Below are positions 1 to 64,000 of a DNA stretch of 64,000 bases, piece after piece. The notes below the pieces were generated by a model. It was not told the origin of the DNA. It ran no database searches and saw nothing but the letters and a program-made list of their open reading frames with translations. The translations under genes were made by a program, and so were the position numbers. The stretch is from the IMG/VR virus record IMGVR_UViG_3300035180_001778, positions 286,470-350,469 of that record. One strand, given 5' to 3'. How positions within the stretch are numbered: the first letter of the stretch is position 1; each line of letters starts with the position of its first letter.

Positions 1-858
1 GTCGTGATTTCGCCCGCTTCGAGCTTGCGCAGGTACTCCGTCTCGGACACAACGCGCTCTTCCAGGAAGACTTTGAGGGCCTTCGTGCCCTCGCAGCTCA
101 GCTCGAAGGGCGGGTACTTCAGGCCGAAGCACTGGCCGACCACGTAGCCCCAACCGGGGCGCTGGTAGCCGTGAAGCATCATCTGGGGCACCGTCTTGCC
201 CGCGAGAAGCCGAAGCTTGTGGTTCGCGAAGCAGCACGAGCATGTGCCCGTGTTATCGCGCGTTCGGGGCTTCTTGTCCGCCTTCTCTTCGTCCGGGGTC
301 TTCGTCCGGGGTCTTCATCCCGAGGGCGTCACTGACCTGCTTGATGAGGTCCGTGTTGGCGACGAGCCAGGGCATGACCTCGTAGATCCGGAGGTACTTG
401 AGGGCGAAGACACCGTTGTTGCCGTAGCGGCTCTGCAACAGCTCGAACACTTTGCCGTTGGGCGCCGTGAAGCGGTAGGCTTCCGCCGCCTGCCACACTT
501 TGTATTCCGTCCCGAAGAGCGGGGTCGTCGAGAAACCCGGCGTCCACGAGCGGAAGTCCTCGACTTCCATGAAGTACTTGGTGCCAGCCACCGGCTCCGC
601 GGGAAGCTCCGAGAGTTCTTCCCTCTTGAGGGTCTCGTACATCGAGCGAGCGACGCTCTCATCGCGTTCGCCGAGGATTTCCTTGGCCTCGGGCGAGCTG
701 AGGTGGCCGTACATCTTGATCAGGCCGACGAACTTCTCGGCCTTCCAGCCACCCAGGAACTCCAGGGCGCTGATGAGCTGCTTGATCGAGACCGAAGCAG
801 TCGCACCCTTGCGGATTTTCTCCAGGAGGGCGGTCATCTTGGGGGTTAGCGTTTTCAT
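1..858 (-). pseudogene. hypothetical protein, frameshifted by a 13-nt tandem duplication; runs off the window edge
   Basis: ORF 253-858 follows a promoter. Removing one TCTTCGTCCGGGG copy opens the frame to base 1 (…TGTCSCCF…HGYQRPGWG…QCFG…PFELSC). Confidence 0.7.
286..316. repeat. 13-nt tandem duplication (2 copies + 5 nt)
   Basis: TCTTCGTCCGGGG at 286-298 and 299-311, then TCTTC. Confidence 0.95.
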
Positions 859-865
859 GAGGGTC

Positions 866-894
866 CTACAGATGTCGCCCGGTCCCGATCAACC
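866..894 (-). promoter_or_regulatory. GGTTGATC-N16-TGTA promoter motif
   Basis: Motif with ATG 858 exactly 8 nt after TGTA; one of 38 copies. Confidence 0.85.
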
Positions 895-900
895 TGATTC

Positions 901-1401
901 TCAGATGTTGACCTTGTAGATGGCCAGAGCTTCAGCCAGCGGGAGAAGATTGAGGATCTTCAGCGCCTTGAGGGTCTGCGCGAGGGTGGGGTAGGCGAGC
1001 ATATCTTTCAGCTCCTCGGCCTTGTAGGTCTTGGTCTGGAAGATGCCCGCCTTGCCTTCCTTGGTGAAGAGGATGCGCTTGCTCGGGGCCTTCTTGAAGT
1101 CCCGCTCCACGATGCTCTCCGTCACGAGGGAGCCCACGAAAGTCTCACCCGTCGGCTGGAAGGTGAAGAAGCCCCCGGGTTCTGACCCGTCCTTGATGTT
1201 GGAGACGAGCTTGGGGAGGGTCGCCGCGTGGGCATTGAGCTGCTCACGGCACTCCCGGGGCTCGATGTGCGTGGCCCCGCCGTGCCCGTCGTTGTGGGCC
1301 GTGCCGAGCTTCTTGCCGTCGAGGTAGATGGCCCCCTCGAAGCAAGTGGTCTCTTTCGAGGCGAACGCGGAAACCTTCAGATTGCGGATCTCGAACTTCA
1401 T
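901..1401 (-). CDS. hypothetical phage protein
   Basis: 166-aa ORF with phage-like codon usage; GGTTGATC 29 nt upstream of the ATG. Confidence 0.8.
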   Translation of the reverse strand: MKFEIRNLKVSAFASKETTCFEGAIYLDGKKLGTAHNDGHGGATHIEPRECREQLNAHAATLPKLVSNIKDGSEPGGFFTFQPTGETFVGSLVTESIVERDFKKAPSKRILFTKEGKAGIFQTKTYKAEELKDMLAYPTLAQTLKALKILNLLPLAEALAIYKVNI

Positions 1402-1431
1402 GGGGGGTCCTTGGTTTTCGTGATTTCCAGA

Positions 1432-1545
1432 TCAACCGAGAACGTCGTCAGACTTCTCGGACGTCGGAATCGCCTTGAGAGCAATGTCCGCCCCAAAGAG
1501 GGCCGACACCAAAAGGACGGTCAGAACAATGGGAAGGGTGAACAT
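1432..1545 (-). CDS. 37-aa hydrophobic peptide (not in ORF track)
   Basis: MFTLPIVLTVLLVSALFGADIALKAIPTSEKSDDVLG. Promoter at exact N8 spacing; the stop is the TGA of the next GGTTGATC. Confidence 0.7.
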   Translation of the reverse strand: MFTLPIVLTVLLVSALFGADIALKAIPTSEKSDDVLG

Positions 1546-1552
1546 GGCGGTC

Positions 1553-1630
1553 CTACAAATTGGAGACCCGAGCGATCAACCGAACACAACCAACAAAATC
1601 TGGTTGATCCAGGGGACCCCCAAAATGTAG
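1553..1630. promoter_or_regulatory. divergent promoter pair
   Basis: Minus copy 1553-1581 and plus copy 1602-1630, both with 16-nt spacers. Confidence 0.85.
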
Positions 1631-1639
1631 ATGACCCCC

Positions 1640-2524
1640 ATGATGAAGACCAGCACGATTGACCCCCGCGTCGAAGAGGCTCAGAAGGTTCTCCAGGACG
1701 GAATCGCCGCGCTAGTCGCTGGTGCCGACTGGAAGAAGTACCTGGAATTTCAAGCGAAATTCCACAACTACTCGCTCTGCAACACCTTCTGGCTGATGGC
1801 TCAGGCCATGCGCCGAGGGATCGAGATCAGCCAGTTCGCCGGGTTCAACACTTGGCGTGACGCGAAGCGCCAGGTCCGCAAGGGCGAGAAGGCGTTCCAG
1901 GTGCTCGCCCCCCTTCGCTACAAGCGCGAGGTCGTGAAGGACGGCACCAAGGAAAACGTATTCGGAATCCGTGGGTTCCGCGTCGCATCAACCTTCGACA
2001 TCTCGCAGACGGACGGCCCGGCCCTCCCCGAGATCGTGTCGCAGCTCCAGGGAACGAGCGAGGAGATCGAGGCGGTCTACGCCTCTCTCGTCAAGTTCTC
2101 CACGGAGATCAACAAGGTGCCCGTCCGTCGGGAAGTGCTCCCGGCCGGCACCAACGGGTACTACAGCCGCGAGGGCTTCATCGTGGTGTCGAGCACCATC
2201 AGTGGGCTCCAGGCGCTCAAGACGCTGGCTCACGAGATCGCCCACTCGATCCTGCACGAGAAGCTGGCCGACTGCCATGACCAGGTGTACCGCGAAGTCG
2301 AGGCCGAATCCACGGCCTTCGTGGTGCTCCACTCCCTCGGGTTCAGCGCGGAGTCCTACTCCTTCGGGTACGTGGCCGGCTGGTCCAAGGGTGACGCCAA
2401 GATCGTCAAGGAGGTCGCCGAGCGTGTCCAGCGGGCTGCGAAGACCATCCTCGGCTCCCTCGTGAAGCCGAAGACCTGGCAAGAGCACCTCGACGACGAC
2501 ATCCTCGAAGACAAGGCGGCGTGA
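1640..2524 (+). CDS. ArdC-like antirestriction protein (ssDNA-binding N-terminus + zincin metallopeptidase)
   Basis: FHNYS..N..L…AGF.TW….R.V.KGEK…FDISQT, HEIAH, EVEAES..FVV, Y..GW motifs. Confidence 0.85.
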   Translation: MMKTSTIDPRVEEAQKVLQDGIAALVAGADWKKYLEFQAKFHNYSLCNTFWLMAQAMRRGIEISQFAGFNTWRDAKRQVRKGEKAFQVLAPLRYKREVVKDGTKENVFGIRGFRVASTFDISQTDGPALPEIVSQLQGTSEEIEAVYASLVKFSTEINKVPVRREVLPAGTNGYYSREGFIVVSSTISGLQALKTLAHEIAHSILHEKLADCHDQVYREVEAESTAFVVLHSLGFSAESYSFGYVAGWSKGDAKIVKEVAERVQRAAKTILGSLVKPKTWQEHLDDDILEDKAA

Positions 2525-2558
2525 AAGAAGGGAGTCTGAGAAATCAGGCTCCCTTCTT
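2525..2558. terminator. intrinsic terminator-like hairpin
   Basis: AAGAAGGGAGTCTGA-GAAA-TCAGGCTCCCTTCTT directly after the stop. Confidence 0.8.
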
Positions 2559-2565
2559 CATTTCC

Positions 2566-2594
2566 GGTTGATCGACAGCTACCCCAGTCTGTAG
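2566..2594 (+). promoter_or_regulatory. promoter for tRNA-like RNA
   Basis: GGTTGATC-N16-TGTAG; RNA 5' G is 8 nt after TGTA. Confidence 0.85.
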
Positions 2595-2601
2595 TCTCCT
2601 T

Positions 2602-2753
2602 GCTGAGACGGCGGAGGTAGCTGGAACGCCCTGGAGCCTGCGACTTTCCTCGGAAGACTTTGGAGTTGCCCGCGTCGGTGACGAGATTGTCTGACCTCGG
2701 AGGGGGACAGAGGACAGGCCAGCTACGAGGGTTCGATTCCCTCTCTCAGTGCC
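2602..2753 (+). ncRNA. tRNA-like RNA with anticodon loop replaced by an ~80-nt structured insert
   Basis: Acceptor GCTGAGA/TCTCAGT; D-arm GCG/CGC with GG; T-arm GAGGG-TTCGATT-CCCTC; stem CTGG/CCAG; 3' G-CC then T-tract. Confidence 0.75.
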
Positions 2754-2837
2754 TTTTTCGGGATGCCTCGATCACCAACCCCTCGGTGAAGCCATCCTTC
2801 TGATTCTGATTCCCACCCATGCCACTCGGAGATCGAT

Positions 2838-3050
2838 ATGGACCAGCCTTGTACGATTATCATCCCCTGGGAGCCCGACGTCTGCATCCGCACCGTCTGG
2901 CATCCCAAGGCACCCACGGGCACCTTCAGCACCCTCAGCCGAGGGCACTTCGACACCAAGGCGGAAGCCCAGACTTGGGCGGATAGGCACCTCGGCCCCA
3001 AGGCGACCTACACGATCGTGAACATCGCCGACCTGCCCGGAACTCGCTGA
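2838..3050 (+). CDS. hypothetical protein
   Basis: 70-aa ORF with phage-like codon usage. Confidence 0.6.
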   Translation: MDQPCTIIIPWEPDVCIRTVWHPKAPTGTFSTLSRGHFDTKAEAQTWADRHLGPKATYTIVNIADLPGTR

Positions 3051-3057
3051 GGATGCC

Positions 3058-3303
3058 GTGAGCAAAGCGAACGGCGGTACGAAGAAGAGACGGTGGGCGA
3101 ACATGAAGCACGCCCACGAGATGCGTTGGGCATGTCCAGGGTGTGGGGGGAGCGTACACACTCCCCGCCAGCCCGTGTATGGCCCCTACTCCAGGAAGCT
3201 TGTGGAAGCTGAAATCCCATACCTTCCCTGGGGAAGCCCCTGCGCTGCTTGTATTCGAGCGTGGGGTGGACGACACCGCCGCCGCCGCCGCCCCACGCGC
3301 TGA
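3058..3303 (+). CDS. hypothetical protein (CxxC)
   Basis: 81-aa ORF filling the gap before the convergent dcd. Confidence 0.4.
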   Translation: MSKANGGTKKRRWANMKHAHEMRWACPGCGGSVHTPRQPVYGPYSRKLVEAEIPYLPWGSPCAACIRAWGGRHRRRRRPTR

Positions 3304-3927
3304 TCACTTCTCGAACTGACGCCAAGCCTGGCTGGCAACAGCCCCCTTGGCGTTTTCGTTCGTGTAGTGTCCGACCTTGTCGTAGGTCTTCCCGACGTGC
3401 CCCGAGATCGTGTGGAACCGGATCTGACAGATCCTCATGCCCGGGTAGACCTGGACCGGATGCACGCAGGTGACCTCCAGGGTGTATTGGCCGTTGAAGC
3501 CAGGATCCCCGTAGCCCGCCGTCTCGTGGACCTTGATGAAGAGGCGTCCAATCGAGGACTTCCCGTCGAGGACCGGAACGAAGTTGTTGGTATGCACCCG
3601 CTCCCGGGTGTGCATCAGATAGCCGATACCCGGCTTGAGGACCCAGCCCGCGATAGGGTCCATCTTGTACTTCGCGACCTCTTGAGGTGTCTTCGCGTCG
3701 AGAATCCCGGTTCTCCCTCCGTAGATGAAGCATCGCCCATCCTCAGTGGAATACGGCGACACTTCATTGTGGTAGACCACCGACGTGTAGACGGCGACTT
3801 CGTCCCCCAGGGTGAGGTCATAGCTCGCCGGGTTGAGCTGGTCCTTGTTGTAGGGGTCGATCTGAATACCCCCCTCCTCGACTTCCCCGCTGATTGCGTC
3901 CCCGGATAGAATCCCTGAGTTCATCAT
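3304..3927 (-). CDS. dcd: dCTP deaminase
   Basis: QLNPASYDLTLG, DGKSSIGRL, TAGYGDPGFNGQYTLE, GMRICQI motifs. Confidence 0.92.
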   Translation of the reverse strand: MMNSGILSGDAISGEVEEGGIQIDPYNKDQLNPASYDLTLGDEVAVYTSVVYHNEVSPYSTEDGRCFIYGGRTGILDAKTPQEVAKYKMDPIAGWVLKPGIGYLMHTRERVHTNNFVPVLDGKSSIGRLFIKVHETAGYGDPGFNGQYTLEVTCVHPVQVYPGMRICQIRFHTISGHVGKTYDKVGHYTNENAKGAVASQAWRQFEK

Positions 3928-3948
3928 CCGGGGCCACTACACCAGAAA

Positions 3949-4434
3949 CTACCAGGTGAGCACGATGCTGTAGTCTCTGCCCTGGTAGTCTTGGGCGTTC
4001 CTGGCGATCTTCACAGAGAGCCCGGACTCCTTGAGTTTGTCGAAGACCGCCCGGCCGATACCCGTGAGAGTGGTGGGATCCAGCATGGTCCAAGGGGAAC
4101 CCGAGACCTTGGTTGGCCACGCCTTGAAGTCGTCCCCGTAGACGAGGTGCATGACCAGGGATTGCTTCTCTCCCTTCGCAGCCTTCTTCCGTGCGGTCTC
4201 GGCGGACTTGGCGATGATCGTGTCGACACGCTTGAGTGCCGCAGCCCGCTTCTTGTCAGCCTGTGCCTGCTCTTTGAGCTTCTGCGCCACGGCCGCCGCT
4301 TGGGTCAGGGCTTGAAGCTCCTGAGTCGTGAGGGGGACTCTACCCGTTTGCTGGGGCGTAGTCGTGGCTTTGGGGGCCGGCTTCTGAGGCTTGTCCCAAA
4401 ATTCCTCCAGGGGGTCATCGTCCAGATTGGGCAT
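3949..4434 (-). CDS. hypothetical protein
   Basis: 161-aa ORF; GGTGTA-N10-ATG upstream. Confidence 0.75.
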   Translation of the reverse strand: MPNLDDDPLEEFWDKPQKPAPKATTTPQQTGRVPLTTQELQALTQAAAVAQKLKEQAQADKKRAAALKRVDTIIAKSAETARKKAAKGEKQSLVMHLVYGDDFKAWPTKVSGSPWTMLDPTTLTGIGRAVFDKLKESGLSVKIARNAQDYQGRDYSIVLTW

Positions 4435-4454
4435 GACCCCCTAATACACCGGAA

Positions 4455-4775
4455 TCAGCCTCGTTGCCCCGCGAATCCGCTGATCTGCTCGTGTCCCGAG
4501 CCGCCGTGGCACTTGCTCGAACCCGGGCCGAAGTAGCGGTCGTTCGAGCTGGTCCGGACACCGCGAACCTTCCGCGGGGGCAAGCGCTCGATCATGTTGA
4601 GCCCGAGCTTCTTGAGGCCCTGGATCACAGGGGTCGCGATCGAGTAACCCAGCTCGAAGGCCAAAGCCTCCGCCTCCGCGAAGCGGAAACTGGTACGGTC
4701 GTCTTCGAGCAGCTCATCGCAGAACGTGCCAAGCGCAGCGGAAACAACCTCGGCTTTGGGGGCAACGTCATTCAT
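4455..4775 (-). CDS. hypothetical protein
   Basis: Start set at ATG 4775 by promoter spacing. Confidence 0.75.
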   Translation of the reverse strand: MNDVAPKAEVVSAALGTFCDELLEDDRTSFRFAEAEALAFELGYSIATPVIQGLKKLGLNMIERLPPRKVRGVRTSSNDRYFGPGSSKCHGGSGHEQISGFAGQRG

Positions 4776-4782
4776 GCCCGAG

Positions 4783-4850
4783 GTACAAGACCCCAAGGGT
4801 CAGGATCAACCTGATTTTTCTTGTTGATCCTGACCCTTCATTCTCTGTAG
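4783..4850. promoter_or_regulatory. divergent promoter pair embedded in a 16-bp inverted repeat
   Basis: AAGGGTCAGGATCAAC (4795-4810) / GTTGATCCTGACCCTT (4823-4838); ATGs 4775 and 4858 both at N8. Confidence 0.85.
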
Positions 4851-4857
4851 GACCCCC

Positions 4858-5430
4858 ATGGACAGCATCGACCACAGCGAAGAAGGTTTCAACGTCGGCA
4901 CCACGTTCGCGAACGATACGTACCGGATTCACCGTTTCTACGGGTCCATCAAGATCACGCACCTCGTCAACGCCGGGAAGCGTGGCAAGAAGTGCCTCGA
5001 AATCTCGGTCTCGGGTCGTCGTGACGAGGTGGGTATGGAGTCGCTCGCGCTGGAGTTCAAGCTCCACGCGCTCCGAAACTGCCCGCTGGAGCGCATGCTC
5101 CAGGCTGTCCAGGAGGCCGTGGAAATCGGCTGCCAGACGTACCAAGAGGAGCTGCGCGGCATCGACGTGATCCCCGGCAACCTCAAGAGCTTCGAGATCA
5201 TCGGCGAGCACGTCTACATGAAAGCCAACGGTCTGGACTTCCTGGTTCGTAACCGGGACGACCAGAACAACGACCCGACCTCGATCCCCACCAACAAGAA
5301 GGCGGCCCCGCTTTTCTATGCCTGGGTCGTCAAGAACGAGGCGGCGATCCCCACGATGTCCTACCATGACGTACTGAAGGCGATGGACGCCCTCACTGTC
5401 GGATATCGTTCTTACTGCGCCGTGTATTGA
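4858..5430 (+). CDS. hypothetical protein
   Basis: 190-aa ORF at exact promoter spacing. Confidence 0.8.
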   Translation: MDSIDHSEEGFNVGTTFANDTYRIHRFYGSIKITHLVNAGKRGKKCLEISVSGRRDEVGMESLALEFKLHALRNCPLERMLQAVQEAVEIGCQTYQEELRGIDVIPGNLKSFEIIGEHVYMKANGLDFLVRNRDDQNNDPTSIPTNKKAAPLFYAWVVKNEAAIPTMSYHDVLKAMDALTVGYRSYCAVY

Positions 5431-5431
5431 G

Positions 5432-5719
5432 ATGTACTCCTACAACCGCACATCCTCCGACACCGGACGCGTCTCGAAGGCTCTCTCAGAAGTCCTTCGA
5501 GCGCTTCCGCAATTTCACGACATGGCGACCAAGCTCCGCCAAGACGCCAAGACCTACCTGGACGCGGCGGAAAGCTTCTCCTCGCACGACCAAGAGGCCA
5601 TGAAAGGCCTCGCTGATGAGGTCGTCATCGGCCGGGTTGGCGAGATGGTGAAGCACCTCGCGGCTCTCGAAAAAGAGCTGGAAGTTCTCCAGCGGATCAA
5701 TCCGCACGAAGATCGCTGA
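5432..5719 (+). CDS. hypothetical protein (MYSYNR start)
   Basis: 95-aa helical ORF abutting the upstream stop. Confidence 0.7.
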   Translation: MYSYNRTSSDTGRVSKALSEVLRALPQFHDMATKLRQDAKTYLDAAESFSSHDQEAMKGLADEVVIGRVGEMVKHLAALEKELEVLQRINPHEDR

Positions 5720-5761
5720 TCTGGTTGATCGGGGGCCGACCCCCCGTGTATTACCCTCACT

Positions 5762-5914
5762 ATGAAGGCTCCCAAGAATCGCACCCAGAAGGGTGCCCGG
5801 TCGCTCATCGTCCTCGGCATGATCCTCACCCGCAAGGGCGGCACGATGAAGCACAAGAACGCCCCCCGGGGCGGTGCCAAGAACAAGCAGGCCAAGTACC
5901 TGTCGGAGGCGTGA
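5762..5914 (+). CDS. 50-aa basic protein (not in ORF track)
   Basis: MKAPKNRTQKGARSLIVLGMILTRKGGTMKHKNAPRGGAKNKQAKYLSEA; promoter 5723-5751. Confidence 0.7.
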   Translation: MKAPKNRTQKGARSLIVLGMILTRKGGTMKHKNAPRGGAKNKQAKYLSEA

Positions 5915-5919
5915 AGAAA

Positions 5920-6132
5920 ATGGCAACGGAACACACGAACATTCTAGGCGGCTCGCGGGTTCTCCCCGTCAAAATCGCGACGGTGCTGAAGGCTCTGCTC
6001 CCATCCGAGCTTCAGCAGTTGAAAGACTACGTCGACTTCGTGGCCCAAGAGGCACACGAAGAAGGCTACGAAGAGGGAGTCAAGGCTGCCGAAGATCGGT
6101 CTTCGCGACCCTTGGTTGGCGAAGGGGACTGA
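5920..6132 (+). CDS. hypothetical protein
   Basis: 70-aa ORF MATEHTNIL…. Confidence 0.6.
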   Translation: MATEHTNILGGSRVLPVKIATVLKALLPSELQQLKDYVDFVAQEAHEEGYEEGVKAAEDRSSRPLVGEGD

Positions 6133-6133
6133 C

Positions 6134-6904
6134 ATGAAACGAACCCTGGTAATCGGAGACGTCCACGGGTGTCTCCACGAGCTGCAAGACCTCCTCCTCA
6201 AATTGGGGTACACCCAAGGGGAGGATCGTCTCGTTTTCCTCGGCGACTTGATCGACAAGGGGCCGGATCCCGTTGGCGTGGTCAAGCTCGCTCGCCTGCT
6301 CAAGGCGGAGTGTATCCTCGGCAACCACGAGGAGTCAGCACTCCGGTGGCGTCGTCATGAGGCTCGCTGCCTCAAGGACCCGAAGTACAAGAACCCGATG
6401 AGAGAAATCTCGGATGAACTGCGAGAGCAGTGGTCCGGCCTCTCAGAGGAAGATGACGCCTGGCTGCGAAGTCTGCCGCTCACCCTGGATCTCGGGAACG
6501 ATATCGTCGCGGTTCACGCGGGCTTTCTTCCTGGTCTGTCGATCGTCGAGCAGCCGGCAGACAAGATCCTGCGTCTTCGCTGGGTCGATGCCGCCGGGAA
6601 GATGGTCCCGCTCCAGGAAGACACCATGGCGGCTCCCGAAGGAGCCCGCGAATGGATGGGCGCCTGGGATGGGAACCACCACGTCATCTATGGGCACGCA
6701 GTACACAGCCTGGAGGTGCCGAAGCTCGTCACAACCGCACATGGGTACGAGACGATCGGAATCGATACGGGCTGTGTTTTTGGGGGGCACCTGACCGCTG
6801 CGGTTGTCGACAAACCCAAAGGGGAATCGGCGCGAATCACCCTCGTCCAGGTGAAAGCCCGGCGAGCGTACCGTGAAGTCCCCCCCGGGACCTTCAACCC
6901 GTAG
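6134..6904 (+). CDS. metallophosphoesterase (PrpA/ApaH/PrpE-like)
   Basis: GDVHG, GDLIDKG, GNHE, HAG, GH, GIDTGC motifs. Confidence 0.9.
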   Translation: MKRTLVIGDVHGCLHELQDLLLKLGYTQGEDRLVFLGDLIDKGPDPVGVVKLARLLKAECILGNHEESALRWRRHEARCLKDPKYKNPMREISDELREQWSGLSEEDDAWLRSLPLTLDLGNDIVAVHAGFLPGLSIVEQPADKILRLRWVDAAGKMVPLQEDTMAAPEGAREWMGAWDGNHHVIYGHAVHSLEVPKLVTTAHGYETIGIDTGCVFGGHLTAAVVDKPKGESARITLVQVKARRAYREVPPGTFNP

Positions 6905-7085
6905 CAGCCAACTTCCGAGGCTGGAACTGGACTTGAGGCTGAGGCTTGGGTTCCGGAGGTGTTGAAGACCTCCGGATGACCTCCGTGTAGAGGGCCTCCG
7001 TCAGCATCTTGGTTGCAGCGGTCGTTGCAGCCAAAGCCTCCATCGAGTCTTGTTCTTCACGGCTAATGCACATGGGTTTACTCAC
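6894..7085 (-). CDS. hypothetical protein
   Basis: 63-aa ORF in a minus-strand run. Confidence 0.45.
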   Translation of the reverse strand: MSKPMCISREEQDSMEALAATTAATKMLTEALYTEVIRRSSTPPEPKPQPQVQFQPRKLAATG

Positions 7086-7106
7086 AGTCTCGCCTGTTGT
7101 AAGGGT

Positions 7107-7634
7107 TTACGGACGCGGCGGAAGTCGAGGCTGAGGGATATCCAGGGCAGCCATCACGCCCCGGAGCATTGCGTTGACGGCAATGATCTCCTCTCGGAGC
7201 CGGATGATTTCCTTGGCGCGCTCTTTCATGTCCGTATCGTAGTCCGCACGAGACACGTAGTCATCGTCGAGGCCATCCTCAACGCGCTTCGTCCTCTCGG
7301 CCACGGTCCGGATCTTGTTCTCCAGCTCCTCGACGACTTCGAGGTTCAAGCCAGATTGCGTACGGCTCCGAGTCAGGAGCTTGGAGACCCACGTCGGAGG
7401 GGCATCCTCGAAGGCGTCAAAGTCCTTCCGGAGACGTCGGACCAGCTCTTCCACCGTGTAGAGGGCAAGAGACATCCCCGTCCGAGGGTCGGTTTCAACC
7501 CCAAGACGTTTCTCCATGTCCGAGACCCTCTTCTTGAGGTCCGCCTGAGTCCCAAAAAACGTCGTGCCCGCGGCCGTGCCTCCAGCCAACAGGCCGGTCA
7601 CAATGCTTTTGACGAGTTCTACCGTGTCCGACAT
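7107..7634 (-). CDS. N-terminally anchored coiled-coil protein
   Basis: Hydrophobic N-terminus followed by heptad-like helical sequence. Confidence 0.7.
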   Translation of the reverse strand: MSDTVELVKSIVTGLLAGGTAAGTTFFGTQADLKKRVSDMEKRLGVETDPRTGMSLALYTVEELVRRLRKDFDAFEDAPPTWVSKLLTRSRTQSGLNLEVVEELENKIRTVAERTKRVEDGLDDDYVSRADYDTDMKERAKEIIRLREEIIAVNAMLRGVMAALDIPQPRLPPRP

Positions 7635-7639
7635 AGCCG

Positions 7640-8176
7640 TTACCCACCCGGTTGGAAGCAGCGGAGACATCGAGGCTCGTACGCCTCAGCACCACCGACG
7701 AGGACCGTTGCCTCACTCTGGATGAGGCGATAAGAGCGACATGCGGAATTTCCGCAGACCGCACAGCGGGATCGCAACTTTCGAACCTCATCCGCGTGAG
7801 CCATGAATGTAGGGAGATGTCCGAAAGGCACCCCCTTCCAGGTCAGGTCGAGCCCTGCAAGGACTACGGAAACCCCTGATAGGATCACATTCAGGACAGC
7901 CGGGACTGCTTCGGCAGAGAGAAACTGGGCTTCGTCGATAGCTATGATGTCGGCACTTGTGGGTAGAGGGAAGGCATCAGGGGAGAGCCAATTCGCGTGG
8001 CACCGGATCCCCTCGTGCGAAATCACCTCGGCCTCAGCATGCCGGGTATCTGTGATCGGCTTGTAGACTTCGACGCTCTTGCCCAGTTTTTCCATCTGGT
8101 GAACCACAGCAAGAAGCGCCGTGGTCTTCCCAGCGAACATGGGGCCCGCGATTACAGTAAGTCGGCCGATTCTCAT
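7640..8176 (-). CDS. tdk: thymidine kinase
   Basis: GPMFAGKTT, IDEAQF, AGLD..WKG.PF, C..CG…YEPRC..C motifs. Confidence 0.93.
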   Translation of the reverse strand: MRIGRLTVIAGPMFAGKTTALLAVVHQMEKLGKSVEVYKPITDTRHAEAEVISHEGIRCHANWLSPDAFPLPTSADIIAIDEAQFLSAEAVPAVLNVILSGVSVVLAGLDLTWKGVPFGHLPTFMAHADEVRKLRSRCAVCGNSACRSYRLIQSEATVLVGGAEAYEPRCLRCFQPGG

Positions 8177-8213
8177 CTGCCGAAGACGGGTCACAAAAGG
8201 AAACCACGGAAAT

Positions 8214-8426
8214 CTACTCAAGATCGTCGAGGAGATGCTCCCAGCCGGTCGGTCTCTTGTCCGCCAGCTCTTGGAGCATCCCGATCTGGAATTCTTTCGC
8301 TTCTTCCTTCGTGATGTTTCCACTGGCGTACTCGTACTCGACGCAGGGACACGAGCGGAACATGATCCGCCCGTTGCAAACGGGGCAGCGGACGGGAGGG
8401 CAATTCTTCCGTCCGTCTCGCATCAT
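8214..8426 (-). CDS. Cys-rich small protein with W-tail
   Basis: CPVC..CPC; ATGA overlap with upstream gene; ends RPTGWEHLLDDLE. Confidence 0.75.
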   Translation of the reverse strand: MMRDGRKNCPPVRCPVCNGRIMFRSCPCVEYEYASGNITKEEAKEFQIGMLQELADKRPTGWEHLLDDLE

Positions 8427-16927: not shown

Positions 16928-17456
16928 CAGACCCGAGCCTCCTCGATAGCCTGCGTCTCCGCCGCCTTCATCACGAGCCGGGCCAGATGCCAGGTCATGG
17001 GGGCGGGGCCGCCAGCAAGCCACGCGGTGACCGCTGCCCGCGTCCAGGAGCCAGCCGCGAGGCTGGCATACTCCTCGATGGCCTGGAGGATGTTCGTGAC
17101 CGAGGGGCCGTTCTCGGGGCCACACAGAGCGCCTCCATGCTCTGGTACGTCCGACCCCGAAGAGCCACGTACGCCAGCATGAGGTAACGAGCCGTGTCGC
17201 CTTCGAGCCGCTTGTTGTCCCAGAGCGCGTACCGCGCCGGGCCCGTTTCCGGCCGGTGGAAGGGCTTCAGGTCCTTCTTACCGGGAGAAGGGTAGTTCGT
17301 CCCGCGGGTCAATTCCCGACCCTGACGGACCTTCGCCAGCTCCTCGATCCCGCCAGCCTTCCACTTGAGGCTGTTGATGTCGTTCCGGATGCCCCGGATG
17401 ACTTCGTTCTGGTTCTTGATGTCCTGCTTCAACGCCGCCGCATTCATGTTCTTCAT
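16927..17456 (-). CDS. hypothetical protein (R.LMLAY.ALRGR.Y..ME), apparent 2-nt frameshift near 17125
   Basis: Removing a TG from CTCTGTGTGGCC gives a 175-aa ORF ending …QAIEEARV. Confidence 0.7.
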
Positions 17457-17554
17457 GATCTCTCTCCTGTAATTTGTTCGGAAGTGACCGGACACGAACC
17501 AGGAAAGGGCGGGGCGCGAGCGACTTGGTGTATTCAGGCTTCGTAGAACTTCAT
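17453..17554 (-). promoter_or_regulatory. leader ORF with internal UGA and RAPP motif
   Basis: AAGGTAGGT SD; ATG AAG TTC TAC GAA GCC TGA ATA CAC CAA GTC GCT CGC GCC CCG CCC…TCA TGA overlapping ATG 17456. Confidence 0.7.
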
Positions 17555-17587
17555 GGTGGACCTACCTTACGGAGTTTTTGGGGGCTG

Positions 17588-17842
17588 TCAAGAAAAGATA
17601 TCGTCTTCGAGTAGGACTGTCCAAGCGGTCGGCCTGTGGGTTCTGTCCCACTCCCACAAAAGCTTGAGGTCGAGGTGAATGGGCTGGAAGCCCTGCTTGT
17701 CCCGCTGCTTGCTGACGAAGAAGCTCATCGTGCTGGAGGACGGCATGGGGGTGTCTCGATGTAGACGGACCACCATTGAGGTGTCGTACAAGATCGAGGC
17801 ACCGCCCGGAATGCGGTCATTCTGGTTAGGCACCGATCTCAT
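17588..17842 (-). CDS. hypothetical protein with W-tail
   Basis: Ends RPTAWTVLLEDDIFS. Confidence 0.65.
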   Translation of the reverse strand: MRSVPNQNDRIPGGASILYDTSMVVRLHRDTPMPSSSTMSFFVSKQRDKQGFQPIHLDLKLLWEWDRTHRPTAWTVLLEDDIFS

Positions 17843-18098
17843 CCTCTTTCAAGATTACAGCCCAAGCCGTCGTAGACTTCTTGAGTGGCTTCTTGGGCTT
17901 ACCTCTTCTCGGGAGGAGGTAAACGAAACCCCCTCGGGGTCCACCTCCAGGAAGCCGTTGAAGCTCCTTGCTTTGGCAAAGGAGCCTGAGACATGAAGAC
18001 ACGGACGCGACGTTCCCGCCGATGTGCCTTGCGATCTCTGTGGCGGTCCAACCTTCATGGACTGCCACAGAAGCCAGGATGTCGGTCCGGATGCTCAC
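17826..18098 (-). CDS. winged-HTH protein with W-tail
   Basis: TATEIARHIG…VSSCLRLL…G.VYLL; ends TTAWAVILKEDEIGA. Confidence 0.7.
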   Translation of the reverse strand: MSIRTDILASVAVHEGWTATEIARHIGGNVASVSSCLRLLCQSKELQRLPGGGPRGGFVYLLPRRGKPKKPLKKSTTAWAVILKEDEIGA

Positions 18099-18406
18099 GC
18101 AGAACCGACGGTCTGGGACCCGCCGAAGATCCTGTCGTAGTTCTGCCGGTATGCCGGGGTGGCGACCTGCGCCGGGCCGTGACGGTACTCATCGACGACC
18201 TTGAAGCCGGGGCCGTTCTCGCGGGCCTCCAGGGTCATCATGGTGGCGCCTTCCGGGATGGGCTGTCCATCTTTGACGTCGACCACCGTCCCGAAGGACA
18301 CCTCGCAGCCGGAGGTGTGCCGAATCGCAGGACGCATGCCGTTCCCGAGATCCGGGCCGAGCATGACCACATCTTCCATCGGGCACTTTTTCTCGTCGTT
18401 GCTCAT
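18095..18406 (-). CDS. hypothetical protein
   Basis: GGTGTA-N10-ATG; …GPAQVATPAYRQNYDRIFG. Confidence 0.8.
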   Translation of the reverse strand: MSNDEKKCPMEDVVMLGPDLGNGMRPAIRHTSGCEVSFGTVVDVKDGQPIPEGATMMTLEARENGPGFKVVDEYRHGPAQVATPAYRQNYDRIFGGSQTVGSA

Positions 18407-18444
18407 GCTAGTAGAGTACACCAAAGCCCTTGGTGTAGAGGCGG

Positions 18445-19851
18445 TTGAACCACAAAACGACCACCCGAAAGATCACGATGCCCGAAGGTAACCCCCAACT
18501 CTGTGAGATTTGGGAGACATCCGATGCCCTGCGAGGATCGACAATCCGTTGTGTTGTCGGTGATGTAGCTCCGAACGCCATCACGTTCGTGAGCCTGGCA
18601 GGGAACCGTACGCGCATCCCGGCGATCCGCATGGCCGGCTGGCATTTCGTGCAGAGCCCTCCCCCCAATCTGATGTCCTGCTCGCGTCGTGGGTGCCGCC
18701 TCCCGGGGCTTCTACGTTTCGAGCGAGGGATAACCCCCGAATGGGTCTGCGCTCGGCACATGCCCGTTGGAACCCGAGCCACGCTCGACCTCGTGCCGCG
18801 TCCCAACCAAGACCCTCCCACTCTCGAAACCCCGATCATCATCTGCGCCGCCTGTGAGGGTGACAACCCCGTCCAGGATGCGAACGTTCTCATTGGTCGG
18901 GACGACATCGAGATGTGGTTCTGCCAGCGGTGCAACAACGTCTGGGGGATCGTTCTCGAAGAGAACACGCGCGACAGGGCTGTACCGCTTACATCGCGTG
19001 AACTCGCCACATGGTACAGCTCCCGAGTGCGGCTCCTCGTGGAAGCCATGGAACGGGGCGGCCGACACCCGACCCATGTCGAGGTGTCGGCGACTGTGTG
19101 GACTTTGCTGTATGATGCACACAACGAAGCCACTTTCATGTTGTACGGGATTCCTGCCCGGCGAGTCCTGGACTTTCTATCTCCAGACACTCGGCGCGCA
19201 ATGGTGACGTTGCAGACTCGGGACGCGATTCGCTCGGCGGCTCTTCCTGTGTCGCGGCTCGGCAGCGTCCCGAACCGCTCTCCAGAGATCACGGGCAATA
19301 ACCCGCTCCTGACCTGGGTTCAGGAGCAACGCACCATTCGAGCCCTCCCTCAGCCGACCCCTATGCCCCCTCCCGAGAAGACAGTCAGGTTGGAAGAACA
19401 GATGGGGATCCCTACGATGGGGTCCACATGGGTCAACCGTGGGACTGGGGTGCTCATCGAGGTGACGGGCCTATCGTTTGCCGAAGGCACACAACAGATC
19501 ATTCAGTTCAGAGCCGTTCTGGTGGCTGAATCGAATATCCGAGAACCTCACTCGCGTCTTGGCTATGATGACTTCGTCACGCTGCATCGCGTCTGGCACA
19601 ACGACGGAAAGACCGAGATGCCCTACTTGGACCTCGGTCTACAGCTCGGCGACGAATGGATTCAGAACCATAATCGGGTCGTGGTCGAGATCCTGCACAT
19701 CGACCACAAGAAGGAGACCGTCTCGGTCTACGAGAAAGACACGAAACGTCGCTCCGCCCTGAAGATGCGAGAGTTCGCACCTGGCGGTAACTGGCGGAAG
19801 ATCGTCCGTCGCACGGCCTTTGAAGCCCTGGAGGATGACGACTTCGGCTGA
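18445..19851 (+). CDS. multi-domain hypothetical protein with acidic tail
   Basis: 468 aa with Cys clusters; ends RRTAFEALEDDDFG. Confidence 0.8.
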   Translation: MNHKTTTRKITMPEGNPQLCEIWETSDALRGSTIRCVVGDVAPNAITFVSLAGNRTRIPAIRMAGWHFVQSPPPNLMSCSRRGCRLPGLLRFERGITPEWVCARHMPVGTRATLDLVPRPNQDPPTLETPIIICAACEGDNPVQDANVLIGRDDIEMWFCQRCNNVWGIVLEENTRDRAVPLTSRELATWYSSRVRLLVEAMERGGRHPTHVEVSATVWTLLYDAHNEATFMLYGIPARRVLDFLSPDTRRAMVTLQTRDAIRSAALPVSRLGSVPNRSPEITGNNPLLTWVQEQRTIRALPQPTPMPPPEKTVRLEEQMGIPTMGSTWVNRGTGVLIEVTGLSFAEGTQQIIQFRAVLVAESNIREPHSRLGYDDFVTLHRVWHNDGKTEMPYLDLGLQLGDEWIQNHNRVVVEILHIDHKKETVSVYEKDTKRRSALKMREFAPGGNWRKIVRRTAFEALEDDDFG

Positions 19852-19852
19852 G

Positions 19853-20101
19853 CTACTCGAAGTCCACGTCGAGCTGGTCGAGCAGGGTCTTCCTCGGCGG
19901 CTTAGCAGTGGATCGCCAAGTGTCGGTTTGGGGGAGATCCGCTTCGAATACCGTACCCGCACCGAAGACTCGTTTGACCTTGCCTCCTTTGATCGTGCAT
20001 TCCACGACCTGTGCCGAGGAGCCATTGACCGTCAGCACGTAATACAACTTGCCGTCGGGGCTCTTGTAGACAGTCTTGGGCTTGATCTCGTCTTTGGGCA
20101 T
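19853..20101 (-). CDS. hypothetical protein with tail variant
   Basis: Ends PRKTLLDQLDVDFE. Confidence 0.75.
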   Translation of the reverse strand: MPKDEIKPKTVYKSPDGKLYYVLTVNGSSAQVVECTIKGGKVKRVFGAGTVFEADLPQTDTWRSTAKPPRKTLLDQLDVDFE

Positions 20102-20108
20102 GGCAACC

Positions 20109-20537
20109 TCAAATCGGAATTGACTTCCTACGTTCCTGTTCAGCAATGATGGCCTTCTTGGCTCGCTCCCAGTTGGTGACGTTCATCATCTTCATCGAGG
20201 TGAACATGGGGTAGCCGTTGACGCCCCGAGGGAGCGCCTGATCGTAGTTCTCGTAGAAGACACCGATGGTCTTGAGGCTCTCGATGTTGTACGAGTTCAG
20301 CGCACCGAAGACCAAGGGCAGGAAGATATGCCCGATCATGTTCGGATCCTGTACCTGAGCCGACGTGAAGGTCCGACCGTCGACCACTCCGTTGATGAAG
20401 CTCCGGAGGTCGTCGTCGCTCATCGGGGCCCACTGTATGGCCGGCTTGTGATCGTCCCAGAACTCCGAGAGCTGCGCCGGATCTTCAGGGTCCTTCGGGT
20501 CGAGAAGAATGTCGTCTTCGTCCATCATTTCGGGCAC
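20109..20537 (-). CDS. hypothetical protein
   Basis: 142-aa ORF with phage-like codon usage. Confidence 0.8.
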   Translation of the reverse strand: MPEMMDEDDILLDPKDPEDPAQLSEFWDDHKPAIQWAPMSDDDLRSFINGVVDGRTFTSAQVQDPNMIGHIFLPLVFGALNSYNIESLKTIGVFYENYDQALPRGVNGYPMFTSMKMMNVTNWERAKKAIIAEQERRKSIPI

Positions 20538-20701
20538 TCGGCTGCGGGGTAGGAGTTGTGGTGGGTGACCGCGGTATTCAAGACGACGCGAGACTTCCCC
20601 GTGTAGCGCTCCTTGCCGTGCTCGTTCACCTCGACCTCATACTCGGCGTAGGAGTTGCTCGACACATGAGAGCGCTGGACGAACCAGTAGGTCTCTTTCA
20701 C
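20525..20701 (-). CDS. hypothetical protein
   Basis: 58 aa; GTGA overlap with upstream stop. Confidence 0.6.
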   Translation of the reverse strand: MKETYWFVQRSHVSSNSYAEYEVEVNEHGKERYTGKSRVVLNTAVTHHNSYPAAECPK

Positions 20702-21114
20702 AGATCCTCCACAAGAAGGGCTTCCCAGGCTGTGGGTTGGATCTTCGTCCAAAGGCCCCTCTCGACCGAGCCTCGCCGCAGCCCAAACGTCTGCCCGGTT
20801 TTGAGATTGACCCCTTGGGCCAAGCCTCCGAAGGTCCCACCCTGGTATTCCTGCGTGATCCGGATCGGTCCCTTCACCCTCTCCTGCCACAGCTCCCCGA
20901 TCTTCGGCTCATCGATGCCAGGGATGCCGGCGGAATTCCCCGCACACTTCGCACACCAGATGTTCTCGAAGTCTCGGATCCTGGGGTTCAAGCTGAAGGT
21001 GATCTCCTTCGGTGCCCCGCACGCATTGCAGTTGGGGGAGTGTCGAGGCAGCTCCGGGATCGAGTCGTGCTTCGGGGGGTATTCCCGGAAGGACTTTTTC
21101 ACGTCGTTGACCAT
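20698..21114 (-). CDS. CxxC protein with W-tail
   Basis: CNACG…WCAKC; ends QPTAWEALLVEDL. Confidence 0.75.
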   Translation of the reverse strand: MVNDVKKSFREYPPKHDSIPELPRHSPNCNACGAPKEITFSLNPRIRDFENIWCAKCAGNSAGIPGIDEPKIGELWQERVKGPIRITQEYQGGTFGGLAQGVNLKTGQTFGLRRGSVERGLWTKIQPTAWEALLVEDL

Positions 21115-21486
21115 GCCCTCTCCTCGAACAGCTTCCGGTTGTAGGTGCGGAACGTGCAGCACTTCTTCAGGAAGTTGCGACGGCTCTGCCAGGTGACCTT
21201 CCCGGCCTCCCGCTGCTCCGGAACGCCTTCGTACCTGTACACGAGGTACGAGATGACGTGGCAGCCCTTGACGTCGATACGGCGGAAGACCTCTTTGGCC
21301 TCCAGCACCTTGAGCCCAGTCTCTTCCTCGACTTCCCGGACCATGGCGTCGTAGGGGCTCAGGTCTGTGGGCTCGACCGCGCCCCCCAGGCAAGCCGAGG
21401 TCCGTGGGGTCGGTCTTGCGGGATACGCTCAGGACGCGGTCTTGCGCGTCCAGGATCAGAGCGGTGACGGCGGATACAGGTCTCAC
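21099..21486 (-). CDS. Nudix hydrolase, apparent +1 frameshift near 21380
   Basis: LGLPGG(x)VEP.D….AMVREVEEETGL Nudix box split across two frames. Confidence 0.8.
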
Positions 21487-21701
21487 GGGATACTCCTGAA
21501 GTTGCGGGATCGGACCCAGAGAGAGCGGCCCTCGAAGCGGACGACCATGTTGCAGTCGAAGAGCATCTGGACTTTCTCCACACACCCTTCCCGGCCCGCC
21601 AAGATCGGAACCCCGATGATCACGAGGGGATTTGGGGTTCCAAGACAATCTTGGTGCGCGACGACACGATCGCCTACTTGAAACGGGCTGGCTTCTCTCA
21701 T
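21483..21701 (-). CDS. SH3/KOW-like small protein
   Basis: FQVGDRVV…G.VEKV…VVRFEG. Confidence 0.5.
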   Translation of the reverse strand: MREASPFQVGDRVVAHQDCLGTPNPLVIIGVPILAGREGCVEKVQMLFDCNMVVRFEGRSLWVRSRNFRSIP

Positions 21702-21732
21702 CCCAGGCTATACAGGCCGACCCCGAAGGCGA

Positions 21733-23379
21733 TCAACCTTCTGCGGGCTTCTTGGGCTTCTTGGGCTTCTTCTTCCCCAGCTTCTTGGCTTCCTTCTCTT
21801 TTTCCTTCCGATCCCATTCGCGGGACTCCGCCCGGTCCACCTTGTCCCGCTCCCGACGCTCCTTGACGGGCCCCATCGTCAGCTTGTAGAGCTTCCCCAA
21901 GAACTTCCGGTGCGCCTCCCACTCCCCACACTGAGGCCCCTTGTAGGAGCTGGGATGCCAGATGTACCGCACCTCGGACAGGACACTCTGGATGAGTGCC
22001 AGCTCACCCATGGAGTTGAGGTAGTCGGTCACCTCTTCCTCCGTGAGCGTCTGCTTGAGCATGAGCTGCCAGTGCGTGTTCAGCCCCGCGCAGGAAATCG
22101 AGGGGTTCTTGCTGATCATGTAGGAGATCGGGTTGAACTTGCACTCCAGAGCATCCTCCATGAAGATGCGGCTCGTCAGCCAGTACGCCGCACTCTCGCG
22201 CATGCCCTCCAGCTTCGACTTGTCGGCTTCATCGCCCTTGGCCTCCAGCTCAGCGATCTCCGCCTGACGCCGGGCATTCGATTCGTCCGCTTCCGCTTGA
22301 GCCTTCTTGCAGAAGTCCCACGCCTCCCGAGCGGCATTGTGGTAGGCCTCGACGTCGGACATGACCCTCTTGTACCCCGGCCCGTAGGTCTCGACCTTCG
22401 TGCCGGTGAGAGCTTGCCAGACATCCTCCCGGATCATGGCCTGGAGGATCGGAAACGTCTTGGGGCGCTTGGACTCCGACATCAGGGAGAAGTCGTGCCC
22501 CTGTTGCGTCTTCGTTCCCATCTTCGGACGGATGTTGAGTTCCCCGTCCACCATGGCACGATCCGTCCCACACGCGAGCATCACCGCGTATCGACGACGG
22601 AGCTTCTTCGCGAGGACCTGGAGCATCTTCTTCGTCTCCTCGCCTCGCATGTACCCGCCGCAGCGGACCCGGATCTCACCGTGGCGGATCTGGTCGACGA
22701 TGAAGCCGTACTGCACGTTGCCGAGCTTCAGCGGGACAACTCCCGTGTCGCTCTCCATGGCAGCATCCGCAGCTTCATCTTCAGCGAAGTCCGCAGCTTC
22801 TTCCTCTTCGGTCCGATCCTTGGTATGCAGACCGTTGCCCTGACGCTTCCGATTCCGAGCCTCGCGAAGATCCTCGTGTTTTTTCAGGAGGGTCGCATCG
22901 GCCATCGTGATCGTCAGCCCCGCCGTACGGATGATGTTCTCCACACGTCGCAGCGTCGGGATGCCCTTGGGAATCACGCTCTTGGGCATGAAGCTGAACT
23001 TGGGGCGCTTCCGTTCGAGGTCTCGGACCTCGATGTGGCACTCTTGCGTTGCATCGAGCAGCTCGTCGAAGGCCATTCCCTTCCTGGCGGGGACATCGTG
23101 AACGGTGTTGTCCCCGAGGCCCTTCTCGACCAGGTCAAGCTTGAACGCATCGAGCCACAGCCGTTGGATCGAGGGGTCTTTACAGTCCTCGATCGAGCCG
23201 TAGTCGTTGTACTCCGCACGGATAGGCGGAGTACGGATGTACCACTCCTCCGCCCCATTGGCGTAGTCCCCTCTCTCGCTGAAGGGGCTCGCTTGGAGCA
23301 GGATATAGCGGACGGGGTCTCCGGCACCGATCGGCAACCCCGAGACGCAGCATGTGTAGTCGAATGATCCCATGACCAT
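21733..23379 (-). CDS. large hypothetical protein
   Basis: 548-aa ORF starting MGSFDYTCCVSGLPI; KKPKKP basic tail. Confidence 0.85.
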   Translation of the reverse strand: MVMGSFDYTCCVSGLPIGAGDPVRYILLQASPFSERGDYANGAEEWYIRTPPIRAEYNDYGSIEDCKDPSIQRLWLDAFKLDLVEKGLGDNTVHDVPARKGMAFDELLDATQECHIEVRDLERKRPKFSFMPKSVIPKGIPTLRRVENIIRTAGLTITMADATLLKKHEDLREARNRKRQGNGLHTKDRTEEEEAADFAEDEAADAAMESDTGVVPLKLGNVQYGFIVDQIRHGEIRVRCGGYMRGEETKKMLQVLAKKLRRRYAVMLACGTDRAMVDGELNIRPKMGTKTQQGHDFSLMSESKRPKTFPILQAMIREDVWQALTGTKVETYGPGYKRVMSDVEAYHNAAREAWDFCKKAQAEADESNARRQAEIAELEAKGDEADKSKLEGMRESAAYWLTSRIFMEDALECKFNPISYMISKNPSISCAGLNTHWQLMLKQTLTEEEVTDYLNSMGELALIQSVLSEVRYIWHPSSYKGPQCGEWEAHRKFLGKLYKLTMGPVKERRERDKVDRAESREWDRKEKEKEAKKLGKKKPKKPKKPAEG

Positions 23380-23385
23380 CTAGTA

Positions 23386-23418
23386 CACCAGTGACCCCCA
23401 AATTGGGGGTCACTGGTG
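23386..23418. repeat. 33-bp near-perfect palindrome
   Basis: CACCAGTGACCCCCAA-A-TTGGGGGTCACTGGTG. Confidence 0.9.
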
Positions 23419-23667
23419 GATCTTATCGGTCGGGATGGCCCACACCGAAACACCGCGAAAACGAGCAATGAGACGCTCGTTCAACGTCGCCACTCCAAGA
23501 GACCCCAGGAACGAACTCTCATCCGTCGGGGTCTGGCCTAGAAAGACCAGGAAGCCGTTGGACGTGTCATCCGTGAATGCCGTGACGTCACCCTGCGTAC
23601 GGAAGGTATTCAGCGTCAGGGTGATGGCTCGGAAGGACTCCCACTCGACGCGGCAATCATCGAGCAT
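23410..23667 (-). CDS. hypothetical protein
   Basis: 85-aa ORF. Confidence 0.55.
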   Translation of the reverse strand: MLDDCRVEWESFRAITLTLNTFRTQGDVTAFTDDTSNGFLVFLGQTPTDESSFLGSLGVATLNERLIARFRGVSVWAIPTDKIHQ

Positions 23668-23727
23668 TTAGATATGGTCCTGGGAGAGGGTCGGGGTATC
23701 CATGCCCCTCCTACAACTCCAAGTATA

Positions 23728-23949
23728 TCAGGACCAACCGTTCTCGGGAGGCAACCTCGCTTTTCTCCGAGCTTCCGCGCGTTCGTGTATGCGGGCTTCT
23801 CGTTCGTCGTTGATCTCGTTCAAGCACTTCCAGAGGAAGTGCTTGAACGAGATCCCGGCGAGCCACTCCAGGCCCGCGTAGCCGTAGTGATAGACGGCTA
23901 CGACCAAGCCCACGGTGAAAACGAACAGGAGAATCAGGGGACGGTTCAT
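23728..23949 (-). CDS. small membrane protein
   Basis: N-terminal TM helix; GGTGTA upstream. Confidence 0.7.
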   Translation of the reverse strand: MNRPLILLFVFTVGLVVAVYHYGYAGLEWLAGISFKHFLWKCLNEINDEREARIHERAEARRKARLPPENGWS

Positions 23950-23958
23950 CCCGCCAGT

Positions 23959-24162
23959 TTACACCGGGAGGTTCTCTTCCGTGTAGCGGAATTCCTCGCG
24001 CACCCTCATGGAAGAGGTGAACGCCGGCAAGACGGCCATCACCCACATCATCTGGTGCATCCCGGCTTTCCCTTTGGCGCAGGACTTCTTGAAGATACAG
24101 GCAGACGCGCCCTTGCCGCGTTGCTCGATGATACAGCCACAGGGGAACGTGTACTTTTTCAT
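23959..24162 (-). CDS. Cys-rich small protein
   Basis: YTFPCGC…C…C. Confidence 0.65.
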   Translation of the reverse strand: MKKYTFPCGCIIEQRGKGASACIFKKSCAKGKAGMHQMMWVMAVLPAFTSSMRVREEFRYTEENLPV

Positions 24163-24307
24163 GGGGATTACCTGAACAAAATAGCGAAAGGACGATCCGT
24201 TGGGCGCTCAGATGGGGGGACATCGAGCTGCCGGGGGTCGTCCCTTCATCTATCTAGTACACCACGGACATCTGAACTTGAACAGAAATCGTCCGAGGCG
24301 ATTCGAA

Positions 24308-24706
24308 TCACAGCTCGTCGTCGAGGCGGTCCCAGGCAGCTCGCGGGCCGTTGAGTTCCGCTTTGATCTTGTCCGTCCGCACCGCAATCTCATCGAGTCG
24401 GGCCTGAAGGTTCTCCGCTCTACGGTCAAAGTCCTCCAACCTCTCATCGAGAGGTTCTGTGGGAGTCTCCAGAACCGGCGGGGCAGGGATGGCGCAGTAG
24501 TGGGGCTGGACACGGGGCCACCACTTCACATTCTCGTGTTTGGCGGCCAACCCGACAGTACATTCGTGGCACTGCCACCCATCTCTTCGAGTGTGCTTGT
24601 AGTATTCAGCACGCTGTTTCACCCGGGCGATATCCTCGTAGCGCCCGTATGCCCAGGTGCCAAACCATCCCAGAAGGAACACCCCCAACACAATGACGAG
24701 ATACAT
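24308..24706 (-). CDS. membrane-anchored protein with W-tail
   Basis: TM helix, CxxC, coiled coil; ends RAAWDRLDDEL. Confidence 0.75.
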   Translation of the reverse strand: MYLVIVLGVFLLGWFGTWAYGRYEDIARVKQRAEYYKHTRRDGWQCHECTVGLAAKHENVKWWPRVQPHYCAIPAPPVLETPTEPLDERLEDFDRRAENLQARLDEIAVRTDKIKAELNGPRAAWDRLDDEL

Positions 24707-24835
24707 TCAAAGTCTCCTTGCCAGCTAGGCTCGCCAAGTGTAGAGCTTCCTCACTGTCCCCGGGCCACTCCTCTCCCAGGCACGCGCTGCTCTTTACAAC
24801 GCGCTGCTTGGTGATGAACCCGGGGTTTTTTGCGT

Positions 24836-25192
24836 TCAGGTGACCCTGGAGAGGTCCTCGATCGAGATCGCCACGGTGGTTGCGTGCTTGGTCGCCGCCA
24901 GGAGTCTTTGGCAGAGAAGCTCCTGACCCACGTAGTCCCGAATACACTCGGGTTCGAGACAGAAGACTTCGAGCGACGCCACGTACTCGATCTCCTTGTC
25001 TGACGGGAGAGTTGCCCCGAAGTACCGCCGCTTGAGCCGGAAGATGTAGTCCTCTTCGATCTTCTTCCTCTCGGCTGCGATGATGTCCTTCTTGGACTTG
25101 ATGCGGGCTTCCTTGATGACCTCGATCATCTTCTCGCAGAGCTGAGCCAGCTCCGGAGAACCCATCGTGATATGTGAGCAACCTTGCGACAT
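24836..25192 (-). CDS. hypothetical protein
   Basis: 118-aa ORF in operon. Confidence 0.7.
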   Translation of the reverse strand: MSQGCSHITMGSPELAQLCEKMIEVIKEARIKSKKDIIAAERKKIEEDYIFRLKRRYFGATLPSDKEIEYVASLEVFCLEPECIRDYVGQELLCQRLLAATKHATTVAISIEDLSRVT

Positions 25193-25194
25193 GA

Positions 25195-25926
25195 TTACCT
25201 TTTCCGCGGCGGGGGCATGACGTAGACTTCGACACCCTGCTTCTTCGCGAGCTTGATCGCCCGGCTCAAGGCCGCGCAAAAACGGAGCCTCCCTCGCGGT
25301 TCCCGCAGACGAAGGAAGTAGGCGAACGCGATGTCGTTCGTGTAGGAGATCGACTCGAATCGCTTGGCGTACCCAGCGACAGCATGAAGCGCGTCGAGCC
25401 AGGGCAAGCCCGTATCGAGCCAGGGCAAGCCCGTATCGGGCACGGGGCCTTCGTTCCACGACCGATTCAGGTATTGGCTGTGCCAGGTCCGAAAAGCGAC
25501 GTAGTCCTGAACCACGTCGTCAGGGATGTTCTCGAAGACCCGAGTCCCATCCGGGCTCGTCGTCACCTTGAGTCCCTCCCACCACGTCCATCTCTCGTCG
25601 ATGCTCCCGTCTTCAAACGGCTCACGAACGTCGCACTTGGGGAAGTGTATGGTCGGCACCAAGCCATGCCGAAGCTTCGAGGGCTTTCGCTTGCGATGGG
25701 GTGATTTGCTGGAGTGCAGAAGGCTGATGTTGTACAGGACCTTCGAGTCCCCTTCCTCGCTCTCCCAATACCCCTCCATCCCTGTGGACTTCCCCGGGGG
25801 CGTGAACGCCGGACGAGCCACAGGCAGAACGCTCTTGGGGAAGCGAACGGTGAGGAGCGCCCTCCGTCCGAAGAACGTCCCTGTGCGCACCCTCATCAGG
25901 AGCTTGCGGATCGTTCGGGCGTTCAT
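25195..25926 (-). CDS. hypothetical protein with duplicated DTGLPWL
   Basis: 243-aa ORF; ATGA overlap. Confidence 0.75.
   Translation of the reverse strand: MNARTIRKLLMRVRTGTFFGRRALLTVRFPKSVLPVARPAFTPPGKSTGMEGYWESEEGDSKVLYNISLLHSSKSPHRKRKPSKLRHGLVPTIHFPKCDVREPFEDGSIDERWTWWEGLKVTTSPDGTRVFENIPDDVVQDYVAFRTWHSQYLNRSWNEGPVPDTGLPWLDTGLPWLDALHAVAGYAKRFESISYTNDIAFAYFLRLREPRGRLRFCAALSRAIKLAKKQGVEVYVMPPPRKR
25394..25438. repeat. 21-nt in-frame tandem duplication
   Basis: TCGAGCCAGGGCAAGCCCGTA x2 + TCG. Confidence 0.95.
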
Positions 25927-26255
25927 CGCTTCTCAGGGCACTTGCAGAGAACGATCAAGCCATCTTCGACCTTCTGCGAACCTTGCCGCCCGCCAGCTCG
26001 CTCTGTCGGAATGTAGAACTTGATCTCGATCTTCGTGCCCGGAGCACAGTCGATCGGGAACGAATCGTCCTCGAAGTAGCGAAGCATGCTCTCCTGGCAG
26101 GCCGGCGGGTCTTTGGGTATTGCCCCGATTTGCTCTTTCAGCTTCTCGTTGTCCGAGCTGGCGCTGAAGTACGCCAGAAAAGAGATGAGCATCAAGCTGA
26201 TGCTCAGCCCGAAAGCCACACCACCAATCCGCCGGGTCGTGGTTGATTCGTTCAT
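25923..26255 (-). CDS. membrane-anchored Cys-containing protein
   Basis: N-terminal TM helix. Confidence 0.7.
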   Translation of the reverse strand: MNESTTTRRIGGVAFGLSISLMLISFLAYFSASSDNEKLKEQIGAIPKDPPACQESMLRYFEDDSFPIDCAPGTKIEIKFYIPTERAGGRQGSQKVEDGLIVLCKCPEKR

Positions 26256-26297
26256 TTGGGGGGGAAGTCCTGTAGGGGTCCATGTTACACCAATCGC

Positions 26298-26549
26298 CTA
26301 GACCCCCATAGGGATTCGGCGATCGATCTCCTGAGCTACGGCGTTGCGCCGGGCTTTGAAAGCCGCACTGCGATCCACACCCTTCCACCCATCGAGCAGG
26401 GCGGTCCGCTCCTTGGAGTCCGGTCCAAGGTAGGATACGAACTCCGCCATGAGCGCCGTGGTGGCCATGCTCTCGACGGGGGTTTCAGGGAGAGACTTCG
26501 CCGCGTCCTCGGCAACGAAGTGGGATTTCTCTGCGTTGTCGTACGACAT
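26298..26549 (-). CDS. hypothetical protein
   Basis: TGTA-N8-ATG; 83 aa. Confidence 0.7.
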   Translation of the reverse strand: MSYDNAEKSHFVAEDAAKSLPETPVESMATTALMAEFVSYLGPDSKERTALLDGWKGVDRSAAFKARRNAVAQEIDRRIPMGV

Positions 26550-26583
26550 GCCCCATTTACAGATTGGGGCATGTCGCGATCAA

Positions 26584-27117
26584 CTAGAAACGAACCTGCG
26601 CGAGGGCCGCAGCGACCCCATCGACGAGCGTCTGATTGCGCGTGAGCTTCCCCTGGGTGAGGGTGCTGTGGGGGTCCGCGCCATCACCACCGAGGTTCTT
26701 CGCGATGATCGAGCCGACCGTGGTCGTCTTGAATCCGAGCCCGAAGGCATCCGAGAACGCGTCCCCGGGGAAGGTGATCCCGGTCGACGTCGCGAAGCAG
26801 GTCTTGTTGCCGTGGTAGACGATCGCGATCACCGCGAGATCCAGGATGACGTCCCCACCGTAGGGCCCGACGACGCCGGACTCGATGCCGATGTAGAGGT
26901 CCCCATCCTCGGGCCCGTCGAGCTGCGCCTGGGTGGCACGGTGCAAGGCACCCTTCATGGTCTCCTCGAACCCGTAGGGCTGCTCGTTGACCGCCGAAGC
27001 GACCTTCACCCCGACGACCTCGACACCCTTGAAGCCGACCCGCCCGCAGGCCTCCTGAACAGCTTGAATCTTGATCTTGCTCGTCGTACCCAAAACGATC
27101 TTCATGCTCATCTCCAT
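26584..27117 (-). CDS. YjjX-like non-canonical purine NTPase (ITPase/XTPase)
   Basis: LGTTS.IKIQAV…SAVNEQP.G.EET..GA.HRA…IGIESG. Confidence 0.85.
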   Translation of the reverse strand: MEMSMKIVLGTTSKIKIQAVQEACGRVGFKGVEVVGVKVASAVNEQPYGFEETMKGALHRATQAQLDGPEDGDLYIGIESGVVGPYGGDVILDLAVIAIVYHGNKTCFATSTGITFPGDAFSDAFGLGFKTTTVGSIIAKNLGGDGADPHSTLTQGKLTRNQTLVDGVAAALAQVRF

Positions 27118-27614
27118 CAGGTGTGAAAGGCTGCCTTCAGACGGGAAAGCAGGGTGTAGTCTTCGACCCCCGCATCCTTCATCAGCTCAAGGAAGCCAGG
27201 GAGTTCCTTGAGGTACATCTTGAACTTGGACTGATCCGCAGACTGCCGGCTGTGCTCGCCGTTCGCGATCCGGTCCGCCAGCTTGAGGATCGCTGCCTTC
27301 TGGATCAGCCGGATCTTCGCGTAGGCCGAAGCGTTGCGCTCCTTGCGGTTCTTGCCGACACCCGAGACAGCGAAGACCAGGAGAGCTACATCAGCTCCGA
27401 ACTCCTGTTCGAGAACTCGGAGGTCCGCACCCTCGACATCCTCGTACCAGTCGTGCAGCCAGGCCGCGGTGAGGAAGATATCCCCATAGCCGGCATCCCA
27501 GAGGATCTGACGAACCGCAGCGAGGTGGTGGCTGTAGGGGAGGTCCCCATACAACTGCTTCGCATGGGCCTCGCAGGCGAAGTCTCGGGCTTTCCGTTCC
27601 TGGTCGCTAATCAT
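27117..27614 (-). CDS. HD-domain small alarmone hydrolase-like (RelA/SpoT HD, Mesh1-like)
   Basis: AH..Q…PY..H..AV…AAWLHD.YED…KLADRI.N. Confidence 0.85.
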   Translation of the reverse strand: MISDQERKARDFACEAHAKQLYGDLPYSHHLAAVRQILWDAGYGDIFLTAAWLHDWYEDVEGADLRVLEQEFGADVALLVFAVSGVGKNRKERNASAYAKIRLIQKAAILKLADRIANGEHSRQSADQSKFKMYLKELPGFLELMKDAGVEDYTLLSRLKAAFHT

Positions 27615-27644
27615 GGGGGTTCTACAGGATCGCGGGGTTCGCGA

Positions 27645-27956
27645 TCAACTGAAGAGCTTCACGAGCTTCCGGAAGACGTTGAGGGTCACCTCTTCCGGCT
27701 CGCCACCCGAGAACTCCACGGCGAGATCGAACGCATCGTTCGCCTTGGGGTGCTCCGAGACGCCGAACTCCGCGAAGAGGTCGCGCTTGAACTCCGCGTT
27801 GAGCTGTTCCTCGCGAGCTTTCCAGGCCGTCTGCTTCCTGGCGTTGTTCACGACCTCGCCCCTGATGTAGGTCGGCTCCGGGTTCTTGTAGTACCCAGCT
27901 TCGAGCTTGTCGTAGATCGTCATCGGACTCACCCCGTCCCAAAGTTGGATCGTCAT
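27645..27956 (-). CDS. hypothetical protein
   Basis: 103 aa; stop lies within the next GTTGATC. Confidence 0.75.
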   Translation of the reverse strand: MTIQLWDGVSPMTIYDKLEAGYYKNPEPTYIRGEVVNNARKQTAWKAREEQLNAEFKRDLFAEFGVSEHPKANDAFDLAVEFSGGEPEEVTLNVFRKLVKLFS

Positions 27957-28237
27957 TCTTCGTTGTCCCATCCCACGACGCGGATTGCGCCCTGGTCCTT
28001 CTGGGTCTTGCCCTTGAGAACACTCGTTCGCTTCGCCCCGATGCGCTGTGCCAACAGCTTGCTATCCGCCAGGACCCGGACGATCCCGAGGTTGAGCTTC
28101 GCCTGATGGGCCACGCGCTCCAGGGGGACATCCTTGACCTCCCCATTCTTGGGGCCGCCCGGGATGTACACCAAGATCGCGACGGCGATCCGCGTGATGG
28201 CTTCGGACTTCGGGATGATCAGGAGGATGGTGTTCAT
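27953..28237 (-). CDS. hypothetical protein (paralog of 28346-28551)
   Basis: Promoter 28248-28276. Confidence 0.75.
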   Translation of the reverse strand: MNTILLIIPKSEAITRIAVAILVYIPGGPKNGEVKDVPLERVAHQAKLNLGIVRVLADSKLLAQRIGAKRTSVLKGKTQKDQGAIRVVGWDNEE

Positions 28238-28345
28238 GGCGATTCTCCTACAAGACGAGGTCCTTCTGGATCAATCTCGTAGGAGAATTTGTAGTTCACC
28301 CCACGGAGTAAGCCGCCCCCATTTCTGGTAAGGCACCCCCGGAGA

Positions 28346-28551
28346 TCACTTCCTACGGAGACGGATGGCACCCTTGTCCGAGCGCTTCACGCCCTTGATG
28401 AAGGAGACGCGGTCGGCACCAACCAGGCGAGCGAGCACCGTGGACTTCACGAGGAGCTTCACTTCCTTGGGGGTCAACTCGGACCGCCTCACGATCGAGG
28501 GGAAGTCGATGTTGCACACATCGTCCTCCGTTCGAGCTTCTTGGGGTCCAT
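28346..28551 (-). pseudogene. frameshifted paralog of 27953-28237
   Basis: Promoter at N8. MDPKKLE then a shifted frame EDDVCNIDF…LARLVGADRVSFIKGVKRSDKGAIRL; span is 1 nt short of a whole number of codons. Confidence 0.7.
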
Positions 28552-28558
28552 GGGGGTC

Positions 28559-28626
28559 CTACAGTCTGAGCCACTTGGAAATCAACCCCAACCTCCTGGT
28601 TGATCCCCAAGGCCTCGCTCCTGTAG
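28559..28626. promoter_or_regulatory. divergent promoter pair
   Basis: GGTTGATT-N16-TGTAG (minus) and GGTTGATC-N16-TGTAG (plus), both N8 to ATG. Confidence 0.85.
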
Positions 28627-28633
28627 GTACACC

Positions 28634-28840
28634 ATGCCGAAGAACCCATTCGATACGCTGAATCCCGAGGAGAAATCCGCCCTCGTCGCCTACGCCAAGG
28701 AGCACGGACGCACCTGGAAATCCAGCCTCCGGGACGACTGGTACAACGCCTCGGCAGAGTCCATCCTTCACCGGCTCCGGAACAAGGAAGACTTCGGTCC
28801 GACGGGGCTCATCAACGTCCGGCTCCCCAAGGAGAAGTGA
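28634..28840 (+). CDS. hypothetical protein
   Basis: 68 aa at exact promoter spacing. Confidence 0.8.
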   Translation: MPKNPFDTLNPEEKSALVAYAKEHGRTWKSSLRDDWYNASAESILHRLRNKEDFGPTGLINVRLPKEK

Positions 28841-29118
28841 TCATGGAACGCTGCATCTGGTCTCCAGGCAACGCGAAGTCACAGCCGAAGTTATTCCGGC
28901 ATGACCTGTGGTATGCCAAGACCTCGTTCTTCTCGACGATGGGTCCGTACACGCTGGCCGTGTATGTCTACAGGGACATGGTCGGGGGCCACATCTTCAA
29001 GGACGACCCCGTGAGCATTTACGACATTCCCCACAACATCGCGCTCAAGGCTTCCGTCGAGGAAGCCCAAGCTCTCCTCGAAGCCCAAGCTCTCAAGTAC
29101 CTCAGCAACGATCGGTGA
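28837..29118 (+). CDS. hypothetical protein
   Basis: 93 aa; GTGA overlap. Confidence 0.7.
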   Translation: MIMERCIWSPGNAKSQPKLFRHDLWYAKTSFFSTMGPYTLAVYVYRDMVGGHIFKDDPVSIYDIPHNIALKASVEEAQALLEAQALKYLSNDR

Positions 29119-29139
29119 CCCCGGTGTAACCTTGTCCCC

Positions 29140-29820
29140 ATGGGTTACAGCATCTCGGTTCCGACGCGATCCCCCAAGCTCCAAGCGAAGATGCTGAGCT
29201 TCCTGGAGACGAACTACAGGAGGTGGCCCGACGTCAACAACGACGGGAAAAGCCACGCCTACGCCAGGGGTCCCACGGACGACCTGTCCTACGGCGCTGC
29301 CAAGAACCGGATCGGGTTCGACTACGGGCCCCTCAGCGGCGGGGAACGTGAGTACATCTACGCCGTCCTCCGATGGATGGCGATCCAGGTCGGGGTGCGC
29401 AAGGCGAAGTTCACCAAGAACGAGATCACCCCGAACATCCTCCCCCGCCACATGCCGTACACCCTCTACGACGGGTACGACGCCATGCCCATCATCCTCG
29501 TCCCCAACGTGACGGCCGCCAACAAGCTGCCCAAGAGACAGCGCTGGGCAGCCACCGATTGCTGGGGGATCCGGATCAGCAAGGAAGCCGATCAATCCTC
29601 GCTCCTCTTCGACATGCCGTCGGAGATCCTCCAGGCCGTCAATGATGACGTGAGGAACACGATGGGCATCTGAGAGAATCTCACCCACCAAGAGCGCAAG
29701 GCCTGGCACGACAAGTACAAGGCCATCTGTCTCAAGCACATGAAGCCCGAGCTGGACAAGATCATGGGGACGATCCGCGATGAGACGAAGCGCCTCCAGC
29801 TCCTCTGGGACCAGCTCTAG
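29140..29820 (+). CDS. hypothetical protein with in-frame UGA (29671-29673) and 48-aa extension ending LWDQL
   Basis: …MGI-TGA-ENLTHQERKAWHDKYKAICLKHMKPELDKIMGTIRDETKRLQLLWDQL-TAG. Confidence 0.7.
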
Positions 29821-30119
29821 ATCATCTCCCCCAACAGCAGGGCGCCGTTGAAGCTGTCCCGAGCCTGAAGCTCCTGGAGCTTCAGCTCGCAGAGACGCTT
29901 GGCCTCTTCCGCCGAAGTCTTCTTGCGAAGCTCGCGAGGGAGATACCATTCGGTCCGAGACCCGACGAAGACCTCGGTCTGCACGTAATCGCCCGTCTGC
30001 CAGGCGTCGACCGTGACGGACATCGTGTACTGCCCATCGAAAGCCAGGTACACGGCGACGGTGTTGAAACCGAAGAACTCGGCGTGGGTGTCTTTGGTAA
30101 CTTCGATCCAGGTAGCCAT
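29817..30119 (-). CDS. hypothetical protein
   Basis: 100-aa ORF MATWIEVTK…. Confidence 0.7.
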   Translation of the reverse strand: MATWIEVTKDTHAEFFGFNTVAVYLAFDGQYTMSVTVDAWQTGDYVQTEVFVGSRTEWYLPRELRKKTSAEEAKRLCELKLQELQARDSFNGALLLGEMI

Positions 30120-30189
30120 GGGGATCAACCTCTTGCCGTGAGGGCTACGATGGCCTTGGTGTGGAGCGTCTGAAACTTCTCCTGCGCTT

Positions 30190-30435
30190 TCAGCTCGGCC
30201 GCCTTCGCTTCGCTTCGCAGAGAGCCTTCGCATCTTCCAGCTTGAGGCTCTTCTCGACAACCCAGACCCACTGCCGGTATATCTTCTCCGTGCGGACGCT
30301 CAGGGTCATCAACCCGTCAGTCGCCTCGTGAATGACCAGCGTGTATTCGCCCTTGGTCGACACGAAGACTTCCTTCGTCATCTTCCCGGTGAAGTCCGGG
30401 TCCTCCGAAGATACCCACATCAAGTCTTTGCTCAT
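30190..30435 (-). CDS. hypothetical protein
   Basis: Promoter 30446-30474. Confidence 0.75.
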   Translation of the reverse strand: MSKDLMWVSSEDPDFTGKMTKEVFVSTKGEYTLVIHEATDGLMTLSVRTEKIYRQWVWVVEKSLKLEDAKALCEAKRRRPS

Positions 30436-30521
30436 GGTCCCTCTCCTACAGTCCAAGCCACACCAAGATCAACCGGGAAGGTTGATCCCAAAGCCTCCCC
30501 TTCTGTAGGAGAGGGACCATG
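30433..30521. promoter_or_regulatory. symmetric divergent promoter cassette
   Basis: Identical TGTAGGAGAGGGACCATG on both strands; GATCAACC/GGTTGATC 5 nt apart. Confidence 0.9.
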
Positions 30522-30773
30522 AGCGAATTTCCCTTCAAGTCCGAAGCACACCGAGCGGACCACCTCAAGCACTGCGCTGAAGTGGAAGCCCGCTTCGCGG
30601 CTCGCCTGGTCGCCCTCAAGAAGGCCGAAGTCGAATCGGCGAAGTGGGCGGCCAAGTTCGCCGTCCGTCCCGTCCCCATGTCCAAGGAAGTCCTCGAAGC
30701 CTTCCTCGCGGGCCTCAAGGCTCGCAGTGCTGAGCTGACCCCCGAGAAGGTTCGTCACCTCCTCGGCTGTTGA
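30519..30773 (+). CDS. hypothetical protein
   Basis: 84-aa helical ORF. Confidence 0.8.
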   Translation: MSEFPFKSEAHRADHLKHCAEVEARFAARLVALKKAEVESAKWAAKFAVRPVPMSKEVLEAFLAGLKARSAELTPEKVRHLLGC

Positions 30774-30928
30774 GAGGCCCCGGGAAATATCACTCCCGGG
30801 CCAAAATCACCGCCCCCAAAAAAATCCCCCAAACGAAAAATGACCCGGGGCAAAAAGATGCCACCGGGTCATGATTTACCGCGTCAGCGGAACTTGACGA
30901 TCACTGAGATCGTGCGGACTGGATACGT

Positions 30929-30966
30929 CCATTAACTCCCCTGGGGTGTGCCAGGGGAGTTAATGG
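30929..30966. terminator. 16-bp perfect hairpin between convergent units
   Basis: CCATTAACTCCCCTGG-GGTGTG-CCAGGGGAGTTAATGG. Confidence 0.75.
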
Positions 30967-30973
30967 AGCGGTT

Positions 30974-31186
30974 CTACTTGGAGCGGATCTGGACTGCCTG
31001 GATCGCGATGGCCGTCGGGAGCGGGATCCAGTTGGGTGCGCTCTTCAGTGCGTGCTCCGAAAGCTCGACAGTGTTCGTGCTGAGCCGTGCGAAGACGATG
31101 CCTCCGGGCGTGCGGCCCACCACGAGGAGCACCTCTCCTTCGGGCGTCTGGAGGGCTTCGAGCTTGTCGAGTTCTTCTTGGTTCAT
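30974..31186 (-). CDS. hypothetical protein
   Basis: 70-aa ORF in a minus-strand run. Confidence 0.65.
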   Translation of the reverse strand: MNQEELDKLEALQTPEGEVLLVVGRTPGGIVFARLSTNTVELSEHALKSAPNWIPLPTAIAIQAVQIRSK

Positions 31187-31204
31187 GGGCTCGGGCTACA
31201 CCGG

Positions 31205-31495
31205 CTAGAGGTCGTCTTCCTTGAGGAGGCGCTTCCAGGCGGAGGCTGGGACAGCTCGTTGTTTCTGGAAGCCCCCGGGCATGACGACGTAGATGAGGGC
31301 CTGATCACTGTCGTAGAGCCGGGCCATGGAGCTGTTGTAGGCGCAGAGGTTGGCGACGTAGCCGAGGGCCACACGGTTGAGGTCTTCAACTTCGGCTTCG
31401 AGCTGGGCCTGTGTGAGGGGCGACTCGGGCTGCGTCTCGAACTCCACACGGAAGACTCGGGCCGGGACATCGAGGGTACAGCAGACGTTGGCCAT
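31205..31495 (-). CDS. hypothetical protein with W-tail
   Basis: Ends ASAWKRLLKEDDL. Confidence 0.75.
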   Translation of the reverse strand: MANVCCTLDVPARVFRVEFETQPESPLTQAQLEAEVEDLNRVALGYVANLCAYNSSMARLYDSDQALIYVVMPGGFQKQRAVPASAWKRLLKEDDL

Positions 31496-31689
31496 TATCC
31501 TCGAAGGGCCTCACGGATGAGCCTCTTCCCTGCCTGCCTCACAGTGCGCTCGATGGCTCGCTCTTCCTGATCGGGCCGCCCGTGGTGGTAGCAGCGGGCG
31601 ATGTTTCGCTTCGCTCCCCGCCTCCCCTTGAGGGCCTTGTGGCTGGGGGCTCGGAACGACCAGTTTTGGGGTGCGCCTGCTTGGGCCAT
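31495..31689 (-). CDS. small basic protein
   Basis: 64 aa, Arg/Lys rich. Confidence 0.65.
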   Translation of the reverse strand: MAQAGAPQNWSFRAPSHKALKGRRGAKRNIARCYHHGRPDQEERAIERTVRQAGKRLIREALRG

Positions 31690-31698
31690 GGGAAGAGC

Positions 31699-31908
31699 TT
31701 ACACCAAGATGAGGTCGGCGTAGTGCTCCTCGGCTGCATCGGTCGCCAGCTCGGGCGTCGCGTACGAGCCGACATGGTGGCGTTGCCCCGGCGGCCGGTA
31801 GGAGACCGTGTGCCACTCGAAGCGGTGCGAGATCACGTAGTGCCCGCTGCACGAGAGCGGGGCGCAGTCCTTCGAGCCTTCGATCTCTTCCCAGACGAGC
31901 TTGCTCAC
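31699..31908 (-). CDS. hypothetical protein
   Basis: 69 aa; GTGA overlap. Confidence 0.7.
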   Translation of the reverse strand: MSKLVWEEIEGSKDCAPLSCSGHYVISHRFEWHTVSYRPPGQRHHVGSYATPELATDAAEEHYADLILV

Positions 31909-32162
31909 GGCTTCTCCTTGTCGAGGAACCGGATGCCGCTCATCTCGTTGAACTCCAGCGGGAGCCCCAAGGCGCTCAGGGCCTTCTTCGGGTCGCCTGT
32001 GCCTCCCTGCTGAATGTCGAGCAGGATGAGCAGGGTCCGCCCGCGGTCGCCTGTGAGCGTCAGCCCTCTCAGGATCGAGAGCTGAAAGAGGCGCAGAAGG
32101 TCGAAGTGATTCTGGGGCGTCGAGGCCGCTTCGATGTGGGCAGCGGCCTCTTCGATGGTCAT
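31905..32162 (-). CDS. hypothetical protein
   Basis: 85-aa ORF. Confidence 0.65.
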   Translation of the reverse strand: MTIEEAAAHIEAASTPQNHFDLLRLFQLSILRGLTLTGDRGRTLLILLDIQQGGTGDPKKALSALGLPLEFNEMSGIRFLDKEKP

Positions 32163-32198
32163 GGGGGGGGCTTGGGCATGGGGTTCTCTTGGTGGGGA

Positions 32199-32441
32199 TC
32201 AGAACAGCAGACCGTCGTCCACAGGGGCGGGAAGTAGAGTCCGGCGAGCGTTCTCAGCCGCCTCGTAGGCCGCATCCTTGCGAGCCAGGTCGGCGAGGAA
32301 CTCCGCCTTGGTGCCCTGCCAGCCGGCATCGGCCATGGCTTCGAGCGTGCCGTCGATGATCTCTCCAGCGTATCGCTCCGAGACAGCGTCGGAGAAGTGG
32401 TCGTCCCAGCGGGCGTCATGTTCAGCGTAAGGGTTGCACAT
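32199..32441 (-). CDS. hypothetical protein
   Basis: Promoter 32452-32480. Confidence 0.75.
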   Translation of the reverse strand: MCNPYAEHDARWDDHFSDAVSERYAGEIIDGTLEAMADAGWQGTKAEFLADLARKDAAYEAAENARRTLLPAPVDDGLLF

Positions 32442-32474
32442 GGTCCTTCTCCTACAGAGCCGAAGCCCCTGCGA

Positions 32475-32615
32475 TCAACCGCGTTCGATGAAGTTCTCGC
32501 GGCGGATACGACGGGGCACAGCCACCGCGTTCCGACCACGTAGAGACACCCGTCGGTAGACCCGGCGTCGGATCTTCTCCTGGTTCTTGCTGTGCTTGAA
32601 TCCTCGCAGAATCAT
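32475..32615 (-). CDS. 46-aa Arg-rich peptide (not in ORF track)
   Basis: MILRGFKHSKNQEKIRRRVYRRVSLRGRNAVAVPRRIRRENFIERG; stop within GGTTGATC. Confidence 0.65.
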   Translation of the reverse strand: MILRGFKHSKNQEKIRRRVYRRVSLRGRNAVAVPRRIRRENFIERG

Positions 32616-32624
32616 GGGTCGTCC

Positions 32625-32810
32625 TCAGCTCTCGAAGTTCGTCTTCTGATCGAGCCGGCTCAGGCGGACCCGAGCCAGGCGACGCGAGACCTTCTTGAAG
32701 ACCCCGAGCGTGGCGATGTCACGGCAACAGGCGCAGCCGTAACGACCCCGCTTGTTCTTGGAGCCGTCCCCGCACTGCGCTTTCTGCGCCTTCCGAAAGA
32801 TGTCCATCAT
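32625..32810 (-). CDS. small basic Cys protein
   Basis: Promoter 32818-32846 at N8; GCACC motif. Confidence 0.75.
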   Translation of the reverse strand: MMDIFRKAQKAQCGDGSKNKRGRYGCACCRDIATLGVFKKVSRRLARVRLSRLDQKTNFES

Positions 32811-33012
32811 GCCTCTCCTACAGCTCGACCCCTCTTGGGATCAACCCATAATTCCGTGCCAAGCTGTCCGGAGTTTTCAGACATGTTGGCAAGAATCCGA
32901 TCCATATACGTGCGCGGCCGGTTTCGAACGCCGTGCCAGCCAGGGCTTGGGATCCCGGGGTGAGCCCATCCCTTGCTGGTCTCTGAGCTGCCTCTCGGTG
33001 TACTCTCTCCCC

Positions 33013-33696
33013 ATGTCCATCATCGACGATCTCTTGGAGCGTGGCGTGGGGTTCATCCCTGGGGAGGGGCTCATCGAGGAGGCAGCTCGGGTGCTTGCTC
33101 TTGCTCAGGGCGTGCTCTCGGGCTTGTCTGCGTGTCCACCTCTGGAGAAGCGGACGATGTTCCCCGAGGCGCTCTCCAGCGTGCCGGGAGCTTCTCGGAA
33201 GGTGATCCAGTGCTTCCTCACTCGGGAGCCGGACATCTCTTCACCCGAGCCTGCTGAGGTCACGGCTGTCCGCAAGGAGATGAAGTCTCTCCGTGTGCGC
33301 GTGGCGGATGTGGCTGAGGAGATTCTGTTCCATCTCGGCCAAGAGTGCGATCTGCTCTTCCCCATGATGGAGGACCTCTTGGCTCCACAGGAGTGGGTCT
33401 TGAACGCGGTCCACTATCCGTACTCTGGGGAGGCGGGCCGGCTGCTCTTCCCTGCGCATCGGGATTGGGGGACGCTGGCCATCTACCCGCTGATCGAGGG
33501 CTCTGGCTTGGAGATGTCCATCGCTGGGGGCGAGTGGGCTCCGGTCGAGGCGCCTCCGGGGCACATGCTCTGTTACGCGGGGGACATCTTGGGGCGGGTG
33601 ACGGACGGGCTTGTGAAGCCTCTCTTGCATCGGGTTCGCCAGCCGGTAGCTTGGGCGGGTTCGGATCAACCCCAACTCGCGAAGTGCCGCAGTTGA
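33013..33696 (+). CDS. 2OG-Fe(II) dioxygenase (IPNS/flavonol-synthase-like), probably C-terminally truncated
   Basis: LNAVHYP…AHRDWGTL…GLE…W..V…GD.L…HRV; no RxS after the distal His. Confidence 0.75.
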   Translation: MSIIDDLLERGVGFIPGEGLIEEAARVLALAQGVLSGLSACPPLEKRTMFPEALSSVPGASRKVIQCFLTREPDISSPEPAEVTAVRKEMKSLRVRVADVAEEILFHLGQECDLLFPMMEDLLAPQEWVLNAVHYPYSGEAGRLLFPAHRDWGTLAIYPLIEGSGLEMSIAGGEWAPVEAPPGHMLCYAGDILGRVTDGLVKPLLHRVRQPVAWAGSDQPQLAKCRS

Positions 33697-33992
33697 GCTT
33701 CCTCGGTACAGCACCCTTGGCTCTCGTAGGCGTCGGTGAACCATTGCACAATGGCCGCCAGGTCGGGCAGGTTGGGGTCTTCGAGCTTCACCGTGTAGTC
33801 CGGGCTGTAGAGCTTGTGGAACTTGGCCTCGTAGGTCGTGTAGTTCTTCTTGACGATGCCGTGCAGACCGAACTTGGTCTCGTCATTCGCCAGGAAGTAC
33901 TTCACGTAGTGCCCGAGGATGTTGGCTCCCGGGATGGGACTCAGGGTGACGAAGCCCGCGGCTTCGAACTCTTCTTGGGTCGGGGTGTTCAT
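33666..33992 (-). CDS. hypothetical protein
   Basis: 108 aa; stop within GGTTGATC. Confidence 0.75.
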   Translation of the reverse strand: MNTPTQEEFEAAGFVTLSPIPGANILGHYVKYFLANDETKFGLHGIVKKNYTTYEAKFHKLYSPDYTVKLEDPNLPDLAAIVQWFTDAYESQGCCTEEAQLRHFASWG

Positions 33993-34204
33993 ACGAGCTG
34001 ATCCAGGTCTTCGACGGCGCAGGAAAGCAGCAAGGTAGCCTCATCCGCCTTGCCCGAGTGCAGAAGCGCCAGCACCTCTTTCAGGCAAGTCGCAACGATC
34101 CGGCGATCGGTGCCGAGGATGCGCTCCAGCTTGGCCCTCCGGTCGGAGTCGATGCGTTCGTACATCTCCGAGACATGCTTGACGGGGATGATGTGGGAGA
34201 CCAT
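33989..34204 (-). CDS. hypothetical protein
   Basis: 71 aa; ATGA overlap. Confidence 0.65.
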   Translation of the reverse strand: MVSHIIPVKHVSEMYERIDSDRRAKLERILGTDRRIVATCLKEVLALLHSGKADEATLLLSCAVEDLDQLV

Positions 34205-34207
34205 GGA

Positions 34208-34564
34208 TCAGCCCTCGATGAGGTTCTTGGGGTTGCGGGCCGCCTTCTGGGTGGTGTCACCCTGGCGACGAGCGAGCCGGTTTCCGCCATGCTTGCCGAA
34301 CTTTTTGAAGAAGGGCGAGGAAAGGGTCGAGCGACGGTCTTCGAGGTCGGAACACCTCCCGTAGCCCTTGCTGTTGTGTCGAGCCTGGATCTTCTGGAGG
34401 GTCTCCTCCGGGGCCGTCGCCAGGTCCGAGCGGTTGGCCGCGTAGTGCTCCCCATCGGCCGAGCGGACGGCCTTCTGGTAGCAGCCCGTGACTTCCGCTC
34501 GTTTGAACGGGTCGGGGTACTTCTTGTAGCCGGATTCGAGTAGATTTTTGGGGGTGATGGTCAT
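34208..34564 (-). CDS. hypothetical protein
   Basis: Promoter 34575-34603. Confidence 0.7.
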   Translation of the reverse strand: MTITPKNLLESGYKKYPDPFKRAEVTGCYQKAVRSADGEHYAANRSDLATAPEETLQKIQARHNSKGYGRCSDLEDRRSTLSSPFFKKFGKHGGNRLARRQGDTTQKAARNPKNLIEG

Positions 34565-34597
34565 GTTTCCCTTCCTACAGCTCGCTCCCGTCTCGGA

Positions 34598-34900
34598 TCA
34601 ACCCTGGGAAGCGCAGATCGTCGATTCGCTCGTGTCTTCCACATCGGCGATCGACGCGATGTATGTGTCGAGGTCCGCCTGGCTGAGGTCGTTTGGGAGG
34701 GCCTTGCAGGGCTTGGCGCAAGCCTCGCCCATCTGGCGGGCGACCGCATTCGCCTCGTTCAGGGCGGTCAGGAACTCCGCGCGAAGCTCGTGGTGGTCGC
34801 CGAGTCCGAAGGCCAGCTTGTGGGACGCGCCGGAGAGCTTCATGAGAGTGATGGCCTGGTCACGATGAAGCGGGCTGTGAGCGAAGTTGGGGGTCGGCAT
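34598..34900 (-). CDS. hypothetical protein
   Basis: GGTGTA-N10-ATG. Confidence 0.7.
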   Translation of the reverse strand: MPTPNFAHSPLHRDQAITLMKLSGASHKLAFGLGDHHELRAEFLTALNEANAVARQMGEACAKPCKALPNDLSQADLDTYIASIADVEDTSESTICASQG

Positions 34901-34909
34901 GGGGGATCC

Positions 34910-36163
34910 TTACACCAACCACGTCGGCCGTGGAATGTTTTTGGGGTCGGGAGGGGGGCTTCCCGGGTCTTTGGGGGTAGCCACTTCCTTCACGGAAAGC
35001 AGCCGCATCCGGTTCACGCTTTCGAGGACGCGGGCCGGCTGGATGTGACGGAGCCGTCTCACGATGTAGGCGAGGTAGGTATGGGTCAGTTGGTCCGTTG
35101 CCTCGACCAAACGATCCAAGACATCGTTCTCGATCTTCATATCGTACCAGGCGAGCAGACCGAGGAAGATTTCCCGACGTTCTTCCGCATCCGGAGGCGG
35201 GAAGAAGACGGGCTCATCAAGCCTGTCCGGCTTCAGCATCGCAGAGTCGATCTTGCTCGCGTCGTTGGCTGTCACGATGAGCGTCGTCTTCGGGTGAGCC
35301 CGCTTGACGTACTCCGCCATGAACAGAATTCGAGCGTTGGTGTCTTCGACCGGAGCGCGATCGAAGTCATCGATGATGAGGAAGTTGGGGCGCAGTGTGT
35401 CGAGGAGGAAGCCCAGCTCATCGATCGCCAGTCTCGGCAGAACGGCAGCATCGATGTTGAGGCATTTCCCGCCGAACTCAGCCGCCAGTCGCGACGTGGC
35501 GAGCGTTTTCCCCGTGCCCTTCGGCCCCAAGAATAGGTACGAGATGCTCTCTCCGGCTTCCACCAAAGGGCGGTGTCCGTCAATCAGCTCCTTGAGCATC
35601 ACGACAGACTTCGGCGAAACGTATCCGGGGATCCTTGCCGGGATGGGGGTGAAGGTCATCTCTTCGCGCCACCCCTGCTTCACCATCGAGAGGTAGATAC
35701 CCTCTGTGTATTCGCCCCACAGCGAGTCGACGGCCTTTGCGAAGTCGAACCCTTGGGAGTGATACAGATCGCCTGTCACCCGAGGGCCATCCCCCCAGTT
35801 CTCTTCCTGGAACAGGACGACTTCCCCATCCGAGCTGGCGATCTCCATGAGGTCCAAGTGCTCATCGATGTGGGTACGCTCCAAGGGGTACGCGCGTCCG
35901 AGACTCGTCCCGAAGAAGAGCTTGACGAAGACTTGGCCTTGTCGTCGCTGGAGCTGCCTCTCCGTGGTGATCTCCCGTAGGCGGTTTGAGCGAGCGTTCC
36001 CGGTCCCGTAGTGCTTGTGGACCGAGTCGAAGATCGCGAGCGCCTTGACGAGGATCTCGAAGACTGAGTCCTCTTTCCGAGGGACCTTCGTCAGAATCTC
36101 CGACGCGAATCGAAACGTGGAGAGCGCTTTTTGCCAGGAAGGGAGGAGAGTCTTGATCCGCAT
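34910..36163 (-). CDS. AAA+ ATPase
   Basis: GPKGTGKT, IIDDFD, TAND…ID.AMLKPDRLD…PPPD.EER. Confidence 0.88.
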   Translation of the reverse strand: MRIKTLLPSWQKALSTFRFASEILTKVPRKEDSVFEILVKALAIFDSVHKHYGTGNARSNRLREITTERQLQRRQGQVFVKLFFGTSLGRAYPLERTHIDEHLDLMEIASSDGEVVLFQEENWGDGPRVTGDLYHSQGFDFAKAVDSLWGEYTEGIYLSMVKQGWREEMTFTPIPARIPGYVSPKSVVMLKELIDGHRPLVEAGESISYLFLGPKGTGKTLATSRLAAEFGGKCLNIDAAVLPRLAIDELGFLLDTLRPNFLIIDDFDRAPVEDTNARILFMAEYVKRAHPKTTLIVTANDASKIDSAMLKPDRLDEPVFFPPPDAEERREIFLGLLAWYDMKIENDVLDRLVEATDQLTHTYLAYIVRRLRHIQPARVLESVNRMRLLSVKEVATPKDPGSPPPDPKNIPRPTWLV

Positions 36164-36200
36164 GCGCCCAACCTACACCAGATCGGTGTAGGCTCTGGGG

Positions 36201-37017
36201 GTGGACATTCAGGTACTTGTTTCAATGCGGGCGTGGTTCGACACCGTGTACGATGTCGTTCAGAAACATCCCGGCGAATGGGTCCGTTGGAAAGACCCCA
36301 AACTGAGGCTGAACGGGATCTGCCGAGGTAATGTCGCTCTGGCCTTCACGGTCGGCTGGGCCTTCAAGCGGCCCCATCGTTCTCACGGCTTCGGTGACTT
36401 CGGTGACTTCGGCCATCCTCATTCCTGGAGGTGCTCAGCTCATCGACCCGACCGGGCTCACCTACGAAGTTGGAGTTGGGGGTAGCTACACCCCTGGAGA
36501 CAACATCCCCATCCTGTCGACGGATACAGGAGCGAGCACCAACCTCGCAGAAGGCACGGTCCTTCGTTGGGTGAGCCCGCCCCCCTATGTCACGCCCACG
36601 GCGCTGGTTGGGGACGGTGGCCTCACGGGTGGTGTTGACGCAGAAGACTACGAAGGTCTGAGGACTCGGGTTCTCGGTCGCAATCAGAACCCGCCCAACG
36701 GAGTCAACTGGCCCAGCATCGTGGAAGCGGCTGAGAAGTCCTCGACGGCTGTACAGAAGGCGTTCGCCTTCCCGGCGGCCAACGGACCTTCAACGGTTCA
36801 CGTTGCGGTGGTTCGGTCCCCCACGTCCACGAACAAGAACCGTGACGTCGATACCCTCGTTCTGAACTCGGACATCATCCCGAGCATCCTCGCGGCTTTC
36901 CCCGAATTCGTGGAGGTCGTGACCACGACGGTAAGGAACACCCCCGTGAGCGTCAGCTTTGGGGTGGCTCTCCCGCTGTCCAAGAAGGCATCTCCCGCTG
37001 GTCCTGGCGGGGGGTAG
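36201..37017 (+). pseudogene. internal fragment of a baseplate J/gp47-like gene joined out of frame to another 5' end
   Basis: IPGG.QLID..G..Y…GGVDAEDYEGLR.RVL…A…G..TVHV in frame 36331-37017; ends abruptly. Confidence 0.65.
36389..36412. repeat. 9-nt in-frame tandem duplication
   Basis: CTTCGGTGA x2 + CTTCGG. Confidence 0.9.
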
Positions 37018-37019
37018 AA

Positions 37020-37247
37020 ATGGACTGTGAGGTCGCTTGTTGTGCAATCTGTTTCAGTTGCATTGCGACCTCTTTGGGGTTTGCGGTCTATGTCTGTGCG
37101 GGCCTTTGGAGGATCAGCAAGCGTCTCAAGCGCTTCGAGGCGAAGCTGATCCTTGCCGAGGGCCAAATAGACAGAAGCCGATCGAGGCTGCTAGAGCAGC
37201 TCCATTTGGTATCCGAACGGATATCCAGTTTTGGGGACCGAACCTAA
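37020..37247 (+). CDS. small membrane-anchored protein
   Basis: TM helix then coiled coil; overlaps 3' end of an opposite-strand gene. Confidence 0.45.
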   Translation: MDCEVACCAICFSCIATSLGFAVYVCAGLWRISKRLKRFEAKLILAEGQIDRSRSRLLEQLHLVSERISSFGDRT

Positions 37248-37713
37248 CCACCAAGAGGACGCCCGCGCACCCCAGCAAGGCGTAAAGCAAGAGCAGCCCT
37301 TCCTCAAGAGCCAGCTTCCTACCTATCGAGCGGGCAACTATCAAGCCCGCTCCCACCAAATACCACGACAGATAGACAGCCTCGTAGAAGACGATGAGGT
37401 TGTCTCCCCTCAAGCTCGGGTAGCTCCACGCCACGAAGGCGAACGAGACGACCCAAAGAGCCAGCCCTGTTGACCACTTCGAGACGGCCCCGAGAAGGAC
37501 CGCTGGGAGAAGCAACATGAGTGCAGGCTCGGGGAGCCAGAGCAGGAACCCGTGCCCCACGTAGGGCTTCGGGTAGAGGCTTCTCCACGCCTGGAAGGGC
37601 ATCCTCCCGAGTTCATAGAGGACTCCGGCGACCAGAAACGCCGCAGCCCTCTTGAACCCTCTACGAAGGCACAAGAGGGCTGCCACGGCCCTGATGATGA
37701 TCAGAGCGATCAC
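37126..37713 (-). CDS. multi-pass membrane protein
   Basis: About 6-7 hydrophobic segments. Confidence 0.7.
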   Translation of the reverse strand: MIALIIIRAVAALLCLRRGFKRAAAFLVAGVLYELGRMPFQAWRSLYPKPYVGHGFLLWLPEPALMLLLPAVLLGAVSKWSTGLALWVVSFAFVAWSYPSLRGDNLIVFYEAVYLSWYLVGAGLIVARSIGRKLALEEGLLLLYALLGCAGVLLVVRFGPQNWISVRIPNGAALAASIGFCLFGPRQGSASPRSA

Positions 37714-37716
37714 GAG

Positions 37717-37893
37717 TCAGCCCGGGTCGGGAGGACCGTCAGGGAAGGTGACGAGCACCTTGGACCCGAAGTCCAACCACTTGCGCTGGTCCGTGGCCGA
37801 GAGACGGTCGAAGCTCGGCGTGTTGGCATCCCCAAAGACTTCGGTCCAAATCCCGTACACCCTCTTTGCAAAATCCACTTGTTTCTGTGTCAT
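37717..37893 (-). CDS. 58-aa helical protein
   Basis: …PSFDRLSATDQRKW…; resembles 53706-53894. Confidence 0.65.
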   Translation of the reverse strand: MTQKQVDFAKRVYGIWTEVFGDANTPSFDRLSATDQRKWLDFGSKVLVTFPDGPPDPG

Positions 37894-38105
37894 ATTGATA
37901 TCTGAAACCTCCGACGAACAGGTTATCATGTCTCCCTCGAAAAGTGCCCCAGTTGAAATCGACCCGAAGATCGCTGCCCTCATTCTTGCGGGTGTAGTCT
38001 CCGAGATTCGAGACGGGAAAGTCCACGTTATCTGCGCCGAGAAGATCGATTTCCGGGGGATACGACACTGATTGTCAAGTTCCGCCCGATTAAGGAGACA
38101 TCCAA

Positions 38106-38306
38106 GTGAAGATTCTTCAGTTCTTTGTCGAGAAGTACAAGCAACTACAGGCATGGGACGAGAGCTGTAGGCGGCTTCACCTGAAGCATGTGGAAGAGAC
38201 CCAAAGACTTTTTGAGGCGTTGCACGAGCTTGTGCAAAAGTCGCGTGATGCTGAGCAGGGTGGCTCCTCTTATCGGAAGCCCCCTGCTCCGGAGAACCCC
38301 CAGTGA
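38106..38306 (+). CDS. hypothetical protein
   Basis: 66 aa; GTGA-coupled to next gene. Confidence 0.55.
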   Translation: MKILQFFVEKYKQLQAWDESCRRLHLKHVEETQRLFEALHELVQKSRDAEQGGSSYRKPPAPENPQ

Positions 38307-38479
38307 ACAACGACTTCGAGACGAACATCTCCAGGGAAGAGGCGAGGGGCATCGGCCTCGCGGTTCTCAGTGCTGCTCTGATTGCAGTGGCTCAGGGGAT
38401 CGCCCAGCTCGGGGTTGGGGAGATCCAGAGGTGGCGCGAAGAGCGTCGTACCAAGAAGAACGAAGAGGACTCCAAGTGA
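38303..38479 (+). CDS. small membrane protein (not in ORF track)
   Basis: TM helix GIGLAVLSAALIAVAQGIAQLG; coupled on both sides. Confidence 0.6.
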   Translation: MNNDFETNISREEARGIGLAVLSAALIAVAQGIAQLGVGEIQRWREERRTKKNEEDSK

Positions 38480-38649
38480 GCCTCTCCGATGTGATGACGC
38501 TCTTGAAGTTCTTGGACGGGCTCTTCTCTCTCGGGGGAAAGCTCGTTGAAGCTGCTCAAGGGAGGCATCCCGAGCTGGTCATCACCCCTCTGCCGGACCT
38601 CGCCGCTCTCGACAAGGCTCGGCAGGACGCCATCAGGCGCGTCAGTTGA
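38476..38649 (+). CDS. hypothetical protein
   Basis: 57 aa; GTGA overlap. Confidence 0.55.
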   Translation: MSLSDVMTLLKFLDGLFSLGGKLVEAAQGRHPELVITPLPDLAALDKARQDAIRRVS

Positions 38650-38676
38650 AGCAGCACCAGTGGGTCGTGTGCTTGA

Positions 38677-39069
38677 TCACAACAGCGTCCCCCTGACCCA
38701 TATTCTGACAGTCCGGCTCGGACGAGGGCTTGTGGGGGCCTTCCAGCCCATCAAGACACACCCACTCCACTCCACTCCTTTCATGTCGTCACAGAAGGTG
38801 CCACCAGATGGAGCAGGCACCACGATCCAACTGGCGAGGAAGCAGGTAGGGTCACTCGCACCAGAGGGCCCACCACTGGAAGTCGAGCTGGACGAAGAGC
38901 TTGAAGTCGAGCTGCTCCCCACCGAAGCGCTCGACTGTGCTTCTTCGGCACACCCCCCGCCCACACCTTCGATCTTCAAACCAGCCCCCTCGGACTGGTA
39001 GTAGTTGTACTCACAACCAACCCCCAAGAGACTGAGGAGGCCGGCAACCGAGAGGATGACGTTCTTCAT
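38677..39069 (-). CDS. lipoprotein with Ser-rich linker
   Basis: MKNVILSVAGLLSLLGVG-C lipobox; GGTGTA upstream. Confidence 0.75.
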   Translation of the reverse strand: MKNVILSVAGLLSLLGVGCEYNYYQSEGAGLKIEGVGGGCAEEAQSSASVGSSSTSSSSSSSTSSGGPSGASDPTCFLASWIVVPAPSGGTFCDDMKGVEWSGCVLMGWKAPTSPRPSRTVRIWVRGTLL

Positions 39070-39111
39070 AGTTTCCATAGTACACCAACAACCCCCAAGA
39101 CGGAAATACAT

Positions 39112-39192
39112 TTAGGGGTCCTGAGATTCTTTTTTGGGGTGTGGGGTCGGGTAGGAGTTGGTCCGCGTGAACGTCTGGGCGTAGATGGCCAT
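39112..39192 (-). CDS. 26-aa peptide (not in ORF track)
   Basis: MAIYAQTFTRTNSYPTPHPKKESQDP; promoter 39200-39228 at N8. Confidence 0.55.
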   Translation of the reverse strand: MAIYAQTFTRTNSYPTPHPKKESQDP

Positions 39193-39222
39193 GGCTCTCC
39201 TACAAGAGCCGACCCTCTCGGA

Positions 39223-39462
39223 TCAACCTTCGGACAACCCGTGGATCTCTTGCCCCATCCGACAGCCTTCGGGGTTGAGGCAGCTGGGGCAGTTCCCGTA
39301 CTTGGGAAGGTCGACGTACCCGCATCCGATGCAGACATGGTCGAGCAGCTCTTCGATGAAGAGCGCGACATGCTCGGGGGGCCACCCTCGCAGCTTGGAC
39401 ATGAGCAGAAGAACTTCGTCCTTCACTTCCCCTTCGGTCGGGATGAGCTTGTCTTCAGGCAT
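39223..39462 (-). CDS. Zn-ribbon small protein
   Basis: CIGCG…CPSC. Confidence 0.7.
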   Translation of the reverse strand: MPEDKLIPTEGEVKDEVLLLMSKLRGWPPEHVALFIEELLDHVCIGCGYVDLPKYGNCPSCLNPEGCRMGQEIHGLSEG

Positions 39463-39853
39463 TTTTCAGGTTTCCGATCGTGGTGTGGAAGCACTCCGCC
39501 CCATCCGGAGGCTTCGTGTACCAGTCCGAAGGGCTGAGTCCCAGCCATACTCGGATCCCTTGGAGCTGAGGGGAGTAGACGTTGAGCCAGTAGTAGACCT
39601 CTCCGACTTGCACCTCGGGGTCGTACTCGAATGGGATGGTCTTCCCTGCCAGGGACATGGAGCGAAACGAGAACGCCCCTTCGGCCCGCACGACCGTGAT
39701 ATGGGGCGCGAACCTCTGCTTGTTGAGCCTGATACTTTTGGGCGTCAGAGCCCTTGCCAGGGCGGTGATCTCGGGGTCTACAAGCAACACCAAGCGAGAC
39801 GTCCCGTCGAGCGAGATGCTGATTTCGATGGTGCCTTCGCTCTGGATCAGCAC
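39455..39853 (-). CDS. 2H phosphoesterase
   Basis: Two HxT motifs about 70 aa apart: PHITVV and FHTTIG. Confidence 0.75.
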   Translation of the reverse strand: MLIQSEGTIEISISLDGTSRLVLLVDPEITALARALTPKSIRLNKQRFAPHITVVRAEGAFSFRSMSLAGKTIPFEYDPEVQVGEVYYWLNVYSPQLQGIRVWLGLSPSDWYTKPPDGAECFHTTIGNLKNA

Positions 39854-40032
39854 TTGGGGTCCTCAGACTTGGCGTGCTTCTCTTCCCAGTGCTTCGCGTA
39901 CTCCACACCCGACATGCTCTCTGCATCCTTGGGAGTGTGAAGCACGATGCGCTTCTTGCACACGGGGCAGGTAGCGACCACTTGCTTCTTCTTGTTGATG
40001 GAGCGCATCGCGTAGGGGATTCCGATACTCAT
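39847..40032 (-). CDS. Zn-binding small protein
   Basis: CPVC…H…H; promoter 40040-40068. Confidence 0.75.
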   Translation of the reverse strand: MSIGIPYAMRSINKKKQVVATCPVCKKRIVLHTPKDAESMSGVEYAKHWEEKHAKSEDPKC

Positions 40033-40062
40033 GTCTCTCCTACAGGCTGAAGGCCTCGCCGA

Positions 40063-40329
40063 TCAACAGTCGCAGGGGTTCGATTGGATCAGAGGTGCGG
40101 GGACGTAGACCGGGAGCAGCTCGCCTTGGGTAGCCGCGAGGATGAAGCATTCGACTCGGCGCCAGGTGGCATCGGACTGGACATCCTTGACGGGCGTCTG
40201 GAGCTTGATCGCCGAGAAGTAGGCCACGGTGTACGTGTCACCTCCTCCAGGTCCCGTGCTGAGGCAGACGTCGATCGTGGGGTCTACTCCGACGAGCAGA
40301 GCGAGAAGGTCTTGGACTTTCATACCCAA
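40063..40329 (-). CDS. hypothetical protein
   Basis: MKVQDLLALL…D.DVC pattern; stop within GTTGATC. Confidence 0.7.
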   Translation of the reverse strand: MGMKVQDLLALLVGVDPTIDVCLSTGPGGGDTYTVAYFSAIKLQTPVKDVQSDATWRRVECFILAATQGELLPVYVPAPLIQSNPCDC

Positions 40330-40346
40330 GACCTCTCACAGAAAGT

Positions 40347-40703
40347 CTAGGGCTCGACGCTCATGGGGTGGTAGCTCCGCCAGAGCTTCCTCCAGGCGAT
40401 GTAACCCAGCGCGATCCCCACTCCAGCAATAGCGCTCCAGGCTCCCTTCAGAGCGAAGTACGTGAGCCAGCACAGCTCCTTCACCACGAAGAAGTACCAG
40501 TAGTGCCGAGCGCAGGGGACCGAGGGCTTCTCCCGAGCGGCGTCTTTCTCGGTCATCCGGTCGCCCATCGACGTGCAGACGTGACCACAGAAGACGGCCA
40601 CAGAACCGAACAGCTCGATGGGCTTCATGCCCGTCACGACCCACACGAGGAGCAGGACGGCCACGACGACGGCGTTCTCGAAGTGCCAGGTGCGGAGCTT
40701 CAC
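40347..40703 (-). CDS. membrane protein
   Basis: 3-4 hydrophobic segments. Confidence 0.75.
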   Translation of the reverse strand: MKLRTWHFENAVVVAVLLLVWVVTGMKPIELFGSVAVFCGHVCTSMGDRMTEKDAAREKPSVPCARHYWYFFVVKELCWLTYFALKGAWSAIAGVGIALGYIAWRKLWRSYHPMSVEP

Positions 40704-40900
40704 GGTCCCTCGAAGCGGGCGAGGAGGATCTTCCGGGCTTCCACGATCACGTCCTCGATGTCCTCGCGGGTGATCTCACCCTTCGCGTAGGCGTTGGCGA
40801 TCAGGCTCGTGCCGGGGACGTTGAGGAGGGCCCCACAGGGGCCCTCCTCGGCCAAGATGTACTCACAGAGTTGGCGCTTCATCGGGTTCGAGAGAGGCAT
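40700..40900 (-). CDS. hypothetical protein
   Basis: 66 aa; GTGA overlap. Confidence 0.6.
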   Translation of the reverse strand: MPLSNPMKRQLCEYILAEEGPCGALLNVPGTSLIANAYAKGEITREDIEDVIVEARKILLARFEGP

Positions 40901-40912
40901 GATGCAGTCCTT

Positions 40913-41167
40913 TCAGCTCTTGGGAGTCCAGGGCTTGTTGCTCAGGGCTCGTTCGCGAAGATCGAAGCCAGAAGCCACGAGTTCTTTGCCGAGCGTGTTC
41001 GCGATGACGTCACGGTCCTCTTGACTCAGGCCGACACCCCAGGAGGTGACGGCTCCGCGTATACCCGAGAAGGAGATGTGCCCACCGCCTGCGTTGAACT
41101 CGGCGATGTGCTTGCGGGCCCCTTCGAGGCATTCCGCGATGAGAGTGTTTCGGTAGTTGGCATCCAT
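40913..41167 (-). CDS. hypothetical protein
   Basis: Promoter 41175-41203 at N8. Confidence 0.75.
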   Translation of the reverse strand: MDANYRNTLIAECLEGARKHIAEFNAGGGHISFSGIRGAVTSWGVGLSQEDRDVIANTLGKELVASGFDLRERALSNKPWTPKS

Positions 41168-41197
41168 GATGGGACTACAGCGCGAGGGGCGTACCGA

Positions 41198-41401
41198 TCA
41201 ACCTTGATATTTCTCGATGCTCTCGCGAGCTTTGACCTCCAGGGCATTCAGGTCGTTCTTGATGCCCTGGTAGAGTTCCCGCACATCAGGGTCGAGAAGG
41301 TCAACATCGGACTCATCGACGGGGTCGACCAAGGCTTCCAGAGCGAGATGCGCCACTTCGAGGACGGAACGGTGAGCGTTCCTACGTTGTCTGTCGGACA
41401 T
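41198..41401 (-). CDS. acidic helical protein
   Basis: 67 aa; stop within GGTTGATC. Confidence 0.7.
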   Translation of the reverse strand: MSDRQRRNAHRSVLEVAHLALEALVDPVDESDVDLLDPDVRELYQGIKNDLNALEVKARESIEKYQG

Positions 41402-41403
41402 CT

Positions 41404-41658
41404 TCAACCTCCGCAGACCCGGCCGCGAGCCGTGATATAGGTGGTCCATCGGTACTGCTCCGAGCCATCCGGCATCATGACGATGCAGATCGAGCCCTCG
41501 TGCAGGACCTTCTTGATCTTGAACCCGTCGATGACGCGATCGGTCCCGTCCAGGTCCCCAACCAGGATGATCTGGCCCGCCTTGGGCTTGTCGCTTCGGC
41601 GGGCGATCGTCAGGTGCTCGTTGAGCGTCCACAGCGGGGCGATGTTGAGGGGGTGCAT
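41404..41658 (-). CDS. hypothetical protein
   Basis: 84-aa ORF. Confidence 0.65.
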   Translation of the reverse strand: MHPLNIAPLWTLNEHLTIARRSDKPKAGQIILVGDLDGTDRVIDGFKIKKVLHEGSICIVMMPDGSEQYRWTTYITARGRVCGG

Positions 41659-41659
41659 G

Positions 41660-41908
41660 TCAGCCCTCGATGAGGACCATGGCCCGCGCGATCACGCGAT
41701 CCATGTGGGGCTCGAACTTCCAGCCCTTGGGGGCTCCGAACAGCTCGGGAGCGTCGCACGACGAAGAGTAGGTTGCTCCCCCGTCGTCGCGATTCTTGAG
41801 CGCAGCCAGGAACGTTGCCGCTCCCTCCACGTCGTCGAGAGCGAACGTCCCCATCGAATCCTCTCCGAACTCGATGACCAGCCGACCAGCTTCGATTGCG
41901 ATATACAT
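41660..41908 (-). CDS. hypothetical protein
   Basis: Promoter 41919-41947. Confidence 0.75.
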   Translation of the reverse strand: MYIAIEAGRLVIEFGEDSMGTFALDDVEGAATFLAALKNRDDGGATYSSSCDAPELFGAPKGWKFEPHMDRVIARAMVLIEG

Positions 41909-41949
41909 GGTCCCCTCCCTACAGATCGAGCGCTTCTCGGATCAACCGA

Positions 41950-42456
41950 TTAGGCCGTCTCCAGGAGCTTCTTGACGCGAGCGATCTCTTCCGCCGAATG
42001 AACCACCCCACCCGCGTTGATGAGGAGGTACAGCTTGAGGACTTCGGCACGCGTCGCAAGGTTCATCACGCGCCAGTTGAACGACGGCCCTGAAGTGTAG
42101 TTGAGCTTGCCCTCGAACTCCGAGTAGAGCTTCCCGAACGCCGGGACCTCGTTCCGCATGAAGCCGAGGGCCGCAGACACGCGCTGGAGGCCGTCCACAA
42201 GCTCGTAGGGGCCTCTGTAGTCGCCCATCCATCCGGGACAGTTGGTCGTGATGTTCATCGAGGATTCGCCACCCATGAGGGCGTATTCGACGAAGGCCGT
42301 CTTCTGCTCCGGCGTCCAGACGTGGCCGCGCTGATAGTCCGGCTCCAGGTTGAGCGGTAGCTCCTTGTCCTTGTTGATCTGGTCTTCCAGATAGCGCCAA
42401 GAGACGTGGACCTGGTAGTGTGCTTTGGGGAACTGGGGGATCTCGGAGAACTTCAT
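41950..42456 (-). CDS. stand-alone DUF262 (ParB-like, GmrS-type) protein
   Basis: PDYQRGHVWT.EQ…LVDGLQR; promoter 42464-42492. Confidence 0.8.
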   Translation of the reverse strand: MKFSEIPQFPKAHYQVHVSWRYLEDQINKDKELPLNLEPDYQRGHVWTPEQKTAFVEYALMGGESSMNITTNCPGWMGDYRGPYELVDGLQRVSAALGFMRNEVPAFGKLYSEFEGKLNYTSGPSFNWRVMNLATRAEVLKLYLLINAGGVVHSAEEIARVKKLLETA

Positions 42457-42707
42457 GCCTCTCCTACAGAGGTCGGTCGGATGGGATCAACCGAATAAAT
42501 TCGGGAGTAGGTCGGGTCTTCCTCCCGACCACCTTTCACGGCAAAGCCGCGCTCTACCGCCTGTTCCAGAGCATACTCCGTCTCGTTCTCGTACATTTTC
42601 TCCCAGTCCTCCGTACTCTCGTCGAGAGCCTTTTGGATATCGTATGTGAGCATGGGCTCGACAGTGAGAACGTCGAGAATGAGACGGAGATTTCGCTCTG
42701 ATTTCAT
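42453..42707 (-). CDS. winged-HTH-like protein
   Basis: LRLILDVL..EPML.YDI…; promoter at N8. Confidence 0.65.
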   Translation of the reverse strand: MKSERNLRLILDVLTVEPMLTYDIQKALDESTEDWEKMYENETEYALEQAVERGFAVKGGREEDPTYSRIYSVDPIRPTSVGEA

Positions 42708-43291
42708 GATCCTCCTACAAACGTAGGGTCATACCGATCAACCGACGCTTGGGTGATGGCTCGCGCCAGTTCAATTACTCTAGCCTGATCGAATGTGCCC
42801 TTGAGCCTGTTGACATCTTTGTGTAGCCACTGAACGTTGCCTACCTCGTATCCCTTGGCATTGTCCACACGATCCAGGGACGCAGTAGATTCTCCGTGCT
42901 TCTCACCGTGAACGCTTGCGGCGAAGCCGATATCAAGCCCAGACATCGCACAGCGCTTGTTCTGCGCTGACAGCAGTCCCAGGAGGTACTCTTTGGTGAC
43001 CCCCAGATCGAAGTAGATTCCGCGCTTGCTAGCGGATATTTGCAAGCGCCTCAGATAGTGGTGGGAGAGCTGGCCGTTGAGTTGCTTCGCCCGATTGGCG
43101 CACTCACGACACGACATCAGCGCCTTCTTGCCTTTCAGCCGAAATCCGATGACGTTGTACACTTTACCGCAGGCGCAAAGCACGTCCCATGTGGGGTGCT
43201 TTTGAACGTACCCAGCGTGTGTGTAGAGCTTGTCAGGACCTCTCGTCAAAACGAGAAGTTGGCCTGAAATGTAGCCTTCCTGTACTTCCAC
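42704..43291 (-). mobile_element. free-standing HNH homing-endonuclease-like gene
   Basis: W..LCACG…SC..C; RCAMSG…ASLDRVDN.KGY..GNVQW…VN..K; visibly more AT-rich codons. Confidence 0.8.
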
Positions 43292-43527
43292 TGATTCACC
43301 TTGCTCCGAGCGTACCAGGGACTACAACTTCACGCAAGCAAAAGTTTCTCGACGCGGTTGTTACTTCTCGGCGCCCTCATCCCAAGAGATGCCGCAAGGG
43401 CAAGAGAAGTGGCCGCATCCGGGGTGACACTCCTTCATCTTCCGATGGTCGCAGAACGCCCCCCGAGGTGGGATGGCGAGCGTTCTGCGGGGCGGGTCGT
43501 CCTGGACGACCTCGATGATCGAAGGCT

Positions 43528-43803
43528 TCACGCTTGCACAAATCCCTGAGCGATCAGCGTTTTCCGTTCGACGCCATCAAAGACGGCGTCGAAGACGGTC
43601 AGGCTTTCGTCGAGCGTACCCGCTCGTTCCATGCCCGCATCGTCGTTGCCCCACACGGTGACGCGCCAGAGGTTCTTCGCATCCTTCACGACCGACACGG
43701 TCAGAGTGCCGTTCTCGTCCGTTTGGAAGTGGTGCATGTCGAAGTAGACCTGGACCTGGACTTTCTTCTCCTTGCGTTTCTTCTGGGCTCGAATCGGTTT
43801 CAT
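43528..43803 (-). CDS. hypothetical protein
   Basis: Promoter 43811-43839 at N8. Confidence 0.75.
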   Translation of the reverse strand: MKPIRAQKKRKEKKVQVQVYFDMHHFQTDENGTLTVSVVKDAKNLWRVTVWGNDDAGMERAGTLDESLTVFDAVFDGVERKTLIAQGFVQA

Positions 43804-44078
43804 GCAGCTACTACAGCCGAGCGGAGCTTGTGATCAACACACGAATGCGTGTTCTTTGTCCCCGGATTCCCCGGCACACGGAACGAGGTGGTCACGGGCT
43901 TCATCTCGGGGCCCATCAGGATTTGGTGCCGAAGGCAGCCGCACTGATTGCACCACTCGTGGACATGAGCGCCTATGAATCGACTGCGCCCCCCTTGGGG
44001 ATCGTGCGGGCGTTTGTGACCAGGGTGTAGGCCTGCTTCTCCCAGATTTCTCGGTAGTCGACCTGCTCCCATTGATGC

Positions 44079-44405
44079 TCAGTCATAGACTTCCTCGATC
44101 TGCGCGACCGTGATCCCCTTGACGATCGACCCGTCCTTCAGGCCGCCGTGGTCGTAGATGGGGTCGTTGTTGAGCGTGCCCGTCAAGAGGCCGCCTTCCA
44201 GGCACAGGACGAGCACCCACATGTGCTCGTTCCTGGAGACGCCGCCGTCGGTCTTGCCGACGAAGTTCATCTTGACGTACTTGCCGACGAAGCTCGTCGG
44301 GTCCTGTCCGACGAATCCGCCACCTCTGGGGGCGTGGGCTTCGCAGACGTTGCCGATGTTGCTGGCAGGTTCTTGGGCGGTGGTCGTGTAGGTGAGGGAC
44401 TTCAT
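44079..44405 (-). CDS. DUF2314/YegJ-like protein
   Basis: VK..F…EHMWV…G.L.NDP; start set by promoter. Confidence 0.65.
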   Translation of the reverse strand: MKSLTYTTTAQEPASNIGNVCEAHAPRGGGFVGQDPTSFVGKYVKMNFVGKTDGGVSRNEHMWVLVLCLEGGLLTGTLNNDPIYDHGGLKDGSIVKGITVAQIEEVYD

Positions 44406-44435
44406 CCTTGACATACAAGCCGAGGACCAGCCGGA

Positions 44436-44750
44436 TCAACTCGGATCTCGCCAGCGGTTGGACTCGGGGACGAAGGACTCGACGACCTCTTCAGGGTTGA
44501 CCCTTTTCTTGGCGGGCCGTCGAGTCTCCGGGAGGTCGTACCAGGCGTGGACGGGGTTGGGCGAAGCGTAGAGCTGAATCATCCCTGTCTTGCCCACAGT
44601 CCACATCCGATACCCCCAGCGCTGGCATGTCGCACAGAGGTATCGGGTCACCTTGCGGTTGGAGGCGTCCGGCTGGATCTTCCAGTCGTGTGTGCAGGTT
44701 GTGGGGGTCGTTTCAGGCGTGACCCCCAACCTTACACCAGCAACCCCCAA
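44436..44750 (-). CDS. Zn-ribbon hypothetical protein
   Basis: C.HDW…CATC; stop within GTTGATC; start uncertain. Confidence 0.55.
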   Translation of the reverse strand: MGVAGVRLGVTPETTPTTCTHDWKIQPDASNRKVTRYLCATCQRWGYRMWTVGKTGMIQLYASPNPVHAWYDLPETRRPAKKRVNPEEVVESFVPESNRWRDPS

Positions 44751-44754
44751 AAGC

Positions 44755-45678
44755 TCAGACGAAGGAAAGCGCCGTCAGGGCCCGGCTAGAGAACTCGGGG
44801 GGCGTGGATGCGAGCATGGGGATCTCGACGAGCCGCGTGAACTTCAGGCTCTTGACGAGGGTGAGAATCTCGTATGGGCTGGAGTAGTGGAGAAGCGCGA
44901 AGACAGGGAAGGGCTCGACGAGCTTCCGGATCAGGATGGCACCCTGATCGTAGTAGTTGACGGCATTCCGGGCGCTCATGTCGCCGCCCGTCCACATGGT
45001 CCAAATCGCCTCTTTGCCATGGTACGCCGTCAGCAGGTCATCGAGAGCCAGCGCAATCCCATCCTTGGTCGGACAGGGATTCCAGTTCTCTTGCCAGCCC
45101 GTCTCATCTGCGCAGGACGCGGGCCCAGAGAACGCCCGCGGGTGGGTCTCATGAAGACCCACAGTTCGCCCGCAATGCGTACATGTGTGTACGACGAGAT
45201 TGACCGCCTTGAGGGACCCGTCGTCTTGTTCGACGTAGTTCTTCCCTCCCATGCGAGGTGTAGGCCCGGGGTCCTCGTGCATTCCCCCCGTCAGATGAGG
45301 GCTGAGAACATCCCAGTTGATGCTCTCAGGGATCTTCAGCGGATTATCGAGGCTCGCGATGTCCTCGTAATACAGGCTACCCATTTTATTCCACCACTTG
45401 TTGTGGAATAGCACGGTTCCGGCGGGTTCTCCGCCATAGCCACCCACGCTGGGCAGACCATCGGAGCGGGCTCCCCGGTAGCATCGGGTCCCCCAACGGA
45501 GGCCAAAGATGGGGAGAAGGCTGTCGATCTGCTTCTGGCGGTCATCTTCGTGGGTTGAGCCACACAGGAACGGTCCGCCAGGAAGCCGTGGATCGAGAGG
45601 GTCAATCCACCAGTAGGTGTTGCAGCCGGGGTGCGAGCACTTGACCTCGACAGTTCCCTTCGGGCGTAGATCATCCAT
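44755..45678 (-). CDS. Cys/His-rich hypothetical protein
   Basis: 307-aa ORF. Confidence 0.8.
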   Translation of the reverse strand: MDDLRPKGTVEVKCSHPGCNTYWWIDPLDPRLPGGPFLCGSTHEDDRQKQIDSLLPIFGLRWGTRCYRGARSDGLPSVGGYGGEPAGTVLFHNKWWNKMGSLYYEDIASLDNPLKIPESINWDVLSPHLTGGMHEDPGPTPRMGGKNYVEQDDGSLKAVNLVVHTCTHCGRTVGLHETHPRAFSGPASCADETGWQENWNPCPTKDGIALALDDLLTAYHGKEAIWTMWTGGDMSARNAVNYYDQGAILIRKLVEPFPVFALLHYSSPYEILTLVKSLKFTRLVEIPMLASTPPEFSSRALTALSFV

Positions 45679-45701
45679 AACCAAGGTTGCACCCGAGAGG
45701 T

Positions 45702-46139
45702 TTATCGCTTGATGTCTTCGGAGATGGGAGCGTTCGTGTGCGCCTTGCCGTCGAACTGCCGCAGCTTCTCGGGGTGCGGGGGGGCGTTCTCACCGTTGAT
45801 ACGCGAAACATCTGCGTACCTAAGCCCGGAGAACGAGAACTCCACACCATCCGTGGCGAGGGGAGAGGGCTTCACCATTCGAGCGAGGATCCGCTGGAGA
45901 GCGCCGATGGTCCATTCGACGACGGGGCCCCCGAGCGGGAAGCTTGCCCGCACAGAGTGGCCGAAGCTGGACAGGACAGCCTCGAACTCCCATTTCTTGG
46001 AAATGTGGGAGGTAGTTGACCCGTCCTTCTTCGCCAGGACGGGCGACTCCCAAGTATGGGTTTGCTCGACGATGTTGAGGGTCAAACCTCCATTGTGAAT
46101 GTGGAAGTACGAGGATTCGATGATGTTGGAGCTTTTCAT
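45702..46139 (-). CDS. hypothetical protein
   Basis: 145-aa ORF. Confidence 0.65.
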   Translation of the reverse strand: MKSSNIIESSYFHIHNGGLTLNIVEQTHTWESPVLAKKDGSTTSHISKKWEFEAVLSSFGHSVRASFPLGGPVVEWTIGALQRILARMVKPSPLATDGVEFSFSGLRYADVSRINGENAPPHPEKLRQFDGKAHTNAPISEDIKR

Positions 46140-46158
46140 CCCCCGCTCTACACCGATG

Positions 46159-46392
46159 TCAGCCCGCGTCGACCGAGCGGAACTCCGGTTCGTCGATCTC
46201 CCTGCGAAGCTCGGCCATCTGCTCCGGAGTCACTGCTTTCGCTACCCGCTTGCAGAACCCCCAAATGGCGAGGTCCCCCGTGTCGTCGGGAGCTTCGGCC
46301 ACGGAAGGTTCCATGAGGTCCACCACAAGCCCCAGGGTGTGCTTGTAGATGTCACGCTCGCTGCTCTGCCCGGAGATGCTGCCCGAGGGCAT
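46159..46392 (-). CDS. hypothetical protein
   Basis: Coding-like 3' part of a longer ORF; start uncertain. Confidence 0.45.
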   Translation of the reverse strand: MPSGSISGQSSERDIYKHTLGLVVDLMEPSVAEAPDDTGDLAIWGFCKRVAKAVTPEQMAELRREIDEPEFRSVDAG

Positions 46393-46573
46393 GTCGGGGT
46401 CAGATGCCACGCTCGCGTCAGGAATGAAGCTCGTGAACTCGATGTAGGGGGCGTCGTCGCTTGTGGTGCATGATCGTTCTCCTTCTGCGGGGCTGGCGTC
46501 ACCAGCGCGGTCAGGAAGAACGTTTTCGTGGACATGGGGAGCCTCTATACCAAGGAGGCCCCTCTGTCCAGAA

Positions 46574-47038
46574 TCACCCTTGGAACTTGAAGCCCCGAAC
46601 CCTGAGATCGTCCTTCGAGATGATGCTTGGGAGACCCTTGACGACAGCGACGGCCTCCTCGTAGCACGAGGCCCAGTAGACGTAGAAGTCGTCATCCCCT
46701 CCCGACACCGAAACCACACAGGAACCCACCTGGTACTTGTCCGAGTGTTTCGCCATGGCTTCGGCCATCTTCTTGGAGACGGGCTCCGTGATGTGGATCC
46801 CGACGAGCCCACGATCGAAGCAGGGGTACCAGTAGTCGGTGGTCGGCCGGAAGCTGTAGCCAGCCAGGGCGAGCCGTTTCCTGTAGTCATCGTTGCCCGC
46901 GAGACGAGCTTCGTAGGCATCCTCGAAGCAGATGCCGCAGCGATCCCCCGTGTAGTAGCCGTGCATCTCGTGGCAGCCCGCCGCATTCGGGTGAGGGTCG
47001 CGAACGGCGCACCATTTCTTGGTTTCGGGGGGAGTCAT
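46574..47038 (-). CDS. hypothetical protein
   Basis: Promoter 47046-47074 at N8. Confidence 0.8.
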   Translation of the reverse strand: MTPPETKKWCAVRDPHPNAAGCHEMHGYYTGDRCGICFEDAYEARLAGNDDYRKRLALAGYSFRPTTDYWYPCFDRGLVGIHITEPVSKKMAEAMAKHSDKYQVGSCVVSVSGGDDDFYVYWASCYEEAVAVVKGLPSIISKDDLRVRGFKFQG

Positions 47039-47119
47039 GGGGGTCCTACAGGAAATCCGAGTTCGGGATCAACCGAAAGAAACGTCTACCCCAAGAGCCG
47101 CATGGTGTAAATTGGACCC

Positions 47120-47350
47120 ATGGCCAGAGATGAAGACGGGCTCTGCGGGAAGTGTTTCTTTCGCGCGGACAGCAAGAGGCGGGTGACCGAGTTCGTGCGC
47201 CTCAAGCTCGAACGAGGGCAGGATGCCACGAAGGGTCTGCTTTGCGACCCTCAGCCCAAGCACGAGTGCAAGCAGCACGAGGGCTACGGGGTCGACCCGG
47301 CGGAGACCCGCATCGAGTGCCGGGACTTCTCCGCGACCGTGACGGTGTAG
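47120..47350 (+). CDS. Cys-rich small protein
   Basis: GGTGTA-N10-ATG; CGKC…C. Confidence 0.7.
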   Translation: MARDEDGLCGKCFFRADSKRRVTEFVRLKLERGQDATKGLLCDPQPKHECKQHEGYGVDPAETRIECRDFSATVTV

Positions 47351-47358
47351 AAGGCCGC

Positions 47359-47562
47359 ATGGCCATCAAACCGCACGATTACGGTGCCGATGGGGGTTGC
47401 AATCGCTGCTCCCACGACTCGTTCTCCTCGTATTCCTATGGGTGCGAGGAGAACCCCAAGAAGATTCTCGACCGGCGTCTAGGGATGGTCGAGAATCCCA
47501 AATATCAAGCTCCTACTGTCTGGGAGCGCCTCGACAAGGACCTCTCCGACACGAAGGAATGA
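47359..47562 (+). CDS. Cys small protein with W-tail
   Basis: CNRC; ends APTVWERLDKDLSDTKE. Confidence 0.75.
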   Translation: MAIKPHDYGADGGCNRCSHDSFSSYSYGCEENPKKILDRRLGMVENPKYQAPTVWERLDKDLSDTKE

Positions 47563-47563
47563 T

Positions 47564-48130
47564 ATGGCAACCCCCGGCATCCGCAACGTCTGGAAACGCA
47601 TCGTCGACCTCTGGTATGAGGGGAACACACAGATCATGGGACACAACGGCATCACCATGGCCGTGGGCCGCATGTTCGATGAGTGGTCTTCCGCGCACGA
47701 TGAAAGTCGTGCATACCCCGCGGAGGGCAGCACTTTCGCTGGTTGGCTGAACCCCAACTGGGAAACGTACGTGCCTCCCCCGCCCGTCAAGAACGAAGAG
47801 GAGATTCGCCGGCTTCTCATCTGCTGTGCTGAGGGGTGGGCTGTGGACCGCCGAACCCAGCAAGTGGTCTCGGGGATCTACGACCACTTCAAGGGAGGCG
47901 TCTACATCGTGCTGCTCCCTCTGCACAAGTGGACGGGAGACGAAGGGGGTCAGGTGGTCCTCTACACGAACCTGACGAGCGAGGTGTTCGCCAGGCATGT
48001 CGACGTCTGGACCGAGATCGTGAAGTGGCCCGACGGGAAGTACCGGCCCCGTTTCGTTCTTCGGGGGGACCCGAGCAAGGAGCCCTCCTTCAAGGTCCTC
48101 GCATCGAGCGGCTTGCCCCGTACGGCTTGA
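47564..48130 (+). CDS. protein with C-terminal DUF1653-like domain
   Basis: Y.HFKGG.Y.V…VVLY…FAR…W.E…PRF. Confidence 0.75.
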   Translation: MATPGIRNVWKRIVDLWYEGNTQIMGHNGITMAVGRMFDEWSSAHDESRAYPAEGSTFAGWLNPNWETYVPPPPVKNEEEIRRLLICCAEGWAVDRRTQQVVSGIYDHFKGGVYIVLLPLHKWTGDEGGQVVLYTNLTSEVFARHVDVWTEIVKWPDGKYRPRFVLRGDPSKEPSFKVLASSGLPRTA

Positions 48131-48131
48131 G

Positions 48132-48308
48132 ATGGGCTCGTTCAGCAAGAAGTGCCCTGTCTGCAAGAAGAAGCGTCGCTTTGCCCCCACAGGGGCTCGT
48201 ACGACTCCGGGACATCAACCGAAAGAGGGTTGGGTCAAGAGTGGCACTCTCTGGGTCTGCAAGTGGTGTGTGCAGTTCAAACGATTCATCTACGTGCCAA
48301 CCCCATGA
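48132..48308 (+). CDS. 58-aa Zn-finger protein (not in ORF track)
   Basis: KCPVC…VCKWC; coupled to next ATG. Confidence 0.65.
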   Translation: MGSFSKKCPVCKKKRRFAPTGARTTPGHQPKEGWVKSGTLWVCKWCVQFKRFIYVPTP

Positions 48309-48726
48309 CTGACGATCTGGACGAAGACCGACTGCCTGAGCACAAGCCCGAGGAGCTGATCGGAGACCCCCACAAGTGGCAACTCTTGCGAGAGAAGCCC
48401 TACCGGGGGACGACCAAGCATCTCTTCGTCTGCCTCAACTGTCGTCGGCATATCGTGTGGGTCGCCGGGATGCTGACTTGGGGGGCTCCGAATCCCATCG
48501 ACTGTCTGCCCCCTTGGGGTGTGCAGGAACTCCCGCGAAGTGGAAGTCGATGTCCCACGAAGCTCAAGATCGTCTTCGCAAGTGTATGCTCTGGATCCCC
48601 GAAGAGGGGGTCGACGAAGAGGTCTTTCGAGAGGCAATGAGGCGATGGGAGCTGGGCCATGAAGCCCCCCAGCATCCCTATGACAGCGAGTGGCCCACTT
48701 GGGACCCTCGTCCGGAGAAGTTCTGA
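48305..48726 (+). CDS. hypothetical protein, apparent 1-nt deletion in G-run near 48517
   Basis: MTDDLDED…IDCLPPWG joins CAGTPAKWKSM… in another frame. Confidence 0.6.
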
Positions 48727-48921
48727 TGACTGTCTGGGAGGATATCAGCCGGCTCGACCCCGACGGCTCAAGCGAGCCGTCGGGGTCGAGCCCGACTACG
48801 CGCCATCTTCAAGGAGATCCTCGCGGACCCGAGCACGAGCGAGATCGTCAAGCGGACAGCTCGCTCGGCTGTGGAGCGTCTCGACCACATGGACGCTCTT
48901 GGGATTCAGGGGATGGCCTAG
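48726..48921 (+). pseudogene. small ORF broken by two frameshifts
   Basis: MTVWEDISRLD / LKRAVGVEPDY / AIFKEILADP… lie in three frames. Confidence 0.45.
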
Positions 48922-49640
48922 CGTCGCTTGGGGCGACGGCCAGGGACGGGAGCCGTGATGGCTTGGGGCGGGTTCGCCGCGACCTCTGCCTTGTATTCGG
49001 GCAGCTTGGCCCTGAAGGCATGCTCAAACGCCGCAGCCCCATACTTCTGACTCAGTTCGCTTGAACTGTAGGCCCATTTGAGCTTGATGGGGAAGGTCAC
49101 CACATCTGCCGAGTAACCTTGAGGGTCTTTCTCCCACTTCCAGTCCACATCAACGACGGCTCCGGTCTTTTTGAAGGTCGCCTCCAGCTCATCCTCATGG
49201 AGGTCGTGCGTGGCGGGCACCTCTGTTCGCCCGTTATCGTTGTTGTCGTCGTAGGTGTACATCGCTCCCCAAGCGGTGGTCTTCACTTCGATAGAGGTAT
49301 TCTCAATATCGAAGTCGAAGAAAGTCTCATCTTCGGGTGAGAGATCAAAGATGGACAGTGAGGTGATCACATGATTGACCCATTTTGCGAATCGGGGTCG
49401 TTCGTGTTCGATGACGTCGGTCCATCGGAAGTCCAGCTCCGCCAGCGCATGCTTCACCAACTCGTCGTCGGAGGCGTTGGGGTACTTCTTGAGGGTGTCC
49501 TCTCCTATCGAGGTCTCCAACGCCACATCCTTCGCCCGTTCGTCGATCTTCGACTTGTTGACTTGGGCGATCTTGTCGAAGAGCTTCCAGATCCAGGGAG
49601 ACATCTTCACGTTGGCCCGTCGGTCGTAGGAGTACATCAC
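48918..49640 (-). CDS. hypothetical protein (MYSYDR start)
   Basis: 240-aa ORF, more AT-rich codons. Confidence 0.8.
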   Translation of the reverse strand: MMYSYDRRANVKMSPWIWKLFDKIAQVNKSKIDERAKDVALETSIGEDTLKKYPNASDDELVKHALAELDFRWTDVIEHERPRFAKWVNHVITSLSIFDLSPEDETFFDFDIENTSIEVKTTAWGAMYTYDDNNDNGRTEVPATHDLHEDELEATFKKTGAVVDVDWKWEKDPQGYSADVVTFPIKLKWAYSSSELSQKYGAAAFEHAFRAKLPEYKAEVAANPPQAITAPVPGRRPKRR

Positions 49641-49701
49641 TCAGAGAGATCCATAAGAGCCCTACTGGGGGCCGCAGTTCTTTTTATCCCGAGCTTGGGG
49701 T

Positions 49702-50228
49702 ATGAACAAGCTCATTTTCATCTCAGTTCTCGTTGGGATCCTCGCCTCTTGCAGCTCGATCGAACCTGTGGGGGTCCGCTCTCAGGCTCTCGGGTCGGGA
49801 GGTACAGGCGGCACGGGAGGGGCAGGGGGAGCCCCTGTCGAGTGCGACTTCTGCGCGAACGTGCTCGGGAACATCGGGTACGACGACATGCCGCCGCGGG
49901 TTCTCTGTGAGGCCTCGCAGGGGGTCTACGATGCCGCTGTGAGCTGCTTCTGTGCCCAGCCGGAGTGCGGCTCGACCTTCTGCCAGAGCCCCCAGCAAGT
50001 CCCCGACACGGACTGCAAGGTGGCGATGATCCTCGCCTGCTACGACGAGTTCTACGCCTGCGTGGACGATGGCCAGCTCCCCCCCCGGTCTGCTCGGACT
50101 ACTACAGCACGACGTGCCAGGGTGGGGCTTTCTGCGCGGACGACGATCAGATCTTCTGCCCTGAAGGCATGACCTGTACGTCGTGCTGCAACTCGGACGG
50201 GTCGTTCGGCTCCCCCGAGTGTCGCTGA
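49702..50228 (+). CDS. Cys-rich myxobacterial-type lipoprotein, frameshift in C-run near 50080
   Basis: MNKLIFISVLVGILAS-C, GSGGTGGTGGAGGA linker, many Cys. Confidence 0.75.
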
Positions 50229-50527
50229 TCAGTCCTCTTTCGCCCGCTGCGTACTCACGTAGATGTCTACATGCTCGTCCAGCGGGCACGAGTCCTTGAC
50301 GATCACACCCTCCTTCTTGAGGATATCGAAGAACACCGGAGACATGCGGTGCGACGAGACGCCTGTCATGACGAGGATCCTCTCCCCGTCGTGGTGCGCC
50401 CAAACCTCTCCCCGTCGTGGTGCGCCCAAACCGCTCCGCGTTTGATGCTCTCCCAGAAGGACGCGACGTCCTTCCAGGTGAAGTACTCGGACTCATTGAA
50501 CGTTCTAGCGAAGAAATCCATGTTCAT
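50229..50527 (-). pseudogene. hypothetical protein frameshifted by 26-nt duplication
   Basis: Promoter 50546-50573; removing one copy gives a 90-aa ORF. Confidence 0.75.
50379..50432. repeat. 26-nt tandem duplication
   Basis: CCTCTCCCCGTCGTGGTGCGCCCAAA x2 + CC. Confidence 0.95.
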
Positions 50528-50582
50528 CCTCCAGGTGAGCCCCTTCTACAGAGGGGAGGGGTGCGGATCAACCCGGCAACGA

Positions 50583-51302
50583 TCAGTCTGCGTACTCCCG
50601 CTTGAACTCCTCGCGCAGCTCGATGATTCGCGACTCGGGGAACTGCTTGGGGGTCATCGAGAACGTATCCCAAGGACGAATGACCGGGGCCAGATAGGTG
50701 GTCCTGTTCCGGGCGCTCATCCCACAGAGTGCCCGCTCATCTGCCGTCATCTCTCGGTACTGACGAGCCCAGCCCGGCCGTGATGTCAGGAAGAGCGCGA
50801 GGCACTCGTCTTCGACGTCCAGCAAGATGGCCATGTGGATCGACTGCCCATCCGAGTGCGCAGCAACGCGGCCGATCTCCAGCTTCCGAGCTTCTCTGAG
50901 CTGGATCTGTCGTTCGGCTTGCTGCTTCTGCCAGCGCTCTTCTTCCAGACGCCGGGCCTCCTCAGACCTCTGTTGCTCCAGAGCCAGGCTTGCCCGGGAC
51001 TTGTGCTTGTCAGCTTGGTCTTGTCGGACTTCAGAGAGTGCCCCGCGGTACTTCTTGAGGAGCACGTTCCTTTTGGCGGCAGCTTCCGATGCCTTCCCAA
51101 TCGACTCGTGCTGTTCGAGGACCTCGACCACGTCGATAGGGGTCGGATTCCCCGTGCGAACCAAGAAGGGGATGAGCTGGTTTTCTTCCCCGAGCCCAAC
51201 TCCATACGTGTACGTGATCACAGGAGGCACTTCGGGGACCGTTCCGGGTGGTGGTACGCCTCGCATCCAATCTTCACGGCTGTACTCTTCATCGGAAGGC
51301 AT
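50583..51302 (-). CDS. coiled-coil hypothetical protein
   Basis: Promoter 51310-51338 at N8. Confidence 0.8.
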   Translation of the reverse strand: MPSDEEYSREDWMRGVPPPGTVPEVPPVITYTYGVGLGEENQLIPFLVRTGNPTPIDVVEVLEQHESIGKASEAAAKRNVLLKKYRGALSEVRQDQADKHKSRASLALEQQRSEEARRLEEERWQKQQAERQIQLREARKLEIGRVAAHSDGQSIHMAILLDVEDECLALFLTSRPGWARQYREMTADERALCGMSARNRTTYLAPVIRPWDTFSMTPKQFPESRIIELREEFKREYAD

Positions 51303-51355
51303 GGCTTTTCTACAAGGTTGGAGGGCCGCGGATCAACTGGTGTATGGGCAAGAGG

Positions 51356-51778
51356 ATGACAGGACGTGCGGGACAGGTCATGGGCGAGACGGCAGAGCTT
51401 CTCGCGTCGCTCTGCTTCGAGGTGTGTCCCAACAGGATGCCATCCTGTGTGACTTCAGTACGGCGTGCAACACAAGAAGAGGACCACCAAGGGATTGACC
51501 TCGTGGTCGTCATCGACGCCGGCATCTTGAATGTTCAGGTGAAGTCGAGCTGGAAGCGAGCCCAAGAGTTCAAGAAGAAGCACCCCGACATCCCCGTGCT
51601 TGTGGTTCACCCCGAGGACTCCGAGGAGCACGTTCGCAGGAACCTCTTGAGCATTCTGGGGCAAGAGCGTGCGAAGCTCGTTCCGGGGTACACAGCGAAG
51701 CCGCCGCGTGGGGACAGAGGCAAAACGACGAAGGCGATCCCCCTGATGTTCTCTTTGGGGGATCGCCTTCGTCGTTAG
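51356..51778 (+). CDS. PD-(D/E)XK nuclease-like protein
   Basis: ED.QGIDL…NVQVKS; start uncertain. Confidence 0.65.
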   Translation: MTGRAGQVMGETAELLASLCFEVCPNRMPSCVTSVRRATQEEDHQGIDLVVVIDAGILNVQVKSSWKRAQEFKKKHPDIPVLVVHPEDSEEHVRRNLLSILGQERAKLVPGYTAKPPRGDRGKTTKAIPLMFSLGDRLRR

Positions 51779-52080
51779 AAGTCGTCGTCTTCGTCGAGCA
51801 CTTCCCACGCTGTGGGAGGCTTCACTTCTCCGAAGGGGCGCCAGAGGATGCGTCCCTTGCGGAAGACCGCAACGTCAACAAGCCCGAGATCCCATCTCTG
51901 ATACCACAGGGTATTGCCGAGAGTCTGAGCCTCCAGGAGGAGGCTGAAGCGGCCCATCATCTGGGGCACCACCAGATCCCCATAGTCGAGGCCCACAGAC
52001 CTCCAAGGAAGACGCCCGACAAGCAGTGCCCTCCCTTTCCCTTGGAGGCGGACTTTGACCGAGTAGCTTCGGATGGGCAT
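51775..52080 (-). CDS. hypothetical protein with W-tail
   Basis: Ends PPTAWEVLDEDDDF. Confidence 0.7.
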   Translation of the reverse strand: MPIRSYSVKVRLQGKGRALLVGRLPWRSVGLDYGDLVVPQMMGRFSLLLEAQTLGNTLWYQRWDLGLVDVAVFRKGRILWRPFGEVKPPTAWEVLDEDDDF

Positions 52081-52091
52081 GGCCTCCCCAG

Positions 52092-52628
52092 CTACACCTC
52101 GATGCGGGGGAGGATCTCGATCTTCATGCCCTTCCACCCCTCGAAGCGAGACTTCTCCGACATCAGGTCTTTGAGCACCTCGATGGGGAGACCTTCGAGT
52201 TCGAGGCGCGAGAAGTACTTCTGCCCTTGGAGGGAGGGCTCGACTCCTTTCATCATGAGCCGGTAGGTCACGAAGGCCTTCCCATCCCACGCCTCTTGGA
52301 TCCGGGTCGTGACTCCCTCGGTTCCCAGGTCCTTCGCCGAATCCCCCAGCGGGAAGCTGTAGTGTCCGCTTTCGTCGGGCACCATGAGGAAGCTGTTGAA
52401 GTCGTTCGACGGGACGATGACCCGGGTCTCACGGACGAAGAAGAGCGAGGCACCCTTTGAGAGCAGCTCGAAAGGGAGGGAGAGAGGGAAGGTGATGGGG
52501 AACAGGAAGATGTTCATCATCGCGTTGGCCAAGCCAGGGCCAGCCCCAGAGCCTCCCGAGCAGGGGTTCAGAATCTTCTCGGCTCGGGTACGAGCCCAGT
52601 GCCAGACTTTGTATGCGATTTCTTTCAT
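52092..52628 (-). CDS. hypothetical protein, one TM helix
   Basis: 178-aa ORF. Confidence 0.75.
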   Translation of the reverse strand: MKEIAYKVWHWARTRAEKILNPCSGGSGAGPGLANAMMNIFLFPITFPLSLPFELLSKGASLFFVRETRVIVPSNDFNSFLMVPDESGHYSFPLGDSAKDLGTEGVTTRIQEAWDGKAFVTYRLMMKGVEPSLQGQKYFSRLELEGLPIEVLKDLMSEKSRFEGWKGMKIEILPRIEV

Positions 52629-52646
52629 GATTTCCTCAGAACTGGT

Positions 52647-52892
52647 TCAAGGTTTGAACCAGAGGTACACGGCGACAATCAAGCAAGGAGGCCCAGTCAG
52701 GATCATCACCATGCATTGGGTGGGAGACCATCCCGCGGCCTTTCCGATGAGCCATCCGAACAGAAGCTCGACGCCCACGATGGTGAGGAGAGCGAAGACC
52801 CAGCCACGCAAGACCGTCCAGGTGAGGGCATTGGGCCAGCGGAGCTTCCACGACTCCAGCTTGGGGTCATGGGTCAGACGGGTTCTGTACAT
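52647..52892 (-). CDS. 2-TM membrane protein
   Basis: Two hydrophobic segments. Confidence 0.65.
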   Translation of the reverse strand: MYRTRLTHDPKLESWKLRWPNALTWTVLRGWVFALLTIVGVELLFGWLIGKAAGWSPTQCMVMILTGPPCLIVAVYLWFKP

Positions 52893-53245
52893 GATCCCTC
52901 AGAGCGTGATGAGTTCGTCGGCGAGGAGCATGAGAGCACGGGCTGCCTGGTAGGTTTGCCCGTCGATGCGATCCTCGAAGCGGCTGGCGAAGAGGTCGAA
53001 CTCTTCTTGGGGAGATGGATCATGTCTTCCGTGATGGACAAGCTGCCCATCAGATCGATCCCTCGATCGACGATCGGGGGCAGCTCATGGGGGTGAGGGA
53101 AGTCTCCCGCACGATCCAGGTCGGTCACGAGGAGCCCGATCCGTCGAGCGAAGAGGGGGCGGGCGCTTTTCTTCGCTTCGACGAAGAGTTTGCCCAGCTC
53201 TGTACGCGCAACGGCAAGAGCCTTTTCGGTGTGCAGTTGAAGCAT
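52874..53245 (-). CDS. hypothetical protein
   Basis: 123-aa ORF in run. Confidence 0.55.
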   Translation of the reverse strand: MLQLHTEKALAVARTELGKLFVEAKKSARPLFARRIGLLVTDLDRAGDFPHPHELPPIVDRGIDLMGSLSITEDMIHLPKKSSTSSPAASRIASTGKPTRQPVLSCSSPTNSSRSEGSCTEPV

Positions 53246-53258
53246 GGAGGTCTCCGAT

Positions 53259-53576
53259 TCAATCGATCTGGGTGAGGGTGTCTGCGAGGCGGAGGAGCGC
53301 GGTGACGGCTCGACAAGCGGTGTTGGACAGCTCGGTCGGGCGCTCCAGCTTGACCCCGTCCTTGTCCTCTTCGAGGAACTTCTCGAACGGCGCCAGGGTG
53401 TCCAGCCCGGAGTGAATGGCAGCGGCCATGCTGAACGGGTAGTCGGCTGCCTTCAGCATGTAGGAGATCAACCCTGCCTGACGGGCGAGGATGGGCCGGG
53501 TCTCCTTCGCGTCTCGGCCGAGATTCCGCAGGGAAGCGATGGCGTCGTTCATACAGTTTTCGAGGTGGTTGGGCAT
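53259..53576 (-). CDS. helical hypothetical protein
   Basis: Start set by promoter 53585-53613. Confidence 0.75.
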   Translation of the reverse strand: MPNHLENCMNDAIASLRNLGRDAKETRPILARQAGLISYMLKAADYPFSMAAAIHSGLDTLAPFEKFLEEDKDGVKLERPTELSNTACRAVTALLRLADTLTQID

Positions 53577-53705
53577 GGTTCCTAGTACACCCCCAACAGC
53601 TCCACGATCAACCGCAGCGTGAGTTCCGTCCCCACGGTATGAGTGATTCCCCGTAGAGTTCCTCTTATTATTCCGTCCAGTCGTCTTCTTAGGAGGAGAC
53701 ACCAC

Positions 53706-53894
53706 ATGGGTTTCACATCACCGCCGCCCCCGCCCGATCGTATTGCCGCAGAACTCTGGAAGGTGTCCATCACGTTCGAGTCCCGCGACATTTCTCCTGA
53801 CCTCGTGTGGGAGAAGCTCGACTACAACGAACAGGTCAAGTGGATCTCGATTGCAAAGAAGGCAATCGAGATGATGTACAACCCCAAGTCCTGA
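53706..53894 (+). CDS. 62-aa helical protein
   Basis: AGGAGG SD; …LVWEKLDYNEQVKW…. Confidence 0.75.
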   Translation: MGFTSPPPPPDRIAAELWKVSITFESRDISPDLVWEKLDYNEQVKWISIAKKAIEMMYNPKS

Positions 53895-53899
53895 TCTCC

Positions 53900-54508
53900 T
53901 TGCCTCTTTCGTGGCTTGCTTGGGTGGGGTATGCCATGCAAGGGGGCGTCGCCTTCTTGGCGTACAGTCACGCCAAGAAGGCGACGTTTCATAGACCCTT
54001 CGCGTATTATGCGCTCTGGGTAGCCCTTGTTGACTTCGGTCGGGTCTTTCTCGAAATGACGAGACCTCATCGAGGTCTGATGTTCGTCCTCGATGAGGTC
54101 TCGTTCCTCTCACTCCCAGCCGGCCTCTGCGTGGCGGTCATACGCACAATCCGAAAGCAGTGGAGTTGGGTTCCCATCGGAGCTTGTCTGGGGGTTACCG
54201 CGGCGATTGCCTTTGGGTATCCCTACTCAGCGAGCTCCTGGGTTTACGCCGTGGTTCAGGCTGTCAGCGTGGGTGTGGGCTGGTTCTATATCGGGCGGGC
54301 ACTCTGGAGAGGGAAGTGCTGGTTGGGTCTCACCGAACAGGCCTTCATGGCATATCTGTCGGCGGAGACTGCGGTGCTTGGGGGGTACTGCTTTGCGAAT
54401 TGGCCGGCGGCCTTGGGCTTGATGTTCGCGTTGAACATTGGCCTCTTGGCGCTTCATCTGGCCTGGGAAGCCAGCATGCGGGTCAAGTCTAGACAGTCGT
54501 ACGACTAA
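53900..54508 (+). CDS. multi-pass membrane protein
   Basis: About 6-7 TM segments; resembles 37126-37713; start uncertain. Confidence 0.7.
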   Translation: MPLSWLAWVGYAMQGGVAFLAYSHAKKATFHRPFAYYALWVALVDFGRVFLEMTRPHRGLMFVLDEVSFLSLPAGLCVAVIRTIRKQWSWVPIGACLGVTAAIAFGYPYSASSWVYAVVQAVSVGVGWFYIGRALWRGKCWLGLTEQAFMAYLSAETAVLGGYCFANWPAALGLMFALNIGLLALHLAWEASMRVKSRQSYD

Positions 54509-54999
54509 ACATTTTCAAAGATGTAGTTGAGGTGATCGCGGGGAGCTTCTGCCTTATCTACTTTCGGGGCGCCTTCAAGCTCATCGACGATCTCTCGGGC
54601 ACGGGTTCGTGCCCATTCCAGAAAGAGCGCTGCTCTTTTCTGCTCGACCTCGACTGTCTTGATCTCTTCTTTGATCCGATTCAGATGCCCGATCCGGCTC
54701 CGTCGGATCATGGTGTGCGCTTCGGTCAGAGAGAACGTGGTTGTGGACTTGGCACAACATTTAGCAATACTGTAGTCCCGAATGTACTCGGCGTTCTTGG
54801 GGGTATTCAAGACAACGCTGGACTCAACCCATACCAGCTTGGGGTTCTTGATGTTCCAAGACTCCCGGTTGCTGCCTGTACACTCGACGAGCCAAATCGC
54901 ACTGGGCTTGTCCCAATCGCCAGTAGCCACGAGGTAGAGTCGATCCGGCTCTCCCTTCAAGATGGCCCAGTCGGAGTCCAGGTCGACGTCGTCTTCCAT
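54505..54999 (-). CDS. hypothetical protein
   Basis: 164-aa ORF. Confidence 0.75.
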   Translation of the reverse strand: MEDDVDLDSDWAILKGEPDRLYLVATGDWDKPSAIWLVECTGSNRESWNIKNPKLVWVESSVVLNTPKNAEYIRDYSIAKCCAKSTTTFSLTEAHTMIRRSRIGHLNRIKEEIKTVEVEQKRAALFLEWARTRAREIVDELEGAPKVDKAEAPRDHLNYIFENV

Positions 55000-55002
55000 G
55001 GC

Positions 55003-55764
55003 TCAGTCCTTGGACGAGGCGAAGATCCGCAGCAAGTTCAGGAAGAGGTTGAGGACGTCCAGGTAGAGGTTCAGCGCGTCCCCGATCGGATCGCTGTAGT
55101 CGGACTTCAGCAGGATCTTCGACGTGTCGTAGAGGATGAACCCGAGGAAGACGAGGACACCCGCGCTCGCAACTGCCAGGTGGAAGACCTCAGCCTGGAC
55201 GAAGAACCCGAGAACGCCGGCTGCGATGAGGACGAAGAGCCCCGACATCAGGAAGCCGCCCCAGGCGGAGAAGTCCTTCCGCGTCGTCAAGACGTAGGCG
55301 GTGAGCCCGACGAAGGCACTCACCGTGAGCACCCCAGCGTGGAGGATGGGGTTCGGGGAGAGCGTGTGCCCGTGGCTCGCGGAGAGCTGGGCAATGAAGA
55401 GCGACGGCCCGATGAAGGCCCCCGAGAACGCCGAGAAGCTGAAGAAGAGCACCGCGTTCAGTCCCTTCACACGGCTGAAGAACATCGCTCCGAGGCCGAG
55501 GGCAAAGAACATCCCGATGGCCATGAAGGGATGCGCCTCCATGTCGGCGACGAGGTTCGGGACCATCGCCTGCTTGTCTCCCTGAACCAGGAGCCTCTCT
55601 CCGAAGCCCGTCAAGGAGTACCAGGCCATGCCGGCTGTGAGCATCAGGCCTACAGTCAACCAGGCGTACACCTTGCGGAGGTAGACGGTTTCGTCGACTT
55701 GGGGTCGGTCTTTGAGGTGGTAGTACGCCCGAAATCGATCTCGGTAGCCATCGTTGCTTTGCAT
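55003..55764 (-). CDS. Bax inhibitor-1/YccA family membrane protein
   Basis: LRKVY..L…TRKDFS.WG.FL…F.G.ILYDT..I…A.L.LYLD.LNLF..LL.IF; start by GGTGTA-N10-ATG. Confidence 0.92.
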   Translation of the reverse strand: MQSNDGYRDRFRAYYHLKDRPQVDETVYLRKVYAWLTVGLMLTAGMAWYSLTGFGERLLVQGDKQAMVPNLVADMEAHPFMAIGMFFALGLGAMFFSRVKGLNAVLFFSFSAFSGAFIGPSLFIAQLSASHGHTLSPNPILHAGVLTVSAFVGLTAYVLTTRKDFSAWGGFLMSGLFVLIAAGVLGFFVQAEVFHLAVASAGVLVFLGFILYDTSKILLKSDYSDPIGDALNLYLDVLNLFLNLLRIFASSKD

Positions 55765-55859
55765 GCGTCTCTTGTACACCATGCCCATGGTTTTGGCTGT
55801 GTCTGAAAATCGACGTCCTGAATTTCCTTCTTCGGGTGTAGGGAGGAAGGGTAATTTTA

Positions 55860-56248
55860 TGCTCGATGAAGCCAGCGCAGACCGAAACACAGAGGTTATG
55901 CCCCCCATGACCATCCTGCCCCCGCCGCAGCCAACCCGCATCATCGACGCCTTCGAGGTGCGTGGATGCAAAACCCCTGAAACCCAGGGGACCTACCACA
56001 TCTGCGTCACCGAAGACGAGGTCACCGCTCGCGAGTTTGCTCGCGGGAAGGGTGTGGGTGGGGGTGAAGGATTTGTTCGCCCGGTTCGCGTTTTGGTGGA
56101 TGACGGGATGGTCGGGCACATCATCAAGATCGGCGAGCCGGTCGTTGTGCTGCCTCGCATCATGTCCGTGGACCAGGTGCGTCAGAGAGCGCTCTCCAAG
56201 CTCGATTCGGCAGAGCGTGCCGCTTTGGGGATCAACGATCCGGTGTAA
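55860..56248 (+). CDS. hypothetical protein
   Basis: Ends ALSKLDSAERAALG; start uncertain. Confidence 0.7.
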
Positions 56249-56339
56249 GCTATTCCTCGTGTAAATCAGCTCCCGACAACTGCACGCGAACCTTCATGAC
56301 CTCGATCGTCCCTGGCAGAGAGCCGCAGAGACAGACTTC

Positions 56340-57026
56340 GTGGATCTGAGGGGGCGGGGTCAACCGCTCATCCTGACCCTCCGCGAGGGCTGTGACATCG
56401 GCGCTCTTTTGAGCGAGCGGCCGTACGAGAACATCATCCCCGTGCGGGTCTGGGATAATTTCGAGATGGGGGAGGTTGCTCGGAACACTCCTTCCCTGCC
56501 CTTCTACTTGATGACGGCGTTGAATGCTGTCGTTGAGAGTCGGACTCGGAATCGCCGTTTCAATGACGATTCCGAGTCCGTGCGAGACGCCTGGCGGCAG
56601 TACGTGAACGTCATGTCGCATACGACCCGTGGCGTCCGTAGAGACCTCGACCCCGAGTCTTATGCCGTCGAACTCGAACAGTCGATGCGGGCTGCGACAG
56701 ACAGCCACACGGTCTGGTACGAATACGTGAACACAGCCCCGGAATTTCTCGCGTCGGGGATGCGCGTCCGGGATCAAAATCCCCTGTTTGTCTTCGCGTT
56801 CGAGGACATGCACCTTGCGCCTCAATCAGAACATGAACTGCGGCGGGCGCTTCGACAACTCAGCCACCCTCGGCTTTGCTACGTCTTTTCGAGGACTGGG
56901 GAATACAGGGTCGATCATGGGTGCTGTCCGATCGAAGCTCCTGTGCAGGTTGCGACCCCGGCGAAGCCCGTCGTTCCCCATCTCTCGACGTTCGGCCGCG
57001 CGCTCTTGGGGGAGGATGAATTTTGA
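56340..57026 (+). CDS. hypothetical protein
   Basis: 228 aa; ends STFGRALLGEDEF. Confidence 0.7.
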   Translation: MDLRGRGQPLILTLREGCDIGALLSERPYENIIPVRVWDNFEMGEVARNTPSLPFYLMTALNAVVESRTRNRRFNDDSESVRDAWRQYVNVMSHTTRGVRRDLDPESYAVELEQSMRAATDSHTVWYEYVNTAPEFLASGMRVRDQNPLFVFAFEDMHLAPQSEHELRRALRQLSHPRLCYVFSRTGEYRVDHGCCPIEAPVQVATPAKPVVPHLSTFGRALLGEDEF

Positions 57027-57247
57027 ACATCTTCGCGATCTTCCACACGAAGGACCGGATGATCGTTCTCATCAAGGGCTTGCCGGAGACGCCCATCAAT
57101 GTGGGGGACTTCCTGCATCAAGGGGATCGATCCTGGCAGCTCGTGGGGATCGACTTTCCTCGACACCCGAGACCGAAGGATGAGGTGGGGCTCATCCTTC
57201 GCGGGGAAGGCATCCCCAAGCTGGACGCGATCGAGTATCGTGGCTGA
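57023..57247 (+). CDS. small beta-rich protein
   Basis: 74 aa; TTGA overlap. Confidence 0.6.
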   Translation: MNIFAIFHTKDRMIVLIKGLPETPINVGDFLHQGDRSWQLVGIDFPRHPRPKDEVGLILRGEGIPKLDAIEYRG

Positions 57248-57265
57248 GTGGTGTAAAGGTATCCC

Positions 57266-58051
57266 ATGCCCACACCCCCCAAGAGTCTCGAAGAACGTTG
57301 CATGAATCAGGTTCAAGAGGCGCGGAGCAGCTTCCTCAAGCTGCTCCAGGACCTCGACGTGAACCTTGCCCTCAGCGTCAAGCAAGAGGCGGACGATAGG
57401 TACGCCGAGCTGGTCGCCTCACAGTCCGCCGCCAAGAAGCAGGACAAGGCCGCGCGAGACGCAGAGGAAGCCAAGCTTCTGGCGTTGGTCCCGCCGGAGC
57501 TGAAGGACCGCGAGGCCTTCCAACAGTTCTGCTACGAGATGGAGACGGACTGCGGAGTCAAAGCGACCGCGTCGATGATGATGTACGATGACCAGCTCAC
57601 GAAACACGAGTCGGAGAAGCAGACTCGCATGTGGGGCTTCTACGGGCTGCTCGTGAGCTTCGTTCCCGTCATCGGCATCCTCGCCCATCACGGATGGGGC
57701 CCCGAGAACTACCGCCTCTGGATCGTGATCGTCAGCATGATCGTGGCGTTCATCGCGACGGCCGTCAGCAACGACTTCTACTTCAAGGCGATTCGGCGAG
57801 ACCTTGGGGAGTATCGCGCGATCTCTGCCAGCTTCAGGCTCCTCGCTCAAGAAGCGCAGAAGGGGTACAAGGTCGACGCGGTGACCATCGCGACCCAGAA
57901 CGACCTTCTGTCCAAGATCACCTCTCTGAACAACAATCGTCGGGATCTGGAGAAGGTTTTCACTCCCACGTTGAACTTCCTCAAGAAGGCTCAAGAAGAG
58001 AACATCGTCTCTCAGGACGAGCGCACGATTCCGTCTCTTCGGCTCATCTGA
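57266..58051 (+). CDS. coiled-coil + 2-TM protein (SLATT-like topology)
   Basis: Two TM helices followed by a long helix; GGTGTA-N10-ATG. Confidence 0.65.
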   Translation: MPTPPKSLEERCMNQVQEARSSFLKLLQDLDVNLALSVKQEADDRYAELVASQSAAKKQDKAARDAEEAKLLALVPPELKDREAFQQFCYEMETDCGVKATASMMMYDDQLTKHESEKQTRMWGFYGLLVSFVPVIGILAHHGWGPENYRLWIVIVSMIVAFIATAVSNDFYFKAIRRDLGEYRAISASFRLLAQEAQKGYKVDAVTIATQNDLLSKITSLNNNRRDLEKVFTPTLNFLKKAQEENIVSQDERTIPSLRLI

Positions 58052-58073
58052 ACCCCAGAAAGCATCGAATCTC

Positions 58074-58919
58074 ATGTGCATGACCCTCGCTCCCGCCACC
58101 CTCTCCAAGACCATCCTCTACGCTGCCGAGCTGCCTGACCCCAAGGGCGGTGTGCTGCACACGCTCGGCTACGGCAACACGGCCGTGAGCGTCGGTCCGA
58201 ATGCGATGCTCTTGCCGATCCCCTCGAAGACCCCGATGGGCCCCGAGAACATCATCGACACGCGTTCGGCCAAGAACTTCCTCAAGGACATGGTGGAAGC
58301 CATCACACCCAAGACGCGAGGCTTCGCGCGTTCGTTGGGAGTCGACGGCCTCACCAAGGGGATCCAGGTCTTCGACAGCGGGTCCTACACGGTCGTGCTC
58401 GCGGAGGATGCGAGCGCCATCCCGTCCGCGCTCGGGTTCGTGCCCATGGCCAAGCGTCCGAAGATCAACCGGGACATCTTCGACGCCTACGCCCGGCTCT
58501 ACCCCAACTCGCAGTTCGCTCTGTGTTGCTGGAGCGGGCTTGTGGACGCGGAGCCCCTGCTCTGGTGGTACAAGCCGACGGACACCGAGAACCTCTTCCT
58601 CCCGGGCCTGGATGGGCACGATGGCCGTGCGCCGAACCTCAATGCCGACGTGACCACGGACCACGCTCTCATCGTCGGAACGGAGCTTCGAGCGATGTCT
58701 CAAGCGAGCCCCGTCCACTACACGGACTGGCGTATGGGCTCGAACGTCACACCCTATCTCGCGACCCGCGTGGCAGGGATGAAGACCCAGCGCTCCATGC
58801 GCAATGGGGACTGGTACTTCCCCATCCGGAACTTCTCTCGTCTCGGCTACGAGGGGCAGAACACCAACCTGTTCGAGCGCGTCGTCCCCGGTACGAGCTG
58901 GGCCATCGAAGCGCAGTAG
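58074..58919 (+). CDS. conserved hypothetical protein
   Basis: Y.N.A….PNAMLLP.P…FD.GSYTVVLA…P..DGHDG..P. Confidence 0.75.
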   Translation: MCMTLAPATLSKTILYAAELPDPKGGVLHTLGYGNTAVSVGPNAMLLPIPSKTPMGPENIIDTRSAKNFLKDMVEAITPKTRGFARSLGVDGLTKGIQVFDSGSYTVVLAEDASAIPSALGFVPMAKRPKINRDIFDAYARLYPNSQFALCCWSGLVDAEPLLWWYKPTDTENLFLPGLDGHDGRAPNLNADVTTDHALIVGTELRAMSQASPVHYTDWRMGSNVTPYLATRVAGMKTQRSMRNGDWYFPIRNFSRLGYEGQNTNLFERVVPGTSWAIEAQ

Positions 58920-58921
58920 CA

Positions 58922-59113
58922 GTGCCTAAATCCCCCTACCGTGAAGCCCCAAAAGTCCCTCGGACTCCAATCCGATGCTGTTGGGGGTATCACAGATGGT
59001 ACATCGATTCGCGTCGGATCGAGTCGAGGCAACCCTTGGGGGCTAAGGTGCAAGTGACCCTTAGATTGTGCATGTTCTGCACGCGAGAATGGAAAGAAGA
59101 AGTAGAACTGTGA
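58922..59113 (+). CDS. small Cys/His protein
   Basis: CCWGYHRW…CMFC; GTGA-coupled. Confidence 0.55.
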   Translation: MPKSPYREAPKVPRTPIRCCWGYHRWYIDSRRIESRQPLGAKVQVTLRLCMFCTREWKEEVEL

Positions 59114-59946
59114 CGGCCCCTTTGACCCCCGAAGAAGAAGCGTCCTGTCACATTCACATCTGGCGGTGCAAGGGGCGAACAGCCTCGGGGAACGACTACG
59201 AGGGACACCTCCATGCCGAACCCGGAGGCTATGACGTCGGGTTCGGCATGATCCCGCTCAATACCCAGCTCCCCTTCGCAACCTTCGAGGAGGCAAAGGA
59301 GTATTGCCTGGCGTTCCAATTCATGCTGGGGGTGGTGATCAAGGCTCTCCGAAAAGGGCCTTGCGACAACGGCCTCCCTACGAACCTCAAGGACTTGAAT
59401 GAGGTCGATATCTTCGGGGGACGTGACGCCCACATCGCAGCCGAGGAGTGGCTCAAGAACGTCGAGGGCTTCGACGCCAAATACCAGGTGATCGGCGACC
59501 TCCGGAAGTGTCGCTATGGGTGGATCGCTCGATGGGGCACCCAGGAAGCTTGGCACGAGTGGGGCGGCAAATCGGACTGGTATCGCTGGGAGGGGGAATG
59601 CCCTCCCTACAACAGGGAGCACAACTTCCTGTTGGTGGTGCCTCCCACGGGGAAGGTGTACCAGCTCACCTGGGGATTGACCTTGGAGAGCATGTACACG
59701 GAACTGCTGAAAGAGTTCCCCGAGATCACGCAAGTCTACGGGGTCAGTCCCGACTACGACCTCCTCATGACGGCTGGGATCGCGGATTTCCAGGCTTCCA
59801 ATGCGGTGGCGGGGAGCCCGGTCTACCTTCGGCAAGTCCACGCGGATGCCATGCGGAAGAGCTTCAACCCGAAGTACCGTGTGGAAGTTCTGACTACTCT
59901 CCGCCGGCTCGCATTGGCCGCGGGGGTGGATCTGAGCATTCCCTGA
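59110..59946 (+). CDS. hypothetical protein
   Basis: 278-aa ORF. Confidence 0.75.
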   Translation: MTAPLTPEEEASCHIHIWRCKGRTASGNDYEGHLHAEPGGYDVGFGMIPLNTQLPFATFEEAKEYCLAFQFMLGVVIKALRKGPCDNGLPTNLKDLNEVDIFGGRDAHIAAEEWLKNVEGFDAKYQVIGDLRKCRYGWIARWGTQEAWHEWGGKSDWYRWEGECPPYNREHNFLLVVPPTGKVYQLTWGLTLESMYTELLKEFPEITQVYGVSPDYDLLMTAGIADFQASNAVAGSPVYLRQVHADAMRKSFNPKYRVEVLTTLRRLALAAGVDLSIP

Positions 59947-59970
59947 AGAATTTGTGGTAGACCTCTTGAC

Positions 59971-60144
59971 ATGACTACCAAGATCAAGACCGACGTGTGC
60001 CTCAACTGCGGAGCCCCCGCATACACCACCAAAGGGGGCACCACGGTTCCCTTGTGCTCCTCGTGTGCCGGGAAGACGAGCCCGGCGAGAGGCGTCAAGA
60101 TGGTGGGCACCCCCAAGACGAAGCTGCCCCCGAATCCGGTGTAG
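59971..60144 (+). CDS. 57-aa Zn-finger protein (not in ORF track)
   Basis: CLNCG…CSSC. Confidence 0.65.
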   Translation: MTTKIKTDVCLNCGAPAYTTKGGTTVPLCSSCAGKTSPARGVKMVGTPKTKLPPNPV

Positions 60145-60153
60145 AGGGGAGGG

Positions 60154-60831
60154 ATGCCTCGCTTCTACTGCGTCCAGTATCGTGCGTCCCGAGCTGGGTG
60201 GGTCGATCTCCCGTCCCTCGCTTCTGTGCATGAGCATGAGGCGATTCAAAGCAGCCACACCTTCTCAGAGATGAATGGTGTGTGTACGCGAGTGATTCGC
60301 AAGCCCCACGGTTGGGTGCCTGTCGTGACGACCCCTGCGATTGAAAGCCCCGTTCGAACGGGGCTTTCAATCGCAGGGGCTCTACGTCATCTGCGGCAAG
60401 AAGGCCTCACCTGTCAGTCGAGAGATCCTAACTTGACGGGTGTCTCTCTCCACATCATGGGAGGGCCACGTACCTCTATCGCAGGAGGCATCTTGTTGTA
60501 CCATGATGCCTTCAGCATTTTCCAGTCCGAGGAGGGAGAGGACTTTGAGGTGGGCTTCGTTGGGGCGCAGGGACGACCTGACCGCGATGTCCACGTTGCT
60601 ACTTTGGTTCAAGCGGTCGGCACCGTTCTCGAAGAATACGCTAACCGCCGTCCTCCTTGGGTTGACGGTGTCGAGCTTCAAGCTGCGAATACCCCGTCTC
60701 TCACAGACGCTCAGCTCCGGCGACGTGACGAAAAACTGCGTCGTCGAGCTGAAGCGGAGTACAATCGACGTCCCACATTTTGGGATCAGCTCGATTCCCC
60801 CGAGTTCGGTGTAAACCCAAAAGGTGACTGA
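60154..60831 (+). CDS. hypothetical protein with W-tail
   Basis: GGTGTA-N10-ATG; ends RPTFWDQLDSPEFGVNPKGD. Confidence 0.7.
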   Translation: MPRFYCVQYRASRAGWVDLPSLASVHEHEAIQSSHTFSEMNGVCTRVIRKPHGWVPVVTTPAIESPVRTGLSIAGALRHLRQEGLTCQSRDPNLTGVSLHIMGGPRTSIAGGILLYHDAFSIFQSEEGEDFEVGFVGAQGRPDRDVHVATLVQAVGTVLEEYANRRPPWVDGVELQAANTPSLTDAQLRRRDEKLRRRAEAEYNRRPTFWDQLDSPEFGVNPKGD

Positions 60832-61228
60832 ACTGAACGTTCTCTATGTTCCGCCTCGGAAGCCGGCCCTCCAGATCATCGGGGAGTCGTGCGACAAGGC
60901 CGAAGCTCAAGGGATCCAGCTCGACCGCGGAGCGATGTTCGATTGGACGGGTCCGGACAAGAATGTCCCCGTTCGATGTACCGCTCTGGGCGCTGTCCTG
61001 TGGGCTTTCGATCTGGCCACGAGCGCACAGGCCTGGACGCATCTGAAGACCATCCTCAAGGTCGATGACGCCTGGCTCTACCGTTTTTCTATCGGCTGGG
61101 ACAACCGGGTGGGGTTGCTCATCGTGGATCACGAGTTCAAGGTCTTGGGCAAGGATACCGTGAGTCACGCTGCGCTCAGCATGACCAAGGCCCGCGTGCG
61201 CAAGACCCCCCAGGAGATCGGATTGTAA
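60824..61228 (+). CDS. hypothetical protein
   Basis: GGTGTA-N10-GTG; 134 aa. Confidence 0.7.
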   Translation: MTELNVLYVPPRKPALQIIGESCDKAEAQGIQLDRGAMFDWTGPDKNVPVRCTALGAVLWAFDLATSAQAWTHLKTILKVDDAWLYRFSIGWDNRVGLLIVDHEFKVLGKDTVSHAALSMTKARVRKTPQEIGL

Positions 61229-61790
61229 TGACTCTTTCGAAAGAAGCATTGGCGGACATCATGCAGCACTACCCCGCCCCGCTCGTCGGGCTCGCCATTG
61301 GGGATGCTCTCGGAGCGCCGTTCGAGAAGCCCTCCAGCAAGTCCCACATCGTCGACCAGGACCTTCTCACCTGGAAGGGGAGTACCGCGACTCTCGTGGG
61401 GGCTACCACGACCAGGAAGCCGGGGAGTGGACGGACGACACTCAGATGTCGCTCGCGCTCGCAGGGGCTTTGGTGAAGCGACGGGGGTTCGACCCTCGCA
61501 CGGTGGCCCATTCCTACCTCGATTGGTTCCAATACACGAACTGTCGGGGCATTGGCGGGACGACGAAGAAGGCATTGGAGACCTTCGCCCGGGATTTTGA
61601 CCCTGAGACGTGTGGGGTCATCGGCTCCGAGGGAAATGGGACGGCAATGCGTGCCACCCCGATCGGGATGTACTACTGCCATCGGCCCCTCGACGAGGGA
61701 ATGGCTGTGGCTCGTAGGGATGCGGTGCTCACCCATCGCTCCCTGGAGGCCGAGGAAGGCTCGGCGGCGTCGCGCAGAACGAGACGAGCC
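61228..61790 (+). pseudogene. ADP-ribosylglycohydrolase (ARH/DraG), frameshifted and 3' truncated
   Basis: GLAIGDALGAPFE; GEWTDDTQMS; GIGGTT; GNGTAMR; THRS..A. Frameshift at G4 near 61378; no C-terminal DxD motif. Confidence 0.8.
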
Positions 61791-62044
61791 TCATCGTGCG
61801 TCCGGCCATCGGCTGGGCTGTTCGCGACGAAGAAGCCGCGAAGTAGCTCATGGGCTACATCCTCCGTCGTGACGTGGCACCGGGATCCGACATCAGTTGG
61901 ATCCGGAAATATTGGTGGGCGGGGGATACCGAAGGCTGGGTTGACGTGCGCTATCGGGCCTTCTCCTACAGCACTCGGGAGAAGGTCCGAACCGCTCAAG
62001 AAGCCCTGAAAATGCTGGCGAAGGTCGAAGAGACCGAGGGGAGA

Positions 62045-62335
62045 TCAAGGTCTTCCGTCGCAAATGAGGGCTAGTACTCCGATGGGAGAGGTCGTGACCG
62101 AACGGTCCGCCTCCGTGATGATCCAGAGGGATCGCTCCTCTCCGAGCTTGTAGACGCTCAGGAGGCGGGAACCCTCTTTGAGGGCCCGATCGTTCTCGCG
62201 ACGGTCATGGGCATACACGTCGCCCCAGTCCCCGGTCTCGTGGCGCTTGAGGCACGCGAGCATCTCTTCCTTGGTGAACTTCTCCTGGCACCCAGGGGTG
62301 CAAAGCAGACGGCCGAGTTCGAACTTGGACTTCAT
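62045..62335 (-). CDS. conserved small plasmid/phage protein
   Basis: F.LG….TPG…L.RH..GDWG.V…D…N..AL..G.RLLS.Y…WIITEADRSVTT; promoter at N8. Confidence 0.75.
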   Translation of the reverse strand: MKSKFELGRLLCTPGCQEKFTKEEMLACLKRHETGDWGDVYAHDRRENDRALKEGSRLLSVYKLGEERSLWIITEADRSVTTSPIGVLALICDGRP

Positions 62336-62342
62336 GCTCTGA

Positions 62343-62428
62343 CTACAAAAAGGTGGAGAGCCGGATCAACCTGTCATGTCTCGCCGCTTGTGGCTGGGGG
62401 GTTGATCCGGCTCTCCCTCGGCATGTAG
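62343..62428. promoter_or_regulatory. divergent promoter pair
   Basis: 62343-62371 (minus) and 62400-62428 (plus), 16-nt spacers. Confidence 0.85.
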
Positions 62429-62459
62429 AACCCGCGGACAGATCCGCAAGAGGCGACGC

Positions 62460-62660
62460 ATGGCTAAAGGAATTCTGGATCAGAACTACATCGTGGAAAT
62501 CCGCGGTGGGCGGCCGACCCTCATGGGACCCTACCGTGACTGGGCGGATCGTCGTCGAGCTTACCTGGAGATGCTGGAAGATGGCCGCCAGGTCATCTAC
62601 ATCGACGCCACGGGTCCGCTTTCTGTGGGAACCCACAACCCTGAAGAGGAACACGGTTGA
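62460..62660 (+). CDS. hypothetical protein
   Basis: 66 aa; stop within GGTTGATC. Confidence 0.75.
   Translation: MAKGILDQNYIVEIRGGRPTLMGPYRDWADRRRAYLEMLEDGRQVIYIDATGPLSVGTHNPEEEHG

Positions 62661-64000: not shown

Follow-up and report, generated by a model that had tools for sequence, protein, structure and literature searches.

Short peptides appended to otherwise unrelated proteins and docking them on a common partner are represented by several described systems. In phage T4, the internal proteins IPI-III and Alt, a diverse, fast-evolving set of mostly anti-defence proteins, share only the capsid targeting sequence (CTS), an N-terminal propeptide of roughly 10 residues that is sufficient to direct them to one destination. 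The CTS binds the scaffolding core and is removed by the gp21 protease at an L/I-x-E site (A/G/S-x-E in giant phages). Ten residues suffice, and positions 4 and 7 are critical (PMC9026906). Encapsulin cargo-loading peptides are C-terminal peptides of about 10 residues on flexible linkers, which are shared by unrelated enzymes and dock on the inner face of an HK97-fold shell. The acidic C-terminal tails of SSB proteins (E. coli SSB-Ct; T7 gp2.5 and gp4) consist of an acidic run ending in an aromatic or aliphatic residue after a flexible linker. Clamp-binding tails (bacterial QL[SD]LF; those of T4 gp43, gp33 and gp55 for gp45; the PIP-box) are short, often C-terminal, hydrophobic and acidic peptides by which several unrelated proteins dock on one ring-shaped hub. 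The SspB C-terminal ClpX-binding peptide and the chemoreceptor NWETF pentapeptide are short C-terminal tethers following a domain and a long flexible linker.

Here, we describe a C-terminal peptide borne by about one in eight proteins encoded in a 64,000-nucleotide stretch (the window), which is the last 64 kb of a 350,469-bp IMG/VR contig (IMGVR_UViG_3300035180_001778, positions 286,470 to 350,469) of an uncultured huge phage known only from metagenomes. Related giant phages also keep the peptide, which looks like an undescribed docking or address tag.

A shared C-terminal peptide on unrelated proteins

A sequence-only reading of the window had claimed that about 16 unrelated proteins end in a common peptide (T/S-x-W-E/D-x-L-acidic), and this observation is confirmed: all 14 main copies and the three variants are present at the gene ends. 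The peptide can be written as T(0)-[A/W]-[W/x]-[E/D](+3)-x-L(+5)-[L/D]-acidic(2-3)-[F/L/I]; it usually follows a Pro/Lys/Arg linker and is located 6-18 residues from the stop. The features are as follows (window coordinates; strand in parentheses).

2474-2524 (+), tag TWQEHLDDDILEDKAA ending the ArdC-like protein (gene 1631-2524)
8214-8249 (-), tag TGWEHLLDDLE ending a 70-aa Cys-rich protein (8214-8426)
8423-8443 (-), tag TVWEQL ending the RlaP-family nucleotidyltransferase (8423-9577)
9597-9629 (-), tag SWWEYLDESF ending a 222-232-aa protein (9597-10295), predicted helical module plus small beta-barrel
11513-11533 (+), tag TAWEQL ending a 96-aa Cys-rich protein (11243-11533)
15692-15764 (+), 73-nt tRNA with anticodon UCA, which reads UGA
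17588-17629 (-), tag TAWTVLLEDDIFS ending an 81-aa protein (17588-17833)
17826-17870 (-), tag TAWAVILKEDEIGA ending a 90-aa putative HTH protein (17826-18098)
19813-19851 (+), variant tag TAFEALEDDDFG (F in place of W) ending a 468-aa multi-Cys protein (18445-19851)
19853-19888 (-), variant tag TLLDQLDVDFE (no aromatic residue) ending an 82-aa protein (19853-20101)
20698-20733 (-), tag TAWEALLVEDL ending a 138-aa Cys-rich protein (20698-21114)
24308-24340 (-), tag AAWDRLDDEL ending a 132-aa protein with an N-terminal hydrophobic anchor (24308-24706)
29671-29673 (+), in-frame TGA separating gene 29140-29673 from its tagged extension
29800-29820 (+), tag LLWDQL at the end of a 48-codon in-frame extension (29674-29820) of gene 29140-29673
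31205-31243 (-), tag SAWKRLLKEDDL ending a 96-aa protein (31205-31495)
47515-47562 (+), tag TVWERLDKDLSDTKE ending a 67-aa Cys-rich protein (47359-47562)
51775-51813 (-), tag TAWEVLDEDDDF ending a 73-aa protein (51775-51996)
56988-57026 (+), variant tag TFGRALLGEDEF ending a 228-aa protein (56340-57026)
60775-60831 (+), tag TFWDQLDSPEFGVNPKGD ending a 225-aa protein (60154-60831)

When aligned on the Thr, the ArdC-like tail KTWQEHLDDD is in the same register, with W at +1 instead of +2. In contrast to the sequence-only reading, the copy at 29820 is not the end of an independent gene (see below). Of the carriers named in that reading, the ArdC protein (ArdC-N plus M78 peptidase) and the RlaP nucleotidyltransferase are confirmed, and one protein with an N-terminal hydrophobic anchor is found (24308-24706), whereas the wHTH assignment for 17826-18098 rests only on weak hits.

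The peptide is strongly enriched at C-termini, a point that had been set as a test beforehand. The pattern [TSA]xWxxL occurs 11 times in the last 20 residues of 134 called genes, against 5 times in 14,986 internal positions (Fisher p=1.5e-7), and a stricter pattern hits 8 of 290 six-frame ORFs in the window, against 1 of 3,144 in 1.2 Mb of unrelated viral contigs (p=2e-8). Synonymous codons differ between copies, the copies lie on both strands and all three stop codons are used, which is inconsistent with a DNA-level repeat. When the last 20 residues are removed, the carriers show no significant pairwise similarity (best E=0.086).

Conservation and distribution in related phages

At least 12 more tags lie elsewhere in the same genome, and tags also occur in several related huge phages. 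In a distant one (GC 48%; locus L268), 9 of 27 neighbouring genes end in a variant, P-T-R-F-E-R-[I/L]. Tails similar to that of 19853-20101, SILDQLGEFPY and RILEQLGDFPY, occur in the loci L144 and L251, and the variant of 56340-57026 (STPF[GS]KALLDD..IG) is found on two other proteins of the same genome. RlaP genes in the loci L238 and L267 lack the tag.

In diverged ortholog pairs (29-63% identity overall), the last 14 residues are 71-86% identical, while the preceding 30 residues are only 27-47% identical; thus the tag stays conserved while the linker drifts. In the family of 9597-10265, 28 of the top 150 representatives, clustered at 50% identity, keep the tag, and the family consensus ends in xxxWERxLxD. 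Conversely, only this phage's ArdC carries the tag among 120 listed homologs, including ones at 47-61% identity on 350-377-kb contigs, indicating modular gain. Its tail is the only one that ends in AA, and that end is ancestral to its family. In AF2 models, tails are helical with pLDDT of about 50 and follow cores above 90; this holds for the ArdC-like protein, in which the tail is a helix beyond the core.

Comparison with described docking peptides

As in the T4 CTS, the peptide is shared by otherwise unrelated, fast-evolving proteins of one phage, and the chemistry is similar, with a Thr, an aromatic residue, Glu and an aliphatic residue on a short helix. The CTS is reported to read K-T-Y-Q-E-F-I (Mullaney and Black, 1996), which resembles the K-T-W-Q-E-H-L register found here. 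Unlike the CTS, all copies are C-terminal and the helix is followed by an acidic run. There is no consistent protease site: only 7 of 28 tags have [A/G/S] at +1 together with E at +3, and none has L/I-x-E.

Location at the C-terminus on a flexible linker is shared with encapsulin cargo-loading peptides, but the encapsulin consensus (G-S-L-x-I-G-S-L-K-type, Gly/Ser/Leu/Ile-rich with a basic end) is unrelated, and encapsulin cargo genes sit next to the shell gene, whereas these carriers are scattered over a 350-kb genome. The one carrier with a weak 'major head protein' PHROG hit models as helices plus a small beta-barrel, with no significant PDB match.

The analogy with the SSB tail, proposed in the sequence-only reading, holds only loosely. 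Shared with it is an acidic run ending in an aromatic or aliphatic residue, at the extreme C-terminus, after a flexible linker. SSB-Ct is borne by an OB-fold SSB after a Gly/Pro-rich linker and ends in D-D-D-[I/L]-P-F with the Phe carboxylate free, whereas the carriers here are an ArdC-like protein, RlaP, Zn-ribbon-like proteins and others, and their ends vary (F, FS, FG, FE, L, LE, IGA, ...KGD, with up to 8 further residues, or nothing after the helix) without Pro-Phe-COOH. Three copies stop straight after the helix, so the acidic tip is optional and the Thr-capped W/L helix, which SSB tails lack, is the core. In addition, in SSB the tail is on the hub and many clients bind it, whereas here many clients carry the tail.

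The tag also differs from the bacterial clamp-binding motif (Q-L-[S/D]-L-F or Q-L-x-L-x-L): Gln is found at +4 in 9 of 28 tags, the conserved residues are T, W, E and L instead, the number of carriers is far larger, and PolA, LigA and the delta and delta-prime subunits of the same phage lack the tag. The ends are acidic-hydrophobic rather than non-polar as in ssrA/ClpX C-motif degrons (L-A-A-COOH). NWETF even shares a W-E-x-hydrophobic core, but NWETF and the SspB peptide are each a one-family solution in cellular proteins, whereas the carriers here are dozens of unrelated phage proteins, and no ClpX or CheR link was found.

Possible roles of the tag

These features are best explained by a modular C-terminal docking or sorting peptide consisting of a Pro/Lys/Arg-rich flexible linker, a Thr-capped helix (T-x-x-E is the classical capping box) that would put W(+1/+2), L(+5) and L(+6) on one face, an acidic run and often a final F, L or I. 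In this view, the peptide has been added to many unrelated accessory proteins of a group of huge phages and would tether them all to one common partner that co-evolves with it, the lineage consensus being TAWExL here and TRFER[I/L] in the distant relative. The analysis itself establishes the motif with its enrichment and position, purifying selection on the peptide, lineage-specific gain, location outside the folded domains and wide distribution among huge phages; binding to a single partner is an inference, which we consider likely, and the identity of the partner and the presence of carriers in virions are also inferred, with much less confidence. The interpretation of the sequence-only reading, a short linear motif that recruits cargo to one hub such as a capsid interior, phage compartment, protease or host RNAP/clamp, is therefore partly supported: selection on the peptide rather than the DNA, an appendage outside the folded domain with helical propensity and specificity to a group of phages all fit such a motif, but none of the hubs listed could be confirmed.

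Our single best, though tentative, guess for the partner is the interior of the assembling head (scaffold or core, or the inner capsid surface). The tag would then be a cargo or capsid-targeting signal, loading anti-defence and nucleic-acid enzymes into the virion for injection with the DNA, namely the ArdC-like protein, the RlaP nucleotidyltransferase and possibly the Dam-type methylase, as the CTS does for T4 internal proteins. Giant phages package more than 50 different head proteins (PMC10052503), the carriers include an ArdC-like anti-restriction protein and an RNA-repair enzyme, and carrier bodies are slightly more basic than those of untagged proteins (p about 0.06-0.09). However, no receptor was found, and no capsid, scaffold or prohead-protease gene of this phage was seen, so nothing links the tag to head assembly directly. 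Three tagged genes are co-transcribed with a thymidine kinase, and tagged genes share the promoter-like motif of the RIIA-like gene and the dCTP deaminase operon, which does not look like a late class. The membrane anchor of one carrier, the C-terminal location and the proportion of tagged genes in the L268 region, a third, which is a lot for virion cargo, also speak against this reading.

Alternatively, the tag might dock accessory nucleic-acid proteins on a cytoplasmic DNA-associated platform, such as a sliding clamp loaded by the phage's own delta and delta-prime subunits or an SSB- or ParB-like hub. Every carrier that has an annotation acts on nucleic acids, including RNase HII with the tail LLSWEVDL, a Dam-type methylase with the variant tail PFAYMNALMEEF and the putative HTH protein; archaeal and eukaryotic RNase HII carry a C-terminal PIP-box, the phage encodes clamp-loader subunits, and Gln is the commonest residue at +4, giving QLD..L or QLDVDF strings. 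This possibility is rather unlikely, as DnaB, RecA and RecD2 are untagged in addition to the proteins above, no clamp gene was found, three tags end at QL, the RNase HII and Dam tails are off-register variants, and ten to thirty percent of accessory proteins is a lot for a clamp. A degron or adaptor tail recognised by a host or phage AAA+ protease or unfoldase, which would clear early proteins on schedule or bring host targets to degradation as SspB does, seems about equally unlikely. The domain-linker-peptide architecture, the apparently non-late operons, the membrane-anchored carrier, the conservation of tails on fast-evolving bodies and the presence of classic-clade AAA ATPases in the phage are compatible with it, but the acidic, Trp-containing tail resembles no known bacterial degron and no protease partner was seen. 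The local AAA ATPase (34910-36163) has full-length relatives next to terminase and portal genes in a Sorangium prophage and in an 84-kb phage contig, and neither has any tag.

Import into, or retention in, a phage-built compartment such as a nucleus-like shell or a replication factory is more doubtful. Huge phages build compartments (PMC11087766), a large share of proteins carries the tag and the annotated carriers are DNA- or RNA-directed enzymes, but the replication machinery that would need import is untagged, one carrier is membrane-anchored, and no shell gene was seen in the approximately half of the genome that was sampled. Phosphorylation-dependent docking, in which a phage Ser/Thr kinase would modify the near-invariant Thr and an FHA-like module would read pT-x-x-[E/D], could be combined with any of these hubs but is very unlikely. 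Thr occupies position 0 in 21 of 28 tags, against Ser in 3, which is more selective than helix capping alone needs, an acidic residue is at +3 in 22 of 28, and the phage encodes a Pkinase-family protein; however, T-x-x-E is also the plain capping box, no FHA domain was seen in any locus annotation, and Pro at -1 is not a known kinase preference. A role in cis without a common partner, as a DNA-mimicking auto-inhibitory or solubilising acidic tail, is similarly improbable: acidic tails do fold back on DNA-binding surfaces in SSB-type proteins, but the same T/W/E/L pattern is on unrelated folds and conserved across families and phages, and three tags have no acidic part. A chance or compositional effect is excluded by the enrichment analyses.

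Nearly all genes of huge phages are unannotated, and a shared tag groups dozens of them into one functional class and provides a handle that can be tested directly. If the partner is the head interior, the tag would mark the injected arsenal of these phages and could serve as a portable signal for loading cargo into particles; if it is a protease, clamp or compartment, it would reveal a hub of phage cell biology that has not been described. The variants TAWExL and TRFERI provide a natural experiment, in which covariation might point to the receptor. More speculatively, a broad group of huge phages might use a proteome-scale C-terminal address peptide on 10-30% of their accessory proteins, co-evolving with its receptor and sorting cargo to one destination such as the head interior or a compartment; this remains possible rather than probable, as does the reading that at least one protein would receive the address only when the phage's own UGA-reading tRNA reads through an in-frame TGA.

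A putative read-through carrier

The tag at 29800-29820 would be added to the product of gene 29140-29673 only by read-through of the in-frame TGA, and the UCA-anticodon tRNA encoded by the phage is a candidate agent. This would constitute a switch between an untagged and a tagged isoform and could link stop-codon suppression by a phage tRNA to protein sorting. The extension has a coding score of +27.9 and a GC3 of 0.92, against about -30 in the other frames. The TGA is present in both assemblies, and it is the only such site in the window.

Genomic context

The stretch under study belongs to a genome of 350,469 bp (JGI Ga0373631_0000004), of which it forms the last 64 kb, and its GC content is about 60%. 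The 442-aa and 548-aa proteins of the window are encoded with 100% identity on the 350,469-bp contig IMGVR_UViG_3300035180_001778, and the coordinates place the window at positions 286,470-350,469 of that contig. A sister sample holds the same genome as a 234-kb contig and a 128-kb contig with identical genes, and the 234-kb contig ends within about 10 bp of the same point as the window (position 64000), which is either a real genome end or a shared assembly break. No cultured phage or plasmid is closely related. Genes recognised in the window, on the basis of heuristic gene calls, encode an ArdC-like protein, an RlaP nucleotidyltransferase, an AAA ATPase, an RIIA-like GHKL ATPase, a ParB-like protein, a metallophosphoesterase, a Bax1-I membrane protein, dCTP deaminase, a baseplate-J-like fragment, thymidine kinase, an ITPase-like NTPase, an HD protein and a GmrSD_N-like protein. 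Elsewhere the same genome encodes PolA, DnaB, SNF2 and UvrD helicases, topoisomerase IB, a Dam-type methylase, RNase HII, clamp-loader delta and delta-prime, RNR, LigA, RecA, a GroEL-like chaperonin, NAMPT, adenylosuccinate synthetase and a Ser/Thr kinase. This is a huge phage.

A common C-terminal peptide

The observation made in the sequence-only reading, that unrelated proteins share a C-terminal peptide tag, holds: every copy listed there is located at the gene end given for it. Alignment on the Thr places all copies in one register, including the tail of the ArdC-like protein. The distance from position 0 to the C-terminus is 6-18 residues, with a median of 11. T-x-x-E is the classical helix capping box, and W at +1 or +2, together with L at +5 and +6, falls on one face of a helix.

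Residues of the tag by position, aligned on the Thr (position 0); counts are from 28 tags of this genome
Position -2: P or R (16)
Position -1: P, K or R (19)
Position 0: T (21), S (3)
Position +1: A (11) or W (5)
Position +2: W (20)
Position +3: E or D (22)
Position +4: Q, H, V or R
Position +5: L (25)
Position +6: L or D
Positions +7 to +9: mostly D or E
Thereafter: F, L, I or the stop

The tag is enriched at C-termini over internal positions (p=1.5e-7) and in comparison with 1.2 Mb of unrelated viral contigs (p=2e-8). Codons differ between copies and all three stop codons follow the tag, and a DNA repeat is therefore rejected as the explanation. Paralogy of the carriers is likewise rejected, because the carriers are unrelated once the tail is removed.

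Selection on the peptide

Selection acts on the peptide. In ortholog pairs between this phage and a 275-kb relative that have drifted to 29-63% identity, the last 14 residues stay 71-86% identical, whereas the 30 residues preceding them are only 27-47% identical. In the ArdC family, the other 119 homologs listed lack the tail, including homologs at 47-61% identity on 350-377-kb contigs with the same gene order, indicating that the tag was added in this lineage. The family of gene 9597-10265 shows the opposite case, an old tag. Among the top 150 representatives of this family, clustered at 50% identity, 28 end in the tag, examples being ...SVWERILGDDFVDD, ...TAWEKLCLEDDPFEV and ...TRFERILMDDD, and the family consensus itself ends in xxxWERxLxD. 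AF2 models of two carriers place the tail as a low-confidence helix beyond a confident core.

Distribution among huge phages

In the same genome, outside the window, at least 12 more canonical tags were found in the roughly 125 kb examined, about half of the whole 350-kb contig having been sampled. Off-register variants occur on RNase HII (LLSWEVDL) and on the Dam-type methylase (PFAYMNALMEEF). Tags also occur in a 275-kb IMG/VR contig, in a 377-kb root-metagenome contig, in a 437-kb contig, which has two copies and shares a homolog of window gene 20109-20528, and in a 252-kb contig. A 235-kb NCBI huge-phage contig carries the tag on one family member only, and a syntenic 20-kb stretch of a 350-kb Logan contig has none. 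Tag-rich genomes are this phage, IMG/VR 3300020122_000238, rootH2_10001975, 3300037297_000066 and ERR4702564_3426, whereas the relative SRR8954568_1891 is tag-poor. A pattern scan of IMG/VR for PTAWExL returned mostly an unrelated conserved internal motif of about 4-kb RNA-phage-like contigs.

The most telling case is the GC-48% contig ERR4702564_3426 (Logan), in which nine of 27 neighbouring genes (positions 1601-19554 of locus L268, the stretch of this contig analysed) end in a variant in the same register, P-T-R-F-E-R-[I/L or other], followed by acidic residues and then V/I. The same stretch holds a Cas12f/TnpB-like gene, a NADAR gene and a cREC_REC gene. The system thus spans distant huge phages and its consensus shifts by lineage, as a co-evolving receptor would produce.

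Tagged and untagged proteins

Most carriers are small proteins without annotation, several of them Cys-rich, and the annotated ones act on nucleic acids. Pfam and PHROG scans of 20 further tagged proteins gave almost nothing. PolA, DnaB, SNF2, UvrD, TopoIB, LigA, RecA, RecD2, delta, delta-prime, RNR, the chaperonin, both AAA ATPases, TK, dCTP deaminase and the RIIA-like protein are untagged. Tagged genes lie in operons with untagged ones, and three tagged genes precede the thymidine kinase gene in one transcription unit.

The operon at 7107-10950 (minus strand) contains a 122-aa protein, the 9597 family member, RlaP, a Zn-ribbon protein and thymidine kinase. In an NCBI huge-phage contig the same family sits between RtcB and a Ro60-like vWA protein, RlaP and TK; it is therefore part of an RNA-repair cassette. 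An HK97-like capsid nature of carrier 9597-10265 is not borne out by its structure model, for which the best PDB matches are Tudor/SH3/Sm-like barrels at E of 0.04 or worse.

Candidate partners of the tag

The local AAA+ ATPase (34910-36163, minus strand) is of the Cdc48 type, has a single domain, ends in RPTWLV and has a full-length ortholog in the TRFERI phage, ERR4702564_3426. However, its relatives in a Sorangium prophage and an 84-kb phage contig sit directly upstream of terminase and portal genes, in loci without tags, and it is therefore not a tag-specific partner. The closest cellular relative of this ATPase lies in the prophage of Sorangium sp. So ce134, directly upstream of the large terminase and a Mu-type portal, which hints at a packaging-related role and at a Myxococcota-like host range for the wider gene pool. 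A clamp as the hub is not supported, as delta, delta-prime, LigA and PolA of this phage are untagged and delta contains no tag-like motif. The ends of the tags do not fit the SSB C-terminal tail, and the residues do not fit a prohead-protease site. In the same genome, a 296-aa protein (positions 15734-16624 of locus L265, at about 226-227 kb of the contig) has a Gly-rich C-terminal stretch ending in GGDFTDLLDQV and lies next to RecD2-, RuvC- and RecA-like genes; its architecture resembles an SSB with an acidic tip, but no family match was found.

The motif, its enrichment at C-termini and its conservation as a peptide are shown directly by the sequence comparisons, whereas binding to a partner and the identity of that partner are inferred. 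It is likely that the tag is a docking or sorting peptide for one partner. The sequence-only reading, which took the tag to be a docking motif recruiting cargo to a single hub by analogy with the SSB tail, is supported only in part, as none of the hubs examined is confirmed. Targeting of cargo to the head interior is placed first, but only tentatively, because it has an exact precedent: the internal proteins of T4 are a diverse anti-defence set united only by a 10-residue capsid targeting sequence. The T4 sequence is similar in chemistry to the tag. Giant phages also package dozens of proteins. This reading is weakened by the C-terminal position of the tag, the lack of a cleavage site, the apparently non-late operon context and one membrane-anchored carrier. 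A DNA-associated platform and a protease or unfoldase, for which the tag would be a degron or an adaptor, are somewhat less likely and are ranked equally, and a phage-built compartment is unlikely. A phospho-Thr switch using the phage's own kinase could be layered on any of these.

Shared targeting or docking peptides are already known as a kind of feature. This motif, its C-terminal position, its scale and its spread among huge phages were not found in the literature that could be searched, and no equivalent has been found described there.

Possible conditional tagging by read-through

One tagged gene end follows an in-frame stop codon, and the phage encodes a tRNA that could read it. The features concerned are as follows.

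29140-29673, plus strand: gene ending in TGA
29671-29673, plus strand: the in-frame TGA
29674-29820, plus strand: in-frame extension of 48 codons ending in LLWDQL followed by TAG
15692-15764, plus strand: 73-nt tRNA with anticodon UCA

The 48 codons following the TGA have a strong coding signal, with a score of +27.9 and GC3 of 0.92, against about -30 in the other frames. Both assemblies have the TGA, and it is the only stop in the window that is flanked by coding signal on both sides without a nearby restart. This might represent programmed read-through, although a recent nonsense mutation cannot be excluded. The tRNA is called tRNA-SeC by ARAGORN although it is too short for one; it is a UGA-reading suppressor-type tRNA in a genome where TGA ends 91 of 132 called genes. 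General recoding of TGA is rejected, because of this frequent use of TGA as a stop and because only one in-frame TGA is flanked by coding signal on both sides. Read-through would yield a tagged long isoform.

Other sequence features of the window

A bipartite promoter-like motif, GGTTGATC-N15-CTGTAG, ends 7-13 nt before start codons and occurs 29 times in the window with at most one mismatch, against 0.01 expected. Examples of the 29 sites are as follows.

866-894, minus strand
11914-11942, plus strand
12221-12249, plus strand
28598-28626, plus strand
30446-30474, minus strand
32818-32846, minus strand
41919-41947, minus strand
62655-62683, plus strand

The motif is shared with the 275-kb relative and occurs five times, with at most one mismatch, in the analysed locus (L237) of the 377-kb root contig. 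Many copies leave no room for a Shine-Dalgarno sequence (CTGTAG GACCCCC ATG), which suggests very short or absent leaders and a phage-specific sigma factor or polymerase.

The baseplate-J-like fragment is a 228-aa ORF (36331-37017, plus strand) that matches only the middle of the Baseplate_J profile (positions 31-178 of 255) and ends in TAG, with no evident continuation. It could be a fragment or a diverged small baseplate protein inside an otherwise non-structural region. At 13844-13883, a 10-nt unit, TCTCCCTGCA, is repeated in tandem about four times between two small genes.

What the first reader, a model, noticed from the sequence alone, without database searches (positions are those of the whole stretch)
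2602..2753. tRNA-shaped RNA whose anticodon loop is replaced by a three-hairpin domain
Seen: a 7-bp acceptor stem (G1-U72), D-arm with GG, canonical T-arm and 4-nt variable loop. The anticodon stem CTGG/CCAG continues through an AG bulge into CCTG/CAGG. It encloses about 75 nt with possible helices CGACTT/GAGTTG, CGTC/GACG and TGTCT/GGACA. The RNA sits between its own promoter and a T-tract, with its 5' G at the position where ATGs usually lie. There is no U33 and no splice that restores a normal loop. Inference: a tRNA-elbow mimic, such as a decoy for anticodon nucleases or synthetases, or a Ro/Y-RNA-like scaffold.
Basis: partly seen in the sequence, partly recalled or inferred. Interest (0 to 1): 0.85.

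Follow-up and report, generated by a model that had tools for sequence, protein, structure and literature searches.

The report
Orphan tRNA-derived RNA gene in jumbo phage
A 350-kb phage carries, behind one of its own promoters, a 152-base gene with the top half of a serine-type tRNA but about 100 bases of unrelated sequence where the anticodon should be; it is real and tRNA-derived, but it occurs only in this phage, so its role (decoy RNA, mRNA leader or broken tRNA) is open.

Summary
The core observation holds. Bases 2602-2753 (+) have a 7-bp acceptor stem flush with a canonical T-arm. That arrangement occurs only here and at the real tRNA, and never in 100 shuffled windows. The 5' G lies 7 nt after a phage promoter motif found 21 times (0 expected), exactly where leaderless ATGs lie.

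The body is a class II tRNA. Its acceptor and D region match tRNA-Ser/Leu/Tyr, and its discriminator G73 matches Ser.

The three-hairpin model scores -28.6 kcal/mol against an MFE of -58.6, and its helices have about zero pair probability. An 8-bp helix (GUAGCUGG/CCAGCUAC) competes with the D-arm and the short "anticodon stem". That alternative gives a minihelix plus one long rod. The rod is no more stable than shuffled sequence.

ARAGORN (with or without introns, and for tmRNA) and Rfam do not call the element. No single splice restores a tRNA.

The element is an orphan. It is identical in all same-phage contigs. It is missing from a close relative (L059), where the same promoter drives the downstream ORF directly, and from more distant relatives. 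Pattern scans of IMG/VR and of metagenome contigs found no homolog, so covariation cannot be tested.

Best guess: an expressed, non-decoding tRNA-derived RNA, possibly a decoy. A decaying tRNA gene is nearly as likely.

The parts
2526..2563 (+). Hairpin plus T-rich tail ending the upstream ArdC/M78-like gene (1631-2524). It isolates the element from upstream transcription.
   Evidence: Read from sequence. A local Rfam hit of a terminator-like stem covers 2492-2560. The gene was identified.
2568..2594 (+). Phage promoter motif TTGATC-N15-CTGTAG
   Evidence: 21 exact copies in the window against 0 in 100 shuffles. In the other copies it is followed at 7-10 nt by an ATG.
2602..2753 (+). tRNA-derived RNA gene, from G1 to C75. 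The predicted 5' end is the transcription start.
   Evidence: Identical in contigs from three JGI metagenome samples and one Logan sequencing run.
2602..2608 (+). Acceptor stem 5' strand. It pairs with 2744-2750 (7 bp, G1-U72).
   Evidence: Pair probability 0.85-0.99.
2609..2630 (+). Class II-type D region: C8 G9, GCG/CGC stem, 13-nt loop. It is homologous to the D-arm of tRNA-Ser/Leu/Tyr, but its folding is doubtful.
   Evidence: Best matches among tRNAs with the same acceptor are all class II. Phage tRNA-Leu tops. D-stem probability is about 0.
2617..2726 (+). Long irregular hairpin ('rod') in the thermodynamic model. Its base helix is 2617-2624/2719-2726, followed by 2630-2633/2715-2718, 2644-2649/2699-2704 and 2655-2658/2689-2692, with an apical helix 2665-2670/2677-2682.
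   Evidence: Its stability is not above shuffles.
2727..2743 (+). T-arm: 5-bp stem and loop TTCGATT
   Evidence: Pair probability 0.98.
2744..2758 (+). Acceptor 3' strand, discriminator G73, CC, then T5
   Evidence: G73 matches tRNA-Ser; Leu and Tyr have A.
2759..2837 (+). Spacer with GGAG (2828-2831) placed 6 nt before the ATG. It contains no promoter motif.
2838..3050 (+). 70-aa ORF, probably co-transcribed. Its homolog in L059 is leaderless, directly behind the same promoter.
   Evidence: It belongs to a widespread small phage domain of unknown function.

Best explanation
The element is a transcribed, non-decoding RNA made from a class II (serine-type) tRNA gene.

Shown. It has its own copy of the phage's standard promoter, with G1 at the predicted start site. 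It keeps an intact acceptor/T-arm minihelix with G73-CC. About 100 nt lie where the anticodon and variable arms should be, and no usable anticodon arm is evident. The arrangement promoter, then tRNA-like gene, then SD, then small ORF is the same as for the phage's real tRNA(UCA).

Inferred. The tRNA top half makes the transcript a substrate for the host's tRNA 3'-end and CCA machinery and protects it from decay, as in engineered 'tRNA scaffolds'. The long arm leaves the core next to the T-arm, like the long variable arm of tRNA-Ser or helix 2 of tmRNA. Such an RNA cannot decode. It can still be bound by proteins that read only the top half plus a long arm: SerRS, the CCA-adding and RNA-repair nucleotidyltransferases, or MenT/AbiEii-type toxins that block tRNA-Ser. 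The most likely role is therefore a decoy or sponge in the tRNA-centred conflict with the host. It would be expressed with the early, variable accessory genes next to an anti-restriction (ArdC-like) gene.
For: The tRNA-type architecture is far beyond chance. The promoter and its spacing are confirmed. A strong upstream terminator isolates the unit. The body is class II and the discriminator is G as in Ser. The real tRNA at 15692 has the same promoter-tRNA-SD-ORF layout and no encoded CCA. The acceptor and T-arm are intact, with pair probabilities up to 0.99. The window encodes RNA-repair functions: an RlaP-family and a weak 2H-type match, plus an unlocalised PHROG RNA-ligase hit. It also encodes PTH2 and an ArdC-like protein, so tRNA damage matters to this phage (PMC7824862). 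MenT3 needs the acceptor-T stack and the long variable arm of tRNA-Ser, while shortening the anticodon stem matters little (PMC11162799). Patchy presence among close relatives is typical of accessory early genes. Other long tRNA-like genes missed by ARAGORN and Rfam exist in other large phages.
Against: There is no homolog anywhere, hence no conservation or covariation. The element is absent from the closest relative L059. The insert folds no better than shuffled sequence. U8 is replaced by C8 and the D-arm is doubtful. There are no expression data. The host and any target protein are unknown. No SerRS, SmpB, Ro or MenT-like partner was seen in the window. The decoy mechanism rests only on analogy.
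Confidence: 0.33

Rival explanations
1. A decaying tRNA gene. A class II tRNA gene was acquired between the promoter and the small ORF. Its anticodon/variable region was then disrupted by an insertion or rearrangement. It is still transcribed but has no function.
For: It is a singleton, absent from L059 and from more distant relatives. The insert has no excess stability. It contains short direct repeats: CCTCGGA x2, GACTTT x2 and GGACAG x2. It has C8, an aberrant D-loop and G1-U72. tRNA finders reject it.
Against: The acceptor stem, T-arm and T-loop are flawless and G1 is placed exactly at the start site. The sequence is identical in contigs from three JGI metagenome samples and one Logan run. 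Large phage genomes tend to lose dead DNA. The D-loop change creates a perfect 8-bp pairing with the segment before the T-arm, although that is not significant on its own.
Confidence: 0.3
2. A cis-acting 5' leader of the ORF70 mRNA. The tRNA-like fold serves as a processing and stability module: RNase Z/E-type cleavage would release an SD-led mRNA. It could also act as a partial terminator that tunes expression of ORF70.
For: There is no promoter motif between the element and ORF70. T5 is a weak terminator. In L059 the same promoter drives the homologous ORF without a leader, whereas here the ORF has gained a GGAG SD. The same layout occurs at tRNA(UCA)-ORF 15778.
Against: Nothing indicates that ORF70 needs such control. 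The ORF70 family member fetched from a further phage (L223) has no such leader; P0124's contig could not be read. A 152-nt tRNA mimic is elaborate for a processing signal. This role is compatible with the main explanation rather than exclusive of it.
Confidence: 0.17
3. A real decoding tRNA of unusual build. One version is a tRNA with a giant variable arm and the anticodon hairpin GGAGC-CUGCGAC-UUUCC (2633-2649; anticodon GCG, with U33 and A37). The other is a tRNA whose roughly 50-60-nt insert is removed by an unknown, possibly phage-encoded, cleavage and ligation pathway.
For: A 7-nt loop with U33 and R37 exists at 2638-2644. At a relaxed threshold ARAGORN offers tRNA-Gln(CUG) with a 52-nt intron and a long variable arm. 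The phage has RNA-repair genes: RlaP and a weak 2H match located, an RNA-ligase PHROG hit not located. The L006 phage has tRNA-like genes with about 60-nt extra arms and good anticodon loops.
Against: The candidate stems have only 4 of 5 pairs including G-U, and similar hairpins occur throughout the element. That model is 14.5 kcal/mol worse than the MFE. Default ARAGORN with introns finds nothing. The deletion scan gives 16 mutually inconsistent anticodon calls. No bacterial mechanism is known that splices a 32/33 intron of this size; this point is from established knowledge and was not tested.
Confidence: 0.08
4. A miniature tmRNA-like or Y-RNA-like ribonucleoprotein RNA.
For: The MFE topology equals that of a tmRNA tRNA-like domain: acceptor, 8-nt single strand, a long helix abutting the T-arm, then the T-arm. 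The best local Rfam hit is to the tmRNA T-arm. Short frames ending in UGA can be read in the rod.
Against: There is no G3-U70 (it is U3-A70). ARAGORN tmRNA mode finds nothing even at 80% threshold. Rfam matches 18 nt only. There are no pseudoknots. No SmpB or TROVE was found among 90 ORFs. Y RNAs have the opposite connectivity.
Confidence: 0.04

Closest known systems
Class II tRNA-Ser (also Leu/Tyr), the likely ancestor
   Same: Acceptor GCUGAGA, the 8-15 segment YG-GCGG-AG, AACGC closing the D-arm, a 13-nt D-loop as in some tRNA-Ser, a canonical T-arm, and discriminator G73 as in Ser.
   Different: It has no credible anticodon arm. About 97 nt lie between the D region and the T-arm, against about 33-38 in a normal class II tRNA. 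It has C8 instead of U8 and G1-U72 instead of G1-C72. The spacing of the D-loop GG is non-canonical. ARAGORN and Rfam do not call it.
tRNA-like domain of tmRNA (RF00023)
   Same: In the MFE fold there is an acceptor/T-arm minihelix, an unpaired D-loop analogue and one long helix entering next to the T-arm. Only the T-arm matches the model.
   Different: There is no G3-U70 alanine identity, no tag reading frame with a resume codon, and no pseudoknots. It is 152 nt against 260-430 nt. ARAGORN tmRNA search is negative.
Engineered tRNA scaffolds for expressing RNA in bacteria (Ponchon and Dardel; a later paper of that line is PMC3753655, seen only as a title and abstract opening that do not use the term 'tRNA scaffold' or describe the design)
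   Same: The design principle: a tRNA body whose anticodon region is replaced by a foreign structured RNA. The idea that the body gives processing and stability is from memory of that work.
   Different: This is an analogy only. The element here is natural and phage-encoded, has a class II body, and its payload has no known function.
Bacterial Y RNA YrlA with Ro/Rsr
   Same: A modular RNA combining a tRNA-like module with a helical module, linked in the literature to RNA repair systems of jumbo phages (PMC7824862).
   Different: In Y RNAs the 5' and 3' ends form the Ro-binding stem and the tRNA-like part is internal; here it is the reverse. There is no Rfam match and no TROVE protein in the window.
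Non-canonical phage tRNA-like genes found here (L006 pair; gut-phage family L029/L033/L045/L088) and published allo-tRNAs (PMC5389517, title and abstract seen)
   Same: They are over-long tRNA-shaped genes in phage genomes that standard finders miss, with long extra arms.
   Different: There is no sequence homology to the element. The L006 genes keep good anticodon hairpins and have paralogs with compensatory changes. Allo-tRNAs have 8/4 or 9/3 acceptor/T geometry, whereas this element is 7/5.

Membership tests
tRNA (RF00005) | Full cloverleaf scoring above the family threshold, or called by ARAGORN | tested here: not met
   No call by ARAGORN or by Rfam at gathering threshold. At E<=10 only an 18-nt T-arm match appears. 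The class II model R1 aligns only the acceptor and T parts, at 22.8 bits.
tRNA (RF00005) | Acceptor stem of 7 bp stacked on a 5-bp T-stem with a TΨC-type loop | tested here: met
tRNA (RF00005) | Anticodon arm: 5-bp stem and 7-nt loop with U33 and R37 | tested here: not met
   Only 4-of-5-pair candidates exist, and similar ones occur all along the element. The best candidate model is 14.5 kcal/mol above the MFE.
Intron-containing tRNA | Removing one segment yields a single canonical tRNA | tested here: not met
   ARAGORN -i at default finds nothing. At 90% threshold it gives a poor Gln(CUG) model with an intron at 32/33. The deletion scan gives 122 calls with 16 different anticodon calls. The insert is far shorter than any group I intron (smallest about 200 nt, from established knowledge).
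tmRNA (RF00023) | G3-U70 pair for alanylation | tested here: not met
   Positions 3 and 70 are U-A.
tmRNA (RF00023) | Tag reading frame and pseudoknots, detected by ARAGORN or Rfam | tested here: not met
   ARAGORN -m is negative at 80% threshold. Rfam matches model positions 346-363 only.
Y RNA / YrlA | Ro-binding stem formed by the RNA ends; a neighbouring Ro (TROVE) gene | tested here: not met
   The ends form an acceptor stem. There is no Rfam hit and no TROVE among 90 window ORFs. The rest of the 350-kb genome was not examined.
Conserved structured ncRNA (any family) | Homologs with covarying base pairs | not testable with these tools
   No homolog was found in INPHARED, PLSDB, IMG/VR or metagenome contigs by BLAST or pattern scans, nor at syntenic loci of relatives. 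Pattern scans require exact anchors, so diverged copies could have been missed.
Independent sRNA gene | Own promoter and own terminator | tested here: inconclusive
   The promoter is met. The terminator is weak: T5 lies 3 nt after the stem and is not called. The downstream ORF lacks a promoter.

The most novel reading that the evidence does not exclude
The element is a natural 'tRNA-scaffold' decoy. The phage makes a serine-tRNA top half carrying an over-long arm and no anticodon. This RNA soaks up a host defence enzyme that recognises class II tRNAs by their acceptor/T stack and long variable arm, for example an AbiEii/MenT-type nucleotidyltransferase. Alternatively it diverts SerRS or tRNA-repair enzymes, protecting translation during infection. 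It would be an RNA-only anti-defence factor of a kind not described so far.
Probability: 0.1. Interest if true: 0.8.

Novelty: new variant of a known kind. Interest (0 to 1): 0.47.

Why it matters
Phage tRNAs are now known to counter tRNA-targeting defences, but the known cases are decoding tRNAs. A phage RNA that keeps only the recognition surface of a tRNA and replaces the decoding part would be a different solution, a pure mimic. It would also be a natural counterpart of the tRNA scaffolds used in biotechnology. This case, together with the two other over-long tRNA-like families seen in passing, shows that standard tRNA and Rfam scans miss a class of tRNA-derived genes in large phages. If instead it is a dead tRNA gene, it documents how tRNA genes are inserted between a promoter and a leaderless ORF in the variable early regions of such genomes.

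Tried and rejected
Homolog search. All of the following found nothing relevant:
- blastn against INPHARED phages and PLSDB plasmids.
- Exact and gapped pattern scans of IMG/VR: 3' half, D-loop plus T-loop at long range, promoter plus T-loop (31), D-loop plus T-loop at normal tRNA range (46-48), and 5' half. The last gave only coding-sequence hits.
- The one metagenome scan (64-67), where all hits were adjacent tRNAs.
- Syntenic loci of six relatives found through the ArdC-like neighbour.
- Relatives of ORF70 (84-86, 92-94).

The genome-contig scan (72-74) gave only normal tRNAs. It was used to type the body as class II/Ser-like.

Splicing. ARAGORN intron mode and an exhaustive deletion scan gave no unique solution.

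tmRNA and Y RNA readings were rejected on defining features.

An archaeal bulge-helix-bulge intron was considered. It was dropped because the only bulge is a 2-nt AG on the 5' strand with no partner bulge, and because the gene content is that of a bacteriophage.

Stop-codon recoding as context: the standard code fits, and TGA is the commonest stop.

A class II covariance model (75-78) could not place the insertion. It preferred a shorter local alignment that uses an internal GAGA as a pseudo-acceptor.

No paralog or antisense target of the insert exists in the window. ORF70 has no Pfam or PHROG annotation.

Full report
**Where the window comes from.** The window is part of a jumbo-phage contig, IMG/VR UViG_3300035180_001778 (350 kb), with a second copy of 235 kb. 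GC content is 60%. Gene content is phage-like: an ArdC-N/M78 anti-restriction-like protein, dCTP deaminase, endonuclease VII, HNH endonucleases, a clamp loader and an Srd-like anti-sigma factor. There are also RNA-repair proteins, namely RlaP, a 2H phosphoesterase, a metallophosphoesterase and an RNA-ligase PHROG, plus PTH2. The standard genetic code fits, and TGA is the commonest stop.

**The observation: what holds.**
- Bases 2602-2608 pair with 2744-2750 (7 bp, G1-U72).
- This stem is flush with a perfect 5-bp T-stem and a TTCGATT loop (2727-2743).
- After the stem come G, CC and T5.
- In the whole window this acceptor plus T-arm geometry occurs only here and at the real tRNA (15692-15764). 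It never occurred in 100 dinucleotide shuffles. The element is therefore tRNA-derived, not a chance look-alike.

**The promoter.** The motif TTGATC-N15-CTGTAG occurs 21 times against 0 expected. In the other copies an ATG follows at 7 nt (12 cases) or 8-10 nt, so the transcripts are leaderless or nearly so. In the element, G2602 follows at 7 nt. A strong hairpin with a T-rich tail (2526-2563) closes the upstream gene.

**What kind of tRNA it was.** I compared the two halves with 255 phage tRNAs. I also compared them with 120 genomic tRNAs that share the acceptor GCUGAGA.
- The best matches are all class II tRNAs (Ser, Leu, Tyr).
- The shared parts are the segment 8-15 (YG-GCGG-AG) and the AACGC closing the D-arm.
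- In that set Ser has discriminator G, while Leu and Tyr have A. The element has G.
- Deviations from the class II pattern: C8 for U8, U72 for C72, three extra bases in the 5' part of the D-loop, and none between GG and A21.

**The inner structure.**
The MFE is -58.6 kcal/mol.
- A cloverleaf-constrained fold reaches -49.0. A model with a candidate anticodon hairpin at 2633-2649 and a giant variable region reaches -44.1.
- In every case the insert becomes one long irregular hairpin, not three hairpins.
- The decisive feature is an 8-nt perfect complement between the D-loop (2617-2624) and the bases just before the T-arm (2719-2726).
- The resulting shape is a minihelix, an 8-nt single strand, and a rod that abuts the T-arm. 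This is the topology of a tmRNA tRNA-like domain. Equivalently, it is a class II tRNA that kept only its variable-arm position.

**Cautions on the structure.**
- Real tRNAs are often misfolded by such energy models.
- An 8-bp helix occurs in 20% of shuffles.
- Neither the RNA nor the rod is more stable than shuffled sequence: z = +0.27, and -0.94 and +0.49.
- The firm parts are therefore the acceptor stem and the T-arm. The rest is a model.

**Is it a tRNA, an intron-containing tRNA, a tmRNA or a Y RNA?**
- ARAGORN and Rfam do not call it.
- ARAGORN with introns finds nothing at default. At a relaxed threshold it gives a poor Gln(CUG) model with a 52-nt intron at 32/33.
- Deleting every possible internal segment gives 122 tRNA calls out of 3219, with 16 different anticodon calls. 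The body is good enough that almost anything passes, and no single solution stands out.
- tmRNA is excluded by U3-A70, the negative ARAGORN tmRNA search, and the 18-nt-only Rfam match.
- Y RNA/YrlA is not supported: no Rfam hit, opposite connectivity, and no TROVE domain among 90 ORFs.

**Comparative evidence.** The element is identical in all contigs of this phage, which come from three JGI metagenome samples and one Logan sequencing run.

The closest relative available is L059, whose ArdC-like protein falls in the same 90%-identity cluster. L059 lacks the element. There the same promoter is followed directly by the leaderless ATG of a 67-aa ORF. That ORF is 59% identical over 54 aligned residues to the window's 70-aa ORF 2838-3050.

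In the window, 236 nt (2602-2837) lie between the promoter and that ORF. They comprise the element, T5 and a spacer that supplies a GGAG Shine-Dalgarno site.

More distant relatives (47-61% ArdC identity: L051-L055) also lack it within 10 kb. All pattern and BLAST searches for homologs failed. The element is thus a lineage-specific gain, or possibly a mobile cassette, in a hypervariable early region.

**A parallel within the window.** The real tRNA(UCA) at 15692-15764 also sits directly behind a copy of the promoter. It lacks an encoded CCA and is followed by GGAG and a small ORF at 15778. The phage therefore uses the layout promoter, tRNA, SD, ORF twice. The element is handled like a tRNA gene: the host's tRNA 3'-end machinery would release it and leave an SD-led mRNA.

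**Most likely function.** I rate an expressed, non-decoding tRNA-derived RNA as the best single explanation (0.33).

Shown:
- its own promoter;
- an intact top half with G73-CC;
- no anticodon arm;
- a tRNA-like genomic layout.

Inferred:
- the top half provides processing, CCA addition and stability, as in engineered tRNA scaffolds;
- the long arm at the variable-arm position, with Ser-like features, makes it a possible ligand for proteins that read only those parts.

Published work shows that the toxin MenT3, a relative of the abortive-infection toxin AbiEii, needs the acceptor-T stack and the long variable arm of tRNA-Ser. The same work shows that shortening the anticodon stem matters little (PMC11162799). 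SerRS likewise ignores the anticodon; this is from established knowledge and was not tested here. Jumbo phages invest heavily in countering tRNA damage (PMC7824862). This phage carries RlaP-family and weak 2H-type matches and an RNA-ligase PHROG hit. A decoy or sponge role is therefore plausible, but it rests on analogy alone.

**Rival explanations.**
- A decaying tRNA gene (0.30). This is favoured by the singleton status, the unremarkable insert and the core deviations.
- A cis-acting leader or processing module for ORF70 (0.17). This is compatible with the main reading.
- An unusual decoding tRNA or an unknown intron (0.08).
- A tmRNA- or Y-RNA-like RNA (0.04).

**Verdict.** The element is a real, tRNA-derived and probably transcribed gene of unusual build. 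The functional idea survives only in modified form: a decoy for readers of the tRNA top half, not for anticodon nucleases and not for Ro. Interest is moderate. The design is uncommon and suggestive, but it is a single sequence with no conservation, no expression data and no excess structure.

Noticed in passing
window 15692-15764 (+), with promoter at about 15653-15681 and ORF 15778-16065: A canonical 73-nt tRNA with anticodon UCA (reads UGA) and no encoded CCA sits behind its own promoter copy and in front of an SD-led small ORF. Yet TGA is the phage's commonest stop codon (45 of 68) and the standard code fits. A PTH2-type peptidyl-tRNA hydrolase gene lies next to it (16065-16379, minus strand).
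   Followed up: partly
window, 21 sites, e.g. 2568, 4824, 11916, 14113, 28600, 30482, 62657 (+) and 892, 27648, 32478, 41945, 47072 (-): A highly conserved promoter-like motif (G)GTTGATC-N15-CTGTAG is followed at 7-10 nt by ATG, which implies mostly leaderless early transcripts. It occurs 21 times against 0 expected. The motif is shared with the related phage L054/L055.
   Followed up: yes
L006 7645-7775 and 7944-8074 (IMG/VR UViG_3300017971_000185, a 497-kb phage): Two tandem tRNA-like genes of about 130 nt. Each has a 7-bp acceptor, a 5-bp D-stem with a 4-nt loop, an anticodon-like hairpin (loops UUUUCCA and CUUACAC), a conserved extra arm of about 60 nt with compensatory changes in its apical helix, and a canonical T-arm. 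Each is followed by a normal tRNA. Neither is called by ARAGORN or Rfam.
   Followed up: partly
L006 8566-8658: Within the tRNA array of this 497-kb phage there is an Rfam match to bacterial small SRP RNA at 57.7 bits (gathering score 40).
   Followed up: no
L029 1643-1785, L033 9287-9429 (-), L048, L067, L073, L082; L045 2038-2168 (-), L069, L085; L088 978-1105 (-): A family of 128-143-nt tRNA-like RNAs, apparently in gut-associated phage contigs (only L088's record names human gut). Features: acceptor GGAGGUA, a long-range helix AUGCAG/CUGCAU enclosing a variable domain, an A-rich linker, T-arm GGCGG/CCGCU, and an ACCA end in most members. It has A3-U70, so it is not alanine-type. ARAGORN and Rfam do not call it.
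   Followed up: partly
window 8426-9673 (-), 6116-6901 (+), 39458-39853 (-), 62664-63827 (+): A set of RNA-repair-type genes: an RlaP-family nucleotidyltransferase, a metallophosphoesterase, a weak 2H-SAK phosphoesterase match, and a cytidylyltransferase-like domain. There is also a PHROG 'RNA ligase' hit whose ORF was not located.
   Followed up: partly
window 3058-3303 (+) compared with L059: A second stretch of about 250 nt is absent from the close relative L059. It contains an 81-aa GTG ORF with CxxC motifs that gene callers do not call. The whole ArdC-to-dCTP-deaminase interval is hypervariable among relatives.
   Followed up: partly
L057 (JGI 3300036715 contig of 7606 nt): This contig of the same phage ends at the base corresponding to window 2674, inside the element. 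This may reflect an assembly break caused by strain variation there.
   Followed up: no
L003 130-210 (IMG/VR UViG_3300047201_000085): An AT-rich phage tRNA array holds a tRNA(UAG) with the same acceptor and T-arm as the element (30 of 31 bases). It has an extended, bulged anticodon stem, and ARAGORN mis-sets its 5' end. The resemblance is probably convergent.
   Followed up: partly

What the first reader, a model, noticed from the sequence alone, without database searches (positions are those of the whole stretch)
29140..29820. In-frame UGA hides a 48-aa extension that ends in the shared W-tail
Seen: after TGA 29671-73 the frame stays open for 48 codons with typical codon usage and no separate SD. 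It reads MGI*ENLTHQERKAWHDKY…RLQLLWDQL-TAG. Trp at the stop gives a natural-looking GIWENLT. Inference: UCA-tRNA readthrough would switch the W-tail on or off for this protein. A TGG-to-TGA nonsense mutation or base-call error is an equally simple explanation.
Basis: partly seen in the sequence, partly recalled or inferred. Interest (0 to 1): 0.72.

Follow-up and report, generated by a model that had tools for sequence, protein, structure and literature searches.

The report
Real in-frame UGA before conserved helix
In a 350-kb phage genome, one accessory gene has a genuine TGA stop just before its conserved C-terminal helix, and since the phage also carries a tRNA that reads UGA, the full protein may be made by read-through, although a plain nonsense mutation is almost as likely.

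Summary
ORF 29140-29673 (177 aa) ends at TGA 29671-73, and the frame stays open for 48 codons to TAG 29818-20.

The extension is coding. Its codon score is 0.81 per codon, against a maximum of 0.27 in 149 null post-stop extensions. It also matches the conserved C-terminal helix (IRxEhxRLDxLW) of an uncharacterised huge-phage protein family (E 9e-8).

All 28 distinct complete homologs (≤46% identical) are uninterrupted. The stop falls in a variable linker, and none of them has Trp there.

TGA is not a sequencing error. Four separate run assemblies and one IMG/VR contig are identical.

The genome uses the standard code: TGA ends 67% of my gene calls. This is the only stop in 350 kb with unexplained coding sequence on both sides.

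The phage has a canonical 73-nt tRNA(UCA) at 15692-15764. It sits behind the same promoter-like motif as the operon holding this gene. No TrpRS, release factor or SECIS-like structure was found.

Best reading (0.45): a lineage-specific UGA, partly suppressed by the phage tRNA. That would give mostly a truncated globular domain and some full-length protein. A plain nonsense lesion is nearly as likely (0.40).

The "shared W-tail" claim is only half right. The Trp is the family's own invariant residue.

The parts
29140..29673 (+). Upstream part of the gene: 177 codons plus TGA. It encodes the globular alpha/beta domain of an uncharacterised huge-phage protein family with an invariant N-terminus MGYSI.
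   Evidence: ORF list and translation. Matches positions 1-158 of a family HMM built without the window, E 2.5e-52. Homologs.
29671..29673 (+). In-frame TGA, followed by G. It lies in the variable linker just before the C-terminal helix.
   Evidence: Sequence. Identical in four run assemblies and one IMG/VR contig. The column is variable and has no Trp in homologs. In the AF2 model of a homolog, the equivalent site is the loop at residues 176-181.
29674..29820 (+). Extension of 48 codons plus TAG. It is homologous to the family's long C-terminal helix, which ends in IRxEhxRLDxLW.
   Evidence: HMM positions 178-220, E 8.9e-8. Tail-only profile score 39.7 bits, 11th of 29, against an intact-member median of 33.6. 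Codon score 0.81, GC3 0.90. Helix 182-225 in the model.
15692..15764 (+). tRNA with anticodon UCA: 73 nt, short variable arm, discriminator A73, no encoded CCA. It is a candidate UGA suppressor.
   Evidence: ARAGORN. Rfam tRNA model 64.7 bits, full length. It is not built like tRNA-Sec. It lies 36 kb from the 39-gene tRNA array, on the other strand.
15653..15680 (+). Promoter-like motif GTTGATC-N14-[CG]TGTA[GAC], ending 11 nt before the tRNA's 5' end.
   Evidence: Found 57 times in the genome, against 0-1 in shuffles. 36 sites lie within 20 nt upstream of a start codon. Sequence.
28599..28626 (+). The same promoter-like motif, 7 nt before the first gene of the three-gene + strand operon that ends with the interrupted gene.
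28634..29118 (+). Two small upstream genes of the operon (28634-28840 and 28837-29118), tightly packed with the interrupted gene. Their function is unknown.
   Evidence: Gene calls. No conserved synteny with the homologs' loci.
29817..30128 (-). Convergent gene. Its stop codon overlaps the extension's TAG within the palindrome CTAG, so the extension fills the whole gap between the two genes.
   Evidence: Sequence and gene calls. No terminator-like site in 29674-29817.

Best explanation
The window is the last 64 kb of a 350-kb huge-phage genome that uses the standard code.

The gene at 29140-29820 belongs to an uncharacterised family found only on huge-phage contigs. The family has a globular alpha/beta domain, a variable linker and a long C-terminal helix.

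In this lineage a sense codon in the linker has become TGA. The DNA really reads TGA.

Termination at that codon gives a 177-aa protein without the helix. The 226-aa full-length form can arise only if the UGA is decoded.

The phage supplies a plausible decoder. Its own tRNA(UCA) has a canonical cloverleaf and sits behind the same promoter-like motif as the gene's operon.

I infer partial, probably low-level suppression. Most product would be truncated and a minority full-length. The inserted residue is unknown.

Shown: the stop, its reality, the homology and intactness of the extension, the tRNA, and the shared promoter motif.

Inferred: that the tRNA is charged and expressed, that it suppresses this UGA, and that the full-length product matters. 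Whether this is an adaptive switch or a lesion tolerated because a suppressor is present cannot be told.
For: - TGA is identical in four separately assembled runs (depths 5-35) and in an IMG/VR contig.
- The extension is collinear and in frame with the family's C-terminus (E 8.9e-8). It keeps the five nearly invariant tail residues E, R, L, L, W.
- The extension scores like an intact member: 39.7 bits against a median of 33.6. Its codon score is 0.81, about 4.5 sd above null extensions.
- It has no start signal of its own.
- Every complete homolog, even the shortest at 171-183 aa, keeps the tail. So the helix is integral to the family.
- tRNA(UCA) scores 64.7 bits against the Rfam tRNA model, full length.
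- The same bipartite motif lies upstream of the tRNA and of the operon.
- Phage tRNA(UCA) genes that suppress UGA, including one with A73, have been shown to work (PMC12636597).
Against: - All 28 distinct complete homologs have a sense codon, so the stop is not a conserved feature.
- It is the only such case in 350 kb.
- TGA ends 297 of 442 called genes. It is not avoided in any region or gene class, and there are no extra backup stops after it. The genome therefore shows no adaptation to efficient UGA suppression.
- No TrpRS/TyrRS-type synthetase and no release factor were found.
- There is no stimulatory RNA structure after the stop (z -0.08).
- The +4 base is G, which is unremarkable.
- The tRNA's isotype is ambiguous.
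- No close relative exists that could test conservation of the stop.
Confidence: 0.45

Rival explanations
1. Plain nonsense lesion. A recent point mutation turned a linker codon into TGA. The gene is now dead, or works as a helix-less 177-aa fragment. The tRNA(UCA) serves some other purpose, or none, and any read-through is incidental.
For: - Every homolog is uninterrupted.
- The case is unique in the genome.
- The genome is not adapted to UGA suppression.
- No stimulatory signal was found.
- The gene is an accessory gene without conserved neighbours, so its loss may be tolerated.
- TGA is the commonest stop in this GC-rich genome, so a random nonsense codon would most often be TGA anyway.
Against: - The extension shows no decay. 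There are no further stops or frameshifts, the five nearly invariant tail residues are kept, the profile score is above the family median, and the codon score is in the top 4% of real gene windows.
- The TGA is the consensus in four samples plus a JGI assembly.
- If the tRNA(UCA) in the same genome works at all, it must read this codon to some degree.
Confidence: 0.4
2. Sequencing or assembly error: the true codon is a sense codon such as TGG.
For: None was found. This was only a prior possibility for a metagenome assembly.
Against: Logan contigs from four runs (word depths 18, 9.5, 35 and 5) show zero differences over 4,001 bases. An IMG/VR contig shows zero differences over 6,531 bases. The database's own gene call also stops there (P0001).
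Confidence: 0.02
3. Specialised recoding of UGA: either selenocysteine insertion or a genome-wide code change (code 4 or 25).
For: ARAGORN labels the tRNA 'SeC', but only because of its tca anticodon.
Against: - The tRNA is 73 nt with a short variable arm, and Rfam's general tRNA model wins over the others in its clan.
- There is no hairpin after the UGA and no Rfam hit.
- No SelA was found.
- TGA is the main terminator, and no other in-frame TGA exists.
Confidence: 0.02

Closest known systems
Stop-codon-recoded phages with code-switch machinery (code 4 or 15; suppressor tRNA, sometimes with an aaRS and a release factor)
   Same: A phage-encoded suppressor tRNA, here with anticodon UCA, together with an in-frame stop inside a conserved phage gene. 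Background from PMC10746230 and PMC12636597.
   Different: There is one in-frame TGA rather than many. TGA is still the main terminator (67%). No TrpRS or RF1 was found. The affected gene is a small accessory gene in a probable early-type promoter region, not a late structural or lysis gene.
Qbeta A1 read-through protein (from my own knowledge): a leaky UGA at the end of the coat gene gives a minor extended protein
   Same: Two products could come from one ORF through UGA read-through, with the extension adding a functional C-terminal part.
   Different: In Qbeta the stop is the conserved, natural end of a complete protein, and a host tRNA decodes it. Here the stop interrupts a protein that is continuous in every homolog, and the candidate decoder is phage-encoded. 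The stop could not be shown to be conserved.
Suppressor-dependent nonsense (amber or opal) mutants of laboratory phages (from my own knowledge)
   Same: A single nonsense codon lies in an otherwise intact gene, and the full-length product depends on a suppressor tRNA.
   Different: Here both the nonsense codon and the suppressor lie in the same natural phage genome. In the laboratory case the suppressor is in a permissive host.
Ordinary nonsense pseudogene
   Same: The stop is lineage-specific and sits where all homologs have sense codons.
   Different: There is no secondary decay downstream, and a matching suppressor tRNA is present.

Membership tests
Stop-codon-recoded (code 4-like) phage | Many genes carry in-frame TGA | tested here: not met
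   Only one stop of any kind has unexplained coding sequence on both sides. The second candidate proved to be two complete genes, a metallopeptidase and a clamp loader.
Stop-codon-recoded (code 4-like) phage | The reassigned codon is rare or absent as a terminator | tested here: not met
   TGA ends 297 of 442 called genes. Its share is 45-75% in every 25-kb bin.
Stop-codon-recoded (code 4-like) phage | Phage-encoded suppressor tRNA for the codon | tested here: met
   tRNA(UCA) at 15692-15764, 64.7 bits on the Rfam tRNA model.
Stop-codon-recoded (code 4-like) phage | Accessory code-change genes (TrpRS, RF1) | tested here: not met
   PF00579, PF00472 and PF03462 gave no match in the 350-kb record. 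The record is estimated to be 73% complete, so absence is not proven.
Programmed stop-codon read-through (Qbeta A1 type) | The stop codon is conserved among relatives | tested here: not met
   All 28 distinct complete homologs have sense codons. All are at most 46% identical, and no close relative is available.
Programmed stop-codon read-through (Qbeta A1 type) | The extension is under coding constraint | tested here: met
   Homology E 8.9e-8, all nearly invariant tail residues kept, codon score 0.81. A recent lesion would look the same.
Programmed stop-codon read-through (Qbeta A1 type) | Leaky context or stimulatory downstream structure | tested here: not met
   RNA fold z-score -0.08. The +4 base is G, with no distinctive context. 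No Rfam element.
Programmed stop-codon read-through (Qbeta A1 type) | Both the short and the extended protein are made | not testable with these tools
   This needs proteomics or a reporter assay.
Selenoprotein gene | tRNA-Sec architecture, a SECIS hairpin after the UGA, and sel genes | tested here: not met
   The tRNA is a canonical 73-nt tRNA. There is no hairpin and no SelA.
Nonsense pseudogene | Premature stop where homologs are continuous | tested here: met
Nonsense pseudogene | Secondary decay: further stops, frameshifts, or loss of conserved residues or codon bias | tested here: not met
   None was found. A very recent lesion would also pass this test.
The genome's shared C-terminal W-tail ([KR]-P-T-A-W-E-x-L-L-D-D-x-F) | Match to the tail profile over positions -5 to +3 around the Trp | tested here: not met
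   Total score -2.3, with 63 of 442 genes scoring higher. Only the W-D-Q-L half matches (+13.7); the upstream half fails (-15.9). The 21 clear members score 9 to 27. Tails of homologs in other phages do not match either.

The most novel reading that the evidence does not exclude
This standard-code huge phage keeps one gene behind a UGA on purpose. Its own tRNA(UCA), transcribed from the same promoter class, sets how much full-length, helix-bearing protein is made relative to the bare globular domain. That would be a natural single-gene, suppressor-gated switch. It could also be a snapshot of the very first step toward stop-codon reassignment.
Probability: 0.18. Interest if true: 0.7.

Novelty: new variant of a known kind. 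Interest (0 to 1): 0.45.

Why it matters
Phage suppressor tRNAs are known mainly from genomes that have already been recoded throughout. How recoding begins is an open question.

This genome still ends two thirds of its genes with TGA. Yet it carries both a UGA-reading tRNA and exactly one conserved gene that needs that tRNA. It could be the earliest 'ambiguous' stage of recoding, or a natural suppressor-gated gene.

It also gives a clean test case. One tryptic junction peptide would show both the read-through and the residue inserted.

If the stop is only a lesion, the finding is ordinary. The practical lesson is that the current annotation of this gene (160 or 177 aa) omits the family's conserved C-terminus.

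Tried and rejected
- **Paralogs of the tail or the N-domain in the genome:** none found (phmmer and hmmsearch on six-frame ORFs).
- **Function of the family:** no Pfam hit above the curated cut-off, and no PHROG hit. The AlphaFold2 model of a homolog is confident (pLDDT 94.9). Foldseek against PDB, AFDB clusters and BFVD gave nothing significant, and VIA-align gave a best Z of 4.2.
- **Homodimer prediction for a full-length homolog:** no verdict. The chains folded poorly without an alignment, so it is evidence neither way.
- **Conserved gene neighbourhood among homolog loci:** none.
- **Close relatives of the phage:** none. This was tried through the gene itself, the nearby HD-domain gene, the tRNA with its anticodon masked, and the phage collection. 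Only the same phage came back.
- **Isotype of the tRNA by similarity:** the nearest matches are a mix of tRNA-Trp, Thr, Arg and Lys. The D-arm is Trp-like. The first two acceptor-stem pairs and A73 are Thr-like. The result is ambiguous.
- **Selenocysteine, a terminator in the gap, and an RNA element:** all rejected.
- **Second in-frame TGA candidate at genome 216593 (- strand):** rejected. It separates two complete genes.
- **Alternative genetic code:** I did not translate the gene under another code, because the genome does not show one. The stop was written as X in alignments.

Full report
**Context.** The window is the last 64 kb of a single 350,469-bp contig (59.7% GC). The contig carries 39 ordinary tRNA genes, a tmRNA and one tRNA with anticodon UCA. 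The record is a viral one, linear, with an estimated completeness of 73%. It is a huge phage. My own codon-usage gene caller found 442 genes. Of these, 297 end in TGA, 105 in TAG and 40 in TAA. The genome therefore uses the standard code, with TGA as its main terminator.

**The observation.** ATG is at 29140 and the in-frame TGA at 29671-73. Then come 48 sense codons and TAG at 29818-20. An open frame of 48 codons is not remarkable here. About half of all TGA-ended genes stay open for 30 codons or more. What is remarkable is the content of the extension.
- It scores 0.81 per codon with GC3 0.90. The 149 other post-stop extensions average -0.45 (sd 0.28, max 0.27). Only 4% of 48-codon windows inside real genes score as high.
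- The first possible start codon lies 22 codons in. It lacks the TGTAG-type motif that precedes most genes here.
- The long antisense ORF is a shadow (score -0.22).
- The extension's TAG overlaps the stop of the convergent gene 29817-30128 within CTAG. So the extension fills the whole gap, and no terminator-like site lies in it.

**Homology.** The 177-aa part finds ten database proteins of 173-248 aa. The best is 46% identical. Twenty-five further loci in IMG/VR and JGI metagenomes also encode relatives. Several sit on contigs of 270-510 kb.
- All 28 distinct complete homologs are uninterrupted. Each ends 2-10 residues (rarely more) after a conserved IRxEhxRLDxLW motif.
- I built an HMM from homologs alone and searched all six-frame ORFs of the genome. 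It hits exactly two pieces. The 177-aa part matches positions 1-158 (E 2.5e-52), and the extension matches positions 178-220 (E 8.9e-8). The two are collinear and in the same frame.
- The extension keeps the five nearly invariant tail residues.
- Under a tail-only profile it scores 39.7 bits. That is 11th of 29, above the leave-one-out median of 33.6 for intact members. No decay can be detected.
- The stop's column lies in a variable linker. 23 homologs have a residue there, 13 different kinds, none of them Trp.

**Structure.** An AlphaFold2 model of the homolog L011 is confident (pLDDT 94.9, pTM 0.91). It shows an alpha/beta domain followed by one long helix at residues 182-225. The stop maps to the loop just before that helix. 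Termination at the TGA would therefore remove exactly the terminal helix. Even the shortest family members keep this helix. No fold or family match gives a function.

**Is the TGA real?** Logan contigs of four runs, labelled as four samples and four studies, cover the site at word depths 18, 9.5, 35 and 5. They show no difference over 4,001 bases. An IMG/VR contig from a JGI assembly is identical over 6,531 bases. A base-call error is excluded. Contigs hide minor alleles, so polymorphism remains untested. Identical sequences also carry no evolutionary information.

**Is it part of a wider recoding?** No.
- A scan from my gene calls found one candidate: this gene.
- An independent scan looked at every stop with coding-like sequence for 40 codons on both sides. 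It found 21 such stops. All but two are followed by an ATG within 18 codons. The second exception separates a complete metallopeptidase from a complete clamp loader that starts at GTG.
- TGA is not avoided in any genome region, codon-score class or length class.
- TGA-ended genes have no excess of nearby backup stops, and the next stop is usually another TGA.
- No TrpRS/TyrRS-type synthetase, release factor or SelA was found.
- No RNA structure follows the stop (z -0.08), and no Rfam element is present.

**The tRNA.** The gene at 15692-15764 is a full-length canonical tRNA (64.7 bits against a threshold of 29). Its anticodon loop reads UUUCAAA, the variable arm is short and the discriminator is A73. 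ARAGORN's 'SeC' label reflects only the anticodon.
- Its isotype is unclear. The nearest paralog in the genome is tRNA-Thr(UGU) at 75%. Outside the genome, the matches are a mix of tRNA-Trp, Thr, Arg and Lys.
- Published work shows that phage tRNA(UCA) genes do suppress UGA with Trp, including one with A73 (PMC12636597). Trp is therefore possible but not shown.
- A bipartite motif, GTTGATC-N14-[CG]TGTA[GAC], occurs 57 times in the genome against 0-1 in shuffles. It mostly lies 7-10 nt before start codons, and it is concentrated at the two ends of the contig.
- One copy ends 11 nt before the tRNA. Another lies 7 nt before the first gene of the three-gene operon that ends with the interrupted gene.
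- Because the motif also precedes a tRNA gene, it is a promoter rather than a translation signal. It suggests that the tRNA and the gene belong to one expression class. That last step is inference.

**Weighing the explanations.**
- If the tRNA works, it must decode this UGA at some rate. The undecayed extension then yields the family's normal full-length protein.
- The lack of any adaptation of the other 297 TGA terminators argues that suppression is weak. The truncated domain would then be the main product.
- Against a programmed device: the stop is unique to this lineage, it is the only one in the genome, and it has no special context.
- No relative closer than 46% identity could be found for this gene, and none closer than 47% for the nearby HD-domain gene. 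The one comparison that would decide the matter, conservation of the TGA amid synonymous change, cannot be made.
- My estimates are 0.45 for 'real stop, partly suppressed by the phage tRNA'. About 0.18 of that is a selected switch. I give 0.40 to a plain lesion and a few percent to error or specialised recoding.

**The 'shared W-tail'.** At least 21 otherwise unrelated proteins of this genome end in a motif close to [KR]-P-T-A-W-E-x-L-L-D-D-x-F. Synonymous codons vary among the copies, so the conservation is at the peptide level. The extension's last residues are LLWDQL. They share only the W-[DE]-x-L end with that motif and fail the P-T-A half (score -2.3, against 9 to 27 for members). The Trp is the family's own invariant residue in phages that show no such tail. 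So 'switching the W-tail on or off' is not supported as stated. What read-through would switch is the family's terminal helix.

**Verdict.** It is a moderately interesting single case that one proteomic or reporter experiment could settle.

Noticed in passing
window 8214-8426(-), 8423-9577(-), 9597-10094(-), 11243-11533(+), 17588-17833(-), 18760-19851(+), 19853-20101(-), 20698-21114(-), 24308-24706(-), 31205-31495(-), 47359-47562(+), 51775-51996(-), 1631-2524(+); also genome 692-1081(+), 14009-14584(-), 47016-47462(+), 79941-80450(-) and others: At least 21 otherwise unrelated proteins (67-384 aa) end in a shared C-terminal peptide close to [KR]-P-T-A-W-E-x-L-L-D-D-x-[FL]. Synonymous codons differ among the copies, so it is a peptide motif and not a DNA repeat. 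It looks like a docking tail for one common partner, comparable in style to acidic/aromatic SSB or clamp-binding tails. The partner is unknown.
   Followed up: partly
57 sites genome-wide, e.g. window 11915, 12222, 14112, 15653, 28599, 30481 (+) and 10986, 26584, 27649, 30473, 32479, 32845 (-): The bipartite motif GTTGATC-N14-[CG]TGTA[GAC] occurs 57 times, against 0-1 in shuffles. It mostly ends 7-10 nt before a start codon and is concentrated in the first 75 kb and last 75 kb of the contig. It is probably a phage promoter class that produces leaderless or near-leaderless mRNAs. One copy drives the tRNA(UCA).
   Followed up: partly
window 16062-16379 (-): A PTH2-type peptidyl-tRNA hydrolase gene (Pfam E 2.6e-9) lies convergent to the tRNA(UCA), about 300 nt downstream. 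The phage also encodes a tmRNA (genome 249709-250060, - strand). Together with a UGA suppressor, these could form a ribosome-rescue set that copes with read-through products. This is speculation.
   Followed up: no
window 15692-15764 versus genome 242624-265701: The tRNA(UCA) stands alone on the + strand, 36 kb away from the array of 39 tRNA genes plus tmRNA, which all lie on the - strand. It has no encoded CCA. This suggests separate regulation or separate acquisition.
   Followed up: no
window 26584-27117 (-) and 27117-27614 (-): Judged by eye from their sequences, two nucleotide-metabolism-like genes lie just upstream: an ITPase/Maf-like protein and an HD-domain hydrolase. The HD gene's nearest relatives in IMG/VR are only 39-47% identical, which confirms that this phage has no close relative in that collection.
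   Followed up: partly
window 29140-29673: The public protein collection holds this gene as a 160-aa product that starts at an internal Met and ends at the TGA (P0001). Existing annotation therefore misses both the invariant MGYSI N-terminus and the conserved C-terminal helix.
   Followed up: yes
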